From Holophagales bacterium (GTDB lineage Bacteria > Acidobacteriota > Thermoanaerobaculia > UBA5066): a DNA stretch of 64,000 nt. The translations under genes and the position numbers were made by a program. The notes beneath the pieces are model-generated. The model did not search any database and was not told the origin of the DNA. It was given only the letters and a program-made list of their open reading frames with translations. Location of the stretch: NCBI GenBank assembly GCA_016714815.1, contig JADKBZ010000008.1, positions 53,513 through 117,512 of the forward strand. The letters are read 5' to 3'. The first letter of the stretch is position 1, and each line of letters begins with the position of its first letter. Of the stretch, positions 1 to 64,000 are shown in pieces.

Positions 1-20
1 CAGCGAAAGGCTCGGAAGGC

Positions 21-782
21 TCACTTCGCCCTCCGGGTCCGCGGCTTCTCCTCCTCGCGGGGGTGCGCCGGGCTCTCTTCGGCGGCCTGGGCCTGCCGGG
101 CCATGCTGAGGTGCTCGCCCATCAGGACGCGGGATTCGTCGGCGTCGCGGTCCTTGATCGCCCGGTAGATCTGCCGGTGCAGCTCGGCCGACTCTTTCAG
201 GTCCTTCGCCCGCTCGACGGTGACCCGGCGGTACTCGAAGACGAGCTCGGCGAGCGTGTCGATGAGCGTCGTGAGAACCGGGTTCCGCGAGCCCGCGGCG
301 ACGACCCGGTGGAACTGGAGGTCGTGGACGAGGAACGTCTGGGGGTCGTCGAGAGAGGCGAACATGCTCGTCACCTCGTCGGCGATCAGAGCGATCTGCT
401 CGGCCGTGGCCCGCTCAGCCGCCAGGCCCGCCGTCCCGACCTCGAGGACGCGCCGCGCCTCGAACATCTCGTCGCGCGTGAAGCCGTGGAGCGCCGCCAG
501 AAAGCGGAGCGGCCCGTCCCCCAGCTTCGGCGGCCCGTCGGCGATGTAGGTGCCCGAGCCCTGCCGGGCCTCGATGACGCCCATCGCCTGGAGGGTCCTG
601 AGCCCGGACCGGAGCGAGGGCCGGCTGACCTTGATCTGCAGGGCGAGGTCCCGCTCGGCCGGGAGCCGGTCCCCGGGATGGAGGCTCCCGTCCTCGATGA
701 GGCGGCGGACGTGCTCCACGACTTTTGCGCCCACGGCCCCTTCGATCTTCGGTCGTTCTCCTGCGGTCTGACCTTTTGTCAT
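21..782 (-). CDS. GntR/FadR-family transcriptional regulator (winged-HTH GntR domain plus C-terminal FadR-like FCD domain); probable regulator of the divergent kduD-eda-kdgK operon
   Basis: ORF 21..974(-) trimmed to the internal ATG at 780-782 (MTKGQTAGERPKIEGAVGAKVVEHVRRLIEDGSLHPGDRLPAERDLALQIKVSRPSLRSGLRTLQAMGVIEARQGSG.. is a GntR HTH). The upstream extension of the ORF is Arg/Gly-rich and reads as non-coding. Divergent arrangement with the sugar-acid genes. Confidence 0.8.
   Translation of the reverse strand: MTKGQTAGERPKIEGAVGAKVVEHVRRLIEDGSLHPGDRLPAERDLALQIKVSRPSLRSGLRTLQAMGVIEARQGSGTYIADGPPKLGDGPLRFLAALHGFTRDEMFEARRVLEVGTAGLAAERATAEQIALIADEVTSMFASLDDPQTFLVHDLQFHRVVAAGSRNPVLTTLIDTLAELVFEYRRVTVERAKDLKESAELHRQIYRAIKDRDADESRVLMGEHLSMARQAQAAEESPAHPREEEKPRTRRAK
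765..776. promoter_or_regulatory. Candidate GntR/FadR operator half of an inverted 12-mer pair (GGTCTGACCTTT; core palindrome GGTC-N-GACC), overlapping the regulator start codon
   Basis: Seen in sequence. It is the exact reverse complement of AAAGGTCAGACC at 983-994. The GTC..GAC palindrome core is typical of GntR-family operators (established knowledge). Binding is inferred. Confidence 0.4.
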
Positions 783-982
783 ATCACCCTCTAAGTGGTT
801 CTTCAGAGAGATAGCATCCGGGTCCAGCCGAGTCAAGCAGGAAGCGCTCGCGAAGGGCCCCGGACAGGCCGAAACGACCGCATCTCGAAGCCGTTCCTTC
901 CACCCCCCGGCGGAATACCCCGCCGGCCGGCGGGTTCCTTCCGGTCGGCCCTCTTCCGGATCGCCCCCCACCACTACGCAAG

Positions 983-994
983 AAAGGTCAGACC
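983..994. promoter_or_regulatory. Candidate GntR/FadR operator (AAAGGTCAGACC) about 19 bp upstream of the kduD start
   Basis: Exact inverted partner of the 765-776 site. Its position fits repression of kduD-eda-kdgK. Confidence 0.4.
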
Positions 995-1012
995 ATATAG
1001 ACTTCTCCGGTC

Positions 1013-1780
1013 ATGAGCACACACGACCTCTTCCGCCTCGAGGGCCGCGTCGCCCTCGTCACCGGCGCCACCTCCGGCCTCGGCGGCGCCATGGCCGAGG
1101 CCCTCGCCTCCGCCGGAGCCGACGTCGTCTGCCACGGTCTCGCCGAGCCCCCCGAGGAGACGATGGCCGCCGTCCGCGCCCACGGGCGCCGTGCCGCCGC
1201 CGTCGTCGGCGACCTGAGCCTCCCCGAGACCGCGACGCGGCTCGTCGACGAGGCCGAATCCGCCCTCGGGCCGGTCGACATCCTCGTGAACAACGCCGGG
1301 ACGATCCGCCGCGCCCCCGCCGCCGAGCACTCCGACGCGGACTGGGACCTCGTCCTCGGCGTCAACCTCTCCAGCCCCTTCCGCCTCTCCCGCGAGGTCG
1401 GGAGACGCCTCATCGCGCGCGGCGCGCACGGGAAGATCGTGAACGTCGCGTCGCTCCTCTCCTTCCAGGGCGGGATCCTCGTCCCCTCCTACGCCGCGGC
1501 GAAAGGGGGGCTCGCCCAGCTGACGAAGGCCCTCGCCAACGAGTGGGCGCCGAAGGGGATCAACGTCAACGCCATCGCCCCCGGCTACATGAGGACCGAC
1601 AACACCGCCGCCCTCCGCGCCGACGCGAACCGGAGCCGGCAGATCCTCGAGCGGATCCCCGCCGGGAGATGGGGCGAGCCGGAGGACCTCGCCGGGGTGG
1701 TCGTCTTCCTCGCCTCGTCCGCCAGCGACTACGTCAACGGCCACGTCGTCGTCGTCGACGGCGGCTGGCTGGCCAGGTAA
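1013..1780 (+). CDS. kduD: 2-dehydro-3-deoxy-D-gluconate 5-dehydrogenase-like short-chain dehydrogenase/reductase
   Basis: 255 aa. SDR motifs TGATSGLG (Rossmann), NNAG, and S..YAAAKGG (catalytic Y/K). Operon context with KDPG aldolase and KDG kinase. Confidence 0.75.
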   Translation: MSTHDLFRLEGRVALVTGATSGLGGAMAEALASAGADVVCHGLAEPPEETMAAVRAHGRRAAAVVGDLSLPETATRLVDEAESALGPVDILVNNAGTIRRAPAAEHSDADWDLVLGVNLSSPFRLSREVGRRLIARGAHGKIVNVASLLSFQGGILVPSYAAAKGGLAQLTKALANEWAPKGINVNAIAPGYMRTDNTAALRADANRSRQILERIPAGRWGEPEDLAGVVVFLASSASDYVNGHVVVVDGGWLAR

Positions 1781-1791
1781 CGGAGGCGCCC

Positions 1792-2445
1792 GTGTCCTCC
1801 CGAGCCGAGACCGTCGCCGCCCTCGAGGCGTGCGGCGTCGTCGCCGTCATCCGCCTGAAGGAGGCCGGAACTCTCCGGGCCGTCGTCGACGCCCTGGCCG
1901 CCGGAGGAGTCCTCGCCCTCGAGGTGACGATGACGGTCCCGCGCGCCCTCGAGCTCATCGCCGAGATCGCGCCGTCGCTTCCTCCCGAGATCGTTCTCGG
2001 CGCCGGGACCGTCCTCGACGCGGCGACGGCGCGGGCGGCGATCGAGGCCGGGGCGCGCTACGTCGTCAGCCCGGTCTTCCGCGAGGAGGTCCTCCGCGTC
2101 TGCCACCGCGCGGGCGTGGCCGCGATGCCCGGCTGCTTCACCCCGACCGAGATCCTGGCGGCCTCGGAGGCGGGGGCCGACGTCGTCAAGGTCTTCCCCG
2201 CCACGGCGCTCGGGCCAGGCTACTTCCGGGACCTGAGAGGTCCCTTCCCGGACCTGAGGCTCATGCCGACGGGCGGCGTTTCGCTCGCGAACGCGGGCGA
2301 CTGGATCCGCGCCGGAGCCGTGGCGATCGGCGTCGGTACGGCCCTCGTCGACGCCGGAACGGTCGCCGCCCGCCGCTTCGACGAGATCACCGAAAGGGCC
2401 CGGCAGTTCGTCGCGGCGGTCGCCGCGGCGCGGAGTGAGCGATGA
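1792..2445 (+). CDS. eda: 2-keto-3-deoxy-6-phosphogluconate (KDPG) / KHG aldolase
   Basis: GTG start at 1792 preceded by GGAGG (1783-1787). Protein VSSRAETVAALEACGVVAVIRL...GAGTVL...VSP...KVFPA is typical Eda. The 5' part of ORF 1543..2445 is Arg-rich junk. Confidence 0.8.
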   Translation: MSSRAETVAALEACGVVAVIRLKEAGTLRAVVDALAAGGVLALEVTMTVPRALELIAEIAPSLPPEIVLGAGTVLDAATARAAIEAGARYVVSPVFREEVLRVCHRAGVAAMPGCFTPTEILAASEAGADVVKVFPATALGPGYFRDLRGPFPDLRLMPTGGVSLANAGDWIRAGAVAIGVGTALVDAGTVAARRFDEITERARQFVAAVAAARSER

Positions 2446-2653
2446 AGAGAGGAAGCCCGCGCGGAGGGGTTCGGGGACCGCGAGGGGCGCTGCGGCGCCC
2501 CCTCGCGAAGACGAAGTCCACCCGGCGTCCGGGTTGGCTGCGCCTTCACCTCGCGGCCAAGCCGCTCGGCGGTCCTCCGAGATCATTGTCAGAAAAGCCC
2601 CCGTGCCTCGGGCTTTCCGTCAACGCATGTCGGGCGCAGAACGGTAGGAAGCC

Positions 2654-3682
2654 ATGAAGACGGTCATCACCTTCGGCGAGATCATGCTGAGGCTCTCCCC
2701 GCCCGGGTTCGAGCGGCTCTTCCAGTCGCCGCTCCTCGCGGCCACCTTCGGCGGCGGGGAGGCGAACGTCGCCGTCAGCCTCGCCCACTTCGGCCTCGAC
2801 AGCCGCTACGTGACGCGCCTTCCCGCCAATGCCGTCGGCGACGCCGCGCTCCGGGCCGTGCGGGCCGAAGGGGTGAACGTCGACGGGGTCCTCCGCGGCG
2901 GCGACCGCCTCGGCATCTACTTCGCCGAGACGGGCGCGAGCCAGCGCGCCGGCGTCGTGGTCTACGACCGGGCCGGTTCCGCCGTGGCCGGCGCCGGGCC
3001 CGGGGTGTTCGACTGGGCGCGGCTCCTTTCGGGAGCGGCCTGGTTTCACGTCACCGGGATCACCCCCGCCCTCGGCCCCGCCGCCGCCGCGACGACGCTC
3101 GAGGCCGTCGAGGCCGCACGCGCGGCCGGAGCGCGCGTCTCGATCGACCTCAACTTCCGAAGGAAGCTCTGGACCGAGGAGGAGGCGCAGGCCGTGATGC
3201 GGCCCCTGGCGGCGCGGGCCCACGTCGTGATCGCAAACGAGGAGGACGTCCAGGCGTGCCTCGGGCTCGCGGTGCGGGACACCGACGTGCGACGCGGCGG
3301 GCTCGACCCCGCGGCCTATCGCGAGACGGCCGTCCGGGTCGCGCGGGACTTCGGATCGGAGCTCGTCGCGATCACGCTCCGGGAGAGCCGGTCGGCAAGC
3401 CGGAACGGCTGGAGCGCCGTCCTGTGGGACGCGGCCGCGGCGGCCTTCCACGAAAGCCGGAAATACGACGTGACCCTCGTCGACCGGATCGGCGGGGGCG
3501 ACTCGTTCGCCGCCGGCCTCGTCTTCGGGCTCGTCACCGGGCGCTCCCCGGCGGAGGCGCTCGGCTTCGCGGTCGCCGCCAGCGCCCTGAAGCAGACGAT
3601 CCCGGGGGACTTCAACCGCGTGACGGTCGACGAGGTCGACCGCCTCGCGGGCGGCGACGGGAGCGGGCGGGTCCGGCGGTAG
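2654..3682 (+). CDS. kdgK: 2-dehydro-3-deoxygluconokinase (PfkB-family sugar kinase)
   Basis: 342 aa. N-terminal [18 protein letters not shown] and C-terminal [16 protein letters not shown] (PfkB signature 2). AGGAAG RBS before ATG 2654. Confidence 0.8.
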
Positions 3683-3734
3683 CGGGCGACGTCCGTCCCG
3701 GCATCCCTTTCCATCCGCCCGGCTTCACACCGTC

Positions 3735-3762
3735 TTGACACGCTCCCGCCGTCTGCTATCGT
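3735..3762 (+). promoter_or_regulatory. Putative sigma70-type promoter (TTGACA, 16-nt spacer, TATCGT) upstream of the PhoU-fusion/pst operon
   Basis: A perfect TTGACA hexamer at 3735-3740 in a roughly 70% GC genome, with an appropriately spaced -10-like TATCGT at 3757-3762. Inference only. Confidence 0.3.
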
Positions 3763-3820
3763 CCTGCGTTGCAAGGAGATAGCGGGGAGGCCGCCTCCTC
3801 TCTCGCCATCAAGGAAGCGA

Positions 3821-4927
3821 ATGCCGACCCGTCTGGAAATCTCCCTCGAACGCGACATCGACCGTATCCGCCAGGAGCTCCTCGAGATGTCCAGCCTCGC
3901 GGAGCGGGCTCTGCGGGATTGCGTCGAGTCGTTCGGCGTCGGCAACCGCCAGCGGGCCTACGCCGTCATCCTGCGCGATCAGCTCATCGACGAGAAGGAG
4001 AAGGAGATCGACCGGCTCTGCCTCGAGTTCCTCGTGCGGCAGCAGCCCGTCGGCATCCACCTCCGGCTCGCCTACAGCGCCATCAAGATCAACCTTGAGC
4101 TGGAGAGGGTCGGGGACTACGCCGAGAGCATCGCCCGGCAGGTCCTCCGCCTCGACACGCTCCCGGAGGCGCCCGCGCCGCTCCAGCGGCGGCTCGTCGA
4201 GATGGCCGACCTCTCCATCCCGATGATCCACGACGCGATCGAGGCGTTCGTGAAGCAGGACGCCGAGCTCGCGAAGGCGGTCATCGTCAGCGAGCCGGCC
4301 GTCGACGCGCTCCTCGGCAAGCTCGTCACCGAGCTCGTCGAGGAGGTCCGCGAGTCGCGGATCGTCCCGGAGATGCTCGTGGCGCTCTCCACGATCGGCC
4401 GCCGCTTCGAGCGCGTGGCGGACCAGGCCCGGAACGTCTGCATGGAGACGCTCTACATGTGCACGGGCCAGTACGCCAAGCACCCGGGCGCCGACACCTT
4501 CCGCGTCCTCTTCGTGGGCGAGCACAACGCCTGCCGGAGCCAGATGGCCGAAGCGATCGCCCAGTCGCTCGGGCAGCCGAAGTTCGTCTTCTCCAGCGCC
4601 GGCCTCGAGCCGCGAGCGATCGACCCGAGGACCTTCGCCTTCCTGAAGGAGAAGGGGTTCGACGCCCTCCACATGGCGCCGAAGGGGACCGACCAGATCC
4701 CGAACCTCGAGTACTACAACGTCGTCGTCGGGGTCGCCACCGAGGCGCAGCAGGCGTTTCCGCGCACGCCGCGAAACCTCGTCTACGTCGACTGGAGCAT
4801 CGACGACCCGTCGCGCGCCGAGGGCTCTCCCGAAGAGGTTCACGCGGCCTACGAGGCGGCGTACGAATTCCTTTCCCGCAACGTCCGGGACCTCGTTGGC
4901 GCCGTCCTCGGAATCGCCCTCGACTAG
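3821..4927 (+). CDS. Fusion protein: N-terminal PhoU-domain phosphate-signalling regulator plus C-terminal low-molecular-weight protein-tyrosine-phosphatase/ArsC-like domain with a degenerate P-loop (nucleophilic Cys replaced)
   Basis: 368 aa. Residues 1-~215 are PhoU-like helical repeats. The C-terminal part has FRVLFVGEHNACRSQMAEAIAQ (canonical C-x-G-N-x-C-R-S becomes G-E-H-N-A-C-R-S) and a downstream DWSIDDPS (D-P loop). AAGGAAG RBS. Sits directly upstream of pstSCAB in the position phoU usually occupies after pstB. Confidence 0.75.
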   Translation: MPTRLEISLERDIDRIRQELLEMSSLAERALRDCVESFGVGNRQRAYAVILRDQLIDEKEKEIDRLCLEFLVRQQPVGIHLRLAYSAIKINLELERVGDYAESIARQVLRLDTLPEAPAPLQRRLVEMADLSIPMIHDAIEAFVKQDAELAKAVIVSEPAVDALLGKLVTELVEEVRESRIVPEMLVALSTIGRRFERVADQARNVCMETLYMCTGQYAKHPGADTFRVLFVGEHNACRSQMAEAIAQSLGQPKFVFSSAGLEPRAIDPRTFAFLKEKGFDALHMAPKGTDQIPNLEYYNVVVGVATEAQQAFPRTPRNLVYVDWSIDDPSRAEGSPEEVHAAYEAAYEFLSRNVRDLVGAVLGIALD

Positions 4928-4952
4928 CACGCAACGCCCCACAGGAGAGCTC

Positions 4953-5948
4953 ATGGCCCGACTTCGTTCCCGCGCGCAGCTTCGGATGTCCGCCCTCTTC
5001 CTCGCCGCCACACTCGCCGTTCCGGCCTGCGGAGGCGGTGGGAGCAAGGAAGCGAAGGACGCGAAGCCTTCGAACACCGTCCTCCAGAACAAGGGCTCCG
5101 ACACCATGGTCAACGTCGCCCAGGTCTGGGCGGAGGAGTACCGCAAGGTCGCGCCGAACGTCGAGGTCGAGGTCTCCGGCGGCGGCTCGGGCGTCGGGAT
5201 CGCCGCGCTCCTGAAGGGAGCGGTCGACCTCGCCAACGCCAGCCGGGACATCAAGCCGAGCGAGGCCGAGCAGGCGTCGAAGAACACCGGCAAGTCCCCC
5301 GTCGGGTTCAACGTCGGCGCCGACGCCCTCGCCGTCTACGTCCACAAGGACAACCCGATGTCCGAAATCACCCTCGTGCAGCTCACCGACCTCTACGCCG
5401 AAGGCGGGAAGGTGACCCGCTGGTCGGAGCTCGGAATCACCATCCCCGGCGTCAAGGACGACACGATCGTCCGCGTGAGCCGCCAGTCGAGCTCCGGCAC
5501 CTACGAGTTCTTCCGCGAGCACGCCCTCGGGAACCGCGATTTTCGGCTCGGCTCGCGCGACCTGAACGGCTCCAAGGAAGTCGTCGAGCTCGTCGGAACG
5601 ACCCCGACGGCGATCGGCTACAGCGGCATGGGATACGCGACGGCCGACGTGAAGATGCTGAAGGTCGCGCCGAAAGCCGGTGCCCCGGCCGTCGCCCCGA
5701 CGATCGCCGCCGTCCACGACAAGAGCTACCCGCTGGCCCGCTCGCTCCACGTCTACACCCTCGGCCAGCCCGAGGGAGCGGTGAAGGCCTACATCGACTG
5801 GATCCTCTCCCCCGCCGGCCAGAAGGTCGTCGAGGACGCCGGCTACGTGCCGGTCGCCGCCGCGGGAAACGCGACTGGGGCTCTCGCCACTGAGGCGCCC
5901 GCTCCCGGCGCTCCGCCAGCCCCCGCGGCCCCTCAGCCGAAGCCCTGA
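4953..5948 (+). CDS. pstS: Phosphate ABC transporter substrate-binding protein
   Basis: Start moved to the ATG at 4953 (AGGAGAG RBS). Signal/lipoprotein-like N-terminus MARLRSRAQLRMSALFLAATLAVPACGGG. The PstS fold signature SGGGSGVG and Pro/Ala-rich C-terminal tail are present. Confidence 0.85.
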   Translation: MARLRSRAQLRMSALFLAATLAVPACGGGGSKEAKDAKPSNTVLQNKGSDTMVNVAQVWAEEYRKVAPNVEVEVSGGGSGVGIAALLKGAVDLANASRDIKPSEAEQASKNTGKSPVGFNVGADALAVYVHKDNPMSEITLVQLTDLYAEGGKVTRWSELGITIPGVKDDTIVRVSRQSSSGTYEFFREHALGNRDFRLGSRDLNGSKEVVELVGTTPTAIGYSGMGYATADVKMLKVAPKAGAPAVAPTIAAVHDKSYPLARSLHVYTLGQPEGAVKAYIDWILSPAGQKVVEDAGYVPVAAAGNATGALATEAPAPGAPPAPAAPQPKP

Positions 5949-6012
5949 GGAGGCCCATCCGCATGGAGACGCCGGGCCCCGGGGCGCCTCGCCCCGGGGC
6001 TCGACCCGAATC

Positions 6013-6942
6013 ATGAGCAGCGTGCCGTCCCCCATCCGGATCGCCCGCGCCGAGCGGTCGCGTGCCGCCGTCCTCGCGGAGAAGGCCCTCGAGGCGCTCA
6101 TCCGCCTGAGCGGCGTCAGCGCCATCCTCTTCGTCGCGGCCATCTTCTTCTTCGTCCTCAAGGAAGCCGCGCCCGTTCTCTTCAGCGAGGGGTTCTCGCT
6201 CGGGCAATTCCTCTTCAGCACCGAGTGGTACCCGACCTCGGCCAACAACGTCCGCTACGGCACCTTCGCTCTGACGGTCGGAACCCTGAGCGTCACCGCG
6301 CTCGCGATGCTCATCGCCGTTCCCTTCGGCCTCGGCGCGGCGATCTACCTCTCGGAGTTCTGCAAGCCGCGCCTGCGCGAGACGCTCAAGGTCGTCATCG
6401 AGCTCCTCTCGGCGATCCCGAGCGTCGTGTGGGGCTTCGTCGGCCTCACCGTCATGAGCAAGCTCATCGTGAACGCGACGGGCGCGCCGGTCGGCGTGAA
6501 CGTCCTCAACGGCGGGATCATCCTCGCCCTCATGAGCGTCCCCGTCATCGTCTCGATCGGCGAGGACGCCCTGAAGGCCGTCCCCGACTCCTTCCGCGAG
6601 GCGGGGGTCGCGCTCGGCGCCACGCGCTGGCAGCTCGTCTACCGCGTCCTCCTCCCCGCCGCCAGGAACGGACTCCTCGCGGCCGTCCTCCTCGGCGTCG
6701 GGCGCGCCGTGGGCGAGACGATGGCCGTCCTGATGGCGACCGGGCACGCCGTCCACATCCCCGGAAGCCTCCTCGACTCGGTCCGCACCCTCACGGCGAA
6801 CATCGCCGCCGAGCTCGGAGAGGCGCCCTCCGGCTCCGACCACTACCGCGTCCTCTTCCTCACCGGGACGCTCCTCTTCCTCATCACCCTCGTCGTGAAC
6901 CTGACGGCCGACTTCGTCGTCCGCGGGATCCGGAGGAAGTAG
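6013..6942 (+). CDS. pstC: Phosphate ABC transporter permease
   Basis: 309 aa, multi-TM, EAA-like loop, typical PstC. Confidence 0.9.
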   Translation: MSSVPSPIRIARAERSRAAVLAEKALEALIRLSGVSAILFVAAIFFFVLKEAAPVLFSEGFSLGQFLFSTEWYPTSANNVRYGTFALTVGTLSVTALAMLIAVPFGLGAAIYLSEFCKPRLRETLKVVIELLSAIPSVVWGFVGLTVMSKLIVNATGAPVGVNVLNGGIILALMSVPVIVSIGEDALKAVPDSFREAGVALGATRWQLVYRVLLPAARNGLLAAVLLGVGRAVGETMAVLMATGHAVHIPGSLLDSVRTLTANIAAELGEAPSGSDHYRVLFLTGTLLFLITLVVNLTADFVVRGIRRK

Positions 6943-6944
6943 CC

Positions 6945-7838
6945 GTGGCCGGCCGCTTCGCGAAGACCCCGCACATCGCCCGCAAGGAGATCGCCGAGTC
7001 CGTCGCCAGGAGCGTCTTCGGCCTCATGTCGGCCGCGATGATCGTGCCGCTCGTCCTGATCGTCGGATACCTCGTCGTCCTGGCGTGGCCCGCCCTGAGC
7101 CTGGAGTTCCTCCTCGACGTCCCGAAGCGCGGGATGACGGACGGCGGCATCTGGCCCGCCTTCGTCGGGACGCTCTACCTCGTCGGCATCTCGCTCCTGG
7201 TCTCCACGCCGATCGGGGTCCTCGCCGCGATCTACCTGAACGAGTACGCCAAGGACAACTGGTTCAACCGCCTCGTGAACCTCGCCGTCATCAACCTGGC
7301 GGGCGTCCCGAGCATCGTCCACGCCCTCTTCGGCCTCGGCGCCTTCGTCTACGCGGCCCGCTTCGGATACTCGATCCTCTCCGCCTCGCTGACGCTGGCC
7401 ATCATGACGCTCCCCGTCATCATCGCGAGCACGCGCGAGGCGCTCGCCTCCGTCCCGATGGCCTTCCGCGAGGCGTGCTGGAACGTCGGCGCGACGCGCT
7501 GGCAGACGGTCCGCGCCGTCGTCCTGCCGAACTCCATCAGCGGCATCCTCACCGGCGTCATCCTCCAGGTGAGCCGCGCCGCCGGAGAGACGGCCCCCGT
7601 CATGTTCACGGGGGCCGTCTTCTTCAAGGCCGTCCAGCGGGGCGACCTCTTCCCCTACGGCCTCGGCGACCAGTGCATGGCGCTCTCCATGCACCTCTAC
7701 ACGCTCGCGACCCAGGTGCCGAACGTGAAGGAGGCGCTCCCCTACGCGACGGCCGTCGTCCTCCTCGGCTCGGTCCTGCTCGTGAACGCGACCGCCATCG
7801 TGCTCCGGATCTGGCTTAGGAACCGGAAGAAGTGGTGA
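6945..7838 (+). CDS. pstA: Phosphate ABC transporter permease
   Basis: GTG start at 6945 after GGAGGAAG, 2 nt after the pstC stop. VAGRFAKTPHIARKEIAES... typical PstA. The upstream part of ORF 6225..7838 is in a different frame from pstC and Arg-rich. Confidence 0.88.
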   Translation: MAGRFAKTPHIARKEIAESVARSVFGLMSAAMIVPLVLIVGYLVVLAWPALSLEFLLDVPKRGMTDGGIWPAFVGTLYLVGISLLVSTPIGVLAAIYLNEYAKDNWFNRLVNLAVINLAGVPSIVHALFGLGAFVYAARFGYSILSASLTLAIMTLPVIIASTREALASVPMAFREACWNVGATRWQTVRAVVLPNSISGILTGVILQVSRAAGETAPVMFTGAVFFKAVQRGDLFPYGLGDQCMALSMHLYTLATQVPNVKEALPYATAVVLLGSVLLVNATAIVLRIWLRNRKKW

Positions 7839-7842
7839 CGGC

Positions 7843-8631
7843 GTGACGGAGAGCGCGACCCACGCCCCGGCGAGCCCGGTGAAGGAGATCGAGGTCTCGG
7901 ACCTCCGCCTCGCCTACGGGGGCAAGGAGGTGATCCACGGGATCTCCTTCAACGTCCACCGCAACGAGATCCTCGCCGTCATCGGACCGGCGCAGTCGGG
8001 CAAGACCTCGATGCTCCGCTGCCTGAACCGGACGATCGACTTCACCGCCTCGGCCTCGGTCTCGGGGTGCGTGAAGGTGGGCGGCCAGGACGTGCGGGCG
8101 ATGAAGGACGTCTTCGCCCTGAGGCGCCGGATCGGGATGGTCGCGCCGCTTCCGACGGGCCTCCCGCTCTCGATCTACGACAACGTCGCCTTCGCCCCCC
8201 GCTGCTCGGGCGTGACGCGCAAGGCCGACCTCGAGCCCGTCGTCGAGAAGTGCCTCCGGCAGGCCGCCCTCTGGGACGAGGTGAAGGACCGGCTCGACAG
8301 CCTCGGCACGGCCCTCTCCGGCGGGCAGCAGCAGCGCCTCACGATCGCCCGGGCGCTCTCGCACCAGCCCGAGATCCTCTGCCTCGACGAGTTCTCGATC
8401 GCCATCGACCCCGTGACGACGATGCGGATCGAGGACGTCCTCAAGGAGCTGCGCGAGGAGATCACCATCATCCTCGTGACGAACCTGACGCAGCAGGCCC
8501 GGCGGCTCTCCGACCGGACGATGTTCCTCCTGGAGGGCGACATCGTCGAGATCGACGCGACCGACGTCATCTACTCCGGCGAGTCGAAGAGCGAGAAGAC
8601 GCGCGGCTACGTCAGCGGGATGTTCGGATGA
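7843..8631 (+). CDS. pstB: Phosphate ABC transporter ATP-binding protein paralog 1 (signature motif intact, H-loop His replaced by Asn)
   Basis: Walker A GPAQSGKTS, signature LSGGQQQR, Walker B ILCLDEFS. The H-loop reads VTNLTQQA where the canonical form is VTHNMxQA. Confidence 0.85.
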   Translation: MTESATHAPASPVKEIEVSDLRLAYGGKEVIHGISFNVHRNEILAVIGPAQSGKTSMLRCLNRTIDFTASASVSGCVKVGGQDVRAMKDVFALRRRIGMVAPLPTGLPLSIYDNVAFAPRCSGVTRKADLEPVVEKCLRQAALWDEVKDRLDSLGTALSGGQQQRLTIARALSHQPEILCLDEFSIAIDPVTTMRIEDVLKELREEITIILVTNLTQQARRLSDRTMFLLEGDIVEIDATDVIYSGESKSEKTRGYVSGMFG

Positions 8632-9401
8632 GCGCCGAGCCGCACGCCATCGAGACCCGGGGACTCTCCCTCTGGTACGGGAGCTTCCAGGCGCTCTTCG
8701 ACGTCTCCACCGACATCCGGAGCGGGATCATCACCTCCCTCATCGGCCCGAGCGGCTGCGGGAAGACCACGCTCCTGCGCTGCTTCAACCGCGTGAACGA
8801 ACGCTACGGGAACGTGAGGACGGCGGGCGAGATCCGGATCCTCGGCGAGAGCATCTACGATCCGGACGTCTCCCTCATCGAGCTGCGCAAGGCCGTGGGG
8901 ATGGTCTTCCAGCGCCCGAATCCGCTCCCCATCTCGGTCTACGAGAACGTCGTCTTCGGCCTCCGGGTCCACACCCCCCGCACCGACCTGAAGCGCTCCG
9001 TCCTCGACGAGGCGGTGGAGAAGGCCCTCACCGAGGTCGGCCTCTGGAAGGACCTGAAGGACCGCCTGAAGACGAAGGCGACGGGCCTCCTCCTCGAGCA
9101 GCAGCAGAAGCTCTGCCTCGCCCGCCTCCTCCCGCTCAAGCCCGAGGTCATCCTGATGGACGAGCCCGCCTCCGCCCTCGACGTCGGCGGGACGCGCGCC
9201 ATCGAGGAGCTGATGTTCGAGCTGGCCGGGAAGTACACGATCGTCATCGTGACGCACAACATGGCCCAGGCGCGGCGGGCGAGCGACGAGTGCATCTTCA
9301 TGCTCATGGGCAAGGTCGTCGAGCACGCGCGGACCGAGGACCTCTTCCTCAACCCGCAGAACCCGAAGACCGCGGAGTACATCGAAGGCCGCTACGCGTA
9401 G
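8628..9401 (+). CDS. pstB: Phosphate ABC transporter ATP-binding protein paralog 2 (Walker A and H-loop intact, signature motif degenerate)
   Basis: ATGA start/stop overlap with pstB1. Walker A GPSGCGKTT, Walker B ILMDEPASALD, H-loop VTHNMAQA. The LSGGQ signature is replaced by LLLEQQQK. Confidence 0.88.
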   Translation: MSAEPHAIETRGLSLWYGSFQALFDVSTDIRSGIITSLIGPSGCGKTTLLRCFNRVNERYGNVRTAGEIRILGESIYDPDVSLIELRKAVGMVFQRPNPLPISVYENVVFGLRVHTPRTDLKRSVLDEAVEKALTEVGLWKDLKDRLKTKATGLLLEQQQKLCLARLLPLKPEVILMDEPASALDVGGTRAIEELMFELAGKYTIVIVTHNMAQARRASDECIFMLMGKVVEHARTEDLFLNPQNPKTAEYIEGRYA

Positions 9402-9501
9402 GCGACCGGCCACGCGGCGGGCCCCCCTCGCGGGGAGCTGAGCCCGGCCGGGCGGACACCCCGCGCGCGATCCCTATACTCCGCGCCACCGGCCCGACGG
9501 A

Positions 9502-10929
9502 ATGGTCTTCAGCACCTCCCTCTTCCTCCTCTTCTTCCTCCCCGCGTTCCTCGCGGGCTACCACCTCCTTCCCCGGCCCGCCCGGAACACCTTCGTCCTC
9601 CTGGCGAGCGCCCTCTTCTACGCCTGGGGCGCCCCGCGCTTCCTCTTCGTCGTCCTCGGCGTCACGTTCCTCGACTTCCACTTCGTGAAGAGGATGGCCG
9701 CGGCGAACGGCCCTGCGCGCAAGCGGGCCTGGCTCGTCGCCTCGCTCGCCATGAACCTCGGCCTCCTCGGCTATTTCAAGTACGCGGGGTTCTTCGTCGG
9801 GAACGTCAACGCGCTCCTCGGCGCCGCGGGGCTCGGCCCGCTTCCGTGGGCCGAGGTCTTCCTCCCGCTCGGAATCTCCTTCTACACGTTCGAGACGGTG
9901 ACCTACGTCGTCGACGTCTACCGGGGCGTCCACGCGCCGCTCGGCCGCTTCGCCGACTACCAGCTCTACATCCTCTTCTTCCCAAAGCTCCTCGCCGGGC
10001 CGATCGTCCGCTTCCACGAGATCGCCGACCAGATCGGCGACCGCTCGCGGTACGAGACGGCGGGACGCTTCCTCGGCGGCTTCGTCCGCTTCGTCCTCGG
10101 GCTCGCGAAGAAGGTGCTGATCGCCGACGTCCTCGGGGTGACGGTGAGGAAGGGCTTCGCGCTCGACGCGGCGGCCCTCGACGCGCCGGCCGCGTGGCTC
10201 CTCCTCGCCGCATTCCTGACACAGATCTACTTCGACTTCTCCGGCTACAGCGACATGGCCCTCGGCCTGGCGGCGATGGTCGGCTTCCGCCTGCCGGAGA
10301 ACTTCCGGGACCCGTTCGTCTCGACGAGCGTGACGGAGTTCTGGACCCGCTGGCACGTCACGCTCTCGGCGTGGATGCGCAGCTACCTCTACGTCCCGCT
10401 CGGCGGGAACCGGCTCGGAACCCGCCGGACGCTCGCGAACCTCTGGATCGTCTTCCTCGTCTCCGGCCTGTGGCACGGGGCGGCCTGGCACTACGTCCTC
10501 TGGGGGGCGTGGCACGGGCTCTTCATCGTGGCGGAGCGGACGGCCTTCGGCCGGCTCCTCGCGAAGGCCGGCCCGGTCGCGGGTCGGGCCTACGTCTTCC
10601 TCGCGGTCGTCGCCTCGATGGCGCTCTTCCGTCCCGCGGGCCTCCTCTCCGAGAACCTCCGGACCCTCGCCGCCCTCGCCGGGGGCGGCTCCGGCACCGC
10701 CGCGCTCCCGCTCGACCGGGAGTTCGCCGTCACGCTCGGCGTGGCCCTCGTCTTCACCTTTTTCGCGGCGCTCCCGGGCGCCGCCGCGATCCAGCGACTC
10801 GTCTTCGACGACGACCCGTCCCTGCCCCGCCAGCTGGCGCTCGTCCCGGCGGCGGGCCTTCTCCTCCTCCTCTGCCTTTCGATGGTCGCCTGGTCCCCGT
10901 TCAGCCCGTTCGTCTACTTCCGGTTCTGA
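9502..10929 (+). CDS. MBOAT-family membrane-bound O-acyltransferase (AlgI/DltB/PatA-like)
   Basis: 475 aa, polytopic. Conserved MBOAT His region WHGAAWHYVLWGAWHG. Confidence 0.85.
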   Translation: MVFSTSLFLLFFLPAFLAGYHLLPRPARNTFVLLASALFYAWGAPRFLFVVLGVTFLDFHFVKRMAAANGPARKRAWLVASLAMNLGLLGYFKYAGFFVGNVNALLGAAGLGPLPWAEVFLPLGISFYTFETVTYVVDVYRGVHAPLGRFADYQLYILFFPKLLAGPIVRFHEIADQIGDRSRYETAGRFLGGFVRFVLGLAKKVLIADVLGVTVRKGFALDAAALDAPAAWLLLAAFLTQIYFDFSGYSDMALGLAAMVGFRLPENFRDPFVSTSVTEFWTRWHVTLSAWMRSYLYVPLGGNRLGTRRTLANLWIVFLVSGLWHGAAWHYVLWGAWHGLFIVAERTAFGRLLAKAGPVAGRAYVFLAVVASMALFRPAGLLSENLRTLAALAGGGSGTAALPLDREFAVTLGVALVFTFFAALPGAAAIQRLVFDDDPSLPRQLALVPAAGLLLLLCLSMVAWSPFSPFVYFRF

Positions 10930-10931
10930 CG

Positions 10932-12089
10932 ATGAAGAACGCCCCGTCGCGAGCCCTCGCCGTCCTCGTCGTCGCCCTTCTCGGCGCACCGGCCGTCCTG
11001 CACTTCGTCCCGGGGATTCCCGAGTGGCCGCTCGCCGGCCGGTCGGCCGAGCTGGCGCCGTACCCCGCGTTCACGCTCGGCGGGTGGTTCTCGGGCTCCT
11101 TCCAGGAGGCGGCCCTCCGGCGCGCCAACCAGGCCTTCGCGTTCCGCACCTGGCTCGTGCGGCTGAACAACCAGATCGCGTTCCGCTTCTGGGGAAGGGC
11201 GAAGGCGAATGGCGTCCTGATCGGCCCCGGCCTCTTCCTGAACGACCGGCTCCACGTCGAGGCCTGGAACGGGACCGACTTCGTCGGAGAGGCGGCGATC
11301 CGCGCCCGGCTCGCCGCCCTGAGGCGCCTCGACGATGCCCTTTCCTCCCGCGGCGGCGGGGCGCTCCTCGTCGTCGTCCCGGGGAAGGCGACGACGTACC
11401 CCGAGCTCGTCCCCCGCGGCAGCAGGCCTCCGTTCGCGCCGCGCAACCGCGAGGTCTACGCCCGTCTCGCCCCCGGCGCCGAGGCCCCGTTCCTCGACCT
11501 GACGCCCCGGTTCCTCGAACACCGGCGCACCTCGCCGCATCCGCTCTTCTCGCCCTACGGAATCCACTGGACCGCGCTCGGCGCGGTTCTGGGGATGCAG
11601 GAGATCGTCGCCTCCCTCGAAGAGCGGACCGGGCGCGAGCTTCCTCGAATCGAGATTCTCGGAATCGAGGAGACGGACCGGATCCAGCCGGTCGATCGCG
11701 ACATCGGCGACGGGATGAACCTCCTCTTCCCTCTCCCGAAGGTGAAGCTCGCCTACCCGAGAATTCGCGTCGCCACCGAAGGGACGTGGCGGCCCCGGGC
11801 CCTCGTCGTCGCCGACAGCTACTTCTGGAACGTCTTCGACCTGCCCCTCGCCGGTCAGGTCTTCTCGTCGCTTCGGTTCTGGTTCTACCGCAACGAGCTC
11901 CACGAGCACGGGAAGCCGATGACGTTCCCAAAGGGAGATGCGGCCCTCGCGCGGCTCCTCTCCGAGGCGGACGTCGTCCTGATTCTCGCCTCCGATGCGA
12001 ACCTCCCCCGCGTCGGCTGGGGCTTCCTCGAGGACGTCGACCGCCTCCTGGCCGCAGGAGACGGGCGGCCGGCCGGACCGGTCCGCTAG
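10932..12089 (+). CDS. MBOAT partner protein, AlgX/AlgJ/DHHW-like (N-terminal membrane anchor, periplasmic SGNH-like domain); assignment tentative
   Basis: ATG 2 nt after the MBOAT stop. N-terminal hydrophobic anchor. A ...SPYGIHWTALGA... segment resembles the D-x-H-W region of AlgJ/DHHW proteins, but the Asp is not conserved. Gene order MBOAT then partner is typical of polymer O-acetylation systems. Confidence 0.45.
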   Translation: MKNAPSRALAVLVVALLGAPAVLHFVPGIPEWPLAGRSAELAPYPAFTLGGWFSGSFQEAALRRANQAFAFRTWLVRLNNQIAFRFWGRAKANGVLIGPGLFLNDRLHVEAWNGTDFVGEAAIRARLAALRRLDDALSSRGGGALLVVVPGKATTYPELVPRGSRPPFAPRNREVYARLAPGAEAPFLDLTPRFLEHRRTSPHPLFSPYGIHWTALGAVLGMQEIVASLEERTGRELPRIEILGIEETDRIQPVDRDIGDGMNLLFPLPKVKLAYPRIRVATEGTWRPRALVVADSYFWNVFDLPLAGQVFSSLRFWFYRNELHEHGKPMTFPKGDAALARLLSEADVVLILASDANLPRVGWGFLEDVDRLLAAGDGRPAGPVR

Positions 12090-12103
12090 ACTCCGCGTCC
12101 ACC

Positions 12104-13408
12104 ATGAGTCCAACGCTGCGCTTCACGCCGGCGCCCGAGTCGGGGGCCGCTCTCTCCGCCCTCGCCCGAGGCGTCCAGGGGTCCATCATCTTGAAGATCG
12201 GCGCCGAGATCCGCGCGATGAAGGCGCGCGGCGAGGACGTCTGCAACCTGACGATCGGGGACTTCGACCCGGCGCACTTCCCCATTCCCCGGGCCCTCGA
12301 CGAGGAGATCCGGACGGCCCTCTCCTCGGGGCAGACGAACTACCCCGCTTCCGATGGCATCCTCCCGCTGCGCGAGGCGATCTCCGCCTACTACCAACGC
12401 GAGCTCGGGCTCGACTACCCGGTCGACGGGATCCTCGTCGCGTCCGGCGCCCGGCCGCTCCTCTACGGGGCCTACAGGACGCTCCTCGATCCGGGCGACA
12501 TCGTCCTCTACCCGGTCCCGTCGTGGAACAACGAGTACTTCGTCCATCTCTCCGGAGCGCGGGCGGTGGAGATCCCGGTCCACGCCTCGTCGAACTTCTT
12601 CCCGACGGCCGAGCAGGTCGCCCCGCACCTCAAGAGCGCCCGCCTCCTCGTCCTGAACTCTCCGGCGAATCCGACCGGGACCGTCCTCGCCCCGGAAGAG
12701 CTCCGGAAGCTCGGCGAGCTCGTCCTCGCCGAGAACCGCCACCGGGCCTGGCGCGGCCGGCGCCCCCTCTACCTCCTCTACGACCAGGTCTACTGGACTC
12801 TCACCTTCGGAAGCGCCGTCCACGCGACGCCGGTCGGCCTCCTCCCCGACCTCGCTCCCTACACGATCCTCCTGGACGCCATCTCCAAGTCCTTCTGCGC
12901 CACGGGGCTGCGGGTCGGCTGGGGGCTGATGCCGCCCGTGATCCGGAGCCGGATGGCCGACATCCTCGGGCACGTCGGGGCCTGGGCCCCGAAGCCGGAA
13001 CAGGTCGCCACCGCCGCGTTCCTCGGCCGGGCGGACGAGATCGGAGCCTTCCAGGCCGGGATGAAGCAGGCGCTCAAGGAGCGCCTCGACCTCCTCCACG
13101 ACGGCTTCTCGGAGATGAGGGCGGCGGGACTGCCCGTCTACGTGGTCGAGCCGCAGGGGGCGATCTACCTCTCGGTGAAGATCGGCCTCGTCGGAAAGCA
13201 GCACGGCGGCACCCCGCTCCGGACGAACGAGGACGTCCGCGCCCTGCTTCTGCGGGAGGCGGGCTTCGGTGTCGTGCCGTTCCAGGCCTTCGGCCTGAAG
13301 GAGGAGAGCGGCTGGTTCCGGATGTCGGTCGGATCGGTCTCCATCGACGACATTCGCGCCGTCCTCCCGCGCGTTCGCGCCGTCATCGAAGAGGCCGCCC
13401 GGGCCTGA
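12104..13408 (+). CDS. Class I/II pyridoxal-phosphate aminotransferase (aspartate-aminotransferase-like)
   Basis: 434 aa. ...LNSPANPTG..., ...SKSFCATGLRVGWG... (PLP-Lys region). The rest of ORF 11024..13408 upstream is Arg-rich junk. Confidence 0.8.
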   Translation: MSPTLRFTPAPESGAALSALARGVQGSIILKIGAEIRAMKARGEDVCNLTIGDFDPAHFPIPRALDEEIRTALSSGQTNYPASDGILPLREAISAYYQRELGLDYPVDGILVASGARPLLYGAYRTLLDPGDIVLYPVPSWNNEYFVHLSGARAVEIPVHASSNFFPTAEQVAPHLKSARLLVLNSPANPTGTVLAPEELRKLGELVLAENRHRAWRGRRPLYLLYDQVYWTLTFGSAVHATPVGLLPDLAPYTILLDAISKSFCATGLRVGWGLMPPVIRSRMADILGHVGAWAPKPEQVATAAFLGRADEIGAFQAGMKQALKERLDLLHDGFSEMRAAGLPVYVVEPQGAIYLSVKIGLVGKQHGGTPLRTNEDVRALLLREAGFGVVPFQAFGLKEESGWFRMSVGSVSIDDIRAVLPRVRAVIEEAARA

Positions 13409-13426
13409 GCCCCGGGGCCCCTCACG

Positions 13427-14644
13427 TCACGCCTCCAGGAGCGCGTCCGCACGCAGCCTCTCGACCACCGCTTCGGCGACGAACTCCGGCTCGCCGCACT
13501 CCCCCGCGACCTCCTCGACCGTCCGCGTGCCGTCGAGGAGGAGGAGCACCGCGGTCGCCAGCGGATCGAGCGTGACGTTCCTGTGGCGGAACGACGTGAC
13601 GCGCGGCCCGTCCGCCGCCTGGAGGCGCGCAAGGGCGCTCGCGCGGGGCCTCGGGGAAAGCGGCGCCCCGCGGGAGAGAGGGACGCTCGCGAGCTCGAGG
13701 CCCTCCTCCGCCGCCGGGACCTCTCGCGGCCCCCGCTTCGCCCCCGCCCGTACGAACAGGCCCTGCCGCAGCGTCCTCTCCCGGAGGACGTCGAGAAGCT
13801 CTTCGCGCTCGACCTCTCCGCGAAGCCCTTCCAGGACGCGCCGCACCTCCGGCGACCACGTCTCTGGGGGCACGAAGGGCTCCTGGGCGTCGCAGAGGTA
13901 GTCGAGGCCGGCCGCCCCCGCCCGCGCCACGACGTCCCCCAGGGAAAAGGCCTCGTTCTCCTCTTCCAGGTAGTCGTGCAGGAGGTCCGCGTCGCTTTCG
14001 TCCGCGAGCTCCGCCCCCCTCTCGGCCAGGTAGCGGCCCCATGGGCCCGCCGGATCGACGACGCTGGCGGCGACGAGGGCGAGCCGTTCCCGGGCGAGCC
14101 GGGCCCGCTCCCCCGGCTCCCGGGCGCCCCCGGCGCCGGCCCGGAGGACGTCGCGGACGAGGTGGCGGAAGCGCCAGCCCGGGAGGGCGTTCCAGCTGAC
14201 GAAAGCGGCGCCCCTCTCCGAAAGCCGCTCGCCGCAGACCTCGAACACCCTCCGGCGAACGGGCTCCGGCACCCAGGAGAGGACCCCGTGGGCCAGGACG
14301 TAGTCGAACGCTCCCCAGCCCTCGTCCACGTCGCCCAGGTCGCCCGCCACCAGGGAGACGTTCCGAATCCCCAGCGCCTCGACGAGACGCCGACCCGCCC
14401 CGATCTGCCTCGCGGAAAAGTCGACGCCGACGAAACGGGCGGACGGCAGCCCGTACGCCATGCCGACGAGGTTGTCGCCACTCGCGCAGCCCAGCTCGAG
14501 GACGCGGGCGCCGGCGGCCGGCACCGGCTCGAACCCGTGCCGACGGACCGCCAGGGCGATCCGGTCGGGATGCGTGAAACGGTGGACGAGCCGCTCGTAG
14601 GGCATCGCCTCGTAGCTCTCCCGCGTCGCGTCGAGGTGCGTCAT
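13427..14644 (-). CDS. Class I SAM-dependent methyltransferase with C-terminal regulatory/uncharacterised domain
   Basis: 405 aa from ATG (revcomp at 14642-14644). Motif I VLELGCASGDN. The remainder of the 878-aa ORF 13427..16063 is antisense to aceA and rejected. Confidence 0.7.
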   Translation of the reverse strand: MTHLDATRESYEAMPYERLVHRFTHPDRIALAVRRHGFEPVPAAGARVLELGCASGDNLVGMAYGLPSARFVGVDFSARQIGAGRRLVEALGIRNVSLVAGDLGDVDEGWGAFDYVLAHGVLSWVPEPVRRRVFEVCGERLSERGAAFVSWNALPGWRFRHLVRDVLRAGAGGAREPGERARLARERLALVAASVVDPAGPWGRYLAERGAELADESDADLLHDYLEEENEAFSLGDVVARAGAAGLDYLCDAQEPFVPPETWSPEVRRVLEGLRGEVEREELLDVLRERTLRQGLFVRAGAKRGPREVPAAEEGLELASVPLSRGAPLSPRPRASALARLQAADGPRVTSFRHRNVTLDPLATAVLLLLDGTRTVEEVAGECGEPEFVAEAVVERLRADALLEA

Positions 14645-14752
14645 CCGGCCCCATTCTCGCCGCCCAGTCCGCAATCCGGACCCCGAACTTTGCGAAGTTG
14701 ACGGCGAAACCCCGGTTGTGCTGCATTGCAGAACTCGGATAAAGTCCACCCG

Positions 14753-16066
14753 ATGTCGACCTACGACGAGGAGGCCTTCATGTACCGTAGCCAGTCCATA
14801 CCGGAGCTCGAGCGGTCCTGGTCCAACGACCTCAGGTGGCGCGGGATCGTCCGCCCGTACAGCGCCGCCGACGTCGACCGCCTCCGCGGCACCATCCAGA
14901 TCGACTACCCGGTCGCCCGGATGGGCTCCGAGCGTCTCTGGAACCTCCTCCACACGGAGAAGTTCGTTCCGGCCCTCGGCGCGCTGACGGGCAACCAGGC
15001 CGTGGAGCAGGTCCAGGCCGGCCTGAAGGCGATCTACATGTCGGGCTGGCAGGTCGCGGGCGACGCGAACGACGCCCTCACGATGTACCCCGACCAGAGC
15101 CTCTACCCGGTGACGAGCGTCCCCACCGTCATCCGGCGGATCACGAACGCCCTCATGCGCGCGGACCAGATCCAGCACATGGAAGGCAAGTCCGACATCT
15201 ACTACTTCGCCCCGATCGTGGCCGACGCGGAAGCGGGCTTCGGCGGGCCGCTGAACACGTTCGAGCTGATCAAATCGATGATCGAGGCGGGCGCCGGCGG
15301 CATCCACCTCGAAGACCAGCTCTCCTCGCTGAAGAAGTGCGGCCACATGGGCGGCAAGGTCCTCGTGCCGATCCACGACTTCATCAGCAAGCTCATCGCC
15401 GCCCGCCTCGCGGCGGACGTCCTCGGCGTCCCGACCGTCTTCATCGGCCGGACCGACTCCCTCGGCGCCGGCCTCATCCGCGGCGACATCGACAAGGTCG
15501 ACCAGGAGTTCCTGACCGGCGAGCGGACCGCCGACGGCTTCTTCATCGTCAAGGGGAGCCTCGACTACGCCGTCGCCCGCGCCTGCGCCTACGCCCCCTA
15601 CGTCGACGTCGTCTGGTGCGAGACCTCCACGCCCGACATCGGCGAGGCCCGCGCCTTCGCGCAGGGCGTCCACGAGAAGTTCCCCGGCAAGATCCTCGCC
15701 TACAACTGCTCCCCCTCGTTCAACTGGAAGAAGAAGCTCTCCGACGCCGAGATCGCGACCTTCCAGGAAGAGCTCGGCGAGATGGGCTACAAGTTCCAGT
15801 TCATCACCCTCGCCGGCTTCCACACGCTGAACGCCTCCATGTTCAAGCTCGCGTACAACTACGCGAAGACCGGCATGACCGCCTTCGCCGCCCTCCAGGA
15901 AGAAGAGTTCCAGATGGAGCGCGAGTGGGGCTTCAAGGCGATCAAGCATCAGCGCTTCGTCGGCGCCGGCTACTTCGACCAGATCCAGCAGACGGTCGCC
16001 GGAGGCGAGGTCGCCACCGCGGCGCTCAAGGGCTCCACGGAAGAGGAGCAGTTCGACAAGCACTGA
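14753..16066 (+). CDS. aceA: Isocitrate lyase
   Basis: Strong identity to ICL, including the KKCGHMGGK active-site motif. Start taken at ATG 14753 ([11 protein letters not shown]...). TTG 14726 or a later ATG are also possible. Confidence 0.9.
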
Positions 16067-16158
16067 GGCGACACCTCGCCTCGAGTTCCCCGAAAGGGCG
16101 CGCTCCGGCGCGCCCTTTCGCTTTCCGGGGCCCGGTAGAGACGGGAACGAGAAGGGGA

Positions 16159-16222
16159 TCGGGAGAACGGGAGGTCGGGGGATCGGGAGACCAGGAGACC
16201 AGGAGACCGGGAGACCGGGAGA
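16159..16222. repeat. Tandem 8-bp repeat (consensus GGGAGACC, about 8 units)
   Basis: Seen directly: GGGAGAAC GGGAGGTC GGGGGATC GGGAGACC AGGAGACC AGGAGACC GGGAGACC GGGAGACG, about 90 bp downstream of the aceA stop. Confidence 0.7.
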
Positions 16223-16291
16223 CGGTGAGCACGTCAGTCCACTTCACCGTGCCGCACGAGTCGCGGGCGGGAGGGGTGTCCCACGGCGGCG

Positions 16292-16334
16292 CTCGCCGGG
16301 GGGCCTGAGCTTCGCGCGGCCCCCCGGACCCCCA
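16292..16334. repeat. 43-bp direct repeat copy 1, containing a GC hairpin (GGGGGGCC-12 nt-GGCCCCCC)
   Basis: CTCGCCGGGGGGCCTGAGCTTCGCGCGGCCCCCCGGACCCCCA. A perfect second copy lies at 16434-16476. Confidence 0.75.
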
Positions 16335-16433
16335 CCCTCAATCTGCGCGCCCGTCTCGTGCCCGGCCTCGTTCCGCCGCGCGACCCGCATCGGCCCCGCT
16401 CCGCGGTCCGCCGGGGCGAGCGCGAACGCCTCG

Positions 16434-16476
16434 CCCTCGCCGGGGGGCCTGAGCTTCGCGCGGCCCCCCGGACCCC
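16434..16476. repeat. 43-bp direct repeat copy 2 with the same internal hairpin
   Basis: Identical 43-mer to 16292-16334, 142 bp downstream. Confidence 0.75.
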
Positions 16477-16651
16477 CAGTCCCATCTGAGGCCGATCGTC
16501 GTGCGGACATCGTTCTCGTTGCACGCGCGCGCTCGCCTGATCCGGCGGCCTGCTCGCGGAGCCGTGCGGGTCCCCGCGCGTACTCGGACGCCGCTCGCGG
16601 GCCTCCCCTCCCGCCCGCTCACACCCCTCGCCAATTCAAGCGCGGCCATAC

Positions 16652-16679
16652 GGGGTCAGGTCTTGATTTTCTACTATAG
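16652..16679 (+). repeat. Conserved 28-bp AT-rich motif, copy a (GGGGTCAGGTCTTGATTTTCTACTATAG)
   Basis: The 19-bp core GGGGTCAGGTCTTGATTTT is identical in four copies in this window. Lies about 275 bp upstream of the Uma2 gene. Confidence 0.8.
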
Positions 16680-16788
16680 GTCTTGCAGGTAGGCGCGATG
16701 GGGCTAGCCCTTTCTCCGGCTGAAGCTGCCAGCGAGAGAACGACGGAAGCCGGATCGAGCCCCGGGACGATGAAAGCCGGCCCGACGC

Positions 16789-16822
16789 CGCTTGATTGCA
16801 ACGAAAAACGGAACTGACCCCC
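16789..16822. repeat. Partial, rearranged copy of the 28-bp motif (CTTGATTGCAAC...CTGACCCC)
   Basis: CTTGATT followed 17 nt later by CTGACCCC (the reverse complement of GGGGTCAG), about 110 bp downstream of copy a. Weaker evidence. Confidence 0.35.
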
Positions 16823-16953
16823 GTGCACTCCGTCCCGCCGGAGATGGAACGGCTCTTCGCGGAGCTCCTGCGGCAGCTGGAGAGCTGAGCGAGGAGCGCC
16901 TCCTCCGCTTCCCCGCGGCGTCCGCCGCCTTCTTCCGAGAGTAGACTTCGCAC

Positions 16954-17535
16954 ATGTCAGCCCTCCCGGACCTCGCCTCCCACTTCCGGGCTCTCGAGGC
17001 GATCCTGGAAGCCCAGCCGGAGGGCCAGAATGTCGAGATCGCCCGGGGCGTCTACGCGATGACTCCCCGGCCCCGGTTCCGGCACGCCGTCGTGCAGACG
17101 AACCTGTCATCCGCGCTGAAGGTACGGTTCGGTACAGGCACGCCGGCCACCCCTCCCGACTGGCTGTTTGCAATCGAACCCGAGATCCGCTCCGAGGAGG
17201 CCTTCTCGCGCCTCATCCCGGACGTGGCCGGCTGGCGCCGCTCGACGACGGGCTGGCCCGATGGGGACGAGAACCCCGTGACGCTCGCTCCGGACTGGGT
17301 GGCGGAAATCCTCTCGCCGGGAACCGAGGCGTACGACCGGGGCCCGAAGCGCGAAGCGTGGGGCCTCGTCGGAGCGGGATACCTCTGGATCGTCGATCCC
17401 GTCCGGCGCCTCGTCGAGACGTTCGTGAACGTCCGCGGGAAGATGATCGCCGGACCGGTCCTCCTCACGGACGACGTCCTCGCGGCACCGCCATTCGAGG
17501 GACTCTCCGAGCCGGTGGCCGGGATCTTCCTGTAG
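16954..17535 (+). CDS. Uma2-family (DUF820) putative restriction-endonuclease-like protein
   Basis: 193 aa. Characteristic ...APDWVAEILSPGT... (PD-(D/E)xK-like Uma2 motif). Confidence 0.8.
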   Translation: MSALPDLASHFRALEAILEAQPEGQNVEIARGVYAMTPRPRFRHAVVQTNLSSALKVRFGTGTPATPPDWLFAIEPEIRSEEAFSRLIPDVAGWRRSTTGWPDGDENPVTLAPDWVAEILSPGTEAYDRGPKREAWGLVGAGYLWIVDPVRRLVETFVNVRGKMIAGPVLLTDDVLAAPPFEGLSEPVAGIFL

Positions 17536-17584
17536 CCGGGTGTCCTCCCGATCTCGACCGCCCGGCTCCGGGCGGCGGCTCCGC

Positions 17585-18043
17585 TCAATCCTCGAGCTGC
17601 CTTTCGTGGCCGTTCGGACAGGTGCCCCGGATCGAGTCGTGCCAGCCGTCGTCGTCGAAGACCGACCAGGTGCGCCAGTGGCCGCGGCAGAAGACGCTCG
17701 CGCACTGCGGGCAATAGAACGGCGCGTACTCCGGGTCGACGGACAGCAGGGCCGGGGCGTCGCCCCGACGAACCGAACCGGCGAGAGGTTCGAGCGCGAG
17801 GAGAGGCAGCCGGGTCGTGGAGTGCCCCAGGAAGCCCGAGACGACGAGGCTCGCGTGGTCTTCGGCGCGGCAGACCGTGACGGTCGCCGCGACCGCGCCG
17901 CACAGCGAGCAGGAGAACTCGTGAGTGGCGGCGACCAGCCCGGATGAGGAAGAGTCGGAGGACACGCGTGCGAATCGTAATCCGCCGACGGTCAGGCAAA
18001 GAGGGCGTGTCGGCCCGCGGCCGATCACGCCCGTCACTGGCAT
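17585..18043 (-). CDS. Small Cys-rich hypothetical protein (possible zinc ribbon), co-directional and immediately downstream of the 1432-aa membrane protein
   Basis: High GC3 on the minus strand for the C-terminal ~125 codons (..SCSLCG..C..YCPQCASVFCRGHW..CPNGHE). The N-terminal ~25 codons have low GC3, so the true start may be the GTG at 17965. The plus-strand ORF 17540..17947 is rejected. Confidence 0.4.
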   Translation of the reverse strand: MPVTGVIGRGPTRPLCLTVGGLRFARVSSDSSSSGLVAATHEFSCSLCGAVAATVTVCRAEDHASLVVSGFLGHSTTRLPLLALEPLAGSVRRGDAPALLSVDPEYAPFYCPQCASVFCRGHWRTWSVFDDDGWHDSIRGTCPNGHERQLED

Positions 18044-18053
18044 CGGGGGCTCG

Positions 18054-21000
18054 TCAGCGATCCGGGGGCTCCTCTGCCGGGGGGTCGAGCGGGGGCGGAG
18101 GAGGCGGAGGAGGGATTGAAGGAGGGATGGGCGGAGGCACGGCCCCCGGCGGCGCCATGTTCCGATCCACTTTCGGCTTCGGTTTCGAGAGAGGCTTCCA
18201 CCCCCCGCCCGCGACGTACGCCGACCACGCCCATTTCAGCCAGGCAATGAGTCGCGTCGCGAGCCAGAGCGACCAGAGAAGCATGACGACGCGATAGGTC
18301 CAGAGCGGGAGGCTGAAGACCCAGGCCCCGGGGAGCGCCCCGTCGAAGCGGTCGACGTACCACTTGAGGAGCGTGTCGCTGCTGCCGTTGCCGGCGACCT
18401 GCATGTCGGGCTTGATGAGCAGCCCCTCGTGGACGGCGCCGTAGAGGCCGGCGAGGAAGATCACGGTCCAGATGGCGAGGAGGAGCTGGAAGAAGTCGTG
18501 GAGGCCGGGGCTCTGCTCGGCCTTCTTCTCGCGCCACGCGAAGACGAGGAACCACCCCGCGACGGCGAGGACGGCGACGACGTGCAGCTGCGCGAGCCCG
18601 AAGCCGAGGAGGAGCCACTCCCACCCCTTGAGCGGGCTCGACGGGAGCGTGCCGAGGACGAGCGACAGGAAGGCGACGACGGCGAGAAGGCCCCAGAAGA
18701 GGACGGCCGGGCCCCAGCTCGGGCCTCCGGCGAAGAGGAGCCAGCGGTCGTTGGGAAGCTGGAGGGCGAGGTGCCCGTTCACCGCGGCCTGCCCCACGTG
18801 AACGCGCGGGAGCCGCTGGAGGAGCGAGATCCCCCCGGCCTGCCGCCACGTCACCTGGATCTTCTGGGCCCCCGGCCCCACGGAGAGGTGGAGCTCGTCG
18901 CCGTCGGGCCGGACGGGCCTCACGTCGTCGCCGACGCGCACCTCCTGCACCTCGGCCTTCGCGGGGAGCGTGATCGTCAGCGGCCCGGTGCGGCTCGCGC
19001 GGACGGAGAGCGCGAGGGTCGCGTCGAGGAGCCGGACGCCCGGGCTGACCAGGAGCGAGGCGTCGTCGATGGTGAGGCTCTGCCCCTGGGCCCCGGCCGG
19101 CCTCTGGAAGGCCAGGTCGAGCGACTCGCCAGGCCACGGGCGGTACTCCGAGGCGAGCGTTCCGTCCGCCTCGCGGGAGGTCGGCGCGAAGGCGCCCTTC
19201 GCCGAGCACTGCCAGACGGCGCCGCAGCGGAGGACCCAGACCTCCGACCAGGGCTTCCCCTCGGCGGCTTTCAGCGTGAGGGTCGCGCCGTCGGCGGGCT
19301 TCAGCGTCGACGTCCAGCGCGTCTCCTCCTCGTCGCGCCCGAACGTGAGGAGGACCTCGCCGTCCTTCACGGGATGGTCGGCGTCGGTGACGAGCATCCC
19401 CTTCAGGAGCGGGACCTTCACGACGAGCGGCGTCCCGGGCGGGCTGACGCGGCGGACGACCGTTTCGACCTTCCACGAAATGCCGATCTCGAAGATCCGC
19501 GTCACCTCGAGCCACGGCTCGTAGTGCCCTTCGGACCCCGCCTCCCCGCGGCTCCCCGCGTCGAGCTTGCGCGTGAGCTGGACGGAGCCGTCGGTCGTGC
19601 CGTCCTCGCGGACGCCGTCCACCTGCCATCCGTCGGCGACGGCACGTATCCGGCGCGGCCGGTCGACGAACTGGAGGGCGAGGCTGTCGCGCGGCGGAAG
19701 GGGCCCCGAGACGACGACCTGGTGCGTCCCGGCCGAAAGGCGCAGGTGGAGGAATCCGTCGTCGCGCCGCGCAAGGGCGAAGGCGGGCTGCCCGTCGACC
19801 GTGACGCTGCGCGGGACCCACGCCGACGCCGGGCCGGGAACGGGCCAGGCGGCTTCGGAGGCGGCGTGGACCTCGGCGACGATCTCGACGTCGGCGCCCT
19901 TCACGGCGAGGCGCACGTCGGGGGTCGCGATGCAGCTCGGGGCGCAGGCCGGCGGCCGGGTCAGGCGCGTCTTGAGCTCTTCGAGGATCCCGGCGTCGGG
20001 AAGCCCTTCGAGCGCCGCGGGCTTCGCAGCGTTCGCCGCGTTCGGCTCCGGAGCGGGCTCCTCCCCGGCGGCCGCGACGCGGGGGACGCCGAGGAGGAGG
20101 ACGAGGAGCGCGGCGGTGGCCACCGGCCTTCCGGGGCGGAACCCCTCGCCGACGCGAGGATTGGAGAGGAGGCGCAGGGCGAGGAGGCCGACGAGGAGGA
20201 CGCGGACGACGGCGAGGACGAGGTTGAGGAAGGGCGAGAGGAGGAAGAGGCGGATGCGGTGATCCTTCGCGACCGGGCCCGACCAGCGGAGGGGCTGGGC
20301 GTTCCAGCTCCAGGTCGGCACGCCGGAGCCGGTCTGGATGACGGCGTGCGGGTCCTGCCGGTAGGCCTCGTCCGACGACTTCGACGGGGGCACGACGCTC
20401 GCAGCCTGATTCTGGAGGTAGAGCTGCGCCGACTTTCGGAGAGGCGACGGCGTCGGCATCGCCCTGCCAAGGGCTTCCTGCGGTGCGGACGGGGGCGCCA
20501 TCGCGGGGGCCGCCTCGGCAAACGCATGCACTTCCTGGGACTTCGGGGCCTCTGCGACCGAGACCATTCCCCCGTCCGCCCAGACCGGCGGTCCGGCCTG
20601 CTCCGTCTGCGGGTAGAGCCCGTGCCTCACCTGCCCCACCGCGAACGGAAGCGCGACGACGACGAGGACGAGAGCGGAGACTCCCCACCAGGTGAGGACC
20701 ACCAGACGGAGCTTTCCCCTGGCGACCACGGTGAGGAGGGCCGCCGCGCCGAGGAGGCTGAGCCAGACGAGCGCGGGCGCCCCCGCCTCGCCGTGGCAGG
20801 CGACGAGGGTCGCCAGCGCAACCACGCCCCAGCGCCAGCCCGCGAGCTTCCACGCCGCGAGGGCGACGAGAAGGACGAGGAAGAAGCCGAAGAGGTCCCA
20901 CCTCCCGAGCCAGGCCTGCGGCGTGGAGTCGACCCCGCGGGCCCCCAGGAGACGCCAGCCCGGAGGCAGGTAGAGCGTGCCGGAGAGCCCCTGCACGTCG

Positions 21001-22352
21001 ATTCCCCAGCCGACCGCAGACAGCCGGCCGGGCCGGCCGGCCAGGCGCGACTCGGCGGTCATCCGAAGGGTCGTCCTTCGGAGCTCCACGCCCGAGAGCT
21101 TCTCCGCCGGGTCGACGGTGATGAGCTGGTCCTCGCCGTCGACGGTGGCCCGGCCGAGGCTCCCCGGGGAGAGGAGGTTGAGGCGCGAGGTGCGGCGGAG
21201 AGTTCCCGAGAAGCGATCCCGCACGGTGAAGCCCTTCCCGTCCAGGTCGAGCCAGAGCTCGCGCGAGACGTTGACCTGGTCGGGCGCGGCCTCCGCCTCG
21301 CCCCGGCGCGTCTCGACGAGATTCAGCTCCGTCTTCGAATCGAGCTGGAAAGCGGGGAGCTTCTGCCACTCGACGGGGAGGTCCGTTCTCGACGGGTCGA
21401 TCGGCGTCCCTCCCGAGAGCTCCACCTGGCGGAGCCGTTCGTTCGCCGCGAAGACCCAGATCTCCTGGCCGGGCCACGGCGCGATCACGGCGGCGTCGGG
21501 CCGGAAGGCCGAGGGCCGGCCCTCGACGCGGAAAAGGACCGATACGGTGAATCGCCCCGTTCGCACTTGGACGACGAGGCGGCCGTCGGCGTCGAGCCGC
21601 GCGGGGAGCTCGCCTCGCACGGCGACGGGGACCGTCCCCGGAAGTCGGGCACCCGAGAGCTTCACCTCGCGTGCCTTTCCCGAGACCTCGAGGAGGAGGC
21701 GCGTCTCGAGGAAGAGCGGGATGCCGTCCTCCAGGCGGCGGAAGACCTTCACCCGCAGCTCCTCGCCGACTCCGGCCCGTTCCCCTTCCTGCCGGAGGAG
21801 GAGGAGTCCGTTCTCCTCGCGTCGCGGGAACGCCACCGTCCGCCCGTCGAGAACGAGGTCGAGGAGGGCCGTTTCCGGGGGGACGACGAGCGAGTCGGGA
21901 AGAGTGCTCCAGGCGAATCGTCCCTCGACCGTGTGGCGTCCCGCGCCGAGGAGGACCGCGGGGCGGTCGTCCCTCGGGACGACGGCGGCAGCCTTCCCGT
22001 CGAGCCGCACGTCCTGCGGCCAGACTTTCGCGTCGCCCGGCAGCGGGAGGAAGAGGGGCCGTTCGGCCCACGCCTCCAGGACGAACGTCCCGCCGGAGGC
22101 TCCGAGGCGGAGCGTGATCCGTCCGGGCCACAGGCAGACGGCTTCGTCGCCGACGGCCGGGCAGGTGCGGTCGCGCGCCCCGTCGAGAGCCCAGGGCACC
22201 CAGCCCTTCAGCGCGGGCGGGAGGTCCTTCTCTGGAAACGGCTGCGCGGCCGCCCGGGGCGCGGCCGCGGCCAGGGCCGCCGCCAGGACCACCGCGAGAG
22301 ACGTGGAGACGAACGCGAAGTCCGTCGCGGGCCGGGATCCGCTGCGAGTCAT
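18054..22352 (-). CDS. Large (1432 aa) membrane protein with an internal tandem duplication ([~430-600 aa periplasmic domain + ~4-TM bundle] x2) and a Pro-rich C-terminal tail; no family assigned
   Basis: Signal peptide MTRSGSRPATDFAFVSTSLAVVLAAALAAAAPRAAA. Two hydrophobic clusters (about aa 470-570 and aa 1215-1390) with similar local sequence (..WKLAGWRWGVV.. and ..LKGWEWLLLG..). The two periplasmic halves are alignable (CP..C.WPGRITL../CAPSCIATPDVRLAV..; ..RPLFLPLPGDAKVWPQDVRLDGKAAAVVPRDDRPAVLLGAGRHTVEGRF.. / ..AAWPVPGPASAWVPRSVTVDGQPAFALARRDDGFLHLRLSAGTHQVVVSG..). The opposite-strand 1399-aa ORF is Arg/Glu-rich junk. Confidence 0.7.
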   Translation of the reverse strand: MTRSGSRPATDFAFVSTSLAVVLAAALAAAAPRAAAQPFPEKDLPPALKGWVPWALDGARDRTCPAVGDEAVCLWPGRITLRLGASGGTFVLEAWAERPLFLPLPGDAKVWPQDVRLDGKAAAVVPRDDRPAVLLGAGRHTVEGRFAWSTLPDSLVVPPETALLDLVLDGRTVAFPRREENGLLLLRQEGERAGVGEELRVKVFRRLEDGIPLFLETRLLLEVSGKAREVKLSGARLPGTVPVAVRGELPARLDADGRLVVQVRTGRFTVSVLFRVEGRPSAFRPDAAVIAPWPGQEIWVFAANERLRQVELSGGTPIDPSRTDLPVEWQKLPAFQLDSKTELNLVETRRGEAEAAPDQVNVSRELWLDLDGKGFTVRDRFSGTLRRTSRLNLLSPGSLGRATVDGEDQLITVDPAEKLSGVELRRTTLRMTAESRLAGRPGRLSAVGWGIDVQGLSGTLYLPPGWRLLGARGVDSTPQAWLGRWDLFGFFLVLLVALAAWKLAGWRWGVVALATLVACHGEAGAPALVWLSLLGAAALLTVVARGKLRLVVLTWWGVSALVLVVVALPFAVGQVRHGLYPQTEQAGPPVWADGGMVSVAEAPKSQEVHAFAEAAPAMAPPSAPQEALGRAMPTPSPLRKSAQLYLQNQAASVVPPSKSSDEAYRQDPHAVIQTGSGVPTWSWNAQPLRWSGPVAKDHRIRLFLLSPFLNLVLAVVRVLLVGLLALRLLSNPRVGEGFRPGRPVATAALLVLLLGVPRVAAAGEEPAPEPNAANAAKPAALEGLPDAGILEELKTRLTRPPACAPSCIATPDVRLAVKGADVEIVAEVHAASEAAWPVPGPASAWVPRSVTVDGQPAFALARRDDGFLHLRLSAGTHQVVVSGPLPPRDSLALQFVDRPRRIRAVADGWQVDGVREDGTTDGSVQLTRKLDAGSRGEAGSEGHYEPWLEVTRIFEIGISWKVETVVRRVSPPGTPLVVKVPLLKGMLVTDADHPVKDGEVLLTFGRDEEETRWTSTLKPADGATLTLKAAEGKPWSEVWVLRCGAVWQCSAKGAFAPTSREADGTLASEYRPWPGESLDLAFQRPAGAQGQSLTIDDASLLVSPGVRLLDATLALSVRASRTGPLTITLPAKAEVQEVRVGDDVRPVRPDGDELHLSVGPGAQKIQVTWRQAGGISLLQRLPRVHVGQAAVNGHLALQLPNDRWLLFAGGPSWGPAVLFWGLLAVVAFLSLVLGTLPSSPLKGWEWLLLGFGLAQLHVVAVLAVAGWFLVFAWREKKAEQSPGLHDFFQLLLAIWTVIFLAGLYGAVHEGLLIKPDMQVAGNGSSDTLLKWYVDRFDGALPGAWVFSLPLWTYRVVMLLWSLWLATRLIAWLKWAWSAYVAGGGWKPLSKPKPKVDRNMAPPGAVPPPIPPSIPPPPPPPPLDPPAEEPPDR

Positions 22353-22421
22353 CCTGTCCTCCGAAAACCGTGTAGCTCGGAAGAGGATAGACCGTCGGAC
22401 CCCGGGTCCGGTTCCCGCTTC

Positions 22422-23648
22422 CTACTCGTACCGCAGCGCCTCGATCGGATCGAGGCGGGAGGCCTTGAGCGCCGGGTAGAACCCGAACGTCACTCCGATG
22501 AGGGCCGAGAAGAGGAAGGCGACGGCGACCGCGTTCGCCTGCACGGCGACGGGCCAGCCGGCGAAGGTCGCGATCGCCCGCTGGATGCCGATCCCGAGGG
22601 CGATCCCGAGGCTGCCGCCGCTGATTGAGAGGACGACCGCCTCGACGAGGAATTGCGCCCGGATGTCGCCCCCCTTCGCGCCGACGGCGAGCCGGACCCC
22701 GATCTCCCGCGTCCGCTCGGTCACCGAGACGAGCATGATGTTCATGATCCCGATGCCGCCGACGAGGAGCGACACGCCCGCGATCGACCAGAGGAGCGTC
22801 GCCATCGTCCGGCTCTCGTCCGCGGCGCGCTGGAGCATCTCGGTCTGCGAGCGGATGGAGAAGTCGTCCTCCTGGCCGGCGCCCCTGTTGATCCGGTGCC
22901 GCTGGCGAAGGAGAGCCGTGATCTCTTCCTGGGCGGCGCCGACCTGGTCGTTCGTCGCCGCCGACGCCAGGATCGACCCGACGGCGGTCGTCCCCATGAT
23001 CTTCTTTCGCACCGTCTGGTAGGGGGCGACGACGAGGTCGTCCTGGTCGTGCCCCTGGGTGGATCCCCCCTTGGCTTCGAGGACGCCGATCACGCGAAAG
23101 GGAATGTTCTTCAGCCGCACGATGCGGCCGATCGGGTCCTCCCCGGGCATCAGTGTCGTCGCCACCGTCTGGCCGAGGACGCAGACCTTCGCCGCCGCGC
23201 GGTTGTCCTGCTCGGTGAAGAACTGCCCCGCGGCGAGGTTCCAGGACCGGATGAGCGGCCAGTCGACCTCTCCCCCCTGGACGGTCGTCGACCAGTTCTG
23301 GTTTCCGGCGACGACCTGGACGCCGGTCCGGATCGAGGCGGAGACGTAGGCGATGGAGGAGACCTCCCGCCGGATCGCCTCGACGTCCTCCTCGGACAGC
23401 TTCGAGCTCGATCCGGCCCCCCCGTGGGCCCCGCCGACGGAGTGCGAGCCCGGGTTGATCATCAGGAAGTTCGTCCCGAGGGACTGGAGCCGCTCGGCCC
23501 GCTGCATCCGGGCACCGTCCGCGATCCCGATCGTCGCGATGACGCACGCAACGCCGATGATCATCCCGAGCGCCGTCAGGAGCGACCGCATCGTGTTGCG
23601 CGAGAGCGCCCGGAAGGCGACCTTGAGCGTGTTTCCGGTTCTGGACAT
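22422..23648 (-). CDS. FtsX/MacB-type ABC transporter permease (no cognate ATPase gene adjacent)
   Basis: 408 aa from ATG (revcomp 23646-23648) preceded by GGGAGG. N-terminal TM, about 230-aa periplasmic domain, C-terminal 3-TM FtsX domain (..IGIMNIMLVSVTERTREIGVRLAVGA..). Confidence 0.8.
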   Translation of the reverse strand: MSRTGNTLKVAFRALSRNTMRSLLTALGMIIGVACVIATIGIADGARMQRAERLQSLGTNFLMINPGSHSVGGAHGGAGSSSKLSEEDVEAIRREVSSIAYVSASIRTGVQVVAGNQNWSTTVQGGEVDWPLIRSWNLAAGQFFTEQDNRAAAKVCVLGQTVATTLMPGEDPIGRIVRLKNIPFRVIGVLEAKGGSTQGHDQDDLVVAPYQTVRKKIMGTTAVGSILASAATNDQVGAAQEEITALLRQRHRINRGAGQEDDFSIRSQTEMLQRAADESRTMATLLWSIAGVSLLVGGIGIMNIMLVSVTERTREIGVRLAVGAKGGDIRAQFLVEAVVLSISGGSLGIALGIGIQRAIATFAGWPVAVQANAVAVAFLFSALIGVTFGFYPALKASRLDPIEALRYE

Positions 23649-23828
23649 TCCGTCCTCCCGCGTGGGGAGCCTAGCAGGACGGGGGGGCCGGCCCGTTGAC
23701 TGAAGCGCATTCACCGGCCCCCAGGATGATCCACGGGAACGCTCGTGTCCTGCGACAGCTTTTCAGAATCGAGGCGCTTCGGGTATCTTCCCGGTCCGAG
23801 CGAACCCGCCGGCCAGGAGGATCACCCG

Positions 23829-24623
23829 ATGCGCACGATCTCCGACGTCTTTCCCTTTCTCGCCCTCGCCCTCGCCGCCGCGGTGGCGCTTCCCGCCTCC
23901 GCGGCCGTGAAGACCGAGGTCGTCGAATACAAGGACGGCGACCAGCTCTGCGAGGGGTTCCTCGCGTACGACGACGCGGTCAAGGAGAAGCGCCCCGGCG
24001 TCGTCGTCGTCCACGAGTGGATGGGCCTCGGCGACTACGCCCGGGAGCGGGCGACGAAGCTCGCCGGGCTCGGCTACGTCGCCTTCGCGGCCGACATCTA
24101 CGGCAAGGGTATCCGCGCGAAGGACTACAAGGAAGCGGGCCAGCTCGCCGGGAAATACAAGGGCGACCTTCCGCTCCTTCGCTCCCGCGGCCGGGCCGCC
24201 TTCGACACGCTCGCGAAGAACCTGCGCGTCGACCCCGCCCGGATCTTCGCCATCGGCTACTGCTTCGGCGGGACGGCGGCCCTCGAGCTGGCGCGCAGCG
24301 GCGCCCCGCTGGCGGGCGCCGTCTCGTTCCACGGCGGCCTCGCCACGAAGGACCCCGCCGACGCGAAGAACGTGAAGGGGCGTGTCCTCGTGCTGCACGG
24401 CGCGGCCGACCCGTACGTCCCGCCGGCCGAGGTCGCTGCCTTCCAGAAGGAGATGGACGACGCGAAGGTCGACTGGCAGATGGTCTTCTACTCGGGCGCC
24501 GTCCACTCGTTCACGAACCCGGGCTCGGGAAACGACCCGTCGAAAGGAGCCGCCTACGACGCGAAGGCCGACCGGCGCTCGTGGGAGGCGATGAAGGCCT
24601 TCTTCGCCGAAGCGACGAAATAG
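23829..24623 (+). CDS. Dienelactone hydrolase family protein (secreted alpha/beta hydrolase)
   Basis: ATG 23829 after AGGAGG. Signal peptide MRTISDVFPFLALALAAAVALPASA. ..GYCFGG.. nucleophile elbow; DLH-like. Confidence 0.8.
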   Translation: MRTISDVFPFLALALAAAVALPASAAVKTEVVEYKDGDQLCEGFLAYDDAVKEKRPGVVVVHEWMGLGDYARERATKLAGLGYVAFAADIYGKGIRAKDYKEAGQLAGKYKGDLPLLRSRGRAAFDTLAKNLRVDPARIFAIGYCFGGTAALELARSGAPLAGAVSFHGGLATKDPADAKNVKGRVLVLHGAADPYVPPAEVAAFQKEMDDAKVDWQMVFYSGAVHSFTNPGSGNDPSKGAAYDAKADRRSWEAMKAFFAEATK

Positions 24624-24681
24624 GGTCTTCCCGGGCAGACGCGGCGCCTCGCGGCGGGCTACGATCCCGCCGGACAAAACG

Positions 24682-26889
24682 ATGACGCCGCGCCTGCGCT
24701 CCGCCCTCCTCCTCCTCTCCGCCGCCGCCTTCCTCGCGCTTCCCTCCCCCGCCCCGGCCGACGAGGGGCAGTGGCCCCCCGAAGCCCTCGCAAAGCTCGG
24801 CACGGCCCGCTGGGGCGAGCTTTCGAGCCGCGGGCTCTCGCTGACGGCCCAGGACCTCTGGGACGGCTCCGGGGGGGGCCTCCTGACGGCCGTGATCGAC
24901 GTCGGCGGCTGCACGGGGGCGTTCGTCTCCGAGGAGGGGCTCCTCCTGACGAACCACCACTGCGCCTTCGGGGCGATCCAGCTCGCCTCGACCCCCGAGA
25001 AGAACTACCTGCGCGACGGCTTCGTGTCGAAGACGCGCGCCGAAGAGGTCGAGGCCCGCGGCGGCGTCGGCAGGGTCCGCCTCCTCTCCCGCCTCGTCGA
25101 CGTGACCGACCGCGTCCGCGGCCCGAAGAGCGCCTTCGCGAAGGCGACGAGCGACACCGCCCGCTACGAGGCCGTCGAGCGTGCGAAAAAGGAGATCGTC
25201 GCCGAGTGCGAGAAGGCGCCCGACCGGCGCTGCGCCGTGGCGGCGTTCGAGGACGGACGGACCTTCCAGCTCATGGAGCAGGTCGAGTTCCGCGACGTCC
25301 GGCTCGTCTACGCTCCGCCCAGGGGCGTCGGCGACTTCGGCGGCGAGGAAGACAACTTCCGCTGGCCCCGCCACGCGGGCGACTTCTCCGTCCTCAGGGT
25401 CTACGTCTCCCCCGAGGGCAAGCCCGCCGCCTACGCCAAGGAGAACGTCCCCTACCGGCCGAAGCGGTGGCTGAAGGTCGCCTCGAAGGGGATCGCCGAG
25501 GGGGACGTCGTGATGATCGCCGGCTTCCCGGGCCGGACGCAGCGTTACCTCACCCCGTCCGCCGTCGCGAACCAGGAGAAGTGGTTCTACCCGCTCCGGT
25601 CGAAGACGCTTTCCGACCTGATCGCGATCCTGGCGGCCGAAGGGAAGAAGGACCCCGACACCGCCCTCCGCGTCTCCTCGGCGATCAAGGGCTACGGCAA
25701 CGGCGAGACGAACTCGCGGGGGCAGATCGAGGGGCTCGCGCGCAACGGCGTCGCCGCGCGGGCCGAAGGCGAGGCGAAGGAGCTCGCCGCGTTCCTCGCG
25801 GGCCGGAAGGACCTCCCGGCCGCGTGGGCCGCGGCACCGGCCGAGCTCGAGAAGGTCCTCGCGGCCGACCGCACCGGACAGGAGCGCCGCTTCTACCTCG
25901 AGGAGGTGGAGAGGGTCTCCTCCTACCTCGGGTCGGCGCTCTCGGCCGTCCGCCGGGCGGAGGAGCGGAAGAAGCCCGACCTCGAGCGGGAGGCGGGCTA
26001 CCAGGAGCGGGACCTCGACCGCGCCCGGCAGCGGGAGAAGGACCTGACCCGGTCCCTCGCCCCCGTCGCGGCGCGCCGGGCGCTCGCCTACCTCGTCGCG
26101 AAGACGCAGGCCGCCGCGGCCGAGAAACCCGTCCGAGCCTTCGACGAGACGTTCGGGAAATCGGCGACCGTCGAAGCGATCGAGGCGAAGCTCGCGGAGA
26201 TGGACGCCGCCACCGCTCTCGGCGACGAGAAGACGCGTCTCTCCAACGTCGACGCCCAGCCCGCCGCGCTCGCCGCGTCGAAGGACCCGTACGTGAAGCT
26301 CGCCCTCGCGCTCCACCCCGACCTCGCCGCGCTCCGCGCCGCTCGGAAGGAGACGAACGGGGCCCTCCTCGTCTGGCGGCCTCTCTACCTCTCCGCCCTC
26401 GAGGCGCTCCGTGCGTCGAAAGGGAAGGCGATCTACCCCGACGCGAACTCGACGCTCCGGGTCTCGTTCGCCACCGTCAAGGGCTACTCCCCCCGCGAGG
26501 CGGTGACCTTCACGCCCCGGACGTCCCTCAGAGGGGTCCTCGAGAAGGAGCGCGCCGCCGAACCGTTCGCCGCCCCGAAGAAGGTCCTCGACGCGGCCCG
26601 CGCCGCCGACTTCGGCACGTGGGCCGACCCGACCCTCGGAAGCGTCCCGGTCGGCTTCCTGACCGACGGCGACACGACCGGCGGCAACTCGGGAAGCCCG
26701 ACGATGAACGGAAGGGGCGAGGTCGTCGGCCTCAACTTCGACCGGGTCTGGGAGAACGTGGCGGGCGACTTCGGCTGGAGCCCCGAGCGGTCGCGGAACG
26801 TGAACGTCGACCTGCGCTACGCGCTCTGGATGATGGAGAGAGTGGACGGCGCGAGCGCCCTCGTGAAAGAGCTGCTGCCCTCGAAGTGA
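24682..26889 (+). CDS. S46-family dipeptidyl-peptidase (DPP7/DPP11/DAP BII-like serine peptidase)
   Basis: 735 aa. Signal peptide. ..LTNHHC.. (catalytic His) and ..GGNSGSP.. (catalytic Ser) are typical of S46. Confidence 0.85.
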   Translation: MTPRLRSALLLLSAAAFLALPSPAPADEGQWPPEALAKLGTARWGELSSRGLSLTAQDLWDGSGGGLLTAVIDVGGCTGAFVSEEGLLLTNHHCAFGAIQLASTPEKNYLRDGFVSKTRAEEVEARGGVGRVRLLSRLVDVTDRVRGPKSAFAKATSDTARYEAVERAKKEIVAECEKAPDRRCAVAAFEDGRTFQLMEQVEFRDVRLVYAPPRGVGDFGGEEDNFRWPRHAGDFSVLRVYVSPEGKPAAYAKENVPYRPKRWLKVASKGIAEGDVVMIAGFPGRTQRYLTPSAVANQEKWFYPLRSKTLSDLIAILAAEGKKDPDTALRVSSAIKGYGNGETNSRGQIEGLARNGVAARAEGEAKELAAFLAGRKDLPAAWAAAPAELEKVLAADRTGQERRFYLEEVERVSSYLGSALSAVRRAEERKKPDLEREAGYQERDLDRARQREKDLTRSLAPVAARRALAYLVAKTQAAAAEKPVRAFDETFGKSATVEAIEAKLAEMDAATALGDEKTRLSNVDAQPAALAASKDPYVKLALALHPDLAALRAARKETNGALLVWRPLYLSALEALRASKGKAIYPDANSTLRVSFATVKGYSPREAVTFTPRTSLRGVLEKERAAEPFAAPKKVLDAARAADFGTWADPTLGSVPVGFLTDGDTTGGNSGSPTMNGRGEVVGLNFDRVWENVAGDFGWSPERSRNVNVDLRYALWMMERVDGASALVKELLPSK

Positions 26890-28385
26890 GAAAGACGGCG
26901 GAGCTCCGCCGACGGCGGACGGCGGCCGTCCTTTGCTCCGTTCTGCTGATCGTGTCGGGCGCGGCCTGCCGCAGGCCGCGCCCGCAGAGGGCCATCGAGG
27001 TCCTCGTTCCGTTCCTCCCGGCCACGCTGGACCCGTTCGCCGACTCGCGCCTCGTGGCGCGATCCCTCTTCACCGCCATCTACGAACCCCTCGTCGAAGA
27101 GACCGCCCTCGGGCTCCGGCCGGCGATCGCCGAGAGCTGGACGAACCCCTCCCCCGACACCTGGATCTTCCGCATCTCCGAGAACGAAAGGTTCCACGAC
27201 GGGGCTCCGGTGACGAGCCAGAACGTCGTGGATGCCGCCCTCGCCTCGAGAGCGTCGCTGGGTACGATCGCCGGCCTCGCCGACCTCCAGGCCATCGAGG
27301 TCGTGGACCAGAGGACCGTCCGGTTCCGCACGCACAGGCCCGCGGAGGACTTCCTGCTCGCCGTCTCCGCGCTCTTCGTCCCGCTGAAGTCCGGGCCGCG
27401 CTTCTGCGGGACCGGGCCCTATCACGTCGTCGCCCGCACGCCCGAACGGATTCTCCTCAGGTACCACTCCCGCCCTCACCACCCCTCGCCCTTCTTCCAC
27501 GAGGTGGTGTTCCGTCGCTGCTCGAGCCCCTCCGAAGGGCTCCGGCTCCTGCGCCGTCCGGTCCCAACGGCCGCCCTCGACCCGTCCCGCGAGATGCTCG
27601 ACGAGGCGCGCGCGAATTCCCGCTACCGCATCGTGACCTCGGAATCCGGCGGGCTGAGCTACCTTGCCGTCGGCTTTTCGGCGGGCGCCGGGCCGCTGGC
27701 GGACGTCCGGGTGAGGCGCGCCCTGCGGCTTGCCATTCACCTCTCGGAGCTGACGGCGGCCGGGACGATCTCCGGCGGAACGCCGGTGGGTCAGGTCATT
27801 CCTCCTGGCGCCTTCGGGTTCGACCCGAAACGAACCCCGCCCAGCCGCAATCTCGACGAGGCGCGCCGGCTCCTGGCGGACGCCGGCTACCCGGACGGCT
27901 TCGACGCCACGCTCGACGTGAACCAGAATGGGCGCCGCACCGCCGAGGTTCTCGCGCAGCAGGTTGCGGAGGCGGGGATCCGCCTGCGCGTCGTCGTCCG
28001 CTCGCCGGACGCGTTCGTGGCCCGCATCCAGGGGAAGAGCCCGCTCTACCTCTACAGCTGGTTCGTCGGCCTCGACGCGGGGCTGGCGCTCAGGAACGCC
28101 TTCCACACGAAGGACGTTGCGCAAGGCCTCGGGACGCTGAACCGGACCGGCTACTCCAGCCCTGCGGTGGACGAGGCTCTCGCCGCCCTGGCCACGTCCA
28201 CGAGCGCGGAGGAACGCCTGCGGAGTCTCCGCGCGATCTCGGACCTCCTCGACGCCGACCTTCCGTGGATTCCTCTCTTCTCCGCGCGCGAAGCCCGGAT
28301 CCTTCCTGCCGGAATCAACCTGCCGCGCCGCCCCGACGGGCTCTTCGTCATCGCCGAGGCGCGCGCAGAGAACGACCGGCCCTGA
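26886..28385 (+). CDS. ABC transporter solute-binding protein, family 5 (peptide/nickel/opine type), lipoprotein-like; no permease genes adjacent
   Basis: C-terminal ~500 aa of ORF 24771..28385 (frame switch from the S46 gene). GTG 26886 overlaps the S46 stop. Signal plus Cys (..LLIVSGAACRRP..). SBP_bac_5-like sequence. Confidence 0.65.
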   Translation: MRKTAELRRRRTAAVLCSVLLIVSGAACRRPRPQRAIEVLVPFLPATLDPFADSRLVARSLFTAIYEPLVEETALGLRPAIAESWTNPSPDTWIFRISENERFHDGAPVTSQNVVDAALASRASLGTIAGLADLQAIEVVDQRTVRFRTHRPAEDFLLAVSALFVPLKSGPRFCGTGPYHVVARTPERILLRYHSRPHHPSPFFHEVVFRRCSSPSEGLRLLRRPVPTAALDPSREMLDEARANSRYRIVTSESGGLSYLAVGFSAGAGPLADVRVRRALRLAIHLSELTAAGTISGGTPVGQVIPPGAFGFDPKRTPPSRNLDEARRLLADAGYPDGFDATLDVNQNGRRTAEVLAQQVAEAGIRLRVVVRSPDAFVARIQGKSPLYLYSWFVGLDAGLALRNAFHTKDVAQGLGTLNRTGYSSPAVDEALAALATSTSAEERLRSLRAISDLLDADLPWIPLFSAREARILPAGINLPRRPDGLFVIAEARAENDRP

Positions 28386-28436
28386 CCCGGCGGCGGGGAG
28401 GCGGGCCCCGCCCGCCTCCCTCGTTCTCCTGCCGGC

Positions 28437-31400
28437 CTACTTCGTCTTCACCGGGTCCGCGGGCCGCTTCGGGAGGGACCGCGGCTCCCTCTCGATCGCC
28501 TTCAGGACCTCCGCCACGCCCCGCTCGAGCTGCGGGTCGCGGCCGGCGGCCACGGAGGCCGGGTCGTTCTCCACCTCGATGTCCGGAGCGACGCCCTTCC
28601 CTTCGATGATGTAGCTGCCGTCGACGTCGTTCGTCGCCTGCTGCGGGACGAAGACCTGCCCGCCGTCCAGGAGCGGGCCGCGGCCGGAGATGCCGACGAC
28701 CCCGCCCCAGGTCCGCTTGCCGACGAGCGGGCCGAGCCCCGCCTTGCGGAAGCGCGCCGGGAAGATGTCGCCGTCCGACGCGGACGTCTCGTTGATGAGC
28801 GCCGCCAGGTGCCCGTGGAAGACGCTGCCGGGATAAGTTCCCGGCTCCTCGCTCGCCATCCCGAAGCGGGTCCCGAGGAGCTTCGAGTCGAGCCGCTCGA
28901 GGATCCACTGCGAGACGTTGCCGCCGCCGTTGGAGCGGACGTCGACGACGAGGCCTTCCTTGCGGATCTGCGGGTAGTACCACTTGAGGAACTCGTAGAT
29001 GCCGGGGGCGCCCATGTCGGGGATGTGCAGGTAGCCGACCCGGCCGCCCGACATCTTCGTCACCTTCTCGAGGTTGCCGAGGACCCAGTCGAGGTAGAGG
29101 AGGCTGGCCTCGCTCTCCACCGGCTCGTACGTCGCCTTGCGCGCCCCCTCGAAGGCCGGCTTCCCGTTGAGCGTGAGCGTGACGGGATGGGTCTTGTGCT
29201 GGAGGAGGCGGTAGGGATCGTCGTTCCCCGTCAGCTCCTCGCCGTCGATGGCGAGGACGTAATCGCCGACGCGGGCGTCGACGCCGACCGCCGTGAGCGG
29301 CGAGCGGTACTTCTCTTCCTCGTTGTGGCCGCGGAAGATCGCCGCGATCCGGTAGCGACCGGCCTTCGCGTCCAGCTCGAACCGCGCGCCGGGGAGGCCC
29401 ACCTTCGCCCGCGTCGGGCGCTCGATGTCCCCTTCCTCGATGTAGGCGTGGCCGACGTTCAGCTCGGACACCATCTCGCCGAGGACGTAGGTCAGGTCCG
29501 AGCGGTGGGAAACGTACGGCAGGAGCTGCCGGTACCTCGCGCCGATCGCCTTCCAGTCGTACCCGTGCATGTTGCGGACGTAGAAGAAGTCGCGGTAGCG
29601 GCGCCAGACCTCGTCGAAGATCGTCGCCCACTCTTCGGCCGGGACGCGGTCGACCACGAGCTCCTTCGTGGAGACGCTCTTGGGGTCCTTCGACTTCGGC
29701 TTGACGTCCCAGAGCTTGAAGCCCTTCTCCTTGCCGCCGCCCCGAACGAGGACCTTCTTCCCGTCGTCCGAGATCGCCCATCCGTCGACGTCGGCGACGA
29801 GCTCGCTCTCCTCGCGCTCCTTCAGGTCGTAGATCGCGAGGGAGGTCTTCCTGTCGCTGTCGCGCCCGTAGAACCGCGCCCCCTCCTTCGCGTAGAGGAG
29901 CGCCGACTTCGTCACGGCGAGACCGTCGAGGTTGTCGGCCTCCACCGGGACGCGGACGACGCGCGCGGCGAGGCCGTCCCACTCGATGACGACCGGCTTC
30001 GGCGCCTTCGCGGCGTCCTTCTTCCCGTCCCTGGCATCCTTCGAATCGCCCTTCTTCGCGTCCGCGGAGACCTTGTCGTCGTCGCCGTCCTTCTTGTCCG
30101 CGTCCTTCTTCCCGTCCTTCGCGTCGCCCGAGTTCACCTCGTCGCTCTCGGGCGCGAAGGGGCTCGCGACGTCCTTCCGGAGGGCGAGGGCGAAGATGCC
30201 GATCCGGCGATTCCCCGCATAGTTCCACTCGATGTCGGAGATCTGCGGCGCGAACTCGCGCTCCGCGAGGAAGTAGAGGAGCTTTCCCTCCGGGTCCCAC
30301 GCGGGACCGTACGAGGAGAACATCTCGCTCGTCACGCGCTTCACCTTGCCGTCCGCCACGCTCCAGACGTGGAGGACGTTCATCCCGGTGTGCTCGCCCA
30401 TCGAGAAGGCCAGGTGCGCGCCGTCGGGCGACCAGGCGTAGTCATCGATTCCGCCGAAGCGGTCGTCGGCGATCTCCACGACCTTCTTCCCGGCCACGGT
30501 CACGACGTAGAGCTTTCCGTCCTTGTCCGACAGGGCGAGGCGGGTGCCGTCGGGGGACCAGGCCGGCGCCGAGAGCATCGACCCGAAGGTCGTCGTCAGC
30601 TGTTCGGGCTTGCCGAGGCCGTCCTGCGAAACGAGCCAGAGCTGCTCTTCGCCCGTCCGGTCGGAGACATACGCGATCGTCTTCCCGTCGGGAGACCAGG
30701 CGGCGTGCTTGTCGTGGGCGCTGGAGGAGCGGGTCAGGTTGCGCGTCGCCCCCTTCTCGATCGGCGCCGTGAAGACGTCGCCGCGGGCGACGAAGAGGGC
30801 CCGCTCGCCCTTCGGCGAGAGGCCGAAGCTCTCGAGCCTCTTGTCGGCCGGGACCCGTGACGGCCGTGCGGCAAGGCCGTCGGACGGCACGGTGATCGCG
30901 AGCGCCGTGTCCGCCTTCGACTTCACGTCGAAGAGCCGGAGCTCGCCCCCGAGCTCGTAGACGACGCGGCCCGCGGAATCCGAGCTGGCCCACCTCACGT
31001 CCCACGTCGTCGACTGCGTCAGCTTCTCGATGTTCTCGCCGGAGGGGTCGGCGGAGTAGAGGTTCAGGGTGCCGTCGCGGTCGGAGACGAAGAAGATCTT
31101 CCCGCCGATCCACATCGGGTCGCGCTCGGTCCGCTTCGAGGGCGCGAGGACCTTCGAGGTTCCGGACGCGAGGTCGTAGACGAAGAGGTCCTGAGCCCAG
31201 CCCCCCTCGTAACGCTTCCAGGTGCGGAAGTCCCGGAAGAGCGGCGAGTAGACGAGCTTTGTCCCGTCGGGGCTGTAGTCGCCCGCGCCCGCCGTGTACA
31301 TCGGGAGCTTCGCGGGCAGGCCTCCCGCAACGGGAACGGTGTAGAGGGCCGACTCCACCTTCGCGCTCTCGGCGTCGCGCAGCGAGCGGATAAGGACCTT

Positions 31401-31811
31401 CGCCCCGTCGGGCGTCCAGCCGTAGACCTGGTTGTCCACGCCGCCGCGCGGCGGCAGCGGCCCGCGCGCCGGGTACCACGTGAGACGCTTCGGGACGCCC
31501 CCTTCGGACGGGACGACGTAGACCTGCTCGTCTCCCTCGTACTGGCCGGTGAAGGCGATCCACTTCCCGTCGGGGGAGAACTTCGGGAAGAGCTCCTGCC
31601 CCGGGTGCGCGGTGACCCGGGCGGCCAGGCCACCGCCCGTGGCGGCCGTCCAGATGTCGCCGCCGTAGCAGAACGCCACGCGGCCTCCGTGGACGTCGGG
31701 GTAGCGGAGAAGCTTCGTCTGGGCCGCAGCCGGGAAGGAGAGTAGAAAGGCCGCAGCCGCGGTGGCGAGGGGCGCCGAGAGGCGCGAGGAGCGCCGGGAG
31801 CGTGGATTCAT
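28437..31811 (-). CDS. Tricorn-protease-like S41 peptidase (N-terminal beta-propellers, PDZ, C-terminal S41 catalytic domain), paralog 1
   Basis: 1124 aa from ATG (revcomp 31809-31811) after GGAGG. Signal peptide MNPRSRRSSRLSAPLATAAAAFLLSFPAAAQT. Repeated ..SPDG(K/T).. propeller blades. C-terminal ..GRVGYLHIPDMG..VVDVRSNGGG.. (S41). A Lys/Asp-rich low-complexity insert is present. The upstream part of ORF 28437..33140 is rejected. Confidence 0.8.
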   Translation of the reverse strand: MNPRSRRSSRLSAPLATAAAAFLLSFPAAAQTKLLRYPDVHGGRVAFCYGGDIWTAATGGGLAARVTAHPGQELFPKFSPDGKWIAFTGQYEGDEQVYVVPSEGGVPKRLTWYPARGPLPPRGGVDNQVYGWTPDGAKVLIRSLRDAESAKVESALYTVPVAGGLPAKLPMYTAGAGDYSPDGTKLVYSPLFRDFRTWKRYEGGWAQDLFVYDLASGTSKVLAPSKRTERDPMWIGGKIFFVSDRDGTLNLYSADPSGENIEKLTQSTTWDVRWASSDSAGRVVYELGGELRLFDVKSKADTALAITVPSDGLAARPSRVPADKRLESFGLSPKGERALFVARGDVFTAPIEKGATRNLTRSSSAHDKHAAWSPDGKTIAYVSDRTGEEQLWLVSQDGLGKPEQLTTTFGSMLSAPAWSPDGTRLALSDKDGKLYVVTVAGKKVVEIADDRFGGIDDYAWSPDGAHLAFSMGEHTGMNVLHVWSVADGKVKRVTSEMFSSYGPAWDPEGKLLYFLAEREFAPQISDIEWNYAGNRRIGIFALALRKDVASPFAPESDEVNSGDAKDGKKDADKKDGDDDKVSADAKKGDSKDARDGKKDAAKAPKPVVIEWDGLAARVVRVPVEADNLDGLAVTKSALLYAKEGARFYGRDSDRKTSLAIYDLKEREESELVADVDGWAISDDGKKVLVRGGGKEKGFKLWDVKPKSKDPKSVSTKELVVDRVPAEEWATIFDEVWRRYRDFFYVRNMHGYDWKAIGARYRQLLPYVSHRSDLTYVLGEMVSELNVGHAYIEEGDIERPTRAKVGLPGARFELDAKAGRYRIAAIFRGHNEEEKYRSPLTAVGVDARVGDYVLAIDGEELTGNDDPYRLLQHKTHPVTLTLNGKPAFEGARKATYEPVESEASLLYLDWVLGNLEKVTKMSGGRVGYLHIPDMGAPGIYEFLKWYYPQIRKEGLVVDVRSNGGGNVSQWILERLDSKLLGTRFGMASEEPGTYPGSVFHGHLAALINETSASDGDIFPARFRKAGLGPLVGKRTWGGVVGISGRGPLLDGGQVFVPQQATNDVDGSYIIEGKGVAPDIEVENDPASVAAGRDPQLERGVAEVLKAIEREPRSLPKRPADPVKTK

Positions 31812-31934
31812 CGGATCCTCCGCCGGGGATGGTAACGCCCGCCCGGCGGACCGCCGTGGCCCGGAGCGCCTGCCCCGGGGACGGGTCTCGCGCGGACGCG
31901 GCGCCCGGAGGAAGATGGGTCCTCGAGGCCGCTC

Positions 31935-34175
31935 ATGACGCACCGCAGCTCTCGCCGCAGGGCCGTCGTTTTCGCCGCGTCGCTTCTCGCCGCGTCCTGC
32001 GGACGCGCTCCCGCGATGCCTCCGGCGAAGGCCCGCCTCGACGGGTACCAGCTGAAGAGCTCCTTCTCCGAAGGGCTCGCGGTCCTTCAACGGTCGGACG
32101 ACCTGGCGCTGGGCTTCGTCGACGCGAAGGGAACCGTCGTCATTCCGCCCCGGTTCCAGGACGCCGGGCGGTTCTCCGAGGGTCTCGCCGCCGCACGCGA
32201 GGAGTACCGGGAGGGGTTCGGGTACGTGGACCGGGCTGGACGGATGGTGATCCCACCGGGCTACGACGCGGCGCTTCCGTTCTCCGAGGGGCTCGCGGCC
32301 GTCCTCCTCGACGGGCGCTGGGGATTCGTCGACCGGACGGGCGCGGTCCGGATACCCCCTCGCTTCGACGACGTCTCCCCTTTCCGCGAGGGCCGCGCGC
32401 GGATCGTCGTCGACGGCCTCGCCGGGTTCGTGGACGCGGCCGGGAACGCCGTGATCGCGCCCGCCTGGTTCCGGGCGGGCGACTTCCACGACGGGCTCGC
32501 CGCCGTCTGCGGCCGGAGCCGGTGCGGCTTCGTCGACCTCTCGGGGCGCGCCGCGATTCCTCTCGATTACGACGATGCCGGCTCCTTCGCGAACGGCCTC
32601 GCCCCCGTGAGGGCCGGCGAGAAGTGGGGCTACGTCGACCCCGGCGGCCGGATGGCGATCGCTCCGTCGTACGACGAAGCCGAGCCGTTCGCCGAGGGGC
32701 TCGCGCGGGTCGGGGTCGTCAAGGACGCCACGTTCGACACGAAGTTCGGCGGCTTCTCGGGACGGACGACGGTCAGCGGCTTCATCGACCCCTCCGGGAA
32801 GTGGGTCGTCGAGCCGAAGATGCTCGGTGCGACGTCGTTCTCGGGAGGGTTCACCGCCGTCCGCCTGCCGGCCGGCGGCCTCTGCAGCGACTGCTACGAC
32901 TTTCGGTTCATGGCAAAGGACGGCGTCTTCCTGCCCGGGCGCTACGACTTTGTCCGCCCCTTCTCGGAGGGGATCGCCGTCGTCGCGAGGTCCCGGAAGA
33001 GCCGGCTGATCGACGGGAAGGGCGTGCCCCTCGTCGAGCTCGACCTGAGCTATGTCGAGGACGAGGCGCGGAGCCCGGGCACACACGTCCCGCACAGGTT
33101 CGGCCTCGTCGACGTCGACGGGAAACCCGTCCTGCCCCACTCGCTCCTCTCGGCCCAGCCCTTCTCGGAGGGGCTCGCGCTCGTCGAGGAACGGTTGGAC
33201 CGAAAGGTCCAGCGGAGGCGATTCATCGACCGGAAGGGCGAGACCGTCCTCGACGTTCCCGCCTCGCTCGGACAGGCGCTGCCTTTCGCTGGCGGGCTTT
33301 CCCTCGTGTCTGCGACGAGCGGCGGGAAGACGCTCTACGGCTTCATGAACAGGACCGGGACCGTCGTCGTCCCGATTCGGTTCGCGAACGCGTCGCCTTT
33401 CTCGGAAGGGCTTGCGGCCGTAAAGGTCTCACGCGACCTCGGCGCGAACGACTGGGGCTACTTGGACGCGAAGGGCGCGTTCGTCATCGAACCCCGTTTC
33501 AAGGCGGCCGGGCCTTTCTCGAACGGGCTCGCGTTCGTCGAGTGGGTGACGAAGGAGCACCATCTCCTCTCCGGCGTGATCGACCCCGGCGGCCGCGTCG
33601 TCGTCGAGAAGCCGTTCTCGCAGGAGCTCTCGGGCGCCCTCTTCGGGACTCCGTCCGTCGAGCAGTTCCGGCGCCTGCAAGGCCTCCGGTTCGGCGAGCG
33701 GCTCGTCCCGCGGCACGACGCCTCGGGCCCTTCGTGGGCCGGACCGGACGGCCGGACCGTCGTCCCCGCCTCGCCCCTCGCCAGGGCCGGACTCTTCTCC
33801 GAGGGGAGAGCGCCGGTGCAGGCGAGGAGCGGTTCGCCGAGCGGGGTCTCGTGGGGCTACGCCGATCCCGGGGGCCGGCTCGCCGTTTCGGCCGTCCACG
33901 CCGCGGCCTTCCCGTTCTCCGAGGGGCTCGGACTCGTGCGCGACCTCGCGGGACGGTGGGGATGGGTCACGCCGTCGGGGGAGTGGGCCATCCCTCCGAT
34001 GTGCCTGGAGGAGGCGAAGCCCTTCTCGGACAGACGCGCTCTCGTGAAGCTCAACGGGCGGTGGGGCTACCTCGACCGGGCCGGCCGCTTCGCGATCCCA
34101 CCACGGTACGTTCGTGCGGAGGCGTTCTCGGAAGGGCTCGCCGTGACGGCGATGCCGGTGGGCCGCAGACCGTAA
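31935..34175 (+). CDS. WG-containing repeat (KWG) lipoprotein, about 17 repeats
   Basis: 746 aa. Lipobox-like LLAASCG. Iterated ..FSEGLA.V...WG(F/Y)VD..G..VIP..(F/Y)D.A.. units. Confidence 0.8.
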   Translation: MTHRSSRRRAVVFAASLLAASCGRAPAMPPAKARLDGYQLKSSFSEGLAVLQRSDDLALGFVDAKGTVVIPPRFQDAGRFSEGLAAAREEYREGFGYVDRAGRMVIPPGYDAALPFSEGLAAVLLDGRWGFVDRTGAVRIPPRFDDVSPFREGRARIVVDGLAGFVDAAGNAVIAPAWFRAGDFHDGLAAVCGRSRCGFVDLSGRAAIPLDYDDAGSFANGLAPVRAGEKWGYVDPGGRMAIAPSYDEAEPFAEGLARVGVVKDATFDTKFGGFSGRTTVSGFIDPSGKWVVEPKMLGATSFSGGFTAVRLPAGGLCSDCYDFRFMAKDGVFLPGRYDFVRPFSEGIAVVARSRKSRLIDGKGVPLVELDLSYVEDEARSPGTHVPHRFGLVDVDGKPVLPHSLLSAQPFSEGLALVEERLDRKVQRRRFIDRKGETVLDVPASLGQALPFAGGLSLVSATSGGKTLYGFMNRTGTVVVPIRFANASPFSEGLAAVKVSRDLGANDWGYLDAKGAFVIEPRFKAAGPFSNGLAFVEWVTKEHHLLSGVIDPGGRVVVEKPFSQELSGALFGTPSVEQFRRLQGLRFGERLVPRHDASGPSWAGPDGRTVVPASPLARAGLFSEGRAPVQARSGSPSGVSWGYADPGGRLAVSAVHAAAFPFSEGLGLVRDLAGRWGWVTPSGEWAIPPMCLEEAKPFSDRRALVKLNGRWGYLDRAGRFAIPPRYVRAEAFSEGLAVTAMPVGRRP

Positions 34176-34218
34176 TACACGATTGCACGCCTGGCACGGA
34201 TTCCTTTAGAATCGTGCC

Positions 34219-34437
34219 GTGAGCAGCCGCGAAGAGAGAGCCGACTGGCCCGTCCGGCGTATTGCCCTGGGCCAAGAACACGAGGGCATAGACCCCGACG
34301 TGGCGGCGATGTCCCCCTCGCAGAGGATTGCCCTGGTCGAACGCCTGACGCGAAACGCCTGGGCGTTCAAGGGAGAGCCTGTCGATGGAGCGCGACTTCG
34401 TCGAGATGTTGTCCGCACTCAACGCGGCCGGCGTTGA
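34219..34437 (+). CDS. Small ORF (about 55-72 aa) preceding and overlapping the nucleotidyltransferase-fold gene; possible partner/antitoxin-like protein
   Basis: GTG start. High GC3 in the first ~50 codons, which falls where the overlapping downstream gene begins. No recognisable domain. Confidence 0.3.
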   Translation: MSSREERADWPVRRIALGQEHEGIDPDVAAMSPSQRIALVERLTRNAWAFKGEPVDGARLRRDVVRTQRGRR

Positions 34438-34837
34438 GTATCTCGTCGTCGGCGCGCACGCGATGGCGGCGCACGGCGTACCGAGGGCGACCGGAGACCT
34501 CGACATCTGGGTCCGCGCGACGTCCGAGAACGCCCCTCGTGTGCTCGATGCGCTTCGCGAGTTCGGGGCGCCGCTTTTCGACCTGACGCTCGACGACCTC
34601 TCGAAGCCGGAGAACGTCTTCCAGATCGGCGTCGTTCCCGTTCGGATCGATCTCCTGACCAGCATCACCGGCGTCGGATTCGAAGAGGCCTGGGCGGGCC
34701 GGATGGAGATCCTCGTCGAGGGCGTCCCCTTCGGAGTCATCGGCCGGGTGGACCTCCTCCGAAACAAGAGAGCGACCGGACGGCCGAAGGACCTCCTCGA
34801 CGCCGCCACGCTGGAGGAAAAGACTCCCGGCAGCTGA
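34385..34837 (+). CDS. Nucleotidyltransferase-fold (Pol-beta superfamily) protein, about 150 aa
   Basis: ..LVVGAHAMAAHGVPRATGDLDIWV.. matches the hG[GS]x(n)DhDh nucleotidyltransferase motif. High GC3. Overlaps the upstream small ORF. Confidence 0.5.
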   Translation: MERDFVEMLSALNAAGVEYLVVGAHAMAAHGVPRATGDLDIWVRATSENAPRVLDALREFGAPLFDLTLDDLSKPENVFQIGVVPVRIDLLTSITGVGFEEAWAGRMEILVEGVPFGVIGRVDLLRNKRATGRPKDLLDAATLEEKTPGS

Positions 34838-34868
34838 AGGGCGAGGAGAGCCTGCCCGGGCCAGCCAA

Positions 34869-37800
34869 TCAGCGGGGTGCCTGCTCCGGCGGCGCCGACT
34901 CGGAGCACCAGTAGGACGGCCCGCCCCCCTGAAGATGCCAGGGCGGACACCAGGAATGGACGGGCGCGCGACGCCCCTCGACCCGCGAAGCCACGAGCAG
35001 ATTCACCGTGCGCCGCGTTCTTCTTCCGTCCGCATCGCGGACCGCCAGGAGAACCGAGGCGGCTCCCGGCACGCCGGGAGTCCCCGAGAGGAGGCCCGAC
35101 GCCTTCCCGAGCGACAGCCCCGCCGGCAGCGGGCCCGATTCGACGGAGAACCGGTACGGCGGCCTGCCGTTGTGAACGGGGATCCGGTACGAGTAGGCCT
35201 CCCCCGCGAGAGCGGGCGGCATCGAGCCACCCGCGACGTCGATCGCGAAATCCTCCGCGAAATGAAGGAGTGTCACGCCGGCCTCCGCCTTCGCCAGAAC
35301 CGTGAATTCATCCCTGGAGCCTCCGGCGCGGGGGAGGAGCGCGCCCTGAGAGTCGACGAGTTCAGGGAGCGGCCTCGTCCAGAGAGGCTCGGACCCCTGC
35401 CGCCCGAGCTTCATGAGGACCGACTGACCCAGCCCGTCATCCCGGCCCGCTATCAGGAGGTCGCCGTCCGGAAGCTCGGCGACACGCCACGCTCCCGTCA
35501 TCTTCGGCCAGCTGCCTTCCGGTGATTCGGCCTCCGCAAAGCGCTCCCGCCGGACGGTCTTCCCGGTCGCCCCGTCGTATTTCGCGAGCGCCCAACCTCC
35601 GCGCAGCGTGTTCCACACGTCGTATTTCCCCGCCACGACGACGTCTCCGGCGCGATCGACGACGAGATCCCATCCGAAAAGGCTGGCCTGGGCATCCGCA
35701 GGCTCCACCGACTCCCAGACGACGGCCCCCGACCTCGAGGAGATCCTCGAACAGAGCCAGTTCGTCGGCCACCTGCCGCTCTGATTCGACAGGACGACCG
35801 GGTTTCCGCCGTCGGCGAGATCGAGCGCGTATGCGGGCCCGCCGAGACGAATCGGACCCCATGCCGGGTCGCCCTTCGCGCCGCAGACCTTTCCGACGAC
35901 GGTGCCGTCCTCGTTCGAGACGACCAGGAGGACGTCGTCCCTGTCGTCGACGCGAATACGGGTCCAAGAGGCCGAGTGCGCGCCGGGGACACCGAGGAAC
36001 GCGGCAGCCGACCATCTCGGCTCACCGGTCGCTCCGTCGGACTTCATCACCCACCAGGCGCCCCGGCTCGGCCCCTCGTCATCGGACTCGTCCCTCGGCG
36101 ACCGGTAGACCTCCTCTCCCACACCGGCAAGACCTATCTCGACGAGGTCCCCGCCGGAGTCGGTGGCCAGGCCCGCGGACTGACCCTGGGGAAGCCGCCT
36201 CGGACCCCAGAGAACTCCGCCAGTCACCCCGTCCCGTTTCATGGTCCACCAGACGGAACGAGGGCCCTCTCTGAGCGTGCCGGAAACGAAGACGTCGCCG
36301 CGCCGGTCCAATGCGAGGCGCCCGCCCCAGATCGGCTGGTGCGCCGGGTCGTCCGTGAGGTCCGGCCAGACGGGGCCCCATCGGAGAGCGCCCGTGATTC
36401 CGTCGACCTTCGCCACCCCGCCGCTCTCGGTCATGACGAGTACGTCGCCGCGCGAGTCCCTCGCGGCGCCGGCCGGCCTGTCGTCCTCCACCCCGGCGTC
36501 GGCCGGGAGGATTGACTCGTGGAGCAGGCGACCGTCTCCTCCCGAGAAGGAGACGAGTTTCGCGTCGGAGCCGTAGCCGCTGCTGCTGAACGTGGCAACG
36601 AACCTCAGGTCGCCCGCCTCGTCGACGAAGAGGGGAACGGTCAAGCCCGCCTTCCTCCCCGGTTCGATCGGAACGGGACCCCAGAGCGTTCGCCCGGTGG
36701 CTCCGTCGCACTTCCTGACCCACAGCTGCGGGTTTCGGAATGGGACGTCCGGAGTCGTTTCTGCAATCAGGACGTCGGCACGAAGGTCCACACCGAAGGC
36801 GACAACGGCTTCTCGGGACCCTCCCGCACTTCGCCAGATCGTCTTCCCGGTCCTGCCGTCGAGCTTCACGAGCTCGTCACTGCCCATCGAAATCGATGAA
36901 GCGCTGCCGCTGGCGAGGACGTCTCCCGCGGGATCGACGACGAGACCGACGGCCCGGGTCCGGCGGGAGGGCGATCCGGCCGAGTCGAGCCGGACGGGAC
37001 CCCAGGCCGGCTCGCCGGTGCGCCCGTCGACCTTTACGACGGACCAGCGACAGCGGTTGCCTTCGAAGGCCTCTCCCGTGACGACGACGTCCCCCCTGGA
37101 GTCCAGCGCAAGCCGCCGGGGAACGCTCATTCCACCCGGGTCCCCAGTGAACCGGCGCTCCCAGAGGACGACTCCCGACCGGCCCTCGTACTTCCTGAGG
37201 CCCCACGCGGAGCCCTCCTCGGTCCCCGCTGCGACCGCGACGACGATGTCGCCGTTCGGATCTCCCTCGACCCCGATCGGACCGTCGGCTCGTCCATTCC
37301 CTTCCGCAGGGTGCGAGACGGTCCAGGTCACGGCTCCCGAGATTCCGTCGACGAGGGCCAGCTGCCAGCCCCTTTGCTTTCGATCCCTCTGTCCATAGAG
37401 ACGGCCTGCAACGACCACGTTTCCCGACCCGTCGGTCGCAAGCGACGTGGCGAACGTGCCAAGCAGGCTCTCCGCCGAGACGATCGCGGGCGCCCGCCAT
37501 GCCGCCAGGCCGCTGACGGCGTCGAACTTCATCAGCTCGATCGCTCCCGACGGGGAACGCGCCGTGGCGAAGAGTGAGCCGGCGGCGTCGACGGCGAGCG
37601 GTTCCCGCCATCCGAATACCCTCGCCGACGAAAGGAGCCGGCCGCCGGAGTCGTAGCGCAGCGCCGTGACGGCATTGCCCATGCGCGAAACGACGAGCGT
37701 GGAACGGTCCCGGAGGCTCGTGACGGAGTGGACGGAGACGAACGGCATGGAATCGGGCGAAGGTCCCATGTCCCGTCGCCAGACGGGGACCGCCATCGCA

Positions 37801-37934
37801 CCCTCCGTCCCCGCCGGGGACGCCGCGTGGGGCACGACGGTTCGACAGCCAACCACGCCGAGGGCGGCGAGTACGACGAGCACCGTCTCGAATCGGGTGA
37901 GCGGCCGCGATGCGCTTGAAAGGCGCTGGCTCAA
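34869..37934 (-). CDS. Large secreted lipoprotein with PQQ/BamB-like beta-propeller repeats and a C-terminal putative Ig/cadherin-like domain
   Basis: 1021 aa. Lipobox LAALGVVGC. About 12 repeats of the form ..(K/R).DG.TG...WGP.. The C-terminal ..GEAYSYRIPVHNGRPPYRFSVESGPLPAGLSL..SGLLSGTP.. resembles a putative Ig domain. Confidence 0.7.
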   Translation of the reverse strand: MSQRLSSASRPLTRFETVLVVLAALGVVGCRTVVPHAASPAGTEGAMAVPVWRRDMGPSPDSMPFVSVHSVTSLRDRSTLVVSRMGNAVTALRYDSGGRLLSSARVFGWREPLAVDAAGSLFATARSPSGAIELMKFDAVSGLAAWRAPAIVSAESLLGTFATSLATDGSGNVVVAGRLYGQRDRKQRGWQLALVDGISGAVTWTVSHPAEGNGRADGPIGVEGDPNGDIVVAVAAGTEEGSAWGLRKYEGRSGVVLWERRFTGDPGGMSVPRRLALDSRGDVVVTGEAFEGNRCRWSVVKVDGRTGEPAWGPVRLDSAGSPSRRTRAVGLVVDPAGDVLASGSASSISMGSDELVKLDGRTGKTIWRSAGGSREAVVAFGVDLRADVLIAETTPDVPFRNPQLWVRKCDGATGRTLWGPVPIEPGRKAGLTVPLFVDEAGDLRFVATFSSSGYGSDAKLVSFSGGDGRLLHESILPADAGVEDDRPAGAARDSRGDVLVMTESGGVAKVDGITGALRWGPVWPDLTDDPAHQPIWGGRLALDRRGDVFVSGTLREGPRSVWWTMKRDGVTGGVLWGPRRLPQGQSAGLATDSGGDLVEIGLAGVGEEVYRSPRDESDDEGPSRGAWWVMKSDGATGEPRWSAAAFLGVPGAHSASWTRIRVDDRDDVLLVVSNEDGTVVGKVCGAKGDPAWGPIRLGGPAYALDLADGGNPVVLSNQSGRWPTNWLCSRISSRSGAVVWESVEPADAQASLFGWDLVVDRAGDVVVAGKYDVWNTLRGGWALAKYDGATGKTVRRERFAEAESPEGSWPKMTGAWRVAELPDGDLLIAGRDDGLGQSVLMKLGRQGSEPLWTRPLPELVDSQGALLPRAGGSRDEFTVLAKAEAGVTLLHFAEDFAIDVAGGSMPPALAGEAYSYRIPVHNGRPPYRFSVESGPLPAGLSLGKASGLLSGTPGVPGAASVLLAVRDADGRRTRRTVNLLVASRVEGRRAPVHSWCPPWHLQGGGPSYWCSESAPPEQAPR

Positions 37935-37944
37935 TCGGCCTCCC

Positions 37945-40158
37945 TCAGCTCCCGGGCTTCAGGGTCTTTCGCTCGAAGGCGAGCCAGCGCGCGACGTCGG
38001 TCGCGTACCAGCGGGAGAAGCGGCGATCGGAGGGGCCGCCGGCGAGGGCGGTCTCGGCTTCCTTCGTTGCGAGGTCGGCGACGAAGCGCCACGAAGGGCA
38101 GAACGACGACTCGCGTCCGGCGAGGCGGAGGACCTGTCCCTGGACGACCGTCGCACGGCCGCCCACCACCTCGAACGGCCCGCGGTCGAAGCCGAGAACG
38201 GGCGGGAGCTTTCCGCCGAAGAGGAGGTGGCGCATGAAGACGCGGCGCGACGAGCCCCAGACCGGAGTCGAGGCCGGATCGACGCCGCCCAACGCCTCGC
38301 ACGCGACGCGCGCGACCCAGGCGGCCTTCCCTTCCCCGCCGAACCACTCCTCCCCCTCCTCGCGGACGAGGACGTCGTCGAAGAGGCGGAAGTAGAACGG
38401 GTGAACGAGAGACGTGTCGCGCAGCGCGCGCCACGCCTCGGCCCCGAAGAGACCCTTGCCGAAGAGCTCCTCGCAGAACGCCGCGTAGAGCTTCTCGAAG
38501 AGGACGGCGCCCGTGGACGAGGCGTCGTAGCGGCGGTCCCAGGCGCGCAGGAAGCGGACGGCGGGGAGGTCGGGCAGGAATGCGTCGAGAGCGTCGAGGA
38601 GGCGTCGGGCCTGGCCGGAGACGAGGTCCGCCTGCATCCCGCCGAGATCGGCCGCCCCGAGGCCGCCGCCTCCCGCGAGCCTCGCGCCGACGAGCTCGCG
38701 CAGGCGATCGGCCCGGTCGCTCCCCATGGAGAGCGAGATCCCGACAGGGCTCCACGTCCCGTGGCCCGCGTCGTTCGCGGTGGCGAGGACGCCTTCGGGC
38801 GGGTCGAGGACGCGCGCGAGCGCGGACGGCGGAAGGGTTCCGTCCCAGAGGTCCCCCGGCTCCCAGCCGCGGAGCGGAAGGAGGCCGCTCTCCCGGCGGC
38901 GCCGCGGGAGGAGCCCCGACTGCTGCGCACCGATCCGGCCGTCCCTTTCCGAGAAGAGCCAGTTCGCGGTGAGGGCGAGGCGCGAGACGGCCTCCATCGC
39001 CTTCTCCACGCAGGAAGCGCTCCAGAGGTCGAGGATCGCCTCGAGCGAGGCGGCCCCGCCATCGCGCCGGCAGGTCCAGGCGCGCGCGAGCCAGAGCCCG
39101 TCGTCTACCCGCGTCGCACCGTCGGGCGTTTCGAGGACCCCCGCGTCCGTCTCGAAGACGACGACCTCGACGGCGGCGCCCTTCTTCCGGCGGATCGTGT
39201 CGCGGCGTTCGCTCAGCGGGACCCAGGAGTCGCCGCGCCGGTACCGCCCGCCCTTCACCTCCTCGATCACGAAGTCGATCGTGTCGGCAAAGCCGTAGGT
39301 GAAGCCGGCGGCGATCGCGCGCGTCCGCCCCATCACGAGGCCCGGGACGCCCGGCACCGTCACTCCGATCCGGAAGTCGCCGTCGGTCCGCTCTCCGACG
39401 ACCTCGTACCAGATGGCGGGGAGGCGGTTCACCTCGAGGTGCGGGTCGCTCGCGTAGAGCGCGGCGCCCGAGGTCGAGTGCCGCCCGGCGACCGCCACGT
39501 TGTTGCTCGCCCGCAGGCCCGGGAGCGGCGGGAGTCCGGGGACGAGGGGCGGCACGTGGCCCACCGCCCGGATCGCCGCCAGGAGCGGCTCGTCGAGGCC
39601 GTCGAGGTGCGGCTGGAAGAGGCGCGCGAGCTTCGTCGCGTCGACCCCGGCGCGGAGAGCCTGGAGGAGCGCCGTCTCCACGTCTCCCTGCGCCTGCGCG
39701 AGACCGACGAAGCTCATGAGCCGGAGCGTCAGGAGCGTGTCCGCGGGGCGCCACGGCTCGTCCGGAACGCCGAGGAGCCGCAGCTCCCACGGCCGGCCGA
39801 GCGCGAGGCGTGCGTTCACCCCCGCGGCATAGGCCTCGGACAGCTCGAGCGCCCGGCCGCCGAGCGAGGCGGCCTCCTCTTCGGAGCCGGCCGCGAAGAG
39901 GTTCTTTCTCATGAAGAGGTCGATCGCCAGCGAGGAGGGTGAATCGTCCAGGAGTTCGCAGAGGCGCCCCTGGCCGATCACTTTCACGAGAAGCATCTGG
40001 AGCGCCCGGTCGTGCCCGTGGGCGTAGCCGTACGCCGCGGCGAGGTCGAGGTCGTCCGCCGCGGCGGCGTGCATCACGCCGTGCTCGTCGCGGCGGAGCG
40101 TGAAGGCGCGACCGTCGGCCGTGAAGGGGCGCGGAGAGGTTCCGATTCGAGGTCTCAC
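37945..40158 (-). CDS. Penicillin amidase / acylase family protein (S45, Ntn-hydrolase)
   Basis: 737 aa. The beta-subunit N-terminal nucleophile region ..GLRASNNVAVAGRHSTSGAALYASDPHL.. is typical of S45 acylases. Confidence 0.85.
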   Translation of the reverse strand: MRPRIGTSPRPFTADGRAFTLRRDEHGVMHAAAADDLDLAAAYGYAHGHDRALQMLLVKVIGQGRLCELLDDSPSSLAIDLFMRKNLFAAGSEEEAASLGGRALELSEAYAAGVNARLALGRPWELRLLGVPDEPWRPADTLLTLRLMSFVGLAQAQGDVETALLQALRAGVDATKLARLFQPHLDGLDEPLLAAIRAVGHVPPLVPGLPPLPGLRASNNVAVAGRHSTSGAALYASDPHLEVNRLPAIWYEVVGERTDGDFRIGVTVPGVPGLVMGRTRAIAAGFTYGFADTIDFVIEEVKGGRYRRGDSWVPLSERRDTIRRKKGAAVEVVVFETDAGVLETPDGATRVDDGLWLARAWTCRRDGGAASLEAILDLWSASCVEKAMEAVSRLALTANWLFSERDGRIGAQQSGLLPRRRRESGLLPLRGWEPGDLWDGTLPPSALARVLDPPEGVLATANDAGHGTWSPVGISLSMGSDRADRLRELVGARLAGGGGLGAADLGGMQADLVSGQARRLLDALDAFLPDLPAVRFLRAWDRRYDASSTGAVLFEKLYAAFCEELFGKGLFGAEAWRALRDTSLVHPFYFRLFDDVLVREEGEEWFGGEGKAAWVARVACEALGGVDPASTPVWGSSRRVFMRHLLFGGKLPPVLGFDRGPFEVVGGRATVVQGQVLRLAGRESSFCPSWRFVADLATKEAETALAGGPSDRRFSRWYATDVARWLAFERKTLKPGS

Positions 40159-40220
40159 GGCCGGTCATTCTATGGGCGGCAGTGCGAAACCTGCCCCCGG
40201 CCCCGGCCGTACCTCGATAC

Positions 40221-43200
40221 ATGCAACGCTTCCCAGCGACAGCTCTGGCCGCGAGTCTCCTCGCGGTCCTGCCCTTGGCCTCCGCGGCCGCCCAGCCCGT
40301 CGCGGACGTCGCGGACGTCACGAAAGACGCCCGCCTCTTCCGCTTCCCCGACGTCCACGGCGACACGATCGCCTTCTCCCACGCCGGAGATCTCTGGACC
40401 GTCCCCGCCTCCGGCGGCACCGCGCGCCGCCTGACGACCGGGGACGGCCTCGAGCTCTTCCCCCGCTTCTCGCCCGACGGGAAGTGGATCGCCTTCACCG
40501 GCCAGTACGACGGGACGACCGACGTCTACGTCATGCCGGCCACCGGAGGCGAGCCGCGCCGCCTCACCTGGTACCCCTCGACGGACCAGTCGGAGCGGAT
40601 GGGGCCCGACAACCTCGTCCTCGGCTGGACCCCCGACGGGAAGATCCTCTTCCGTGGCCTGCGCGGGCCGATCCGCGGCTTCGTCGGCGAGCCTTACGTC
40701 GTCTCGCCCGAAGGAGGCCCGGTCGAGCGCTTCCCGCTCCCCGAGTCGGGCGCCCTCAGCTTCTCGCCCGACGGGAAGCGGATCGCCTACAACCGGATCT
40801 TCCGCGATTTCCGCCCCTGGAAACGCTACAAGGGGGGCATGGCCCAGGACGTCTGGCTCTACGACCTGGCGTCGAAGGCGATCGAGAAGGTCACCGACTG
40901 GCCCGGCACCGACACGCAGCCGATCTGGATCGGCGGGTCCGTCTACTTCCTCTCCGACCGCGACGGCTGGAAGGGGAACCTCTGGAAGGTCGACGTCGCG
41001 ACGAAGGCGACGGCGCGCGTCACCTCGTTCGCCGAGTACGACGTGAAGTGGCCGAGCGCCGGCGAAGCCGGGGGCGCCTCGATCGTCTTCGAGAACGGCG
41101 GCTGGCTCTACCTCCTCGACACGAAGAGCGGGCAGAGCCGCAAGGTGACGGTCGATCTCCCCGACGACCGCAAGCTCGCGCGGACCCGCTGGACGAAGGT
41201 GGACGAGAGGATCACCGACTTCGCCCTCGCCCCCGGTGGGCAGCGCGCCGTCCTCACGGCCCGCGGCGACGTCTTCACCGTGCCGGTCGAGAACGGCAAC
41301 ACCCGGAACCTGACCCGGACGAGCGGCGCGCGCGAGCGCAACGCCGTCTGGTCTCCCGACGGGAAATCGGTCGCCTGGTGGTCCGACGCCTCGGGCGAGG
41401 AGGAGCTCTTCGTCGCCCCGCAGGACGGCAAGGGAGATCCGGTGAAGGTCGCCCCGGCGACGAGCACCTGGCACTTCCCTCCCGTCTGGTCGGGCGACTC
41501 GAAAAAGCTCGCGTACTCCGACCGGACGATGCGCCTCTGGGTCGTCGACGTGGCCGAAAAGAAGCCCGTCCTCGTCGACACCGCGACGATCCTCGAGATC
41601 TCCCGCTACGCCCTCTCGCCCGACGGGCAGTGGCTCGCCTACGTGAAGTCCGTCGAGAACGACTTCCCCGTCGTCTTCCTCCACTCGCTCGTCACGAAGA
41701 AGACGGTCCCGGTCACGTCGGCCGCCTCCCGGGCCGCAGAGCCGGTCTTCGACCCGGAGGGGAAATACCTCTACCTCCTCTCCGACCGCGACCTCAACCC
41801 GACGCTCGGCGCCTTCGAGGCCTCGTACACCGTCAACAAAACGACCCGCCCCTACGCGCTCCTTCTCGCCGCCGCCACTCCTTCGCCCTTCGCTCCGAAG
41901 AGCGACGAGGTGAAGCTGGGGGGAGCGAAGGAGCCCGCAAAGGACGAGAAGAAGCCCGAGCCGGGCAAGGAGGCCGGAAAGGAGGCCAGGAAGGAGGGCG
42001 ACGGAAAGGACGTGCCGAAACCCGTCACACTGAAAGTCGACCTCGACGGGATCGAGAGCCGCCTCGTCGCCTTCCCCGTCCCGCCCGGCAACATCTACGG
42101 CCTGACGGCGGCGAAGGGGAAGCTCTTCTGGCTCTCCGCGCCGACGCTCGCCCTCACCGAAGGGGACGGCCCGCCGAAGAGCGCCCTGCAGATGTACGAC
42201 CTCGAGAAGAGGAAGGTCGCCGACCTCTTCCCCGCCGTCGAGAACTACGACCTCGCGCCCGACGGTTCGAAGCTGATCGTCAGGTCCGACGCGAAGACCT
42301 ACCAGGTCGTCGAGCCGAAGGAGGGGCTCAAGCCCGGGGACGGTAAGCTCGACCTCTCGGGCCTCCGGATGGAGCTCGACCCGCGGGCCGAGTGGCGTCA
42401 GATCTTCCGCGAGACGTGGCGCCTCTACCGCGACTTCTTCTACCTCCCCGACATGGGAAAGATCGACTGGGACGGGATCCGGAAGCGGTACGAGCCTCTC
42501 GTGGCGCACGTCTCCCACCGCTTCGACCTGACCTACGTCCTCTCCGAGGTCGCCGCCGAGCTCGGCTCGGGCCACGCCTACGTCGGCGGCGGCGACGTGC
42601 CGAAGGTGGAGAAGCTCCCCGTCGGCATGCTCGGCGCCGACCTCGCGCTCGACGCGAAGGCCGGCCGCTGGAAGATCGCCCGCATCCTCCCCGGCCAGAA
42701 CTGGAACGAGAACCGTCGCTCGCCGCTCACCGAGCCGGGCGTGAACGTGAAGGAGGGGGACTACCTCCTCGCCGTCGACGGCCGCGACCTGACCGCGAAG
42801 GACGAGCCGTATCGCCTCCTCGTGGGGAACTTCCCCGCCGCCTCCTCCTCCGGCCCCACCCCGCGCACCGTCACCCTCCTCGTAAATGCGCAGCCCGTCG
42901 CCGCCGGCGCCCGCGAGGTCGTCGTGAAGCCGATCGGAAACGAAGAAGAGCTCCGCTACGTCGACTGGGTCGAGACGAACCGGAAGAAGGTCGACGCCGC
43001 GACGAACGGCCGCGTCGGCTACGTCCACATCCCGAACATGGGAGGCGACGGCCTCCAGGAGTTCATCCGGCAGTTCTACCCGCAGCTCCGAAAGGAAGCG
43101 CTCGTCGTCGACGTCCGCGCCAACGGCGGCGGCTTCGTCTCCGAGATGATCCTCGAGCGGCTCGCCCGCACGGTGAAGGGAATGGGGAACATGCGCAATG

Positions 43201-43634
43201 CCCGCCCCGGCCCCTACCCGACGGCCGCCTTCAACGGCCCGATGGTCGCCCTCATCAGCCCCTATTCCGCCTCGGACGGCGACATCTTCCCGCACTACTT
43301 CCGCGAGTACGGGCTCGGCCCGCTCATCGGGGAGCGGACCTGGGGCGGCGTCGTCGGCATCCGCGGCCTCGGCGGCGGGATGGTCGACGGCGGATATACC
43401 TTCGTCCCCGAGTTCGGCACCTACGACCTGAAGTCGCGCTGGATCATGGAGAACGAAGGGGTCTCGCCCGACATCGAGGTCGACAACCTCCCGGCCGACG
43501 AGCTGGCCGGAAAGGATGCCCAGCTCGAGCGCGGGATCGCCGAGGTGTTGAAGCGGCTCGAGGCGAGCCCATCGAAGTGGGCTCCCCTGCCGGCGTCGAA
43601 GGACCTCGCGAACCCGGCGGTGCCGAAGAGGTAA
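40221..43634 (+). CDS. Tricorn-protease-like S41 peptidase, paralog 2
   Basis: Start at ATG 40221 (MQRFPATALAASLLAVLPLASAAAQP signal). GTG 40182 is possible. Same architecture as 28437..31811, including a Lys/Glu-rich insert at the equivalent position. C-terminal ..GRVGYVHIPNMG..VVDVRANGGG.. Confidence 0.8.
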   Translation: MQRFPATALAASLLAVLPLASAAAQPVADVADVTKDARLFRFPDVHGDTIAFSHAGDLWTVPASGGTARRLTTGDGLELFPRFSPDGKWIAFTGQYDGTTDVYVMPATGGEPRRLTWYPSTDQSERMGPDNLVLGWTPDGKILFRGLRGPIRGFVGEPYVVSPEGGPVERFPLPESGALSFSPDGKRIAYNRIFRDFRPWKRYKGGMAQDVWLYDLASKAIEKVTDWPGTDTQPIWIGGSVYFLSDRDGWKGNLWKVDVATKATARVTSFAEYDVKWPSAGEAGGASIVFENGGWLYLLDTKSGQSRKVTVDLPDDRKLARTRWTKVDERITDFALAPGGQRAVLTARGDVFTVPVENGNTRNLTRTSGARERNAVWSPDGKSVAWWSDASGEEELFVAPQDGKGDPVKVAPATSTWHFPPVWSGDSKKLAYSDRTMRLWVVDVAEKKPVLVDTATILEISRYALSPDGQWLAYVKSVENDFPVVFLHSLVTKKTVPVTSAASRAAEPVFDPEGKYLYLLSDRDLNPTLGAFEASYTVNKTTRPYALLLAAATPSPFAPKSDEVKLGGAKEPAKDEKKPEPGKEAGKEARKEGDGKDVPKPVTLKVDLDGIESRLVAFPVPPGNIYGLTAAKGKLFWLSAPTLALTEGDGPPKSALQMYDLEKRKVADLFPAVENYDLAPDGSKLIVRSDAKTYQVVEPKEGLKPGDGKLDLSGLRMELDPRAEWRQIFRETWRLYRDFFYLPDMGKIDWDGIRKRYEPLVAHVSHRFDLTYVLSEVAAELGSGHAYVGGGDVPKVEKLPVGMLGADLALDAKAGRWKIARILPGQNWNENRRSPLTEPGVNVKEGDYLLAVDGRDLTAKDEPYRLLVGNFPAASSSGPTPRTVTLLVNAQPVAAGAREVVVKPIGNEEELRYVDWVETNRKKVDAATNGRVGYVHIPNMGGDGLQEFIRQFYPQLRKEALVVDVRANGGGFVSEMILERLARTVKGMGNMRNARPGPYPTAAFNGPMVALISPYSASDGDIFPHYFREYGLGPLIGERTWGGVVGIRGLGGGMVDGGYTFVPEFGTYDLKSRWIMENEGVSPDIEVDNLPADELAGKDAQLERGIAEVLKRLEASPSKWAPLPASKDLANPAVPKR

Positions 43635-43719
43635 TGCTCCGGGAATTCTGGTGAGTCGAAGCGGCCGGCGGAAACGCCGGCCGCTTCATTCCCTGCGGGT
43701 CCGTCGCCGGGATGGAAGG

Positions 43720-44949
43720 TCAGGACCTGGCCGCCTGGGCTCCCACCCGCCGGGCCACCATCAGGTTCGAGTCCTTCTCCTGGTGGCGGTAGCCGATGCC
43801 GAACGGCAGCGGCTCGGCCGGCGGGGGGCCGGCGAAGGCCTCGACGAGGTCGGGCTGGAAGCGCTCCTCGAAGAGCCGGATCGGCTTCCTGTACGAGCCG
43901 AAAAGCCTGGACTGCCACCGGTCCTTCTCGAAGAAGCGGTACGGAATCCCCGAGTCGTCCTGGAGGACGAGCGACGAGTGGTCGAGGATGACGCCGCGCA
44001 CGGTCGAGAAGGTCGGCTTGTACATCAGGTACGACGCCGCCTTCAGGAAGGTGGCCGGCTTCTCGAGCGACGCGAGCCAGGCCGTCAGCTCGGGCCGCTT
44101 CTTCAGCCCCGTGTCGGAAAGGTCCTGCGAGAAGTAGAGGAGCTCCCTGGTCGCCTCCTCGCCCAGCGCGCGGAAGAGGATGCGCGCTCCCCGGCGTTTG
44201 GACTCGTCTCCGGCCGGGACGTTCTCGAGGGATCCTCCCGGGCCGACGGTGACGTAGCCGACGTCGAGGATCTCGTGCCCCGTCCCCGCGAGGAAGACCA
44301 TCAGGATGGGGAGAACCCCCTCTTCCGCGAGGTCCTTCTTCATCTCGTTCGTCCGGAAGAAGCTGATCTGGAGAATCGGCCGGACGTACTTCTCCATCTC
44401 GGAGAGGTCACTCGCCAGCTCCGCCTCGGGGCGCGAGGCGACGTCGGGGACCGCCCCGACGGGCTCGAGCCCGACGAGGACGTAGCGGCTGGCCGACGGA
44501 AAGAAGGCGAGAGGGTAGAGGCCGTCCGGCCCGGCGAAGGGATAGAAGAGCGACCGGGGGGCGGGGCCGGGCTCCGTCAGGTGCTCCTTCGCCCAGAGCC
44601 GGACCTTCTCGAGCCGGGCCTTGTCGTGCTGCTGCCAGAGCCCCCGGATCTTCTTCGCGTGGTCCTGGCAGGCGGCGGACGATTCCACGGCGGCGAGGGG
44701 GCCGTCCCCGACGGGGAGGCCCGCGAGGAGGCGCCCCGTCTGCGTCAGGAGCTTCGCCCGGACCGGATCGAAGGCCGGCGGCGGCGCGGGAGTCGGATCG
44801 GGAGCGGGGCTGAAGGCCGCCGCGGCGGCCGCGGTCGCGGGCCGCGTCGGGACGGGACGGGAGCCCCCGGCCTCGGAGCGTGAGCAGCCGCTGGCGGAGA
44901 GGAGAGCGACGACGGAGAGGGTGACGGCGGAAAGGGAGTTCCTGCTCAT
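43720..44949 (-). CDS. Hypothetical lipoprotein (Pro/Ala-rich linker after the lipobox)
   Basis: 409 aa. Lipobox LLSASGC. High GC3. No family recognised. The plus-strand ORF 43651..44883 is rejected as Arg-rich. Confidence 0.6.
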   Translation of the reverse strand: MSRNSLSAVTLSVVALLSASGCSRSEAGGSRPVPTRPATAAAAAAFSPAPDPTPAPPPAFDPVRAKLLTQTGRLLAGLPVGDGPLAAVESSAACQDHAKKIRGLWQQHDKARLEKVRLWAKEHLTEPGPAPRSLFYPFAGPDGLYPLAFFPSASRYVLVGLEPVGAVPDVASRPEAELASDLSEMEKYVRPILQISFFRTNEMKKDLAEEGVLPILMVFLAGTGHEILDVGYVTVGPGGSLENVPAGDESKRRGARILFRALGEEATRELLYFSQDLSDTGLKKRPELTAWLASLEKPATFLKAASYLMYKPTFSTVRGVILDHSSLVLQDDSGIPYRFFEKDRWQSRLFGSYRKPIRLFEERFQPDLVEAFAGPPPAEPLPFGIGYRHQEKDSNLMVARRVGAQAARS

Positions 44950-44952
44950 GGG

Positions 44953-46284
44953 TCAGCTGGCCTCGGCCAGACCTTTCTTCACTGCCAGGAAGTAGACGCC
45001 CAGCCCGGCCACGACCGTGACCAGCCCGGAGAGCGACTCCACCGGCTTGTTCATGAGGACGTAGACGAGCATCCAGCCGTTCACGGCCAGGAAGAGGAGC
45101 GGGGTGAACGGATAGCCCCAGGTCCGGTAGGGGCGCGGGAGGGCGGGCTCCCGGCGCCGGAGGACGATCACGCCGGCCACGGTGAACGCGGTCGAGAGGG
45201 TGAGGGTGAAGCCGAGGTAGGTGAGGACCGCCTCGAAGGTGGAGGTGGCGAGAAGGAAGAGGACGATGCCGAGCTGCAGGAGGATCGCCACGGCCGGGGC
45301 GCCCGCACGGTTGCGGCGCGCGAGCGGAGCGAAGAAGCGGAGGTCCTCGCCGATCACCTGCGCCACGCGAGGCCCCGCCCAGGCCATCGCGCTGATGGAG
45401 GAGACGAGCCCGAGCGAGATCAGGAGGCCCATGATCCGCGCCCCGCCCGTGCTGAAGATGTGGAGCGCCGAGACGAAGCCGACCTCGACCTTCCCCGCGA
45501 GCTCGCTGATCGGGGCCGTCCGGAGGAAGACGAAATTGAGCAGGAGGAAGAGGAAGGTGACGATCGCCGTTCCGAGGAAGAGCGAGCGGGGAATCGTCCG
45601 CTGCGGGTCGGCCACCTCTCCGGCGATGTAGGCCGAGCCGTTCCAGCCCGAGTAGGCGTACATGACGAAGACGAGCGAGACGGCGAACGGGGCGCTGAAG
45701 ACGAGAGGGAGGTCCGAGGCGGCCGGCACGATCCGGATCGGCTGGGAGCCCGCCAGGAAGAGCCCGCAGGCGGAGAAGACGAGGATCAGCGTGACCTTCG
45801 CCCAGGTGAAACCGTTCTGGAACCACCCCCCGACCCGGACCCCGGCGAGGTGGACGGCGGAGATGGCGACGACGGCTCCGATGGCGATCCACCTGGCGGT
45901 CTCCTCGGGAAGCCCGAGGACGCGCGAGAGGTACCTGCCGAACGCCATCGCGGCGAGCGCCTCGGGAGCCGCGAAGCCGACCGTGAGAGAGATCCAGCCC
46001 GAGGCGAAGCCCGCCGAGGGGTGGTAGATCCGCGACAGGAAGTTGTACTCCCCGCCCGACCGCGGGAGAGCCGCCGCGAGCTCGGCGTAGCAGAGAGCGC
46101 CGGAGGCCGCGGCCACGCCCCCGACGACCCAGAGCATCAGGAGCGGAAAGGGCGAGGGGATCACGGCGGCCTGGAAGCCAAGGCTCGTGAAGACCCCTGT
46201 CCCCACCATGCTCGCCACGACGATGCTCGTGGCGGTGAGGACGCCGGAGCGGGACCGGGACGGGGAGGAGGAATCGCCGCTCAT
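44953..46284 (-). CDS. APC-superfamily amino acid/polyamine permease
   Basis: 443 aa, about 12 TM segments. Typical APC N-terminal ..SIVVASMVGTGVF... Confidence 0.85.
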   Translation of the reverse strand: MSGDSSSPSRSRSGVLTATSIVVASMVGTGVFTSLGFQAAVIPSPFPLLMLWVVGGVAAASGALCYAELAAALPRSGGEYNFLSRIYHPSAGFASGWISLTVGFAAPEALAAMAFGRYLSRVLGLPEETARWIAIGAVVAISAVHLAGVRVGGWFQNGFTWAKVTLILVFSACGLFLAGSQPIRIVPAASDLPLVFSAPFAVSLVFVMYAYSGWNGSAYIAGEVADPQRTIPRSLFLGTAIVTFLFLLLNFVFLRTAPISELAGKVEVGFVSALHIFSTGGARIMGLLISLGLVSSISAMAWAGPRVAQVIGEDLRFFAPLARRNRAGAPAVAILLQLGIVLFLLATSTFEAVLTYLGFTLTLSTAFTVAGVIVLRRREPALPRPYRTWGYPFTPLLFLAVNGWMLVYVLMNKPVESLSGLVTVVAGLGVYFLAVKKGLAEAS

Positions 46285-46287
46285 CCG

Positions 46288-47289
46288 CTATTTCAGCTTC
46301 GCGAGAAAGGTGTCGAGCTTCGCATGAAAGGTCTCCGGGTCGTCGAGCATGATCCAGTGTCCCGTTTCGGGGACCTCTTCCGCGGGAATCGAGGGGAGAA
46401 GAGCCCGGATGCTGAGCGGCCCCGTCGTCCCGGGGCGGACGAGAAGAGCCGCGGGTCCCCTGTAGGACTTCAGCGGGGCGACCGGGTGGTAGGCGGCGAG
46501 GCCGGCGTAGGCGGCCGAGGCGGCGCGCGGATCCGTCCGCCGCAGCGTCGAGAAGACCTCCGCTTCCGTTTCGGGCTTCTCCGGGAGCAGGGTCTTGCCG
46601 AACCAGCCCTCCATGAACTTCCGGAAGGTGGCGGGCTCCATCCCCCTGCGCGTCGCCCGGACCCTCGTCTTCGGCAGCTTCGAGACGTCTCCCGCCGGGT
46701 CGACGAGAAGAAGTCCCGCGATCCGGTCCGGGTGCGCCCCGGCGTAGCAGCCGACGACGGCTCCTCCGAGCGAGTGCCCGACGAGGACGAACCGCCGGAA
46801 ACCGAGCTCGTCCGCCACGGCCCCGACGTCGCTCGCAAGGTCCTCGATCGCGTAGCGGCCGTCGGCGGGAAGCGTCGACCGGCCGTGCCCTCGAAGGTCG
46901 AAGGCGGCCGCGCGCCTCGTGGCCCGGAGGTGCGAGAGGGCCCCCGCCCAGACTCCCGAGTCCCCCGCGAGGCCGTGGACGAAGAGAACCGGAAGGCCCC
47001 CCTCCCCGCCGTCGAAGACGTGGAGGCGCACCGAAGGGCGATTCACCATCACCACCCGCGCGTCGCTCTCCGGCGAAATGCGCGGCAAAACGTCCTCTTC
47101 ACCGGCGGCCACGGGGCTCCGGGCCACGGCTCCGCACGGCAGCAGGAGGAGCAGGACGGCAGCGGGGAGGCGCCGTCGCGAACGACCGGTTCTTCTGATC
47201 AGGGGGGTCTCTCCATCCGGGCCGCGGCTCGCGAGTCCGCCCGCCTGCCGCGTCGAAGGACCATACAGAACGGAGAGACACCTGTCCAA
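46288..47289 (-). CDS. Alpha/beta-hydrolase fold protein (proline-iminopeptidase-like), possibly secreted
   Basis: ..VLFVHGLAGDSGVW.. and ..LVGHSLGG.. nucleophile elbow. The start is uncertain: ATG 47289 gives a long N-region before the hydrophobic stretch LPAAVLLLLLPCGAVA, and an internal ATG (MVNRPS) gives a cytoplasmic form. A 4-nt gap separates it from the downstream permease. Confidence 0.7.
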   Translation of the reverse strand: MDRCLSVLYGPSTRQAGGLASRGPDGETPLIRRTGRSRRRLPAAVLLLLLPCGAVARSPVAAGEEDVLPRISPESDARVVMVNRPSVRLHVFDGGEGGLPVLFVHGLAGDSGVWAGALSHLRATRRAAAFDLRGHGRSTLPADGRYAIEDLASDVGAVADELGFRRFVLVGHSLGGAVVGCYAGAHPDRIAGLLLVDPAGDVSKLPKTRVRATRRGMEPATFRKFMEGWFGKTLLPEKPETEAEVFSTLRRTDPRAASAAYAGLAAYHPVAPLKSYRGPAALLVRPGTTGPLSIRALLPSIPAEEVPETGHWIMLDDPETFHAKLDTFLAKLK

Positions 47290-47359
47290 AGAGGGCGGAA
47301 CGCCCGCGGGCTTCGGGTTCCGGTTCTCTTCCGCTCTCCCGAGGTGGGGGGAAAAGCCT

Positions 47360-47387
47360 CTATATTAGAAAATCAAGACCTGACCCC
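47360..47387 (-). repeat. Conserved 28-bp motif, copy b (minus orientation), about 70 bp upstream of the alpha/beta-hydrolase start
   Basis: The reverse complement reads GGGGTCAGGTCTTGATTTTCTAATATAG. Confidence 0.8.
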
Positions 47388-47399
47388 AAGCCGGGGGAA

Positions 47400-47711
47400 T
47401 CAGTGGCCGGCGCAGCCGGGGACGTGGCCAAGGGAGGCGAACTCCCCGTCGAGGGCCAGCTTTCCCTTCGAGGAGAGGAAGGCGAGGAGCCCTTCGAAGT
47501 CGAACCGGTCGCCGTGGCAGTTGCCGTAGACCGCCTGCTCGCCGAAGACGGTGCCGGCAGCGCTCTTCAGCTCCGCGACCGGAAGGCGCCCGCCGCGATC
47601 CGCGAGGATGGAGAGGATCTCGTGACCGAAGACGAAGCCTTCGCCCTCGTGGGAATGGTCGTGGTCGTGGTCGTGCGCTGGCGTCGTCATGGAGCGGAAC
47701 GTAGCACGCAC
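47400..47711 (-). CDS. YecH-like (DUF2492) putative metal-binding protein with a His-rich N-terminal extension (HDHDHDHSHEGEG)
   Basis: ..GHEILSIL...GEQAVYGNCHGD...LLAFLSSKGKL...C.GH resembles the YecH family from memory. The family assignment has not been checked by alignment. The start may be at the internal Met (MTTPAHDHDH..). Confidence 0.45.
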   Translation of the reverse strand: MRATFRSMTTPAHDHDHDHSHEGEGFVFGHEILSILADRGGRLPVAELKSAAGTVFGEQAVYGNCHGDRFDFEGLLAFLSSKGKLALDGEFASLGHVPGCAGH

Positions 47712-47778
47712 CCCGCCGGACGCGGGATGACGGGCGTCATGGCGGCGGACCGGAGACCGCCCTTCCGGCTCGCTCCGC

Positions 47779-48894
47779 TCAGCGCGGGAGAACTGGTGGA
47801 AGGCCCCTCTCCGTCAGCAGGTAGACGGCGAAGGTCCCGAGCCAGTGGCTCCCCTCGTAGTGATCGGAGGTGACGCTCGGCAGGCTCGCCTTCCCGTGGG
47901 CTTCGGCGGTCGCCCGGAGGGCTCGAGTGCGCGAGTCTCCCTGCGGCAGCCCCGCGGCGATCCCACGGAGCATCCAGGCGCGGGAGAGGTTGAGGCCGTC
48001 GAGGTGGACGAGCTTGCCGTCGGTCCGATCGGTGACGATGCCGGGGACGAGCCACTTCGCCGAGCCGTCCTTCGGCAGGCCCGGAAGGAAGGCCGAGAGC
48101 CACGCGCCGAAGCGGGCCGGCGGCAGCACGCGGCGCATCAGGTCGGCCTCCGCGATGCAGGGCGAGAGGAAGTCCTGGCCGGAGGGCTCGTAGCCGATCG
48201 GACAGCCCGTGTCCTTGCCGTAGAGCTCGACGACGCGGCGGGCGAGGAGGTCCAGCTTCGCCGTCTCCCCCGCGCCGCGGGCCCAGTCGAGGACGAGGCC
48301 GAAGGCGAAGGCCGTCTGCGGGTGCTCCCCCTCGCGGATCGGGTAGGCGAGCTTCGGGAGCCAGGCGAAGAAGAGCTCCGCGACCTTCGCCTCGAGGGGA
48401 GCGAGCGCCTTCGACCACGCCCGTGCCTCGGGGTCGTCCCACTCGCGCAGCTCGGTGGCGAGCGCCAGGAGCCAGGCGAGGCCGTAGGGCCGCTCGAACC
48501 CGACGCGCCCCGGCGCTTCGAGGTAGGCGACCTCCCCCGCCACGTTCGCCCCGGTCAGGCTCCTGCCGAGCGCCGCACGCGCCTGGGCGGCGAAGGGCGC
48601 CGACGGGTAGAGACGGGCGAGACGCGCGAGGAGCCAGTGCCCGTGAACGGAGGAATGCCAGTCGAAGCAGCCGAAGAACGCCGGCGTCAGCTCGCGCGGG
48701 GGCCTGGCGTCGGCGTCGGCGTTCATCACGTGGGCGATCTTGTTCGGGTATTCCCTGTGGACGCAGTCGAGCACGAGGCGTGCGAAACGGCCCGCCGCCG
48801 CCTCGTCGAGCGGGGTTGGCCCGGAAGCGTCGGCGGAGAACGGGAGGGCAAGGGAGACGGAGAGCGAGATGGAGAGCAGGAGCGGGATCCGCAT
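47779..48894 (-). CDS. Secreted hypothetical protein, possibly DUF2891 family
   Basis: 371 aa from ATG (revcomp 48892-48894), which forms an ATGA overlap with the upstream kinase stop. Signal peptide MRIPLLLSISLSVSLALPFSADA. Conserved-looking ..FFGCFDWHSSVHGHW.. The family name is recalled from memory and is low certainty. Confidence 0.55.
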   Translation of the reverse strand: MRIPLLLSISLSVSLALPFSADASGPTPLDEAAAGRFARLVLDCVHREYPNKIAHVMNADADARPPRELTPAFFGCFDWHSSVHGHWLLARLARLYPSAPFAAQARAALGRSLTGANVAGEVAYLEAPGRVGFERPYGLAWLLALATELREWDDPEARAWSKALAPLEAKVAELFFAWLPKLAYPIREGEHPQTAFAFGLVLDWARGAGETAKLDLLARRVVELYGKDTGCPIGYEPSGQDFLSPCIAEADLMRRVLPPARFGAWLSAFLPGLPKDGSAKWLVPGIVTDRTDGKLVHLDGLNLSRAWMLRGIAAGLPQGDSRTRALRATAEAHGKASLPSVTSDHYEGSHWLGTFAVYLLTERGLPPVLPR

Positions 48895-50738
48895 CAGTCG
48901 GGTGCGGCGAGGATCCGGACCCGGAGCCTCGCCACCCTCGGAAAATCGAGAGTCTTCATCTTTATGGAGACGCGGTTCGTGTCGCCCGCTTCCGTTCCGT
49001 TGAGGGTCCGCTCCTGGACCCCGGAACCGATCTCGTGGCCGCCGTCGTCGAGGAGAGAGACGCGGTAAGTGCACTTCCAGTCGTTGTCGTCGCGGTTCAT
49101 GTAGGTGAACTTCACCGTCAGGCTCGTCGTGTCGCCCGGCTTGCCTTCGGCCTTGCGGACCTCGTCCGGCTTCGGCCAGCCCGTCACCTCGACCGATTCG
49201 ATCGTGATGAACCGGTCCTCGATCCCGACGGGAACCGACTCCCCCGTCCGGAAGGGGACGACACGCTCGAGGCGCGAAGCGGGATTCGCCGGGCTGGCGG
49301 ACTCGGTCGGACGTTGCGGCGGCGCGGTGGGAGGAGCAGCGGAGGGCTGGGGCGTCCAGGTCGTCACGCCGGGCGACGAACCCGTCGCGGGGCTCCGGCC
49401 GGGAGCCGGGGTCGCCCGGGGCCCGGCCGTCGGGGGCATCGTCGGGACCCCCAGCTCCTCGATCGTCACCAGGGTCGCGCCGTCGTCCGGGACCTCGGTA
49501 CCCGCCGCCACGACACCTTCCGCCCCAAGCCCGCCGGTCTCCGCCGTTTGCGGAGTCGGAGTCGGGAGCGCTGCGGGAGGCACCGGAGTCGGCAGGACCG
49601 CCTCGCCCCCGGGAGGCTCCACCGGGGTTCCCTTCGGCCCGAAGAGCGTCCATCCCACCCCCGCCGCCACGCCGACGAAGAGGAGCGCGACGACGGCGAT
49701 CGCGGCGACGACCGCGCCCGTCGACGGTCCGGAGGGCGCCGGACGCCGTACCGTGACCCCCGTCTGGGGCGCGGGGAGGGTCAGGTGCGCCCGGCGGGAA
49801 CCGGACGACGGGGCTGCCGTCGGGCGAAGGGTGGCCGCCGTGTCGCCGCCCGCGGCGCTCCAGGTGGGGTCCGGGGAACGAGCGGCCCGGACCGCCGTGG
49901 AGACCCGCACGGGCATCGAGGCGCCGAGGGCCGCGGCGAGCGCCTCGACCATCTGGCGGCACGAGTCGAACCGCTCCTGCGCCTTCTTGGAGAGCGCCTT
50001 CGCCAGGACGGCGTCGACCTCCGGAGGCAGCTCCGGGACGAAAGAAGAAGCCGGCGGCGGCGCCACGCGGAGGTGCTTGTCGAGGATGGCGAAAGGAGAC
50101 TCGCTCCGGAAGGGAGTCCGGCCCGTCAGCAGCTCGAACGCGACGATGCCGAGGGCGTACTGGTCGGCACGCGCGTCGAGCGGCCGGCCGACCGCCTGTT
50201 CCGGCGCCATGTAGGCCGGAGTGCCGACGACCATCCCGGCCACCGTCAGCTCCGAGGAGACCGCCGTGTTCTTGGCGAGGCCGAAGTCGGCGAGGAGGAG
50301 GCTTCCCGAGGCGTCGACGAGGACGTTCGCCGGCTTCACGTCGCGGTGGAGGACGCCGCGCGCGTGCGCGTGGTCGAGCGCGGCGGCGATCGCGGCGAGC
50401 GCCTCCACCGCCTCGTCCGCCGGCATCGGGCCGGAGATCTGCTCCTTCAGGCTTCCGCCGGGCAGAAGCGGCATCACGAGGTAGGTGACGCCCCCCTCCG
50501 TCCCGAAGTCGTAGATCGGGAGGATGCGGGGGTGCTCGAGCTGCGCGGCGAGGCGCGCCTCGCGGATGAAGCGCTCGTGGAACTCGGCCTCCCCGGCGAT
50601 CTCGTCGCGGACGACCTTCACCGCGACGCTCCGGTGGAGCCCTTCGTCGAACGCCTCCCAGACCTCCGCCATCCCTCCCGCGCCGATCTTGCGCGAGAGG
50701 ACGTAGCGCCCGAGCTTCCGCCCCGCTTCGACCGTCAT
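48894..50738 (-). CDS. Serine/threonine protein kinase with TM segment and extracytoplasmic Pro/Thr-rich region plus a small C-terminal domain
   Basis: Hanks kinase subdomains (..VAVKVV.., HRDVKPANVLV, DFGLAK, GTPAYMAPE). TM at ..VVAAIAVVALLFVGVAAGVGW... Confidence 0.85.
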   Translation of the reverse strand: MTVEAGRKLGRYVLSRKIGAGGMAEVWEAFDEGLHRSVAVKVVRDEIAGEAEFHERFIREARLAAQLEHPRILPIYDFGTEGGVTYLVMPLLPGGSLKEQISGPMPADEAVEALAAIAAALDHAHARGVLHRDVKPANVLVDASGSLLLADFGLAKNTAVSSELTVAGMVVGTPAYMAPEQAVGRPLDARADQYALGIVAFELLTGRTPFRSESPFAILDKHLRVAPPPASSFVPELPPEVDAVLAKALSKKAQERFDSCRQMVEALAAALGASMPVRVSTAVRAARSPDPTWSAAGGDTAATLRPTAAPSSGSRRAHLTLPAPQTGVTVRRPAPSGPSTGAVVAAIAVVALLFVGVAAGVGWTLFGPKGTPVEPPGGEAVLPTPVPPAALPTPTPQTAETGGLGAEGVVAAGTEVPDDGATLVTIEELGVPTMPPTAGPRATPAPGRSPATGSSPGVTTWTPQPSAAPPTAPPQRPTESASPANPASRLERVVPFRTGESVPVGIEDRFITIESVEVTGWPKPDEVRKAEGKPGDTTSLTVKFTYMNRDDNDWKCTYRVSLLDDGGHEIGSGVQERTLNGTEAGDTNRVSIKMKTLDFPRVARLRVRILAAPD

Positions 50739-51538
50739 CGTCCGAACCCCTCTCCCCGGCGGTCTCGCGCGAAACGTGCGTAGACTTTCTGGAGGATCTC
50801 CGGCCCGGGGCGAAGCGGGGCGGCGTCGCGGGCCGAGGCGGCCCAGCGCAGGGCTACGACGAGGGGTACGCAGGGAGCCGGATCGGTGTTCGCGATCCCC
50901 TTCTCCTCACGCGCGGCCGCGGCCCAGACCCGCGTGGGGAGCGAAACCGCCTCGATGGTCTCGACGGTCGGCGCCGCGCAACGGGCGGGGGGCGACGTGA
51001 CGAGGTACTCGCGGCAGGCGATGGGCCGTTCGGCATAGATGGAGCAGCTCTCGTCCTCGAGGAACGGGCAGGCGATGCCGAGCCCCATGTACTGAAGGCC
51101 GAGGTCGACCGCCTCGGCGGCCATCCTCCCGGTCCGGCCCTCGAGCGCGGGAGCGAGCCCCGCCGCCTCGACGCGGCGAAAGGCGCCTTCGAATCGCTCC
51201 TTCACCTCCGAACGCCTCGGCTCGGGAAGCTCCTCGACGAGCGCGGCGATCGCCCGGGCCTCCGCGTGGGCGAGGGGGATGAGCTGCCGGCAGCAGGCCC
51301 CGCACCCCTTCGCGCAGGAGACGGGTTTCCCCGCTGCCACGGACATCTCGGCCCCGTAGGCGACGAAGGCGTCGGCGGTCGTCCGGAGCGCCGGCAGGAG
51401 GCGCTCCATCGGCACCTCGCCCATCGGAACGTCCATCTCGACCCGGACCGTCCCCCCCGGGAGAGCCAGATCCACGGTCAGCCCGCGAGTGTCCACGTCG
51501 GCCTCTTCACGAGGCGGAATTAGACCAGACCCGGCCAT
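50735..51538 (-). CDS. YkgJ-family Fe-S/zinc-binding protein (CxxCxxCC motif; putative zinc- or iron-chelating domain)
   Basis: ..CAKGCGACCRQ.. ATGA overlap with the kinase start. The N-terminus overlaps the acyl-CoA ligase 3' end by 19 nt, so the true start may be an internal Met. Confidence 0.6.
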   Translation of the reverse strand: MAGSGLIPPREEADVDTRGLTVDLALPGGTVRVEMDVPMGEVPMERLLPALRTTADAFVAYGAEMSVAAGKPVSCAKGCGACCRQLIPLAHAEARAIAALVEELPEPRRSEVKERFEGAFRRVEAAGLAPALEGRTGRMAAEAVDLGLQYMGLGIACPFLEDESCSIYAERPIACREYLVTSPPARCAAPTVETIEAVSLPTRVWAAAAREEKGIANTDPAPCVPLVVALRWAASARDAAPLRPGPEILQKVYARFARDRRGEGFGR

Positions 51539-53190
51539 CCCGTGCGGCCGGCGTAGAGGAAGCGCTTGATCTTCCGGGTCGGGGTCTTCTGGAACTCCTC
51601 CGGGACGATCTCGATCGTGGCGACCTGGCAGAACGGAGGGAGCCTCCCGTTCAGCTTCTGCCGGTTCCGTTCCATCTCCTTCACGATCGCCTCGTGCCCC
51701 GCGTGCGCGGCGTCGGCGGCTTCCAGGTCGGGGTAGACGAGGGCGTGCAGGCGGTGCTCCCGCTCCACGACGAGCGACTCGGCGACGAACGGCAGCGCGT
51801 TCAGCCGGGCCTCGATCTCCTCGGGGTAGACGTTCTGGCCCGTCGCGCCCAGGAACATCGTCTTCGACCGGCCCTTCAGCGTCAGGAAGCCGTCGGCGTC
51901 GAGGAGGCCGAGGTCACCGGTCTTCAGCCAGCCGTTCCCGTCGAGGACCTCCCGCGTCGCCTCGGGGCTCCTGTAGTACCCCGCCATGACGTGCGACCCG
52001 CGGACCTTCACCTCGCCCGGCGTCCGGGAGGGGTCGTCCGACTCGACGACGAGCTCCATCCCGTCGACGACGCGCCCCACCCCCTGCGGCTTGTGCTCGC
52101 GCCACCCGGCGTAAGTCAGGAGCGGCCCGCACTCGGTCATGCCGTAGCCGACCGTGACCGGGAATCCGATCCTGAGGAGGAACTCCTCGACCGTCGGGTT
52201 CAGGGCGGCCCCCCCGACGACGACCTCCAGGACCCGGCCGCCGAAGGCGTCGATCAGCTTCTTCCGCAGGAGGGCGTCGATCTGCCGACGGAGCGCCGGC
52301 ACTTTCGTCAGGAGCTTCACGACCGGCTTCTCGAGGAAGGGCCGGACGCGCCTGGCGTAGATCTTCTCGAGGACGAGCGGGACCGTCAGGACGAGGCGCG
52401 GCTTCTCGGCGCCGAACGCCTTGAGGATGACCTGCGGGGAGGGGGTCTTGTCGAGGAAGGCGATCCGGCAGCCGACCGAGACCGGGAAGAGGAACTCGAA
52501 GGCGCAGCCGAAGGCGTGGGCGAGCGGCAGGAACGACACGAGAGCGTCCCCCGCCTCGAGCGGCATGTGCTTCTGGGCGAAGAGGACGTTCCGGTAGAGG
52601 CTCCGGTGCGGGAGCATGACCCCCTTGGAAAAGCCCGTCGTCCCCGAGGTGTAGACGATGGAGGCGAGGTCTTCCGGGTCCGGCCGCGCCCAGGAAACCG
52701 CCTCGGGCGCGAGAGAAGGGAGAGCCCGGGCGGCTTCGTCGGCCTTCCTGAGGGGTGCCGCCTTCCCCTCGCGCTTCGTGAAGAGGGGGGCGAGATCCTT
52801 CGTGGAGAGGATCGCCTTCACCCCGGGCATCTTCGCGGGGTCGAGCCGCTCCAGGAACGCCCCGGTCGTCAGGAGGAGGACCGATTCGGAGTGGTTGAGG
52901 ATGTGGTGGATGTCCTCCTCCCGGAAGTCGGGGAGGATCGGCACTGCGACCGCCCCGAAGGAGAGGATCGCGAGATAGGCCGTGGCCCACCCGGAGGAGT
53001 TCCGGCCGAGGAGCCCGACCTTCGCCCCGGGCTTCAGGCCCAGCTCGCGGAACGCCGCGTGCAGCCGGGCGACGCGCCCGGCCACCTCGCCGTAGCTCTG
53101 GGTGGGGCCCGGGAAGTCGGAAAAGGCGGGGAGGTCGAAGTTCCGGCGGACGGCGCGCTCCAGGAGCGGGACCAGCGTTTCGGCTTCCAT
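51520..53190 (-). CDS. Long-chain fatty-acid--CoA ligase (AMP-dependent synthetase/ligase family)
   Basis: 556 aa from ATG (revcomp 53188-53190). AMP-binding motif ..IVYTSGTTGFSKGV.. and ..GYGMTE.., ..TGDLG... Confidence 0.85.
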   Translation of the reverse strand: MEAETLVPLLERAVRRNFDLPAFSDFPGPTQSYGEVAGRVARLHAAFRELGLKPGAKVGLLGRNSSGWATAYLAILSFGAVAVPILPDFREEDIHHILNHSESVLLLTTGAFLERLDPAKMPGVKAILSTKDLAPLFTKREGKAAPLRKADEAARALPSLAPEAVSWARPDPEDLASIVYTSGTTGFSKGVMLPHRSLYRNVLFAQKHMPLEAGDALVSFLPLAHAFGCAFEFLFPVSVGCRIAFLDKTPSPQVILKAFGAEKPRLVLTVPLVLEKIYARRVRPFLEKPVVKLLTKVPALRRQIDALLRKKLIDAFGGRVLEVVVGGAALNPTVEEFLLRIGFPVTVGYGMTECGPLLTYAGWREHKPQGVGRVVDGMELVVESDDPSRTPGEVKVRGSHVMAGYYRSPEATREVLDGNGWLKTGDLGLLDADGFLTLKGRSKTMFLGATGQNVYPEEIEARLNALPFVAESLVVEREHRLHALVYPDLEAADAAHAGHEAIVKEMERNRQKLNGRLPPFCQVATIEIVPEEFQKTPTRKIKRFLYAGRTGWPGLV

Positions 53191-53282
53191 CGCGATCGGC
53201 AATCTTACGCCGCGCCCGGCGCCCGATCACGGGCTAAGATCCACCGGTGCGGGGCCACTGAAGCGGCCCTGGGAGTGCTTCG

Positions 53283-53804
53283 ATGAGCCAGACCGTCGAT
53301 TTCGCCACCCTCGATCTGAAAGACGCCCTCGACCTCGCCATCCTGATCGAGGACGAGGCTCGCGAGCGCTACGAGGAATTCGCGGACCAGATGGAGGTCC
53401 ACCACACGGCCGACGCCGCGGCCTTCTACCGGATCATGGCCCGATACGAGGCCAAGCACGGCGAGGAGATCGCCGTCCGGCGCAAGGAGCTCTACGGCGA
53501 CGCCCCGACCCGGATGAGCCGCTCGATGCTCTGGGGCGTCGAAGCCCCCGACTACGACCAGGCCCGGGCGTTCATGTCGCCCCGCAAGGCCCTCGAGGTC
53601 GCCCTCGAGTCGGAGATCAAGGCGCACGCCTACTTCACCGCCGCGATCCCGTCGATCGCCGACCCCGACGTCAAGGCCCTCTTCATCGAGCTCCAGGGGG
53701 ACGAGGTCCACCACAGGGAGCTCGTCCAGGCCGAGATCGACAAGCTCCCTCCCGACCCCGAGGTCGACGTCGAGGACCTCGTCGACGAGCCCGTCGGGCA
53801 GTAG
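53283..53804 (+). CDS. Rubrerythrin/ferritin-like di-iron protein (no rubredoxin domain)
   Basis: 173 aa. Paired ExxH metal-ligand motifs (EDEARERYEEF, EAKHGEE, ESEIKAHAYF, ELQGDEVHHREL). Confidence 0.7.
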   Translation: MSQTVDFATLDLKDALDLAILIEDEARERYEEFADQMEVHHTADAAAFYRIMARYEAKHGEEIAVRRKELYGDAPTRMSRSMLWGVEAPDYDQARAFMSPRKALEVALESEIKAHAYFTAAIPSIADPDVKALFIELQGDEVHHRELVQAEIDKLPPDPEVDVEDLVDEPVGQ

Positions 53805-53907
53805 CTCTCCGGCCCCTCCCCGTCCGGTCGATGAGCCGCGCGGCGCCCGGCGCCGCGCGGCTCTTTTCTGCGCGGACTTCCGGCCGTCGAGACGCTACGA
53901 TTCCCGG

Positions 53908-55461
53908 ATGGGCGACAGCGTGGCGGACGGCACCCTCCTGACTCCCGTCGATACCGCGTGGCTCCACATGGAAGACCCCACGAACCTGATGATGGTGACG
54001 GGGATCTACGTCTTCGACGAGCCGATCGACTTCGCCCGGCTCAAGGACACCGTGAGGGTGAGGATGGTGGAGCGGTTCCCGCGCCTCTCGCACCGGGTGA
54101 AGCAGTCGGGGACGACGGCGCGGTGGGTGAAGGACCCGACCTTCGACCTCGATGCTCACATCCACCGGATCGCGCTCCCGAGGCCGTGCGACGACGGGGC
54201 GCTCCGCGACACGGTCAGCGACCTGATGTCGATGCCGCTCGACTTCAGCAAGCCCCTCTGGCAGATCCACCTCGTCGAGAACTACGGCGGCGGCGCGGTC
54301 GTTCTGATCCGGCTCCACCACTGCATCGGCGACGGCATCGCCCTCGTCCACGTCCTCCTGACCTCCACCGACACGACGGCCGACGCCCCGTGGCCGAAGT
54401 CGGCGCCGAAGGCCCTCCACGAGAAACACGTCGGCAGCCGGATCACGTCGCTCTTCGAAGGGGTTCAGCGGCTGGCCGTGACCACGCGGAAGGCGGCCGA
54501 CACGCTCGCGACGCAGACGGTCGAGTCGCTCCTCCACCCGTCGCACGTCCTGGAGGTGGGCCAGACGGCGATGGACGCGGCCGGCGTCCTGGCGAAGATG
54601 ATCCTCCGCCCGGCCGACCCGAAGACGGTCCTGAAAGGGACGCTCGGCGTCGCCAAGCGGGCCGCCTGGTCGCGGAAGGTCCCCGTCGCCGACGTGAAGG
54701 CGATCTCGCGGCGGATCGGCGGGACCGTCAACGACGTCCTCCTCACGGCCGTCAGCGGCGCCCTCCGGCGCTACCTCCTCTTCCGCGGCGAGAAGCCCGA
54801 CGGCAAGGACATCAACGCCATGGTGCCCGTCAACCTCCGGCCGCCCGCGGAGGCCGACCAGCTCGGCAACCGCTTCGGCCTCATCTACCTCTCCCTCCCG
54901 GTCGGCGAGCGAGACCCGGCCGAGCGCCTCCACCTCGTGAAGAAGAGGATGGACGCCATCAAGAAGACGCCCGAGCCGTTCGTGGCCTTCCAGATCCTGA
55001 GCGCCCTCGGTCTCGCCCCGGCCGAGGTGGCCTCCTTCGTCGTCGACATGTTCGGCAGCAAGTCGACGGCGGTCATGACGAACGTCGTCGGCCCGAAGCA
55101 GCCCGTCTACTTCGCCGGCCACCGCCTGGCCGACATGATGTTCTGGGTGCCCCAGTCGGGGCGGATGGGCCTCGGAGTCTCCATCTTCAGCTACGACGGG
55201 CACGTCGTCGTCGGCGTCGCCACCGACGCCGGGCTCGTTCCCGACCCCGAGCGGATCGCCGCCTTCTTCGAAGAGGAGCTCGAGTCCCTGGGCGCCTCCC
55301 GGTTCCCGATCCTGGACGAAGCGAGGGCCGCGGCGCCCGAGACGAGGAAGAAGCCATGGAGAAAGACCCCGCCCGCGACCTCCTCCGCCACGCCGTCGCC
55401 ACGCTCGCGTACCGCTGCGGGAAAGCGGCCCGCGGCGCGCCGGAAGGCTTCGAAACGCTGA
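53908..55461 (+). CDS. Wax ester synthase / acyl-CoA:diacylglycerol acyltransferase (WS/DGAT) family protein
   Basis: Catalytic HHxxxDG motif (..LHHCIGDGIAL..) and the typical N-terminus (..LTPVDTAWLHMEDPTNLMMV..). The C-terminal ~45 aa are low-complexity and overlap the next gene, so the 3' end is uncertain. Confidence 0.75.
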   Translation: MGDSVADGTLLTPVDTAWLHMEDPTNLMMVTGIYVFDEPIDFARLKDTVRVRMVERFPRLSHRVKQSGTTARWVKDPTFDLDAHIHRIALPRPCDDGALRDTVSDLMSMPLDFSKPLWQIHLVENYGGGAVVLIRLHHCIGDGIALVHVLLTSTDTTADAPWPKSAPKALHEKHVGSRITSLFEGVQRLAVTTRKAADTLATQTVESLLHPSHVLEVGQTAMDAAGVLAKMILRPADPKTVLKGTLGVAKRAAWSRKVPVADVKAISRRIGGTVNDVLLTAVSGALRRYLLFRGEKPDGKDINAMVPVNLRPPAEADQLGNRFGLIYLSLPVGERDPAERLHLVKKRMDAIKKTPEPFVAFQILSALGLAPAEVASFVVDMFGSKSTAVMTNVVGPKQPVYFAGHRLADMMFWVPQSGRMGLGVSIFSYDGHVVVGVATDAGLVPDPERIAAFFEEELESLGASRFPILDEARAAAPETRKKPWRKTPPATSSATPSPRSRTAAGKRPAARRKASKR

Positions 55462-55838
55462 AGGCCTCCGGGACGACGAAGACGCCGGGAGAGATCCTCG
55501 CGCACATCGGAGACCTCCTCGACTGGGCCCTCACGATGGCCGAAGGGACGCCGGCCTGGTCCACGTCGGCCCCCCTGCCGTGGGTCGACGAGGTGGCGCG
55601 CTTCCACGCCGGTCTCGCGAAGCTCGATGCCTTCCTCGCGTCCGACGCGCCTCTCGCCACGCCGCCGGAGAAGCTCTTCCAGGGTCCGATCGCCGACGCC
55701 CTCACCCACGCCGGCCAGATCGCGCTCCTGCGCCGCCTCGGAGGCGCCCCCGTCCGAAGCGAGAACTATTTCAGGGCGGACATCGCCGCCGGCCGCGTGG
55801 GACCGGAGCAGGCTCCGCCGAAGAGGGAGTTCGACTGA
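55356..55838 (+). CDS. DinB/YfiT-like (DinB_2 superfamily) metal-dependent hydrolase-like protein
   Basis: 160 aa from ATG 55356, the in-frame tail of ORF 53958..55838. ..HIGDLLDW...H.. pattern. Assignment moderate. Confidence 0.55.
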   Translation: MEKDPARDLLRHAVATLAYRCGKAARGAPEGFETLKASGTTKTPGEILAHIGDLLDWALTMAEGTPAWSTSAPLPWVDEVARFHAGLAKLDAFLASDAPLATPPEKLFQGPIADALTHAGQIALLRRLGGAPVRSENYFRADIAAGRVGPEQAPPKREFD

Positions 55839-55889
55839 AGGCTCCTGGCGCCCCTTTTCCCGACGGAGAGAGTTCCTGCGACTGGGCCC

Positions 55890-58640
55890 TCAGTGCCAGC
55901 GGGCCCTCATCACGCCGGCGACGGGCTCGGCCAGGATGATGCTCCCGAGGCTCTCCCGGGCTGCGATCGTGATGGAAGCTCCGTCCGGGGAGATTCCGAA
56001 CGACTCGGCGGGGAGGGCCGGATCGAAGCCGGCCAGCTTGCGGCGCGAAGCGGTCGTGTCCCGGCCCGGCACGACGTCCTGGACGAAAACCCCCGCCACC
56101 CCCTGCTCGTTCAACCCGACGAAGGCAAGGCGCCCGTCGGGCATCCAGCGGGAGCGGCCGACTTCCGATCCCGCATGGGCGTCGACCACCCCGAAGGGAA
56201 TCGAGCAGACCTCGGCGCCGTCCGCGAGCCTGACGACCCGCAGCGTCCGGAGGCCGGGGCCGAAGCCCTCGCGATACGCCACGTAAACGCCGTCGGGAGA
56301 GACCTCCGGCAGCTGAAGGGTGGCGCCGCGCGCGAGGAGCTCCGCGCCGGTGCCGTCGGAGCGGGACCGCCAGATCCCTTCCCGCCCGCCGTGCAACGAG
56401 CCCCACAGGAGAGTCGCCCCATCGGGAGTGAGGACCGGATTCTCGGCCTCGAATCCTCCGCGCGACAGGAGCCGGGCGCCGCTGCCGTCCACCGCCGACG
56501 TCCAGATCTCGAACCGCCCCGTCCGGTCGGAGCTCCAGAGGATCTGGCGACCGTCGGGGCTGAAGGACGGGTCCCAGTCTTGCGCGGCGTCGTCGGTCAC
56601 TCGCCGCAGGGCCCCGGAATCCCTCGACATCATCCAGAGGTCGAGCTGGCCGGAGCGGTCGGACGTGAAGAGGATCCACTTGCCGTCCGGCGAATAGACG
56701 GGCTGCCGATCCGTCGACGTTCCGTGAGTGAGCCAGCGGACCGGGCCGTTTCCGGAAGCCGGAACCTCGCGGAGGCTCTCACGCGTCGTGACCGATTCGA
56801 TGACGACGCGCCCGTCCCCGAGGACGTCGAGAATGCGGCCCGCGGAAGGCCACCAGGCGATGGTCTCGCTTCTCCCGTCCTTCACCGACATTCGAATCAG
56901 GTGAAGACCGACCGTTCGCGCGTGCGGGACACTCGCGTCGAAGATCCCGACCAGAAGGCCGGTCCCGGTCCCCAGCCAGGCGACCGACGTCGGCTGACGC
57001 GCGGAGAGCGGAAGCGGCAGGCGGCGGACGCCTCCGTCGTGCGAGACGAGGACGACGGACCCGGGGACGCCGCTCTGAGTGCTCCCCGCCTCGGAAAGAG
57101 CGACGAGGCTGCCGTCCGGGGAGAAGCGCGGGCTCGACAGGATCGTCGTGAAGCGGGCCAGCTCCCGCTCCTTCCCGCCGGCGAGGGGTGCGAGCACGAG
57201 CGCCGAAGACCGGTCTTCCGGGCGCAGGATGCGCAGGAAGGCGACCTCGGTCCCGTCGGGCGAGACGTCCCCCGACTCGGCCCCGCTGACGAGGCGCCGC
57301 TCTTCTCCCCCGACCACCGGGACTTTCCAGATCGACGAACCGGCCTTCTCGTCCGTTCGCGTGAAGAGGATCGACTGCCCGTCGGGGAAGAACCTCGGCT
57401 CTTCGTCCGCGGGACCGTTCGTGAGGGCCGTCTCTCCCTCGCCCTGGATCTGCTTCAGCCAGATGCGCGCCCCCCCCCCGCGTCGCGACGTGAACGCGAC
57501 GAGCTGCCCGTCGGGCGAGGCCGCGGGCGCGGAGTCGACCCCCGAGTGGGTCAGCGCGCGCAGGGTCGTCGGAGGCCGCACCGGGGCCTCGCGGCGCCAG
57601 AACACCAGGAGCGCGCCCAGAAGGGCGCCGGCCACGAGCGCCGCCAGCGTCCACGTCGCGCGCCGCAGGCCCCTGGAAAGGCGCCGGGACACGAGCCCCG
57701 CGAGGAGGCCCGGGCCGGCCGCCAGAGAGGTACCCGAGAGCGACTCGAGCGCGAAGGCGAGGTCGCGGGCCGACTGGAAACGCGCGACCTTCTGCTTCTC
57801 GAGGCACCGCCGGACGATCCGCTCCAGCTGCGGCACGATGCCCCGCCGGACCGACGCGAGGTCGACGGGCTCCTCACGCAGTATCGCCGCCATCGTGTCT
57901 GCCGCGGAGCCGGCGAGGAACGCCCTGCGGCCCGCGAGCATCTCGTAGAGGCAGACCCCGGCCGCGAAGACGTCGACCCTCCCGTCGATCTCCTCGCCGC
58001 GCACCTGCTCCGGAGCCATGTAGCCGACCGTGCCGACGACGACGTCGGAGCCCGTCTGCGCACCCGGCCTGGCCCGGCTTCCGCTCGACGGCGACGCGGG
58101 GCCGAGAAGCTTGGCGAGACCGAAGTCGAGGATCTTGGCGTGACCGTCGGCCGTCAGGAAGACGTTCTCCGGCTTCAGGTCGCGGTGGACGATCCCCTTC
58201 TCGTGCGCGGCCCCGAGCCCCCGGGCGATCTGGATCGCGATCTCCACGGCGCGCTGCGGCGCGAGGGGTCCGCGCCCGAGCCTCTCGCGGAGAGTCTCTC
58301 CTTCGAGCAGCTCCGAGACGAGGAAGGGTGCGCCGTCCTGGCTGCCGACGTCGTAGAGGACGACGACGTTCGGGTGGTTCAGGGCACCGGCGGCCCGCGC
58401 CTCCCGCTCGAACCTCTGGAACCGCTCCGCGTCCCCGTGAGCGGTTTCCGGCAGGACCTTGAGGGCGACGTCCCTCCCGAGGCGCGTGTCGCGGGCGCGA
58501 AAGACCTCCCCCATCCCGCCGTGTCCGATGGGAGCGACGACCTCGTACGGTCCCAGTCTCGAACCGATGACCAGCCTCACTCCGCAACGCCTCCGAAGAC
58601 CCCGGGTGTCGGCGGGCTCCCTCGAAAGACCCGCCGGCAC
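55890..58640 (-). CDS. Serine/threonine protein kinase with a TM segment and a C-terminal TolB-like (PD40) beta-propeller repeat domain
   Basis: Kinase motifs HRDLKPENVFL, DFGLAK, GTVGYMAPE. TM ..WTLAALVAGALLGALLVFW.. Many ..SPDG...F.S.R.G...IW.. repeats. The start may be a downstream GTG (..VRLVIGSRLGPYEV..). Confidence 0.85.
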   Translation of the reverse strand: MPAGLSREPADTRGLRRRCGVRLVIGSRLGPYEVVAPIGHGGMGEVFRARDTRLGRDVALKVLPETAHGDAERFQRFEREARAAGALNHPNVVVLYDVGSQDGAPFLVSELLEGETLRERLGRGPLAPQRAVEIAIQIARGLGAAHEKGIVHRDLKPENVFLTADGHAKILDFGLAKLLGPASPSSGSRARPGAQTGSDVVVGTVGYMAPEQVRGEEIDGRVDVFAAGVCLYEMLAGRRAFLAGSAADTMAAILREEPVDLASVRRGIVPQLERIVRRCLEKQKVARFQSARDLAFALESLSGTSLAAGPGLLAGLVSRRLSRGLRRATWTLAALVAGALLGALLVFWRREAPVRPPTTLRALTHSGVDSAPAASPDGQLVAFTSRRGGGARIWLKQIQGEGETALTNGPADEEPRFFPDGQSILFTRTDEKAGSSIWKVPVVGGEERRLVSGAESGDVSPDGTEVAFLRILRPEDRSSALVLAPLAGGKERELARFTTILSSPRFSPDGSLVALSEAGSTQSGVPGSVVLVSHDGGVRRLPLPLSARQPTSVAWLGTGTGLLVGIFDASVPHARTVGLHLIRMSVKDGRSETIAWWPSAGRILDVLGDGRVVIESVTTRESLREVPASGNGPVRWLTHGTSTDRQPVYSPDGKWILFTSDRSGQLDLWMMSRDSGALRRVTDDAAQDWDPSFSPDGRQILWSSDRTGRFEIWTSAVDGSGARLLSRGGFEAENPVLTPDGATLLWGSLHGGREGIWRSRSDGTGAELLARGATLQLPEVSPDGVYVAYREGFGPGLRTLRVVRLADGAEVCSIPFGVVDAHAGSEVGRSRWMPDGRLAFVGLNEQGVAGVFVQDVVPGRDTTASRRKLAGFDPALPAESFGISPDGASITIAARESLGSIILAEPVAGVMRARWH

Positions 58641-58683
58641 TCACCCCGGAGCAGAACCACCCTGCGTACTATAGGTCGCGTCT

Positions 58684-58711
58684 GGGGTCAGGTCTTGATT
58701 TTACATTATAC
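58684..58711 (+). repeat. Conserved 28-bp motif, copy c (GGGGTCAGGTCTTGATTTTACATTATAC), in the divergent region about 115 bp upstream of the 58826 gene
   Basis: The 19-bp core is identical to the other copies. The 3' part is a variant. Confidence 0.8.
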
Positions 58712-58825
58712 AGAGGGGAGCCACCGGCCTCGCCGGCCGGCCGCCTCAGAAATCCCGCATCTCTCTTGCACGCCGTTCTCAGAACCTCCCCTTCCCGCTC
58801 CCGTAGGACGACGGAGGAGGCTCGG

Positions 58826-60613
58826 ATGACCGACCGGCCCCGCCGCCTGGCCCTTCTCGCCGCCGGCCTCGCCCTTGCGCTTCCCCGGCCCGCCCAGGCC
58901 GCCAGCGGCGACGTCGTCTTCGCCACGTCCGTCGACACGCCCCTCCAGGCGCGCAGGGCGAGCTTCCTCGTCGACTCGCTCCGGTGCTTCGGCGGGCCGC
59001 TCGCCGACGCTCCCGTCCACGTCGTCGTCGACTCCGTCCTCGAGGAGACGGCGCCGCTCCGGAACCGGCCCGGCGTCACCGTGCTTCCTCTCGAGGGGGA
59101 TCCGGCGATCCGGCGCTTCCCGTACGCGCGGAAGGTCCTCGCCGCGGCGCAGGTCGAGCGCCTCGTCGAGAAGAGCGCGAGGACGCTCGTCTGGCTCGAC
59201 GCGGAAACCCTCGTCCTCTCGCCTCCGTCCTCCCTCGTCCTCCACGGCGACGCGACGCTCGCCGTCCGCCCCGTCTTCCTGCGGAACGCCGTCGCCCTTC
59301 CGGAAGGAGCGCCGCTCGACGCCTGGTGGACGAGGATCGCGCGGGAGACGGGCCTCGACCCCTCGTTCCCCGAGACCGTCGTACCGCTCGTCGACCCCGG
59401 ACGCGTCCGCTGGTACGTCAACTGCGGCGTCTACGCCGTCCGGCCTTCGAAGGGCCTCCTCAGGGAGTGGGCGCGCGGGTTCACCGCGCTCGCCTCCGAC
59501 CCGCAGATCGGTCGCGACGCGGGACCGGGAAACCTGCGCCGCACTTTCCTCCACCAGGCCGTCTTCAGCGCCGTCGTCCTCGCCCGCACGAGCCCGGCCG
59601 AGAGGTCGTGGCTTCCGAACGAGGCGGGCTACCCGCTCCACCTCCACGAGCGGGTTCCGTCCCCCTCCCGCCTCGCGCGGCTCGACGACGCCCAGGTCGT
59701 CCTCTACGAAGACCTCTTCGAGCGCCGGCCCGACTGGCGCGGCCTGGTCCCGGCGTCTGACGACCTCGGCTCGTTCCTCCTGGGGGCGGACGCGGCGACG
59801 GACTGGGCCCGCGCCCTTCCCTTCGCCGAGGCGGCCGCCGAGGCCGCCGGGGAGGCGCACGTCGAGGCGCTCTACCGCCTCGCGCGCAGCCACGCGCTCC
59901 TCGGCCAGCGGAAGGAGGCGCTGGACGCCCTTCAACGAGCCCACGAAGCCGGGGTCGTCGACGTCTTCGAGCTCCGCAAGGACGAGGCGTTCGCCCCAAT
60001 GAAGGACGACGAGCGCTTCAAGACGATCTCGAAGGCGATCGGGGTCAAGCGGTACATCGCCATGCTCGAGAGGAAGGAGCGGGACTCTTTCCAGAAGCCC
60101 GACGAGGTCCTGCGCGCCCTCGCGCTCCGGCCCGGCGAGCGGGTCGCCGACGTCGGGGCCGGCTCGGGCTACTTCACGCTCCGCGCCGCGCGGGCGGTCG
60201 GACCGACGGGAGAGGTTCTCGCGATCGACATCAACCCCGACATCCTCGAGTTTCTCGACGGGCGCCTGAAGGAGGCGGGGCTCACGAACGTGAAGACCGT
60301 CCGCGTCGGGAAGGACGACCCGAAGCTGCCGGCCGGCGGCGTCGACACGATCCTGATGGTCGACACCCTCCACTACGTTTCCGGGCGCGACGCGTACGCG
60401 AAGAAGCTGCGTGCGGGCCTCGCGCCGGGGGGTCGCGTCGTCGTCATCGACTACACGCCGAAGCCCTGGTCGGAGCGCCCGTGGGGGCCGCCGCCCGAGC
60501 AGAAGATGGCTCGCGAGGAGGTGGACGAGGCGATGGCGGCCGCCGGCCTCGTCCCGTCGAAGGTCCACGACTTCCTCCCGGAGCAGTTCTTCGTCGAGTA
60601 CGTGGCGCGCTAG
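58826..60613 (+). CDS. Secreted/anchored bifunctional protein: N-terminal domain with GT-A/nucleotide-sugar-transferase-like features (tentative), helical linker, C-terminal class I SAM-dependent methyltransferase
   Basis: ATG 58826 after GGAGGAGG. N-terminal MTDRPRRLALLAAGLALALPRPAQA (signal, possibly Tat-like RR). ..WLDAETLVL.., ..YVNCGVYAV.. in the N-domain. ..VADVGAGSGYFTL.. (motif I) in the C-domain. Confidence 0.7.
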   Translation: MTDRPRRLALLAAGLALALPRPAQAASGDVVFATSVDTPLQARRASFLVDSLRCFGGPLADAPVHVVVDSVLEETAPLRNRPGVTVLPLEGDPAIRRFPYARKVLAAAQVERLVEKSARTLVWLDAETLVLSPPSSLVLHGDATLAVRPVFLRNAVALPEGAPLDAWWTRIARETGLDPSFPETVVPLVDPGRVRWYVNCGVYAVRPSKGLLREWARGFTALASDPQIGRDAGPGNLRRTFLHQAVFSAVVLARTSPAERSWLPNEAGYPLHLHERVPSPSRLARLDDAQVVLYEDLFERRPDWRGLVPASDDLGSFLLGADAATDWARALPFAEAAAEAAGEAHVEALYRLARSHALLGQRKEALDALQRAHEAGVVDVFELRKDEAFAPMKDDERFKTISKAIGVKRYIAMLERKERDSFQKPDEVLRALALRPGERVADVGAGSGYFTLRAARAVGPTGEVLAIDINPDILEFLDGRLKEAGLTNVKTVRVGKDDPKLPAGGVDTILMVDTLHYVSGRDAYAKKLRAGLAPGGRVVVIDYTPKPWSERPWGPPPEQKMAREEVDEAMAAAGLVPSKVHDFLPEQFFVEYVAR

Positions 60614-60671
60614 GAAGCCCGCCGCGCCTCTCCCGGCGGAGGCGCGGCTTCCCTTCGGCCCCTCGGGCCGG

Positions 60672-61156
60672 TCAGTGCGTCTTCGCCGGGACGGCTCCGG
60701 CGGCCTTCTCCGCCAGGTACCAGGCGTGCTCGGGACGCGCGAGGATCGAGTCGATCACCGCGTTCACCGCGTCGGCCTGACCTTTCCTTCCCTCGGCCGC
60801 GGCCTTCGCCGCGAGCTCGCGCGCCTCGGGGATCACGGCCTGCACGAACCGAGCGACCCGTCCAGGTTGAGCCGCGGCGTGACGACCATCGCGAAGGTCA
60901 CGCCTTCGTGCTCGAAGGCGTCCGGCTCCCCCTTCTTCGCCTGATGGCAGTGCCAGCATCCCACCTGGGCCCGGGCGTGCGCGCTGCCCTGCCAGTGCGG
61001 GACGAGCCCCGGGCTCCCCTGTTCGTGGCAGGCGAGTCACGCCTCCGACTTCGCGAGGTCCGCAACTGCGGGTGCGCCGGCCAGTGGCGGGGTGAGGGCC
61101 GCGGGAAGCAGGAAAGCAGCGGCGAGGACCAGGGTCCGTGTCGTGTCCGGATTCAT
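60672..61156 (-). pseudogene. Di-haem c-type cytochrome, apparently disrupted: in-frame TGA at the first Cys of the first CxxCH, plus a frameshift before the C-terminal segment
   Basis: ATG (revcomp 61154-61156) after GGAGGAG. Signal peptide MNPDTTRTLVLAAAFLLPAALTPPLAGAPA. Reads ..AKSEA-TGA-LACHEQ.. (would be CLACH) then ..GCWHCH.. in the same frame, which stops at 60833. The plausible C-terminus (..VIPEARELAAKAAAEGRKGQADAVNAVIDSILARPEHAWYLAEKAAGAVPAKTH) continues in a different frame to 60672. Confidence 0.45.
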
Positions 61157-61334
61157 CGTCAGCTCCTCCTCGAGGTCGGGCCGAGGACAGTCTGTTCGGT
61201 CGGGTCGACTTCCGACATGATCCGCGTCATACGGGCCAGCGGGGGAATCCGGAAGGAGAGGCCTCCGACGGTCGGGACCGACGGACTGCGAGGGCTTCGT
61301 GAAGAACTGCCGTCACAACCCAGGAGGGAACGCG

Positions 61335-62723
61335 ATGAGTCGACATGCTCCTGCCGACGTCACGAGAGACGTTCGCGCATTCATCCATGCGCACGTCCCG
61401 ATCTCCGCCCTCCTGGCGCTCTCGCTCATCGCTGCAACTCCCGCCCGCGCGGCCGACCCGCCCGGGCTCGTCGGCCTGGACGCGCTCTACCCGTCGCTCG
61501 ACGCGCTCTACCTCGACCTCCACCAGAACCCGGAGCTGTCCCTGCACGAAGAGAGAACGGCCGCCGAGATGGCGGCGCGCCTGCGCAAGGCTGGCTTCGA
61601 AGTCACGGAGCACGTCGGCGGCACCGGCGTCGTCGGCGTCCTGAAGAACGGGCCCGGTCCGACCGTCCTCGTCCGAACCGACATGGACGCCCTGCCGATG
61701 CCGGAGAAGACCGGGCTCCCCTACGCGAGCTCCGCCACGGCGAAGAGCGACGCCGGCGAAACCGTCCCCGTGGCGCACGCGTGCGGCCACGACGTCCACG
61801 TGACGTCCTGGGTCGGCGCGGCCACGCTCCTCGCACACGCCAGGACCCGGTGGAGCGGAACTCTCGTCTTCGTGGGGCAGCCCGCGGAAGAGGTACTCCG
61901 GGGCGCCGACCAGATGATCCGGGACGGCCTCTTCACGCGCTTCCCGAAGCCGGACTTCGTCGTGGGCCTCCACGTCAGCAACCTCATCGCCGCCGGCCGG
62001 GTCGGCGTTCCGCCGGGGCCGGCGTCCGCCGCCTCGAATGCCGTCGACATCACCTTCTACGGGCGCGGCGGCCACGGCGCCGCGCCGCATCGCACCGTCG
62101 ATCCCGTCCTGATCGCGGCCCGTGCCGTGGTGGCCCTCCAGAGCATCGTGTCGCGCGAGATCAACCCCTTCGATCCGGCGGTCGTCACGGTCGGCACGAT
62201 CCACGCGGGGACGAAGCGGAACATCATTCCCGACGAGGCGAAGCTCGAGCTGACCGTCCGCTCCTACAAGCCCGAGGTGCAGAAGCAGCTCCTCGCGGCG
62301 ATCGAGCGGATCGCAAAGGCCGAGGCGGCGGCCGCCGGCGCGCCGCGCCCGCCGGAGATCGTCGTCGATCCCCGCGAGGCGTCCGAGGTGGTCGTCAACG
62401 ACCCCGCCCTCGCGGCTCGCCTCTCGTCGGCGCTTCGTCGCGGGCTCGGCGACGCGAACGTCGTCCCGCACGAGCCCGCGAGCTCTTCCGAGGACTTCGG
62501 CGTCTACGGCCGGGTCGCCGGCGTCCCCGGAGTCCAGCTCCGCGTCGGCGCGATACCGCCGGACGAGTTCGCCACAGCGGCGAAGGAGGGCCGATCCGTC
62601 CCCGGGCCGCACAACTCCAGGTTCGCTCCCGACCGCGAGCCCACGATCCGCACCGGGGTCTCGGCTCTCACGCTCTCCGTCCTCGAACTCCTCGGTCTCC
62701 CCGCCAGGGGGGTCAGGTCTTGA
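61335..62723 (+). CDS. M20-family amidohydrolase (aminoacylase/hippurate-hydrolase-like), secreted
   Basis: ATG 61335 after AGGAGGGA. Signal-like ..ISALLALSLIAATPARAA. ..AHACGHDVH.. metal-binding motif of M20D. The stop TGA lies inside motif copy d. Confidence 0.8.
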   Translation: MSRHAPADVTRDVRAFIHAHVPISALLALSLIAATPARAADPPGLVGLDALYPSLDALYLDLHQNPELSLHEERTAAEMAARLRKAGFEVTEHVGGTGVVGVLKNGPGPTVLVRTDMDALPMPEKTGLPYASSATAKSDAGETVPVAHACGHDVHVTSWVGAATLLAHARTRWSGTLVFVGQPAEEVLRGADQMIRDGLFTRFPKPDFVVGLHVSNLIAAGRVGVPPGPASAASNAVDITFYGRGGHGAAPHRTVDPVLIAARAVVALQSIVSREINPFDPAVVTVGTIHAGTKRNIIPDEAKLELTVRSYKPEVQKQLLAAIERIAKAEAAAAGAPRPPEIVVDPREASEVVVNDPALAARLSSALRRGLGDANVVPHEPASSSEDFGVYGRVAGVPGVQLRVGAIPPDEFATAAKEGRSVPGPHNSRFAPDREPTIRTGVSALTLSVLELLGLPARGVRS

Positions 62724-62736
62724 TTTTCTACTATAG
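62709..62736 (+). repeat. Conserved 28-bp motif, copy d (GGGGTCAGGTCTTGATTTTCTACTATAG), wedged between two convergent genes and supplying both stop codons
   Basis: TGA (62721-62723) ends the + strand amidohydrolase. The reverse complement of CTA (62731-62733) is the TAG ending the - strand amidase. Confidence 0.8.
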
Positions 62737-64000
62737 TCCGGGCGGCGGGACGTAGCCTCCCGCGACCTGGGCGACGAGCTTCGCCACGTGGATCGCCGTC
62801 CGGTCCTCGAGGTACGGGCCGACGACCTGGATCCCCGCGGGGAGGCCGTCTCGCGTGAAGCCGACGGGCGCGGCGGTGCCGGGGAGCGAGGAGAGCCCGG
62901 CGAGCGCGGGCCATCCGAGGAGCGTCCCGAGGTAGGGCTCCGCCACGCCGTTGACGGCGAGAGTCCGCTTCGCGAAATCGGGGCTCTGGTCGTGCGGGAA
63001 TGCAGGGCTGGGGAAGACGGGACAGAGGAGCGCGTCGTACCGGCGGAAGAACTCCGTCCAGAGCCCTCGCATCCGCTCGCGCGCCTCGCGAGCGAGCTCG
63101 AAGTCGCGGTGGGTCTGGACGCTGTCGCGCGTCAGGCGGGCCCGGAACGAGTCGTCGTCCGGGGCGAGCGCCGCGGCGCGGGACTGGAGCTTCTCGAACT
63201 GCCCGTCGGCGAGGCCGGGAGACATGCTGCCGTAGAGGACGCGCATGAAGAGCCGCGCGTTCCGGGCGAGGGTGAAGCCGGGGCGGGCCTCGGTGTCGAC
63301 CTCGGCGCCGGCCGCGCGGAGCTCGGAGACGGCGGCCTCGAGCCGCTCCCGGAGGGCGGCGTCGACGGGCGCCACGGAGTCGTCGAGCCAGGCGGCGAGC
63401 CGATAGTCGGAGAGGCCGCGGCGACGTGGGGGCGGGAGCTTGAGGTGCCAGGCGACGGCGTCCTTCTCGTCGGCCCGGGCCACGACGCGAAGGGCGAGGT
63501 CGAGGTCGTCGGCCGAGCGGGCGATCGGCCCGGCCGTCTCGAGGTCGGGCGCGGCGAGCGTCCCGGGAGGGCCCGGGATGTGTCCGCGCGTCGGGACGAT
63601 TCCGAAGCTCGGGCGGTGGCCGAAAACGCCGCAGAACGCCGCGGGGATCCGGATGGAGCCGCCGAGGTCGCTCCCGAGCTCGAGCGCGGAGAGGCCCGCG
63701 CTCATCGCGACGGCCGAGCCGCCCGAGGAGCCGCCGGCCGTGAGCGACGGGTCCCACGGGTTGTTCGTCGTGCCGAACGCCGTGTTGTACGTCTGGATGT
63801 CCATCGCGAGGGTCGAGAGGTTCGTCTTGCCGAAGACGATCGCCCCCGCGGCCTTCAGCCTCGCGACGGCCTTTGCGTCCTTCTCCGGAACGTAGGCCTC
63901 GAGGCCGGGCGCGCCCCCCGAAGTCGTCTTCAGGCCGGCCGTCTCGAACGAATCCTTCACGGTGACGGGAAGCCCGTGAAGCGGACCGCGAAGGTCTCCG
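62731..64000 (-). CDS. Amidase-signature (AS) family amidase, 5'-truncated by the window end
   Basis: ..GGSSGGSAVAMSAG.. and ..GSIRIPAAFCG.. The ORF remains open upstream of the listed GTG at 63958-63960 (continues ..GPLHGLPVTVKDSFETAG..), so the N-terminus lies beyond position 64000. Confidence 0.85.
   Translation of the reverse strand, partial: GDLRGPLHGLPVTVKDSFETAGLKTTSGGAPGLEAYVPEKDAKAVARLKAAGAIVFGKTNLSTLAMDIQTYNTAFGTTNNPWDPSLTAGGSSGGSAVAMSAGLSALELGSDLGGSIRIPAAFCGVFGHRPSFGIVPTRGHIPGPPGTLAAPDLETAGPIARSADDLDLALRVVARADEKDAVAWHLKLPPPRRRGLSDYRLAAWLDDSVAPVDAALRERLEAAVSELRAAGAEVDTEARPGFTLARNARLFMRVLYGSMSPGLADGQFEKLQSRAAALAPDDDSFRARLTRDSVQTHRDFELAREARERMRGLWTEFFRRYDALLCPVFPSPAFPHDQSPDFAKRTLAVNGVAEPYLGTLLGWPALAGLSSLPGTAAPVGFTRDGLPAGIQVVGPYLEDRTAIHVAKLVAQVAGGYVPPPGL

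Follow-up and report, generated by a model that had tools for sequence, protein, structure and literature searches.

The AT-rich sequence that recurs between genes of the 64,000-nt window (the whole stretch of DNA analysed here; GC content 68-73%) raises the question of whether it marks promoters or regulator-binding sites, or whether it is a repeat of another origin. An earlier note had described it as a perfectly conserved 28-bp motif at five sites, conspicuous against a background of ~70% GC (which the composition of the window bears out), and had weighed a regulatory role against a small dispersed repeat resembling the ends of REP or MITE elements. The latter suggestion was essentially right: the motif belongs to an already known class of dispersed repeats in bacteria, corresponding to the end of a TIRtron (PMC3733652, PMC6006769), and not a promoter.

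Copies of the motif in the window

The 19-mer GGGGTCAGGTCTTGATTTT occurs exactly at 16652-16670 (+), 47369-47387 (-), 58684-58702 (+) and 62709-62727 (+), always in intergenic DNA. Four copies stand against 0.01 expected by chance, and none of 100 shuffles reaches four, in agreement with the claim that chance does not account for them; no further match with up to three mismatches was found in the window. The larger claim of a perfect 28-mer at five sites holds in part. While the 19-mer is exact at four sites, the 28-mer is exact at two only (16652 and 62709), carries one mismatch at 47360-47387 (-), and is abandoned past base 19 by the copy at 58684 (ACATTATAC); the fifth site is weak. The body text of the earlier note had described these tails correctly. 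The sites are listed below as solo copies of what is very probably a terminal inverted repeat (TIR).

Copy 1, 16652..16679, plus strand: solo TIR repeat, GGGGTCAGGTCTTGATTTT followed by the tail CTACTATAG; exact 28-mer
Copy 2, 47360..47387, minus strand: solo TIR repeat, tail CTAATATAG
Copy 3, 58684..58711, plus strand: solo TIR repeat, divergent tail ACATTATAC
Copy 4, 62709..62736, plus strand: solo TIR repeat; exact 28-mer
Possible decayed partner arm of copy 1 (uncertain), 16798..16822, minus strand: reads GGGGGTCAGTTCCGTTTTTCGTTGC

The gene contexts are as previously claimed, with three copies upstream of co-oriented genes and the fourth between convergent ones. Copy 1 is located in a spacer of ~890 bp between the isocitrate lyase and Uma2 genes, the latter beginning 275 nt downstream. 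Copy 2 is flanked by two minus-strand genes: it follows a DUF2492 gene after ~12 nt and precedes an alpha/beta hydrolase gene by 70 nt. Copy 3 has a divergent Ser/Thr kinase gene on one side and a methyltransferase-domain gene on the other. Copy 4 separates the convergent M20 peptidase and amidase genes and indeed supplies the stop codons of both (TGA at 62721-62723 and TAG at 62731-62733 on the minus strand). Such repeats thus reshape gene ends, the amidase and the M20 peptidase terminating inside the repeat.

The candidate fifth site lies 130 nt from copy 1 in the opposite orientation and resembles the "type B" arms of two related genomes (L105 and L078; L numbers denote sequences from outside the window). 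It may be the decayed partner arm of copy 1. Its core (minus strand 16810-16821, GGGGTCAGTTCC) has two mismatches to the 12-nt head of the motif, a similarity of which ~9 cases per window are expected by chance, and the fold of 16648-16826 pairs the two ends only marginally better than do shuffles (z -1.9). At three of the four window copies a partner arm is absent, and type B arms (GGGGTCAGGTCTACCTTCTACACTC), which are common in related MAGs, have no match in the window at up to three mismatches. The proposed connection with a candidate GntR operator did not stand, the 9-mer GGTCAGACC being present in the window at chance frequency (2 found vs 0.92 expected). An exact literature search for GGTCAGGTCTTGA returned no paper.

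Complete TIRtron units and their protein

Outside the window, the motif constitutes both inverted ends of a unit of ~0.95-1.6 kb in Desulfobacterota and Desulfurellaceae, and a variant form does so in Nitrospirota and Legionella; units with the tail type of the window are also present in Holophagales/Thermoanaerobaculia DNA of 70-73% GC. The unit codes for a Y1/HUH transposase whose C-terminus carries an HTH-like extension. TIRtrons are organized in this way: TIRYT genes are flanked by TIRs with the common sequence GGGGWSAS, and some TIRs constitute repeat families of singles, dimers and clusters (PMC3733652). Acidobacteria harbour a distinct TIRYT group, and Koribacter versatilis a TIR repeat family (PMC3733652), while an HTH or DnaA_C-like extension characterizes subclass 2.1 of TnpA-REP (Quentin et al. 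2018, PMC6006769). The earlier note had held that a larger known element with its transposase elsewhere would recast the motif as a mobile-element remnant, and such an element is what was found (PMC3733652, PMC6006769). The pairs of ends are located as follows.

Inverted TIR pairs round a Y1 gene: L061 6944/6020; L114 91/1163; L113 128/1701; L117 1018/2560; L126 1464/2490
Variant TIR pairs round a Y1 gene: L106-L111, L129

In L061, L059 and L068, 26-27 nt separate the motif from a downstream gene of ~285 aa starting MARPLRIE, whose stop codon (following ..FKT) is overlapped by an inverted motif copy. Inverted GGGGTCAGGTCTTGAAATA or AGGGTCAGGCCTTG variants bound the homologues P0115, P0080 and P0096 (Nitrospirota and other lineages) as well as that of a Legionella plasmid. 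An identical P0115 protein is found in three different flanking contexts, which indicates a mobile element. When metagenomes were scanned with the window-type TIR (tail CTA) followed by a gene start, five contigs of 70-73% GC were obtained, each with GGGGTCAGGTCTTGATTTTCTATTGTAGAAT..ATG and a TIRYT of 314-317 aa; the inverted right-hand TIR is present in L113, L114 and L117, and the available sequence of L115 and L116 does not reach or show it. The 90% cluster of the acidobacterial TIRYT includes MBK9375733.1 from a Holophagales MAG and HYN43246.1 from a Thermoanaerobaculia MAG. The unit of the Holophagales MAG lies on contig JADJZB010000028 (L126 1464-2490), and its right tail, CCATTATAG, is also carried by dispersed copies. 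L113, L114, L117 and L126 all have the TIRYT gene at a single fixed locus between the same neighbouring genes. Some units carry a Macro-domain passenger gene.

Two TIRYT proteins match Pfam Y1_Tnp (PF01797) with 52.5 and 44.6 bits and the NCBIfam model of REP-associated tyrosine transposases (NF047646, cutoff 80) with 83.8 and 79.7 bits, the acidobacterial member falling 0.3 bits short. H60-Y61-H62 and Y119 are invariant, and the C-terminal HTH (HTH_23/HTH_38) was detected in the low-GC member only. The best solved relative by profile search is E. coli TnpA-REP (4ER8, E 0.015); a single-sequence search of solved structures gave nothing. The proteins have drifted to 48% identity while the 19-mer stays exact. 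A literature search found no biochemical study of any TIRYT.

It is very probable that the motif is the TIR of a TIRtron and that the copies in the window are single TIRs, orphaned and non-autonomous, of a Thermoanaerobaculia/Holophagales subfamily. Direct support comes from sequence identity to TIRtron ends, the family of the encoded protein, the dispersal as singles and doublets, and the gain or loss at orthologous sites. The window itself holds four orphan TIR copies and no transposase, as tblastn detected neither a TIRYT gene nor a fragment of one in it; related Holophagales and Thermoanaerobaculia MAGs that encode a TIRYT suggest a cognate enzyme in this genome. A TIRtron is a compact unit in which a Y1/HUH TIRYT gene (RAYT-like, subclass 2.1) stands between inverted GGGGTCAGGTCTTGA(TTTT) ends with lineage-specific tails of ~9 nt. 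A TIRYT encoded elsewhere in the genome would bind such ends and copy, move or homogenise them in trans, its likely substrate being the ssDNA hairpin of inverted doublets or of paired left and right ends. Single copies might then be half-elements that lost one arm by decay and are probably immobile, and those of the window would be tolerated in whatever intergenic space allows, the last codons of genes included.

Folding predictions bear on this scheme. The single 28-mer has no hairpin (-0.3 kcal/mol, z 0.1), while the inverted doublet of 60 nt, known from related genomes only, is a perfect hairpin (-32.4 kcal/mol, z -13). The tails of the doublet arms covary (54 cells changed on both sides, a value reached by none of 500 shuffles), as they also would through shared descent of both arms. 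An unstructured single copy is an odd substrate for a single-strand-specific HUH enzyme, and the TIRtron reading leaves the origin of the single copies unexplained. The exactness of the 19-mer despite 48% protein identity, together with its retention at some orthologous sites, also hints at constraint beyond that of neutral relics.

Dispersal and orthologous sites

The comparison across genomes that the earlier note had proposed recovered the same 18-mer in more than 105 genome stretches that span many phyla, where it stands either alone or in inverted doublets of 60-64 bp; many genomes contain several copies, often in inverted pairs. Among the matches listed, Thermoanaerobaculia, Holophagales, Aminicenantes, Elusimicrobia, Aerophobetes, Methylomirabilota, Desulfobacterota, WOR-3, Thermotogae and Clostridia are represented. 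The loci analysed for context hold 110 copies, 75 of them single, and in high-GC loci 74 of 75 single copies are intergenic. Doublets stand in tandem in L039, L052 and L055. Across 569 kb of high-GC loci, 91 exact copies compare with 28 that have 1-4 mismatches (10 of the 28 differ only at base 1), a ratio biased towards conservation, as all of these loci were fetched by exact match. Plasmids and viruses were considered as main vehicles and are unsupported in that role: a TIRYT homologue is present in 11 of 72,556 plasmid records, the closest being that of the Legionella plasmid (45% identity), and only two viral contigs contain the 18-mer.

Some orthologous sites retain the motif across genomes whose flanks can no longer be aligned. 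At the site orthologous to copy 3, three related MAGs have a full inverted doublet of 60-64 bp. The junction of copy 4, between the M20 peptidase and amidase genes, is also found in L042, L049, L057, L118, L120 and L123. Eight amidase orthologues chosen without regard to the motif show it in three cases and lack it in five; on the amidase tree this patchy presence needs at least three gains or losses, and the C-terminus of the amidase differs between filled and empty sites.

Alternative readings and related systems

Were the motif a promoter or operator of the adjoining genes, with its AT-rich part as a -35/-10 element or regulator site, the position of three window copies upstream of co-oriented genes would be accounted for, as would its retention in front of particular genes, since four genomes carry it upstream of one and the same kinase gene and three upstream of a shared MxRRVIDV gene. 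On the reverse strand, positions 27-22 of the tail give T (69%) A (92%) K A (99%) R T, which resembles an outward-facing -10 hexamer. In low-GC TIRtrons, moreover, 17-18 nt separate the TTGATT, TTGAAA or TTGCAA of the TIR from a -10-like hexamer, whose end lies 5-6 nt ahead of the TIRYT ATG; in that setting this part of the TIR probably serves as the -35 element of a promoter for leaderless transposase transcripts. Such a role for the dispersed copies is nevertheless very improbable. At none of the four window copies does the motif take part in a sigma-70-type hexamer pair (-35/-10, 16-18 nt apart), in line with the earlier remark on wrong sigma70 spacing. Of the 40 single copies for which the genes on both sides were called, 17 are upstream of a co-oriented gene and 23 are not, convergent gene pairs making up the largest class (15 of 40). 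Copy 4 sits between gene ends, as do its orthologues, and five of the eight impartially chosen amidase orthologues lack the motif. The promoter reading is also disfavoured because the spread across phyla tracks a transposase and not a regulon. A sigma-54 promoter was unconvincing (GG-N10-GA instead of GG-N10-GC, 6 of 12 consensus positions by eye). Short distances from the GGGG end to start codons were discounted as an artefact of longest-ORF calling, since the motif's own stop codons set where the longest ORF begins. The explanation of AT-rich repeats in high-GC Thermoanaerobaculia and Holophagales as transposon-end debris rather than regulatory code guards against annotating the copies as promoters or operators.

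An RNA-level element, either half of an intrinsic terminator or a structured small RNA, is extremely improbable. The flank upstream of copy 2 does pair with GGGGTCAG, and a T-rich run comes after, as in a terminator, and inverted doublets form the perfect hairpins described above. The single copy is unstructured, however; the head pairs with its upstream flank in 42% of cases vs 38% with random flanks, and copies point either way with respect to the gene upstream. Rfam reported no family at the motif, either at the gathering threshold over the whole window or at E <= 1 on 16060-16960, and no tRNA or tmRNA was found. The sole Rfam match, a weak STnc320 hit on both strands at 16092-16123, is probably the isocitrate lyase terminator.

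Domestication is a further alternative: a vertically inherited, single-locus TIRYT (HUH plus HTH) might bind the double-stranded 19-mer as a host factor, for regulation, nucleoid organisation or replication-linked processing, with its sites under selection. Some single-copy RAYTs have been described as domesticated (PMC5581495), and the fixed locus of the TIRYT gene in L113, L114, L117 and L126 is similar to theirs. The 19-mer, invariant across phyla in spite of the protein divergence, the excess of exact over mismatched copies, and the motif positions common to genomes with unalignable flanks also agree with it. We consider it quite improbable all the same, for the loci were fetched by exact match, the sole unbiased sample is patchy, no common gene class adjoins the copies, and an actively copied master sequence would also give a steep mismatch spectrum. 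That single TIRs are kept sites of a host-co-opted single-locus TIRYT, some acting also as outward promoters through the reverse-strand TAKART, is unlikely; if true, it would mean a genome-wide, transposase-derived network of sites with a 19-bp recognition sequence identical across more than 10 phyla.

Viewed as TIRtron ends, the window copies agree with published cases (Di Nocera, De Gregorio & Rocco 2013, PMC3733652) in their GGGGWSAS start (all four begin GGGGTCAG), in the inverted flanking of a RAYT-like Y1/HUH gene with an HTH-type extension (seen in related genomes, outside the window), and in dispersal as singles, dimers and clusters. New are the Thermoanaerobaculia/Holophagales-type hosts and the tail CTAYTMTRG; the density of 4 copies per 64 kb exceeds the published "moderately abundant", and identity across many phyla extends over 15-19 nt of the TIR vs 8 nt in the published consensus. 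The TIRYT branch of HUH transposases thereby gains a sharply defined, phylum-independent candidate DNA target of 15-19 bp and concrete candidate protein-DNA pairs (e.g., MBK9375733.1 with its own ends), and TIRYT binding and cleavage are therefore directly testable.

The REP/REPIN-RAYT systems (Nunvar 2010; Bertels & Rainey 2011, PMC3116915; Ton-Hoang 2012, PMC3333891; 4ER8) likewise comprise short intergenic repeats akin to the flanks of a usually single-copy Y1/HUH transposase, long hairpins from inverted doublets (here in related genomes only), frequent placement between convergent and co-directional genes, and vertical inheritance with persistence at orthologous sites. A classical REP unit, however, is an imperfect palindrome of 20-40 bp with a GTAG/CGTC tag and a species-specific sequence, whereas the single 28-mer is not palindromic, begins GGGG with neither tag, and is common to several phyla; TIRYT is ~130-150 aa longer than RAYT, with an HTH-like tail. 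IS200/IS605 elements have the same Y1/HUH fold (PF01797) but subterminal hairpins and no TIRs, unlike the unit described here, and the NCBIfam IS200 model NF033573 gives TIRYT 16.5 bits (cutoff 55). The MITEs of DDE insertion sequences are similarly short non-autonomous derivatives that keep only transposon ends, which the 60-64 bp doublets resemble. In contrast to them, the doublets lack a visible target-site duplication (by inspection, no direct duplication at their ends in L012, L017, L032, L088 and L102), most copies are single ends, and the cognate enzyme is an HUH tyrosine transposase.

Copies in the window and extent of one unit

The 19-mer GGGGTCAGGTCTTGATTTT occurs exactly at four sites in the window, as the earlier note had claimed, and the gene contexts it gave for them are borne out by the gene assignments.

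Copies of the 19-mer in the window and their gene contexts
Copy 1: 16652 (+); isocitrate lyase and Uma2 genes on either side
Copy 2: 47369-47387 (-) (19-mer); DUF2492 gene ends about 12 nt before, alpha/beta hydrolase starts 70 nt on
Copy 3: 58684 (+); divergent Ser/Thr kinase with PD40 repeats on one side, methyltransferase-domain gene on the other
Copy 4: 62709 (+); convergent M20 peptidase and amidase, two stop codons within the motif (62721-62733)

Shuffled sequence yields a mean of 0.01 matches to the 19-mer, and the window, with a GC content of 68-73 %, contains no further site at up to three mismatches; the repeat is real and non-random. Identity over 28 bp is only partly upheld: two copies match the 28-mer exactly, a third has one mismatch, and the copy at 58684 departs after base 19. 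The supposed fifth, partial copy near copy 1 is only an inverted GGGGTCAGTTCC, and its head match is at chance level (about nine two-mismatch matches to the 12-nt motif head are expected per window). Judging from its position and its likeness to a second type of arm that related genomes contain, it could possibly be a decayed partner arm of copy 1; that second arm type itself is absent from the window at up to three mismatches.

The 28-bp boundaries are about right, since in 72 copies with the window-type tail drawn from high-GC loci the conserved block (t-GGGGTCAGGTCTTGATTTT-CTAYTMTRG-c) runs from a preferred T preceding the first G to approximately position 28-29, with background composition on either side. 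On its own, one unit is unstructured (-0.3 kcal/mol, z 0.1).

Parent element and its transposase

RAYT-like genes with long flanking inverted repeats have been named TIRYT, and the units bounded by these terminal inverted repeats (TIRs) TIRtrons (Di Nocera et al. 2013, PMC3733652). Many of these TIRs share GGGGWSAS, some constitute moderately abundant repeat families occurring as singles, dimers or groups, and the TIRYTs of Acidobacteria form a sharply defined group (PMC3733652); GGGGTCAG agrees with the shared sequence. Most TIRYTs belong to TnpA-REP subclass 2.1, whose defining feature is an extension of the HTH_23, HTH_28 or Bac_DnaA_C-like type at the C-terminus (Quentin et al. 2018, PMC6006769). 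In the literature searched, these two papers alone use the term TIRYT, and no experimental study was found. The window repeat is best assigned to the TIRYT-associated TIR repeat family; classical REP or MITE identity was rejected.

Several low-GC loci have the motif 26-27 nt ahead of an ORF starting MARPLRIE(F/Y)PGAVYH, the stop codon of which is overlapped by an inverted motif copy (..FKT* = TTCAAGACCTGA), giving a unit of about 925 bp. The encoded protein contains a Pfam Y1_Tnp domain and a C-terminal HTH, and passes the NCBIfam model "REP-associated tyrosine transposase" (83.8 bits, cutoff 80). The family is very large, with at least 8,000 members (E <= 1e-10 for all 8,000 candidates scored), many of them on contigs of approximately 1 kb. 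Three more members, examined in their contigs, all have inverted flanking ends of the GGGGTCAGGTCTTG(A/C)AAT type, and an identical protein recurs in three distinct flanking contexts. On a Legionella adelaidensis plasmid (NZ_LR134433.1, 351818-353445; locus L129), a gene annotated as "transposase" (WP_131739603.1), 45 % identical to the TIRYT, is bounded by AGGGTCAGGCCTTG ends, with inverted AGGGTCAGGCCTTGCCTTT at positions 283 and 1268 of the locus; the organism is cultured, and this unit could serve as an experimental model.

For high-GC genomes, metagenomes were scanned for TIRs of the window type (tail CTA) with the conserved gene start 10-40 nt further on. This gave five contigs with a GC content of 70-73 %, each carrying GGGGTCAGGTCTTGATTTTCTATTGTAGAATCGGCGC-ATG (or a form that differs slightly in its last few bases) and a homologue of 314-317 aa, 48 % identical to the low-GC protein; three of the five (L113, L114, and L117) have an inverted right end with the tail CCAYTATRG. 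Since the 90 % cluster of this protein takes in NCBI proteins of a Holophagales MAG and a Thermoanaerobaculia MAG, and the neighbouring genes of the 1,027-bp Holophagales unit are those of the metagenome contigs, the lineages with dispersed copies possess the cognate gene as well, at a single fixed locus. In an alignment of 18 family members, the H-Y-H (HUH) motif and the Tyr in RY(V/I)xLNP are invariant; among solved structures, E. coli TnpA-REP (4ER8) is the best relative. In some acidobacterial TIRtrons (L113, 1119-1679; L117, approximately 2000-2540), a Macro-domain gene (PF01661, 154 bits) whose start overlaps the TIRYT stop lies ahead of the right TIR; it is a passenger gained or lost within the TIRtron, as it is absent from L114 and the Holophagales contig L126.

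Single-stranded DNA substrates and hairpin recognition characterize the HUH Y1 transposases of the RAYT/REP and IS200/IS605 groups. By analogy, TIRYT would recognize the stem of two paired inverted TIRs, either a doublet (two inverted arms) or the left and right ends of a unit, and nicking and rejoining at the GGGG boundary would spread doublets in trans. Through the HTH-like tail, the GGTCAGGTC core would also be recognized in double-stranded form, and single copies would be half-elements, effectively immobile after the loss of one arm. At the sequence level, the window copies are the same as TIRtron ends, and the lineage encodes a cognate Y1/HUH and HTH protein. The value of the finding lies in correct annotation and a precise DNA target for a little-studied transposase branch.

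Distribution, arrangement and turnover

A scan of one genome per species (596 Gb) places an 18-mer of the motif in more than 105 stretches among the matches listed, against a chance expectation of about 17 by our own arithmetic. The acidobacterial taxa listed are Thermoanaerobaculia, Holophagales, Aminicenantes, and other Acidobacteriota; the others are Elusimicrobia, Aerophobetes, Methylomirabilota, Desulfobacterota, Desulfurellaceae, WOR-3, Thermotogae, Synergistota, Clostridia, Gemmatimonadaceae, and some Proteobacteria. A few isolated matches without the full GGGG (e.g., Paenibacillus L058 and Actinomycetota L100) are probably due to chance. Many genomes contain several copies. The 19-mer is invariant across phyla, while the tail beyond position 19 varies by lineage (CTAYTMTRG in Thermoanaerobaculia/Holophagales MAGs; TGAATTATT, TGACTGA, TGCGT or TAGCAT elsewhere). 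In 569 kb of high-GC loci, 91 exact 19-mers stand against 17, 1, 6, and 4 with one, two, three, and four mismatches, base 1 being the site of 10 of the 17 single mismatches.

The motif is found singly, in inverted doublets (60-64 bp) or tandem doublets, and together with a second arm type that ends ..GTAGACCTGACCCC; single copies prevail in high-GC loci. The second arm (GGGGTCAGGTCTACSTTCTACACTCTGC) is inverted relative to the standard arm, with spacers of 10-130 nt (L004, L022, L078 at 5589-5652, L085, and L105). Lineage-specific tails of both doublet arms match one another, as expected if one TIR variant gave rise to both. A minimal perfect palindrome of 30 bp, GGGGTCAGGTCTTGA|TCAAGACCTGACCCC, consists of two 15-nt heads without spacer or tail (L088, 952-981). 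Tandem duplications of the left TIR with its outside flank (L106, 1923-1986, 32-bp units; L059, 2462-2563, 51-bp units) and shorter partial repeats with GGGGTCA ahead of many copies (L005, L011, L022, L049, and L101) may be traces left by the mechanism of transposition or replication.

The copies lie between genes, show no bias in orientation, and are polymorphic between related genomes. Three sites of the window have equivalents elsewhere. At the kinase site, three MAGs carry full, near-perfect doublets (L012, 930-989; L018, 5332-5394; L032, 669-728), the tails of which differ among the MAGs yet agree between arms; the window retains just the kinase-adjoining arm (58684-58711). L042, L049, and L057 have a filled amidase site, and the motif lies about 40 nt upstream of the MxRRVIDV gene in three MAGs; the loci at all three sites were fetched through the motif and are thus biased towards conservation. 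In an unbiased sample of eight amidase orthologues (67-90 % identity) fetched through the protein, three carry the motif next to the stop codon, and the other five have neither motif nor remnant. The filled sites do not form a single clade in a neighbour-joining tree, which calls for a minimum of three gains or losses. Empty sites encode ..PPPGA* or ..PPKGA* in three of five cases, the outgroup among them, whereas filled sites encode ..GL*, ..SVE*, ..AAE* or ..AVK*, so the final amidase codons are rewritten by the element. The gene on the far side of the motif varies among filled sites (M20 peptidase, ABG transporter, or C1-like peptidase).

Transcriptional readings and neighbouring repeats

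The promoter reading entertained in the earlier note was rejected: no sigma-70-type hexamer pair involves the motif at any of the four window copies, and neighbour counts are unbiased. A simple GC3-based gene call in high-GC loci places 74 of 75 single copies in intergenic DNA. Among the 40 singles with both neighbours called within 600 bp, 15 lie between convergent and 8 between divergent genes, while in tandem pairs 9 are upstream of a co-oriented gene and 8 have the opposite orientation. These counts give no sign of a promoter-like bias, and the settings recall the REP-like preference for gene ends. The TGA of CTTGATT is the stop codon of a gene coming from the GGGG side in at least nine cases, and many genes coming from the tail side stop inside the tail. 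In low-GC TIRtrons, the TTGAWW of the TIR precedes by 17-18 nt a -10-like hexamer ending 5-6 nt before the TIRYT ATG, which suggests a leaderless transposase promoter; in Thermoanaerobaculia/Holophagales, the reverse strand of the tail contains a well-conserved, outward-directed -10-like hexamer. Some promoter potential may thus be kept alive as a side effect. The hairpin of copy 2 is terminator-like, yet this is not general to the copies, and the reading as an RNA element finds no matching Rfam family.

The long spacer after isocitrate lyase contains about ten 8-bp tandem units (GGAGACCG-like; 16154-16233) and a 46-nt direct repeat (16289-16334 and 16433-16478; 98 % identical, 40-nt core exact). 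Each copy of the latter contains a GC hairpin, GGGGGGCC..GGCCCCCC; found at these two window places only, it may represent a second, GC-rich repeat family. Directly after the isocitrate lyase stop, a hairpin (16092-16123) weakly matches, on both strands, the model for the Salmonella sRNA STnc320 (28.5 bits, gathering score 50) and is most likely just a terminator.

Follow-up and report, generated by a model that had tools for sequence, protein, structure and literature searches.

A widespread, undescribed inner-membrane protein family with an internal duplication, and the recently juxtaposed gene neighbors of one member in a Holophagales bacterium

Three minus-strand genes from a Holophagales (Acidobacteriota) MAG are genuine but do not make up a conserved functional system. 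The real center of the finding at this locus is the large protein (GenBank MBK8596568.1, "hypothetical protein"), which stands by itself and belongs to a large, widespread, and undescribed inner-membrane family of diderm bacteria; the adjoining permease and small gene were juxtaposed to it only recently. Together with a role of the duplicated protein as a periplasm-facing platform, this forms a joint reading to which we give slightly better than an even chance.

All three ORFs lie within the window, the whole 64-kb stretch of DNA analyzed (Table 1). They are taken as real because each carries the coding signature of this genome (71% GC), with GC3 values of 0.85 (17585-18043), 0.92 (18054-22352), and 0.94-0.95 (22422-23648/23714). 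The permease and the large gene are 69 nt apart, while the gap to the small gene is 10 nt if the latter starts at ATG 18043 or 88 nt if it starts at GTG 17965. Coordinates, gaps, and GC3 agree with the closely spaced, co-directional arrangement described in the first-pass annotation. Could the duplication have arisen in assembly, or could the large gene itself be one of the long spurious ORFs common in high-GC DNA? Such ORFs are abundant in high-GC windows, and two of them, 18034-23547 on the minus strand and 18429-22628 on the plus strand, overlap it. However, the GC3 signature singles out frame 18054-22352, the halves of the protein are only ~23% identical, and the two-module protein recurs across independent assemblies numbering in the thousands, complete Methylomonas genomes among them. 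On these three grounds the artefact was rejected; we consider it vanishingly improbable.

Table 1. Coordinates of genes and large-protein segments in the window
Feature	Residues	Position	Strand	Basis or remarks
Large-protein gene	1-1432	18054..22352	-	1432 aa, internally duplicated inner-membrane protein; GC3 0.92, GGAGGA before ATG
N-terminal Sec-type signal peptide	1-36	22245..22352	-	Hydropathy; n/h/c pattern across family
Periplasmic ectodomain 1	37-484	20901..22244	-	All-beta, two beta-sandwich lobes
TM1-TM4 of module 1	485-579	20616..20900	-	AF2, conservation profile, charge bias
Pro/Ala-rich periplasmic linker	580-665	20358..20615	-	Disordered, poorly conserved
Module 1 beta-hairpin and TM5, with conserved QDP..V.QTGPG.P.W.W motif	666-730	20163..20357	-	
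Internal signal-peptide-like segment	731-763	20064..20162	-	Pattern in 55/62 members
Variable spacer and periplasmic ectodomain 2	764-1215	18708..20063	-	Homologous to ectodomain 1
Membrane domain of module 2	1216-1380	18213..18707	-	AF2 helices and strands, charge bias
C-terminal tail	1381-1432	18057..18212	-	Cytoplasmic, basic then poly-Pro, disordered
MacB/FtsX-type ABC permease, orphan		22422..23648	-	408 aa; Pfam MacB_PCD and FtsX
Small DUF8328 (PF27007) zinc-finger protein		17585..17965	-	126 aa from GTG 17965

A word-index search returned 352 homologs of the large protein, and clustering at 50% identity gives the family about 2,400 representatives, 1,379 of them with E <= 1e-30. It spans 234 GTDB species in at least five phyla (Acidobacteriota, Myxococcota, Bdellovibrionota, Desulfobacterota, and Gammaproteobacteria), and cultured Methylomonas isolates carry members. 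Well-aligned full-length members have a uniform length of about 1,350-1,450 aa; the one gene with an apparent single module that we inspected in its contig context owes this appearance to a scaffold gap. Members are always annotated "hypothetical," and the earlier view that no family can be assigned to the protein was upheld with respect to described families, as no sequence match was found in Pfam, NCBIfam, PADLOC, or PDB, with 33 diverse members scanned individually.

Compared as single sequences, the two halves of the protein match weakly (34% identity over 73 aa, E = 0.007). At the profile level, hhalign aligns 495 columns with a probability of 97-98.6% and E-values of 6e-11 to 9e-15, a sequence relationship indicating that the family arose via an ancient tandem duplication. 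The internal duplication noted in the first pass is thereby confirmed and assembly duplication excluded. Each half comprises a signal-peptide or signal-peptide-like helix, a periplasmic beta-sandwich of ~430 aa with two lobes, four TM helices, a beta-hairpin preceded by a conserved Q-x-G-x-G loop, and a fifth helix. The modeled topology, which agrees with the charge bias of the loops, has 12 TM segments; the N and C termini are both on the inside, and the two large ectodomains are in the periplasm. The N-terminal signal peptide and the two extracytoplasmic modules were thus correctly recognized from the start, as was a helical bundle after each module; the bundles, described earlier as having about four helices, have five each (four, the hairpin, and one more), and the extra signal-peptide-like helix between the modules was absent from that description.

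The N-terminal signal peptide is probably cut after RAAA, ahead of a conserved QP; A36, Q37, and P38 are nearly invariant in the family. Ectodomain 1 consists of lobes A1 (about aa 62-285) and B1 (about aa 292-480) and has a conserved disulfide-like pair, C64/C73, with C803/C807 being the conserved pair of ectodomain 2. A highly conserved juxtamembrane motif, LPPGW..L.A.GVD..P..W, lies ahead of TM1-TM4, for which AF2 places helices at 487-504, 506-519, 527-542, and 547-579. Conservation falls to 0.16-0.27 in the linker, where pLDDT is below 50 at 591-632. Beyond it, Q673, T674, and G675 are invariant, and AF2 models two strands (684-689, 699-705) and a helix (707-730) with pLDDT of 93-97. The module 2 membrane domain runs from TM7-TM10 through a PDMQVAG.GS motif and a beta-hairpin to TM11, and the R-W-L-L...GP.WGPAVLFW block ahead of TM7 is the top-conserved stretch of the whole protein (0.76 at aa 1201-1220). 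The poly-Pro tail reported earlier is present in the 1432-aa protein (pLDDT about 45-55) but is not a family-wide feature: occupancy is 0.3-0.7, and the low-complexity tails of other members differ from it, reach about 270 aa in length, and contain no Pfam domain. The TM helices are conserved to the same degree as the ectodomains, which could fit a transporter or a channel equally well.

In the helix that opens module 2, a K/R-rich n-region leads into an h-region of Ala and Leu (TM6) and then into the c-region PRVAAA/GEE; the loop preceding the helix has a net charge of +2.9. Among 62 diverse members, the cleavable-signal pattern, called by a crude -3/-1 rule applied to Ala-rich sequence, occurs in 55 at this internal position, in 45 at the true N terminus, and in 4 to 26 at other in-to-out helices. 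As the helix resembles a cleavable signal peptide in so many members, processing into two chains is possible. PRVAAA/GEE is a candidate signal peptidase I site, at which cleavage of the precursor would release module 2 and yield two homologous chains, presumably still associated as a pseudo-symmetric pair.

The permease (MBK8596569.1, "ABC transporter permease") is an ordinary orphan of the MacB/FtsX type. It matches two Pfam models, MacB_PCD at E = 7e-49 and FtsX at E = 3e-19. Two NCBIfam models, those for the MacB permease part (E = 3e-79) and for ADOP (E = 5e-36), match as well, both under their curated cut-offs. Its periplasmic MacB_PCD domain covers about 22911-23585 and its 3-TM FtsX domain about 22446-22787, and the best start is ATG 23648, with GGAGG upstream. 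The permease had been said to have no ATPase partner nearby, and this is true of the window, where neither an ATPase nor an adaptor of the MacB type was found. The window does encode two ABC ATPases, at 7.8-9.4 kb, but they belong to a Pst phosphate-transport cluster, the second having a typical PstB sequence. The permease would have to rely on an ATPase encoded elsewhere.

The small protein (MBK8596567.1, annotated at 126 aa) is a cytoplasmic two-zinc (C6H2) finger of family DUF8328. It most likely starts at GTG 17965, since this start is common to all homologs; the alternative from ATG 18043 gives 152 aa. PF27007 is found in 10 of 10 homologs, and the protein is 79% identical to a 126-aa DUF8328 protein at locus L005, a relative of the present locus. 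Eight residues are invariant, of which six are Cys (C45, C48, C111, C114, C119, and C142) and two are His (H122 and H146). The eight or more Cys counted earlier hold for the 152-aa reading, with eight, but not for the preferred 126-aa reading, with seven. Because it has neither a signal peptide nor a TM segment, the protein is cytoplasmic and no envelope component.

In the first-pass annotation the trio was taken as one uncharacterized envelope system. Such a machine could consist of a distally energized MacB-type permease acting mechanically on or with the large protein, with the zinc-finger protein as a regulator or assembly factor. The genes share a strand and short gaps, no terminator-like site was detected between them, and their order is retained in three relatives (L005, L091, and L092); at another locus a complete adaptor-ATPase-permease-permease operon adjoins the large gene, though divergently oriented. 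Co-conservation is nevertheless lacking beyond close kin, as the trio is retained only where the large protein is at least 86% identical, and relatives at 52-60% identity lack both the permease and the small gene. Across 88 loci, a permease lies within 10 kb of the large gene in four, all from Acidobacteriota; it is co-oriented only in L005, the other three having a divergent or fragmentary permease. The small protein accompanies the large gene in 1 of the 88. No neighbor family around the large gene is conserved across phyla, and distant DUF8328 genes have no large-protein neighbor. Chance adjacency is plausible, given that orphan FtsX-type permeases (ADOP family) are very numerous in Acidobacteriota, and the small protein is cytoplasmic. 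A single envelope machine is therefore decidedly improbable. Within the Holophagales lineage, the three genes may be co-transcribed, as the 69-nt and 88-nt gaps lack a detected terminator, and a lineage-specific functional link between the large protein and the permease is possible.

What might the large protein do? Conservation peaks at aa 461-480 and 1201-1220. Our analysis of the family brought up no candidate for a catalytic or metal site: no His is invariant in the conservation profile, nor is any Cys outside the two disulfide-like pairs. There is likewise no conserved acidic residue inside the membrane and no conserved cytoplasmic domain. This absence of catalytic and energy-coupling features, along with fold resemblance at the domain level, suggests that the protein is most likely a non-enzymatic, self-contained binding or scaffolding platform facing the periplasm. 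Its functional surface would be at the ectodomain/outer-leaflet junction, the zone of peak conservation, and, by analogy with the non-catalytic OST1 subunit, it might hold a periplasmic polymer or a lipid-linked envelope intermediate.

We regard as unlikely a 12-TM pseudo-symmetric secondary transporter or exporter, analogous to RND proteins, that moves an inner-membrane lipid or polymer to the periplasm. Like RND proteins of the AcrB, MmpL, and SecDF type, the large protein is anciently duplicated and has ~12 TM segments, arranged 1+5 / 1+5; in each half, a large periplasmic domain follows the opening helix, here the signal peptide (the first TM segment) or TM6 (the seventh). Conservation is good in its TM segments and juxtamembrane blocks, and several lineages have lipid- or envelope-related neighbors: PAP2 with DgkA directly upstream in Methylomonas, squalene synthase at two loci, and PagL with CN_hydrolase at two more. 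Unlike RND proteins, it has all-beta ectodomains, no sequence or structural match to RND, no conserved intramembrane charged residues, and no adaptor or outer-membrane partner genes. Among predicted structures, a match to its membrane domain is conceivable.

Less probable still is a membrane enzyme with polyprenyl-phosphate-linked substrates, for instance a GT-C-like glycosyltransferase, a ligase, or a polymerase, or else the dedicated non-catalytic partner of such an enzyme, as a bacterial counterpart of OST1 beside STT3 would be. OST1/ribophorin I is the best structural match of the ectodomains, which also resemble the M1-aminopeptidase N-domain, with low TM-scores (0.14-0.24) and high rmsd for these resemblances. 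In three unrelated lineages, a GT-C-type gene lies no more than 10 kb away (PMT_2 at two loci, GT87 at three), and the Methylomonas PAP2 and DgkA genes and D475, invariant at the membrane surface, likewise favor such a role. Yet the Ribophorin_I HMM has no match in 33 members, and there is no sequence-level relationship. In contrast to OST1, which resides in the ER lumen, the large protein is bacterial and periplasmic, its unit is duplicated with four more TM helices fused per copy, and it has no conserved GT-C partner.

The platform that we favor can be set beside three further systems. Among M1/M61 aminopeptidases, tricorn-interacting factor F3 (1z1w), ERAP1 (3qnf), and LTA4H (5fwq) match through their non-catalytic N-domain only, at 5-13% sequence identity; the large protein lacks the thermolysin-like catalytic domain, HEXXH, a Peptidase_M1 Pfam match, and an invariant His. 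Further fold matches of the ectodomains are lpg2210 (4g2a) and ITIH1 (6fpy). With MacB, FtsX, and ADOP proteins, of which the 408-aa neighbor is a true member at the domain level, the large protein has a common general plan of one TM segment, an ectodomain, and a TM bundle, with no FtsX homology found in it; ADOP proteins, abundant in Acidobacteriota, are likewise duplicated and orphan. The Bradyrhizobium FbcH cytochrome b/c1 precursor is encoded by one gene and is cleaved at an internal signal sequence into two membrane subunits. The large protein is unrelated to it in sequence and function, and its cleavage is putative whereas that of FbcH is documented, but both are polytopic bacterial membrane precursors with an internal signal-peptide-like segment, here TM6, ahead of a periplasmic domain.

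Since the window has a G+C content of ~71%, it contains many long spurious ORFs. The three minus-strand genes that the first-pass annotation had listed, which encode a permease (408 aa), a large protein (1,432 aa), and a small protein, are real, as indicated by the third-position G+C (GC3) of their frames and by GGAGG-type Shine-Dalgarno sequences 5' of ATG 23648 and ATG 22352; the alternative ORFs overlapping them have the wrong GC3 periodicity. The permease and large genes are separated by 69 nt, and the large and small genes by 10 nt or 88 nt, depending on whether the small protein starts at ATG 18043 or GTG 17965. The trio is flanked by unrelated genes on the opposite strand, a dienelactone hydrolase and an S46 peptidase upstream and a Uma2 nuclease and isocitrate lyase downstream. 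The Uma2 gene is convergent with the small gene and lies 49 nt from its stop codon. No Rfam match to a regulatory RNA is found anywhere in the window. Elsewhere, the window encodes a 1,567-aa tricorn-like protease with PD40 beta-propeller repeats, Tricorn C1, PDZ, and S41 peptidase domains, and one stretch (10930-14725) shows strong third-position G+C periodicity and several long overlapping ORFs on both strands, yet a simple GC3-based gene filter calls no gene there.

Coordinates of the features discussed; L numbers denote loci of relatives
Feature	Sequence	Coordinates	Strand	Remarks
Permease	Window	22422-23648	-	MBK8596569.1, GenBank 'ABC transporter permease'; GC3 0.94-0.95 (start 23648 or 23714)
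Large protein	Window	18054-22352	-	MBK8596568.1, GenBank 'hypothetical protein'; GC3 0.92
Internal signal-peptide-like segment	Window	20064-20162	-	aa 731-763 of large protein; opens module 2
Small protein	Window	17585-17965 or 17585-18043	-	MBK8596567.1, GenBank 'hypothetical protein', 126 aa; GC3 0.85 (17585-18043)
Uma2-family putative restriction endonuclease	Window	16954-17535	+	PF05685, E 1e-20
Pst phosphate-transport gene cluster	Window	3821-9401	+
PhoU fusion of Pst cluster	Window	3821-4927
ABC ATPase ORFs of Pst cluster	Window	7843-8631; ~8649-9401
Tricorn-like protease	Window	28437-33140	-
MacB-type operon	L001	3598-7831	-	Thermoanaerobaculia MAG
Large-protein homologue	L001	8001-12308	+
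Region of apparent single-module gene P0160	L093	137-4421		648 aa
PAP2 phosphatase and DgkA kinase	L073 and L087	8641-9666	+	Methylomonas; directly upstream of large gene
Squalene/phytoene synthase	L081	8718-9836	+	Gammaproteobacterial MAG; 108 nt upstream
PMT_2 (GT-C) glycosyltransferases	L071; L002	8274-10016; 1545-3143	both -	Two unrelated lineages
PagL with CN_hydrolase	L004	13162-14649	-	Acidobacteriota
DsbD_N-domain then Redoxin/AhpC-TSA protein	L002/L003	12116-13576	+	Vicinamibacteria; directly after large gene, same strand

The first-pass annotation had viewed the three genes as a single uncharacterised envelope system. Gene contexts were compared around nine homologues of the large or the small protein and in 80 further loci from GTDB species representatives. 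The permease-large-small order is kept in L005, where the large protein is 92% identical, and in L091 and L092 (86%). At 60%, 55%, and 52% identity (L006/L007, L008, and L001, respectively), the small gene is missing and a divergently oriented acyl-CoA dehydrogenase gene takes the upstream place. By tblastn, a permease lies within 10 kb of the large gene in 4/88 loci, being co-oriented in L005 only, divergent in L001 and L009, and fragmentary in L023, and the small protein accompanies the large one in a single locus of the 88. In an all-versus-all clustering of 3,447 flanking ORFs, no neighbour family held across phyla; generic histidine kinases, ABC ATPases, and Ser/Thr kinases, varying in both position and strand, made up the largest clusters, which were also the only ones to recur. 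Around the large gene of Desulfobacteraceae there is synteny with RecN and an FAH-family hydrolase, and the distant DUF8328 genes of L089 and L090, which are relatives of the small gene, have no large-protein neighbour. The 88-locus context and the flanking-ORF clustering rule out a conserved three-gene operon, and with this lack of co-conservation, which the first-pass annotation had itself named as refuting its view, the single envelope system does not stand. Co-transcription of the trio in the Holophagales lineage is possible, as no terminator-like site was seen between the genes in a sigma-70 promoter and terminator scan that is itself uninformative; a three-gene machine is very unlikely. 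The three genes came to lie side by side recently and in a lineage-specific way, and what is of interest is the large-protein family rather than a three-gene "system."

The permease is of a known kind. A MacB_PCD domain is inserted between TM1 and TM2 (PF12704, E 7e-49, full-length match 1-207/207), and an FtsX three-helix domain forms the C terminus (PF02687, E 2.8e-19). Of the NCBIfam MacB model, the match takes in positions 250-646 alone, which correspond to the permease part; the ADOP model also matches, and both scores are below the curated cut-offs. An anti-phage defence system was rejected, as PADLOC matches only the generic LolE-like TM part. When the MacB-type ATPase and adaptor of L001 were used as tblastn queries, no membrane-fusion adaptor was found in the window and no MacB-type ATPase, the only hits being two ABC ATPases at 7.8-9.4 kb. 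These were ruled out as partners because they lie inside the Pst gene cluster, among PstS-like, permease, and PhoU genes, and the second is a typical PstB in sequence. The permease is therefore an ordinary protein of MacB/FtsX type and, with no ATPase or adaptor partner in the window, orphan within 64 kb. The same Pst cluster includes a 368-aa fusion of PhoU domains with a low-molecular-weight phosphotyrosine phosphatase/ArsC-like domain. In L001, a complete operon of MacA-like adaptor, ABC ATPase, and two FtsX permeases is divergent from the large-protein homologue at a distance of 170 nt, and this is the only other locus with a full MacB-type system adjoining the large gene.

The small protein belongs to DUF8328 (PF27007), a family of unknown function. 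Its L005 counterpart, which has 126 aa and bears PF27007, shares 79% identity with it, and a word-index search with precomputed domains retrieved only ten homologous clusters, all ten with PF27007, including the 99% identical library representative P0140. Gene callers differ as to its start: NCBI gives 126 aa (GTG 17965), while the 99% identical representative, drawn from several sources including JGI and Logan, has 152 aa, the length of the ATG 18043 reading, and is named 'DUF1610 family Zn-ribbon' protein by JGI. Similarity to the L005 homologue begins exactly at GTG 17965, and the aligned DUF8328 homologues all lack an N-terminal extension as well as signal peptides and TM segments, so that the family alignment supports the 126-aa form as the probable product. 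Invariant in this alignment are C45, C48, C111, C114, C119, H122, C142, and H146 (152-aa numbering), along with a C-terminal G-x-CP-x-GH...D core that is part of a FDDDGWHDSIRGTCPNGHER.LED tail of high conservation; conservation does not extend to C16 and C58. Judged by its C6H2 ligand set and by a zf-AN1 match over aa 106-122 only, which at 16.2 bits (E 0.011) stays below the cut-off of 27.9, the protein may be a cytoplasmic, AN1-like finger that binds two zinc ions. A literature search on DUF8328 returned nothing relevant.

The large protein is outside every described family by sequence and, for the membrane domain, by structure. Neither the window protein, nor profiles of 109 or 33 members, nor 33 diverse members searched singly gave a Pfam, NCBIfam, PADLOC, or PDB sequence match, in agreement with the first-pass annotation, which could assign it to no family. 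A word-index search found 352 homologues; the 120 best are 1,344-1,447 aa long, bar one partial sequence, are all called 'hypothetical protein' where named, and carry no Pfam domain. When module 2, the second of the two modules described below, was the query of an exhaustive phmmer search, the hits comprised 2,400 representatives of clusters at 50% identity, with E<=1e-30 for 1,379, and often included a second matched stretch corresponding to module 1. A genome scan placed the family in 234 species of five phyla, Acidobacteriota (Vicinamibacteria and Holophagales), Myxococcota, Bdellovibrionota, Desulfobacterota, and Gammaproteobacteria, and the carriers include complete or isolate Methylomonas genomes, with orthologues such as WP_036273608.1 and WP_415879627.1. 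Full-length, well-aligned members have 1,350-1,450 aa; longer ones contain no informative fused domain, their extensions being low-complexity C-terminal tails. The sole candidate for a natural single-module gene that was checked on its contig, library representative P0160, is a scaffold-gap artefact, with module 1 lying upstream in another frame across a 100-N gap. Short members in metagenome-derived protein sets should not be taken for natural split genes unless the contig has been checked. Literature searches on accessions of the family, including those from Methylomonas, and on ribophorin-like bacterial proteins found nothing relevant.

Compared with each other by single-sequence BLAST, the two halves of the large protein match at E 0.007 only. 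When their profiles are compared by hhalign, 495 columns of module 1 (aa ~35-590) and module 2 (aa ~760-1385) align at ~23% identity, with a probability of 97.1% in local (E 6e-11) and 98.6% in global mode (E 9e-15), which bears out the internal duplication proposed from the sequence. The frame signal in GC3, the low identity between the halves, and thousands of independent homologues rule out a spurious ORF or a duplication made in assembly, and the chance that the protein is an artefact is practically nil. Each ectodomain has two lobes (A1/B1 and A2/B2). A1 matches A2 with 97.9% probability (E 4e-13), B1 and B2 match weakly, and the A lobes match part of B2 with ~90% probability, which hints at a possible older repeat. 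AlphaFold2 models of aa 1-740 and aa 680-1432 (mean pLDDT, 83.8 and 85.6; most residues >90) show in each module an all-beta ectodomain, four helices, a beta-hairpin, and a long helix. Charge bias was computed from an alignment of 63 sequences, in which the window protein was joined by 62 diverse members: net charge is +2.3 at the N terminus, +2.9 in loop 5-6, and +3.0 in the C-terminal tail and is negative in the ectodomains and proposed periplasmic loops. This bias supports a predicted topology in which 12 TM helices leave the two termini inside and the two ectodomains in the periplasm, and the conserved Cys pairs C64/C73 and C803/C807 fit a periplasmic location. At 35-60% pairwise identity, 137 positions spread over the whole protein are >=95% identical, with maxima at the ectodomain-membrane junctions (aa 461-480 and aa 1201-1220); the linker (aa 581-660), a spacer (aa 761-780), and the C-terminal tail are poorly conserved. 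The family alignment has no invariant His and no invariant Cys beyond the two pairs, and none of its invariant or >=90% conserved positions is an Asp, Glu, or Lys inside a TM helix; R1274 is at the cytoplasmic boundary.

Module 2 opens with a segment that resembles a signal peptide. Its sequence is unconserved (0.13-0.35); its pattern, a K/R-rich n-region, an Ala/Leu-rich h-region, and an AxA-type c-region followed by an acidic/polar spacer, recurs in all five phyla. By a simple, crude -3/-1 rule rather than a trained predictor, a cleavage site is present in 55/62 members (Ala or Ser at -1 in 54), compared to 45/62 for the N-terminal signal peptide and 4-26/62 for the other in-to-out helices. 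The segment runs in to out with AxA on the periplasmic side, the orientation that signal peptidase I needs. The precursor may be processed here into two homologous membrane chains, for which the FbcH cytochrome b/c1 precursor of Bradyrhizobium is a bacterial precedent. If the internal signal peptide is cleaved, one gene gives rise to two membrane subunits, an arrangement rare in bacteria.

The lineage-specific neighbours of large-protein genes are often envelope or lipid related, and none recurs across lineages. The PAP2/DgkA, squalene synthase, PagL, PMT_2, and GT87 genes form a lipid/GT-C theme that, each being confined to a single lineage, is a weak lead. GT-C genes (PMT_2 and GT87) within 10 kb of the large gene in three lineages only, variable in position and strand, together with PAP2 and DgkA in Methylomonas, could be taken to mean that the large protein is an enzyme or the partner of a GT-C enzyme; every such neighbour is lineage specific, and we hold this reading to be very improbable. 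In Vicinamibacteria, the DsbD_N and Redoxin genes following the large gene could be linked to the Cys pairs conserved in the periplasmic ectodomains; the two genes are seen in L002/L003 and in no other locus.

The large protein is a stand-alone, pseudo-symmetric inner-membrane protein with 12 TM helices and four periplasmic beta-sandwich lobes, a structural and genomic description in which we have high confidence. Our analyses found no candidate catalytic or metal site, conserved intramembrane charge, cytoplasmic domain, or conserved partner gene. It might serve as a non-enzymatic, periplasm-facing binding or scaffolding platform, whose functional surface would be where the ectodomains, Q-x-G-x-G hairpins, and outer leaflet meet. 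This mechanism is tentative; description and mechanism combined stand slightly better than an even chance. In an extended form that we regard as distinctly unlikely, signal peptidase I would cut the precursor into paralogous chains of six and five TM helices that form a pseudo-symmetric heterodimer, its four OST1/ribophorin-like lobes making a periplasmic platform for a nascent polymer or polyprenyl-linked intermediate at the outer leaflet, and the protein would be a bacterial functional counterpart, possibly a distant relative, of OST1. We infer the function, and uncharacterised conserved families are common. This one is conserved at full length in at least five bacterial phyla (~2,400 clusters at 50% identity), has a distinctive architecture that is predicted with confidence, and is not covered by Pfam, NCBIfam, the PDB, or the literature. 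That a membrane protein of 150 kDa is so strongly conserved, although it has no partner and is apparently not an enzyme, implies that the diderm envelope has a function so far unrecognised. The family can be tested directly, since it occurs in Methylomonas strains that are in culture and amenable to genetics. Its OST1/ribophorin-type ectodomains, its RND-like plan without RND ancestry, and its apparently cleavable internal signal peptide should be of note to those working on membrane proteins and envelope biogenesis.

Among known systems, the large protein shows no FtsX or MacB_PCD domain at E<=1 (window protein and 33 diverse members), and cryptic kinship of this kind is ruled out by hhalign against the local permeases (probability, 0.1-0.4%). 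Its plan, with 12 TM helices, an internal duplication, and two large periplasmic loops (hhalign, AlphaFold2, and charge bias), is common to the RND superfamily and could point to an RND-like secondary transporter. The likeness is one of plan only, as it lacks sequence or structural homology to the ACR_tran, MMPL, SecD_SecF, and Patched domains and has no conserved intramembrane charged residues for a proton relay. We regard a transporter as unlikely. With M1 aminopeptidases it shares the N-domain fold only; the HEXXH...E thermolysin-like domain, a Peptidase_M1 match, and an invariant His are all lacking. While the Ribophorin_I model (PF04597) is unmatched (hmmscan, E<=1, 33 members), the large protein shares with OST1/Ribophorin I a fold in which a tandem beta-sandwich extracytoplasmic domain is followed by a TM helix, and OST1, itself non-catalytic, offers an analogue for the proposed platform role.
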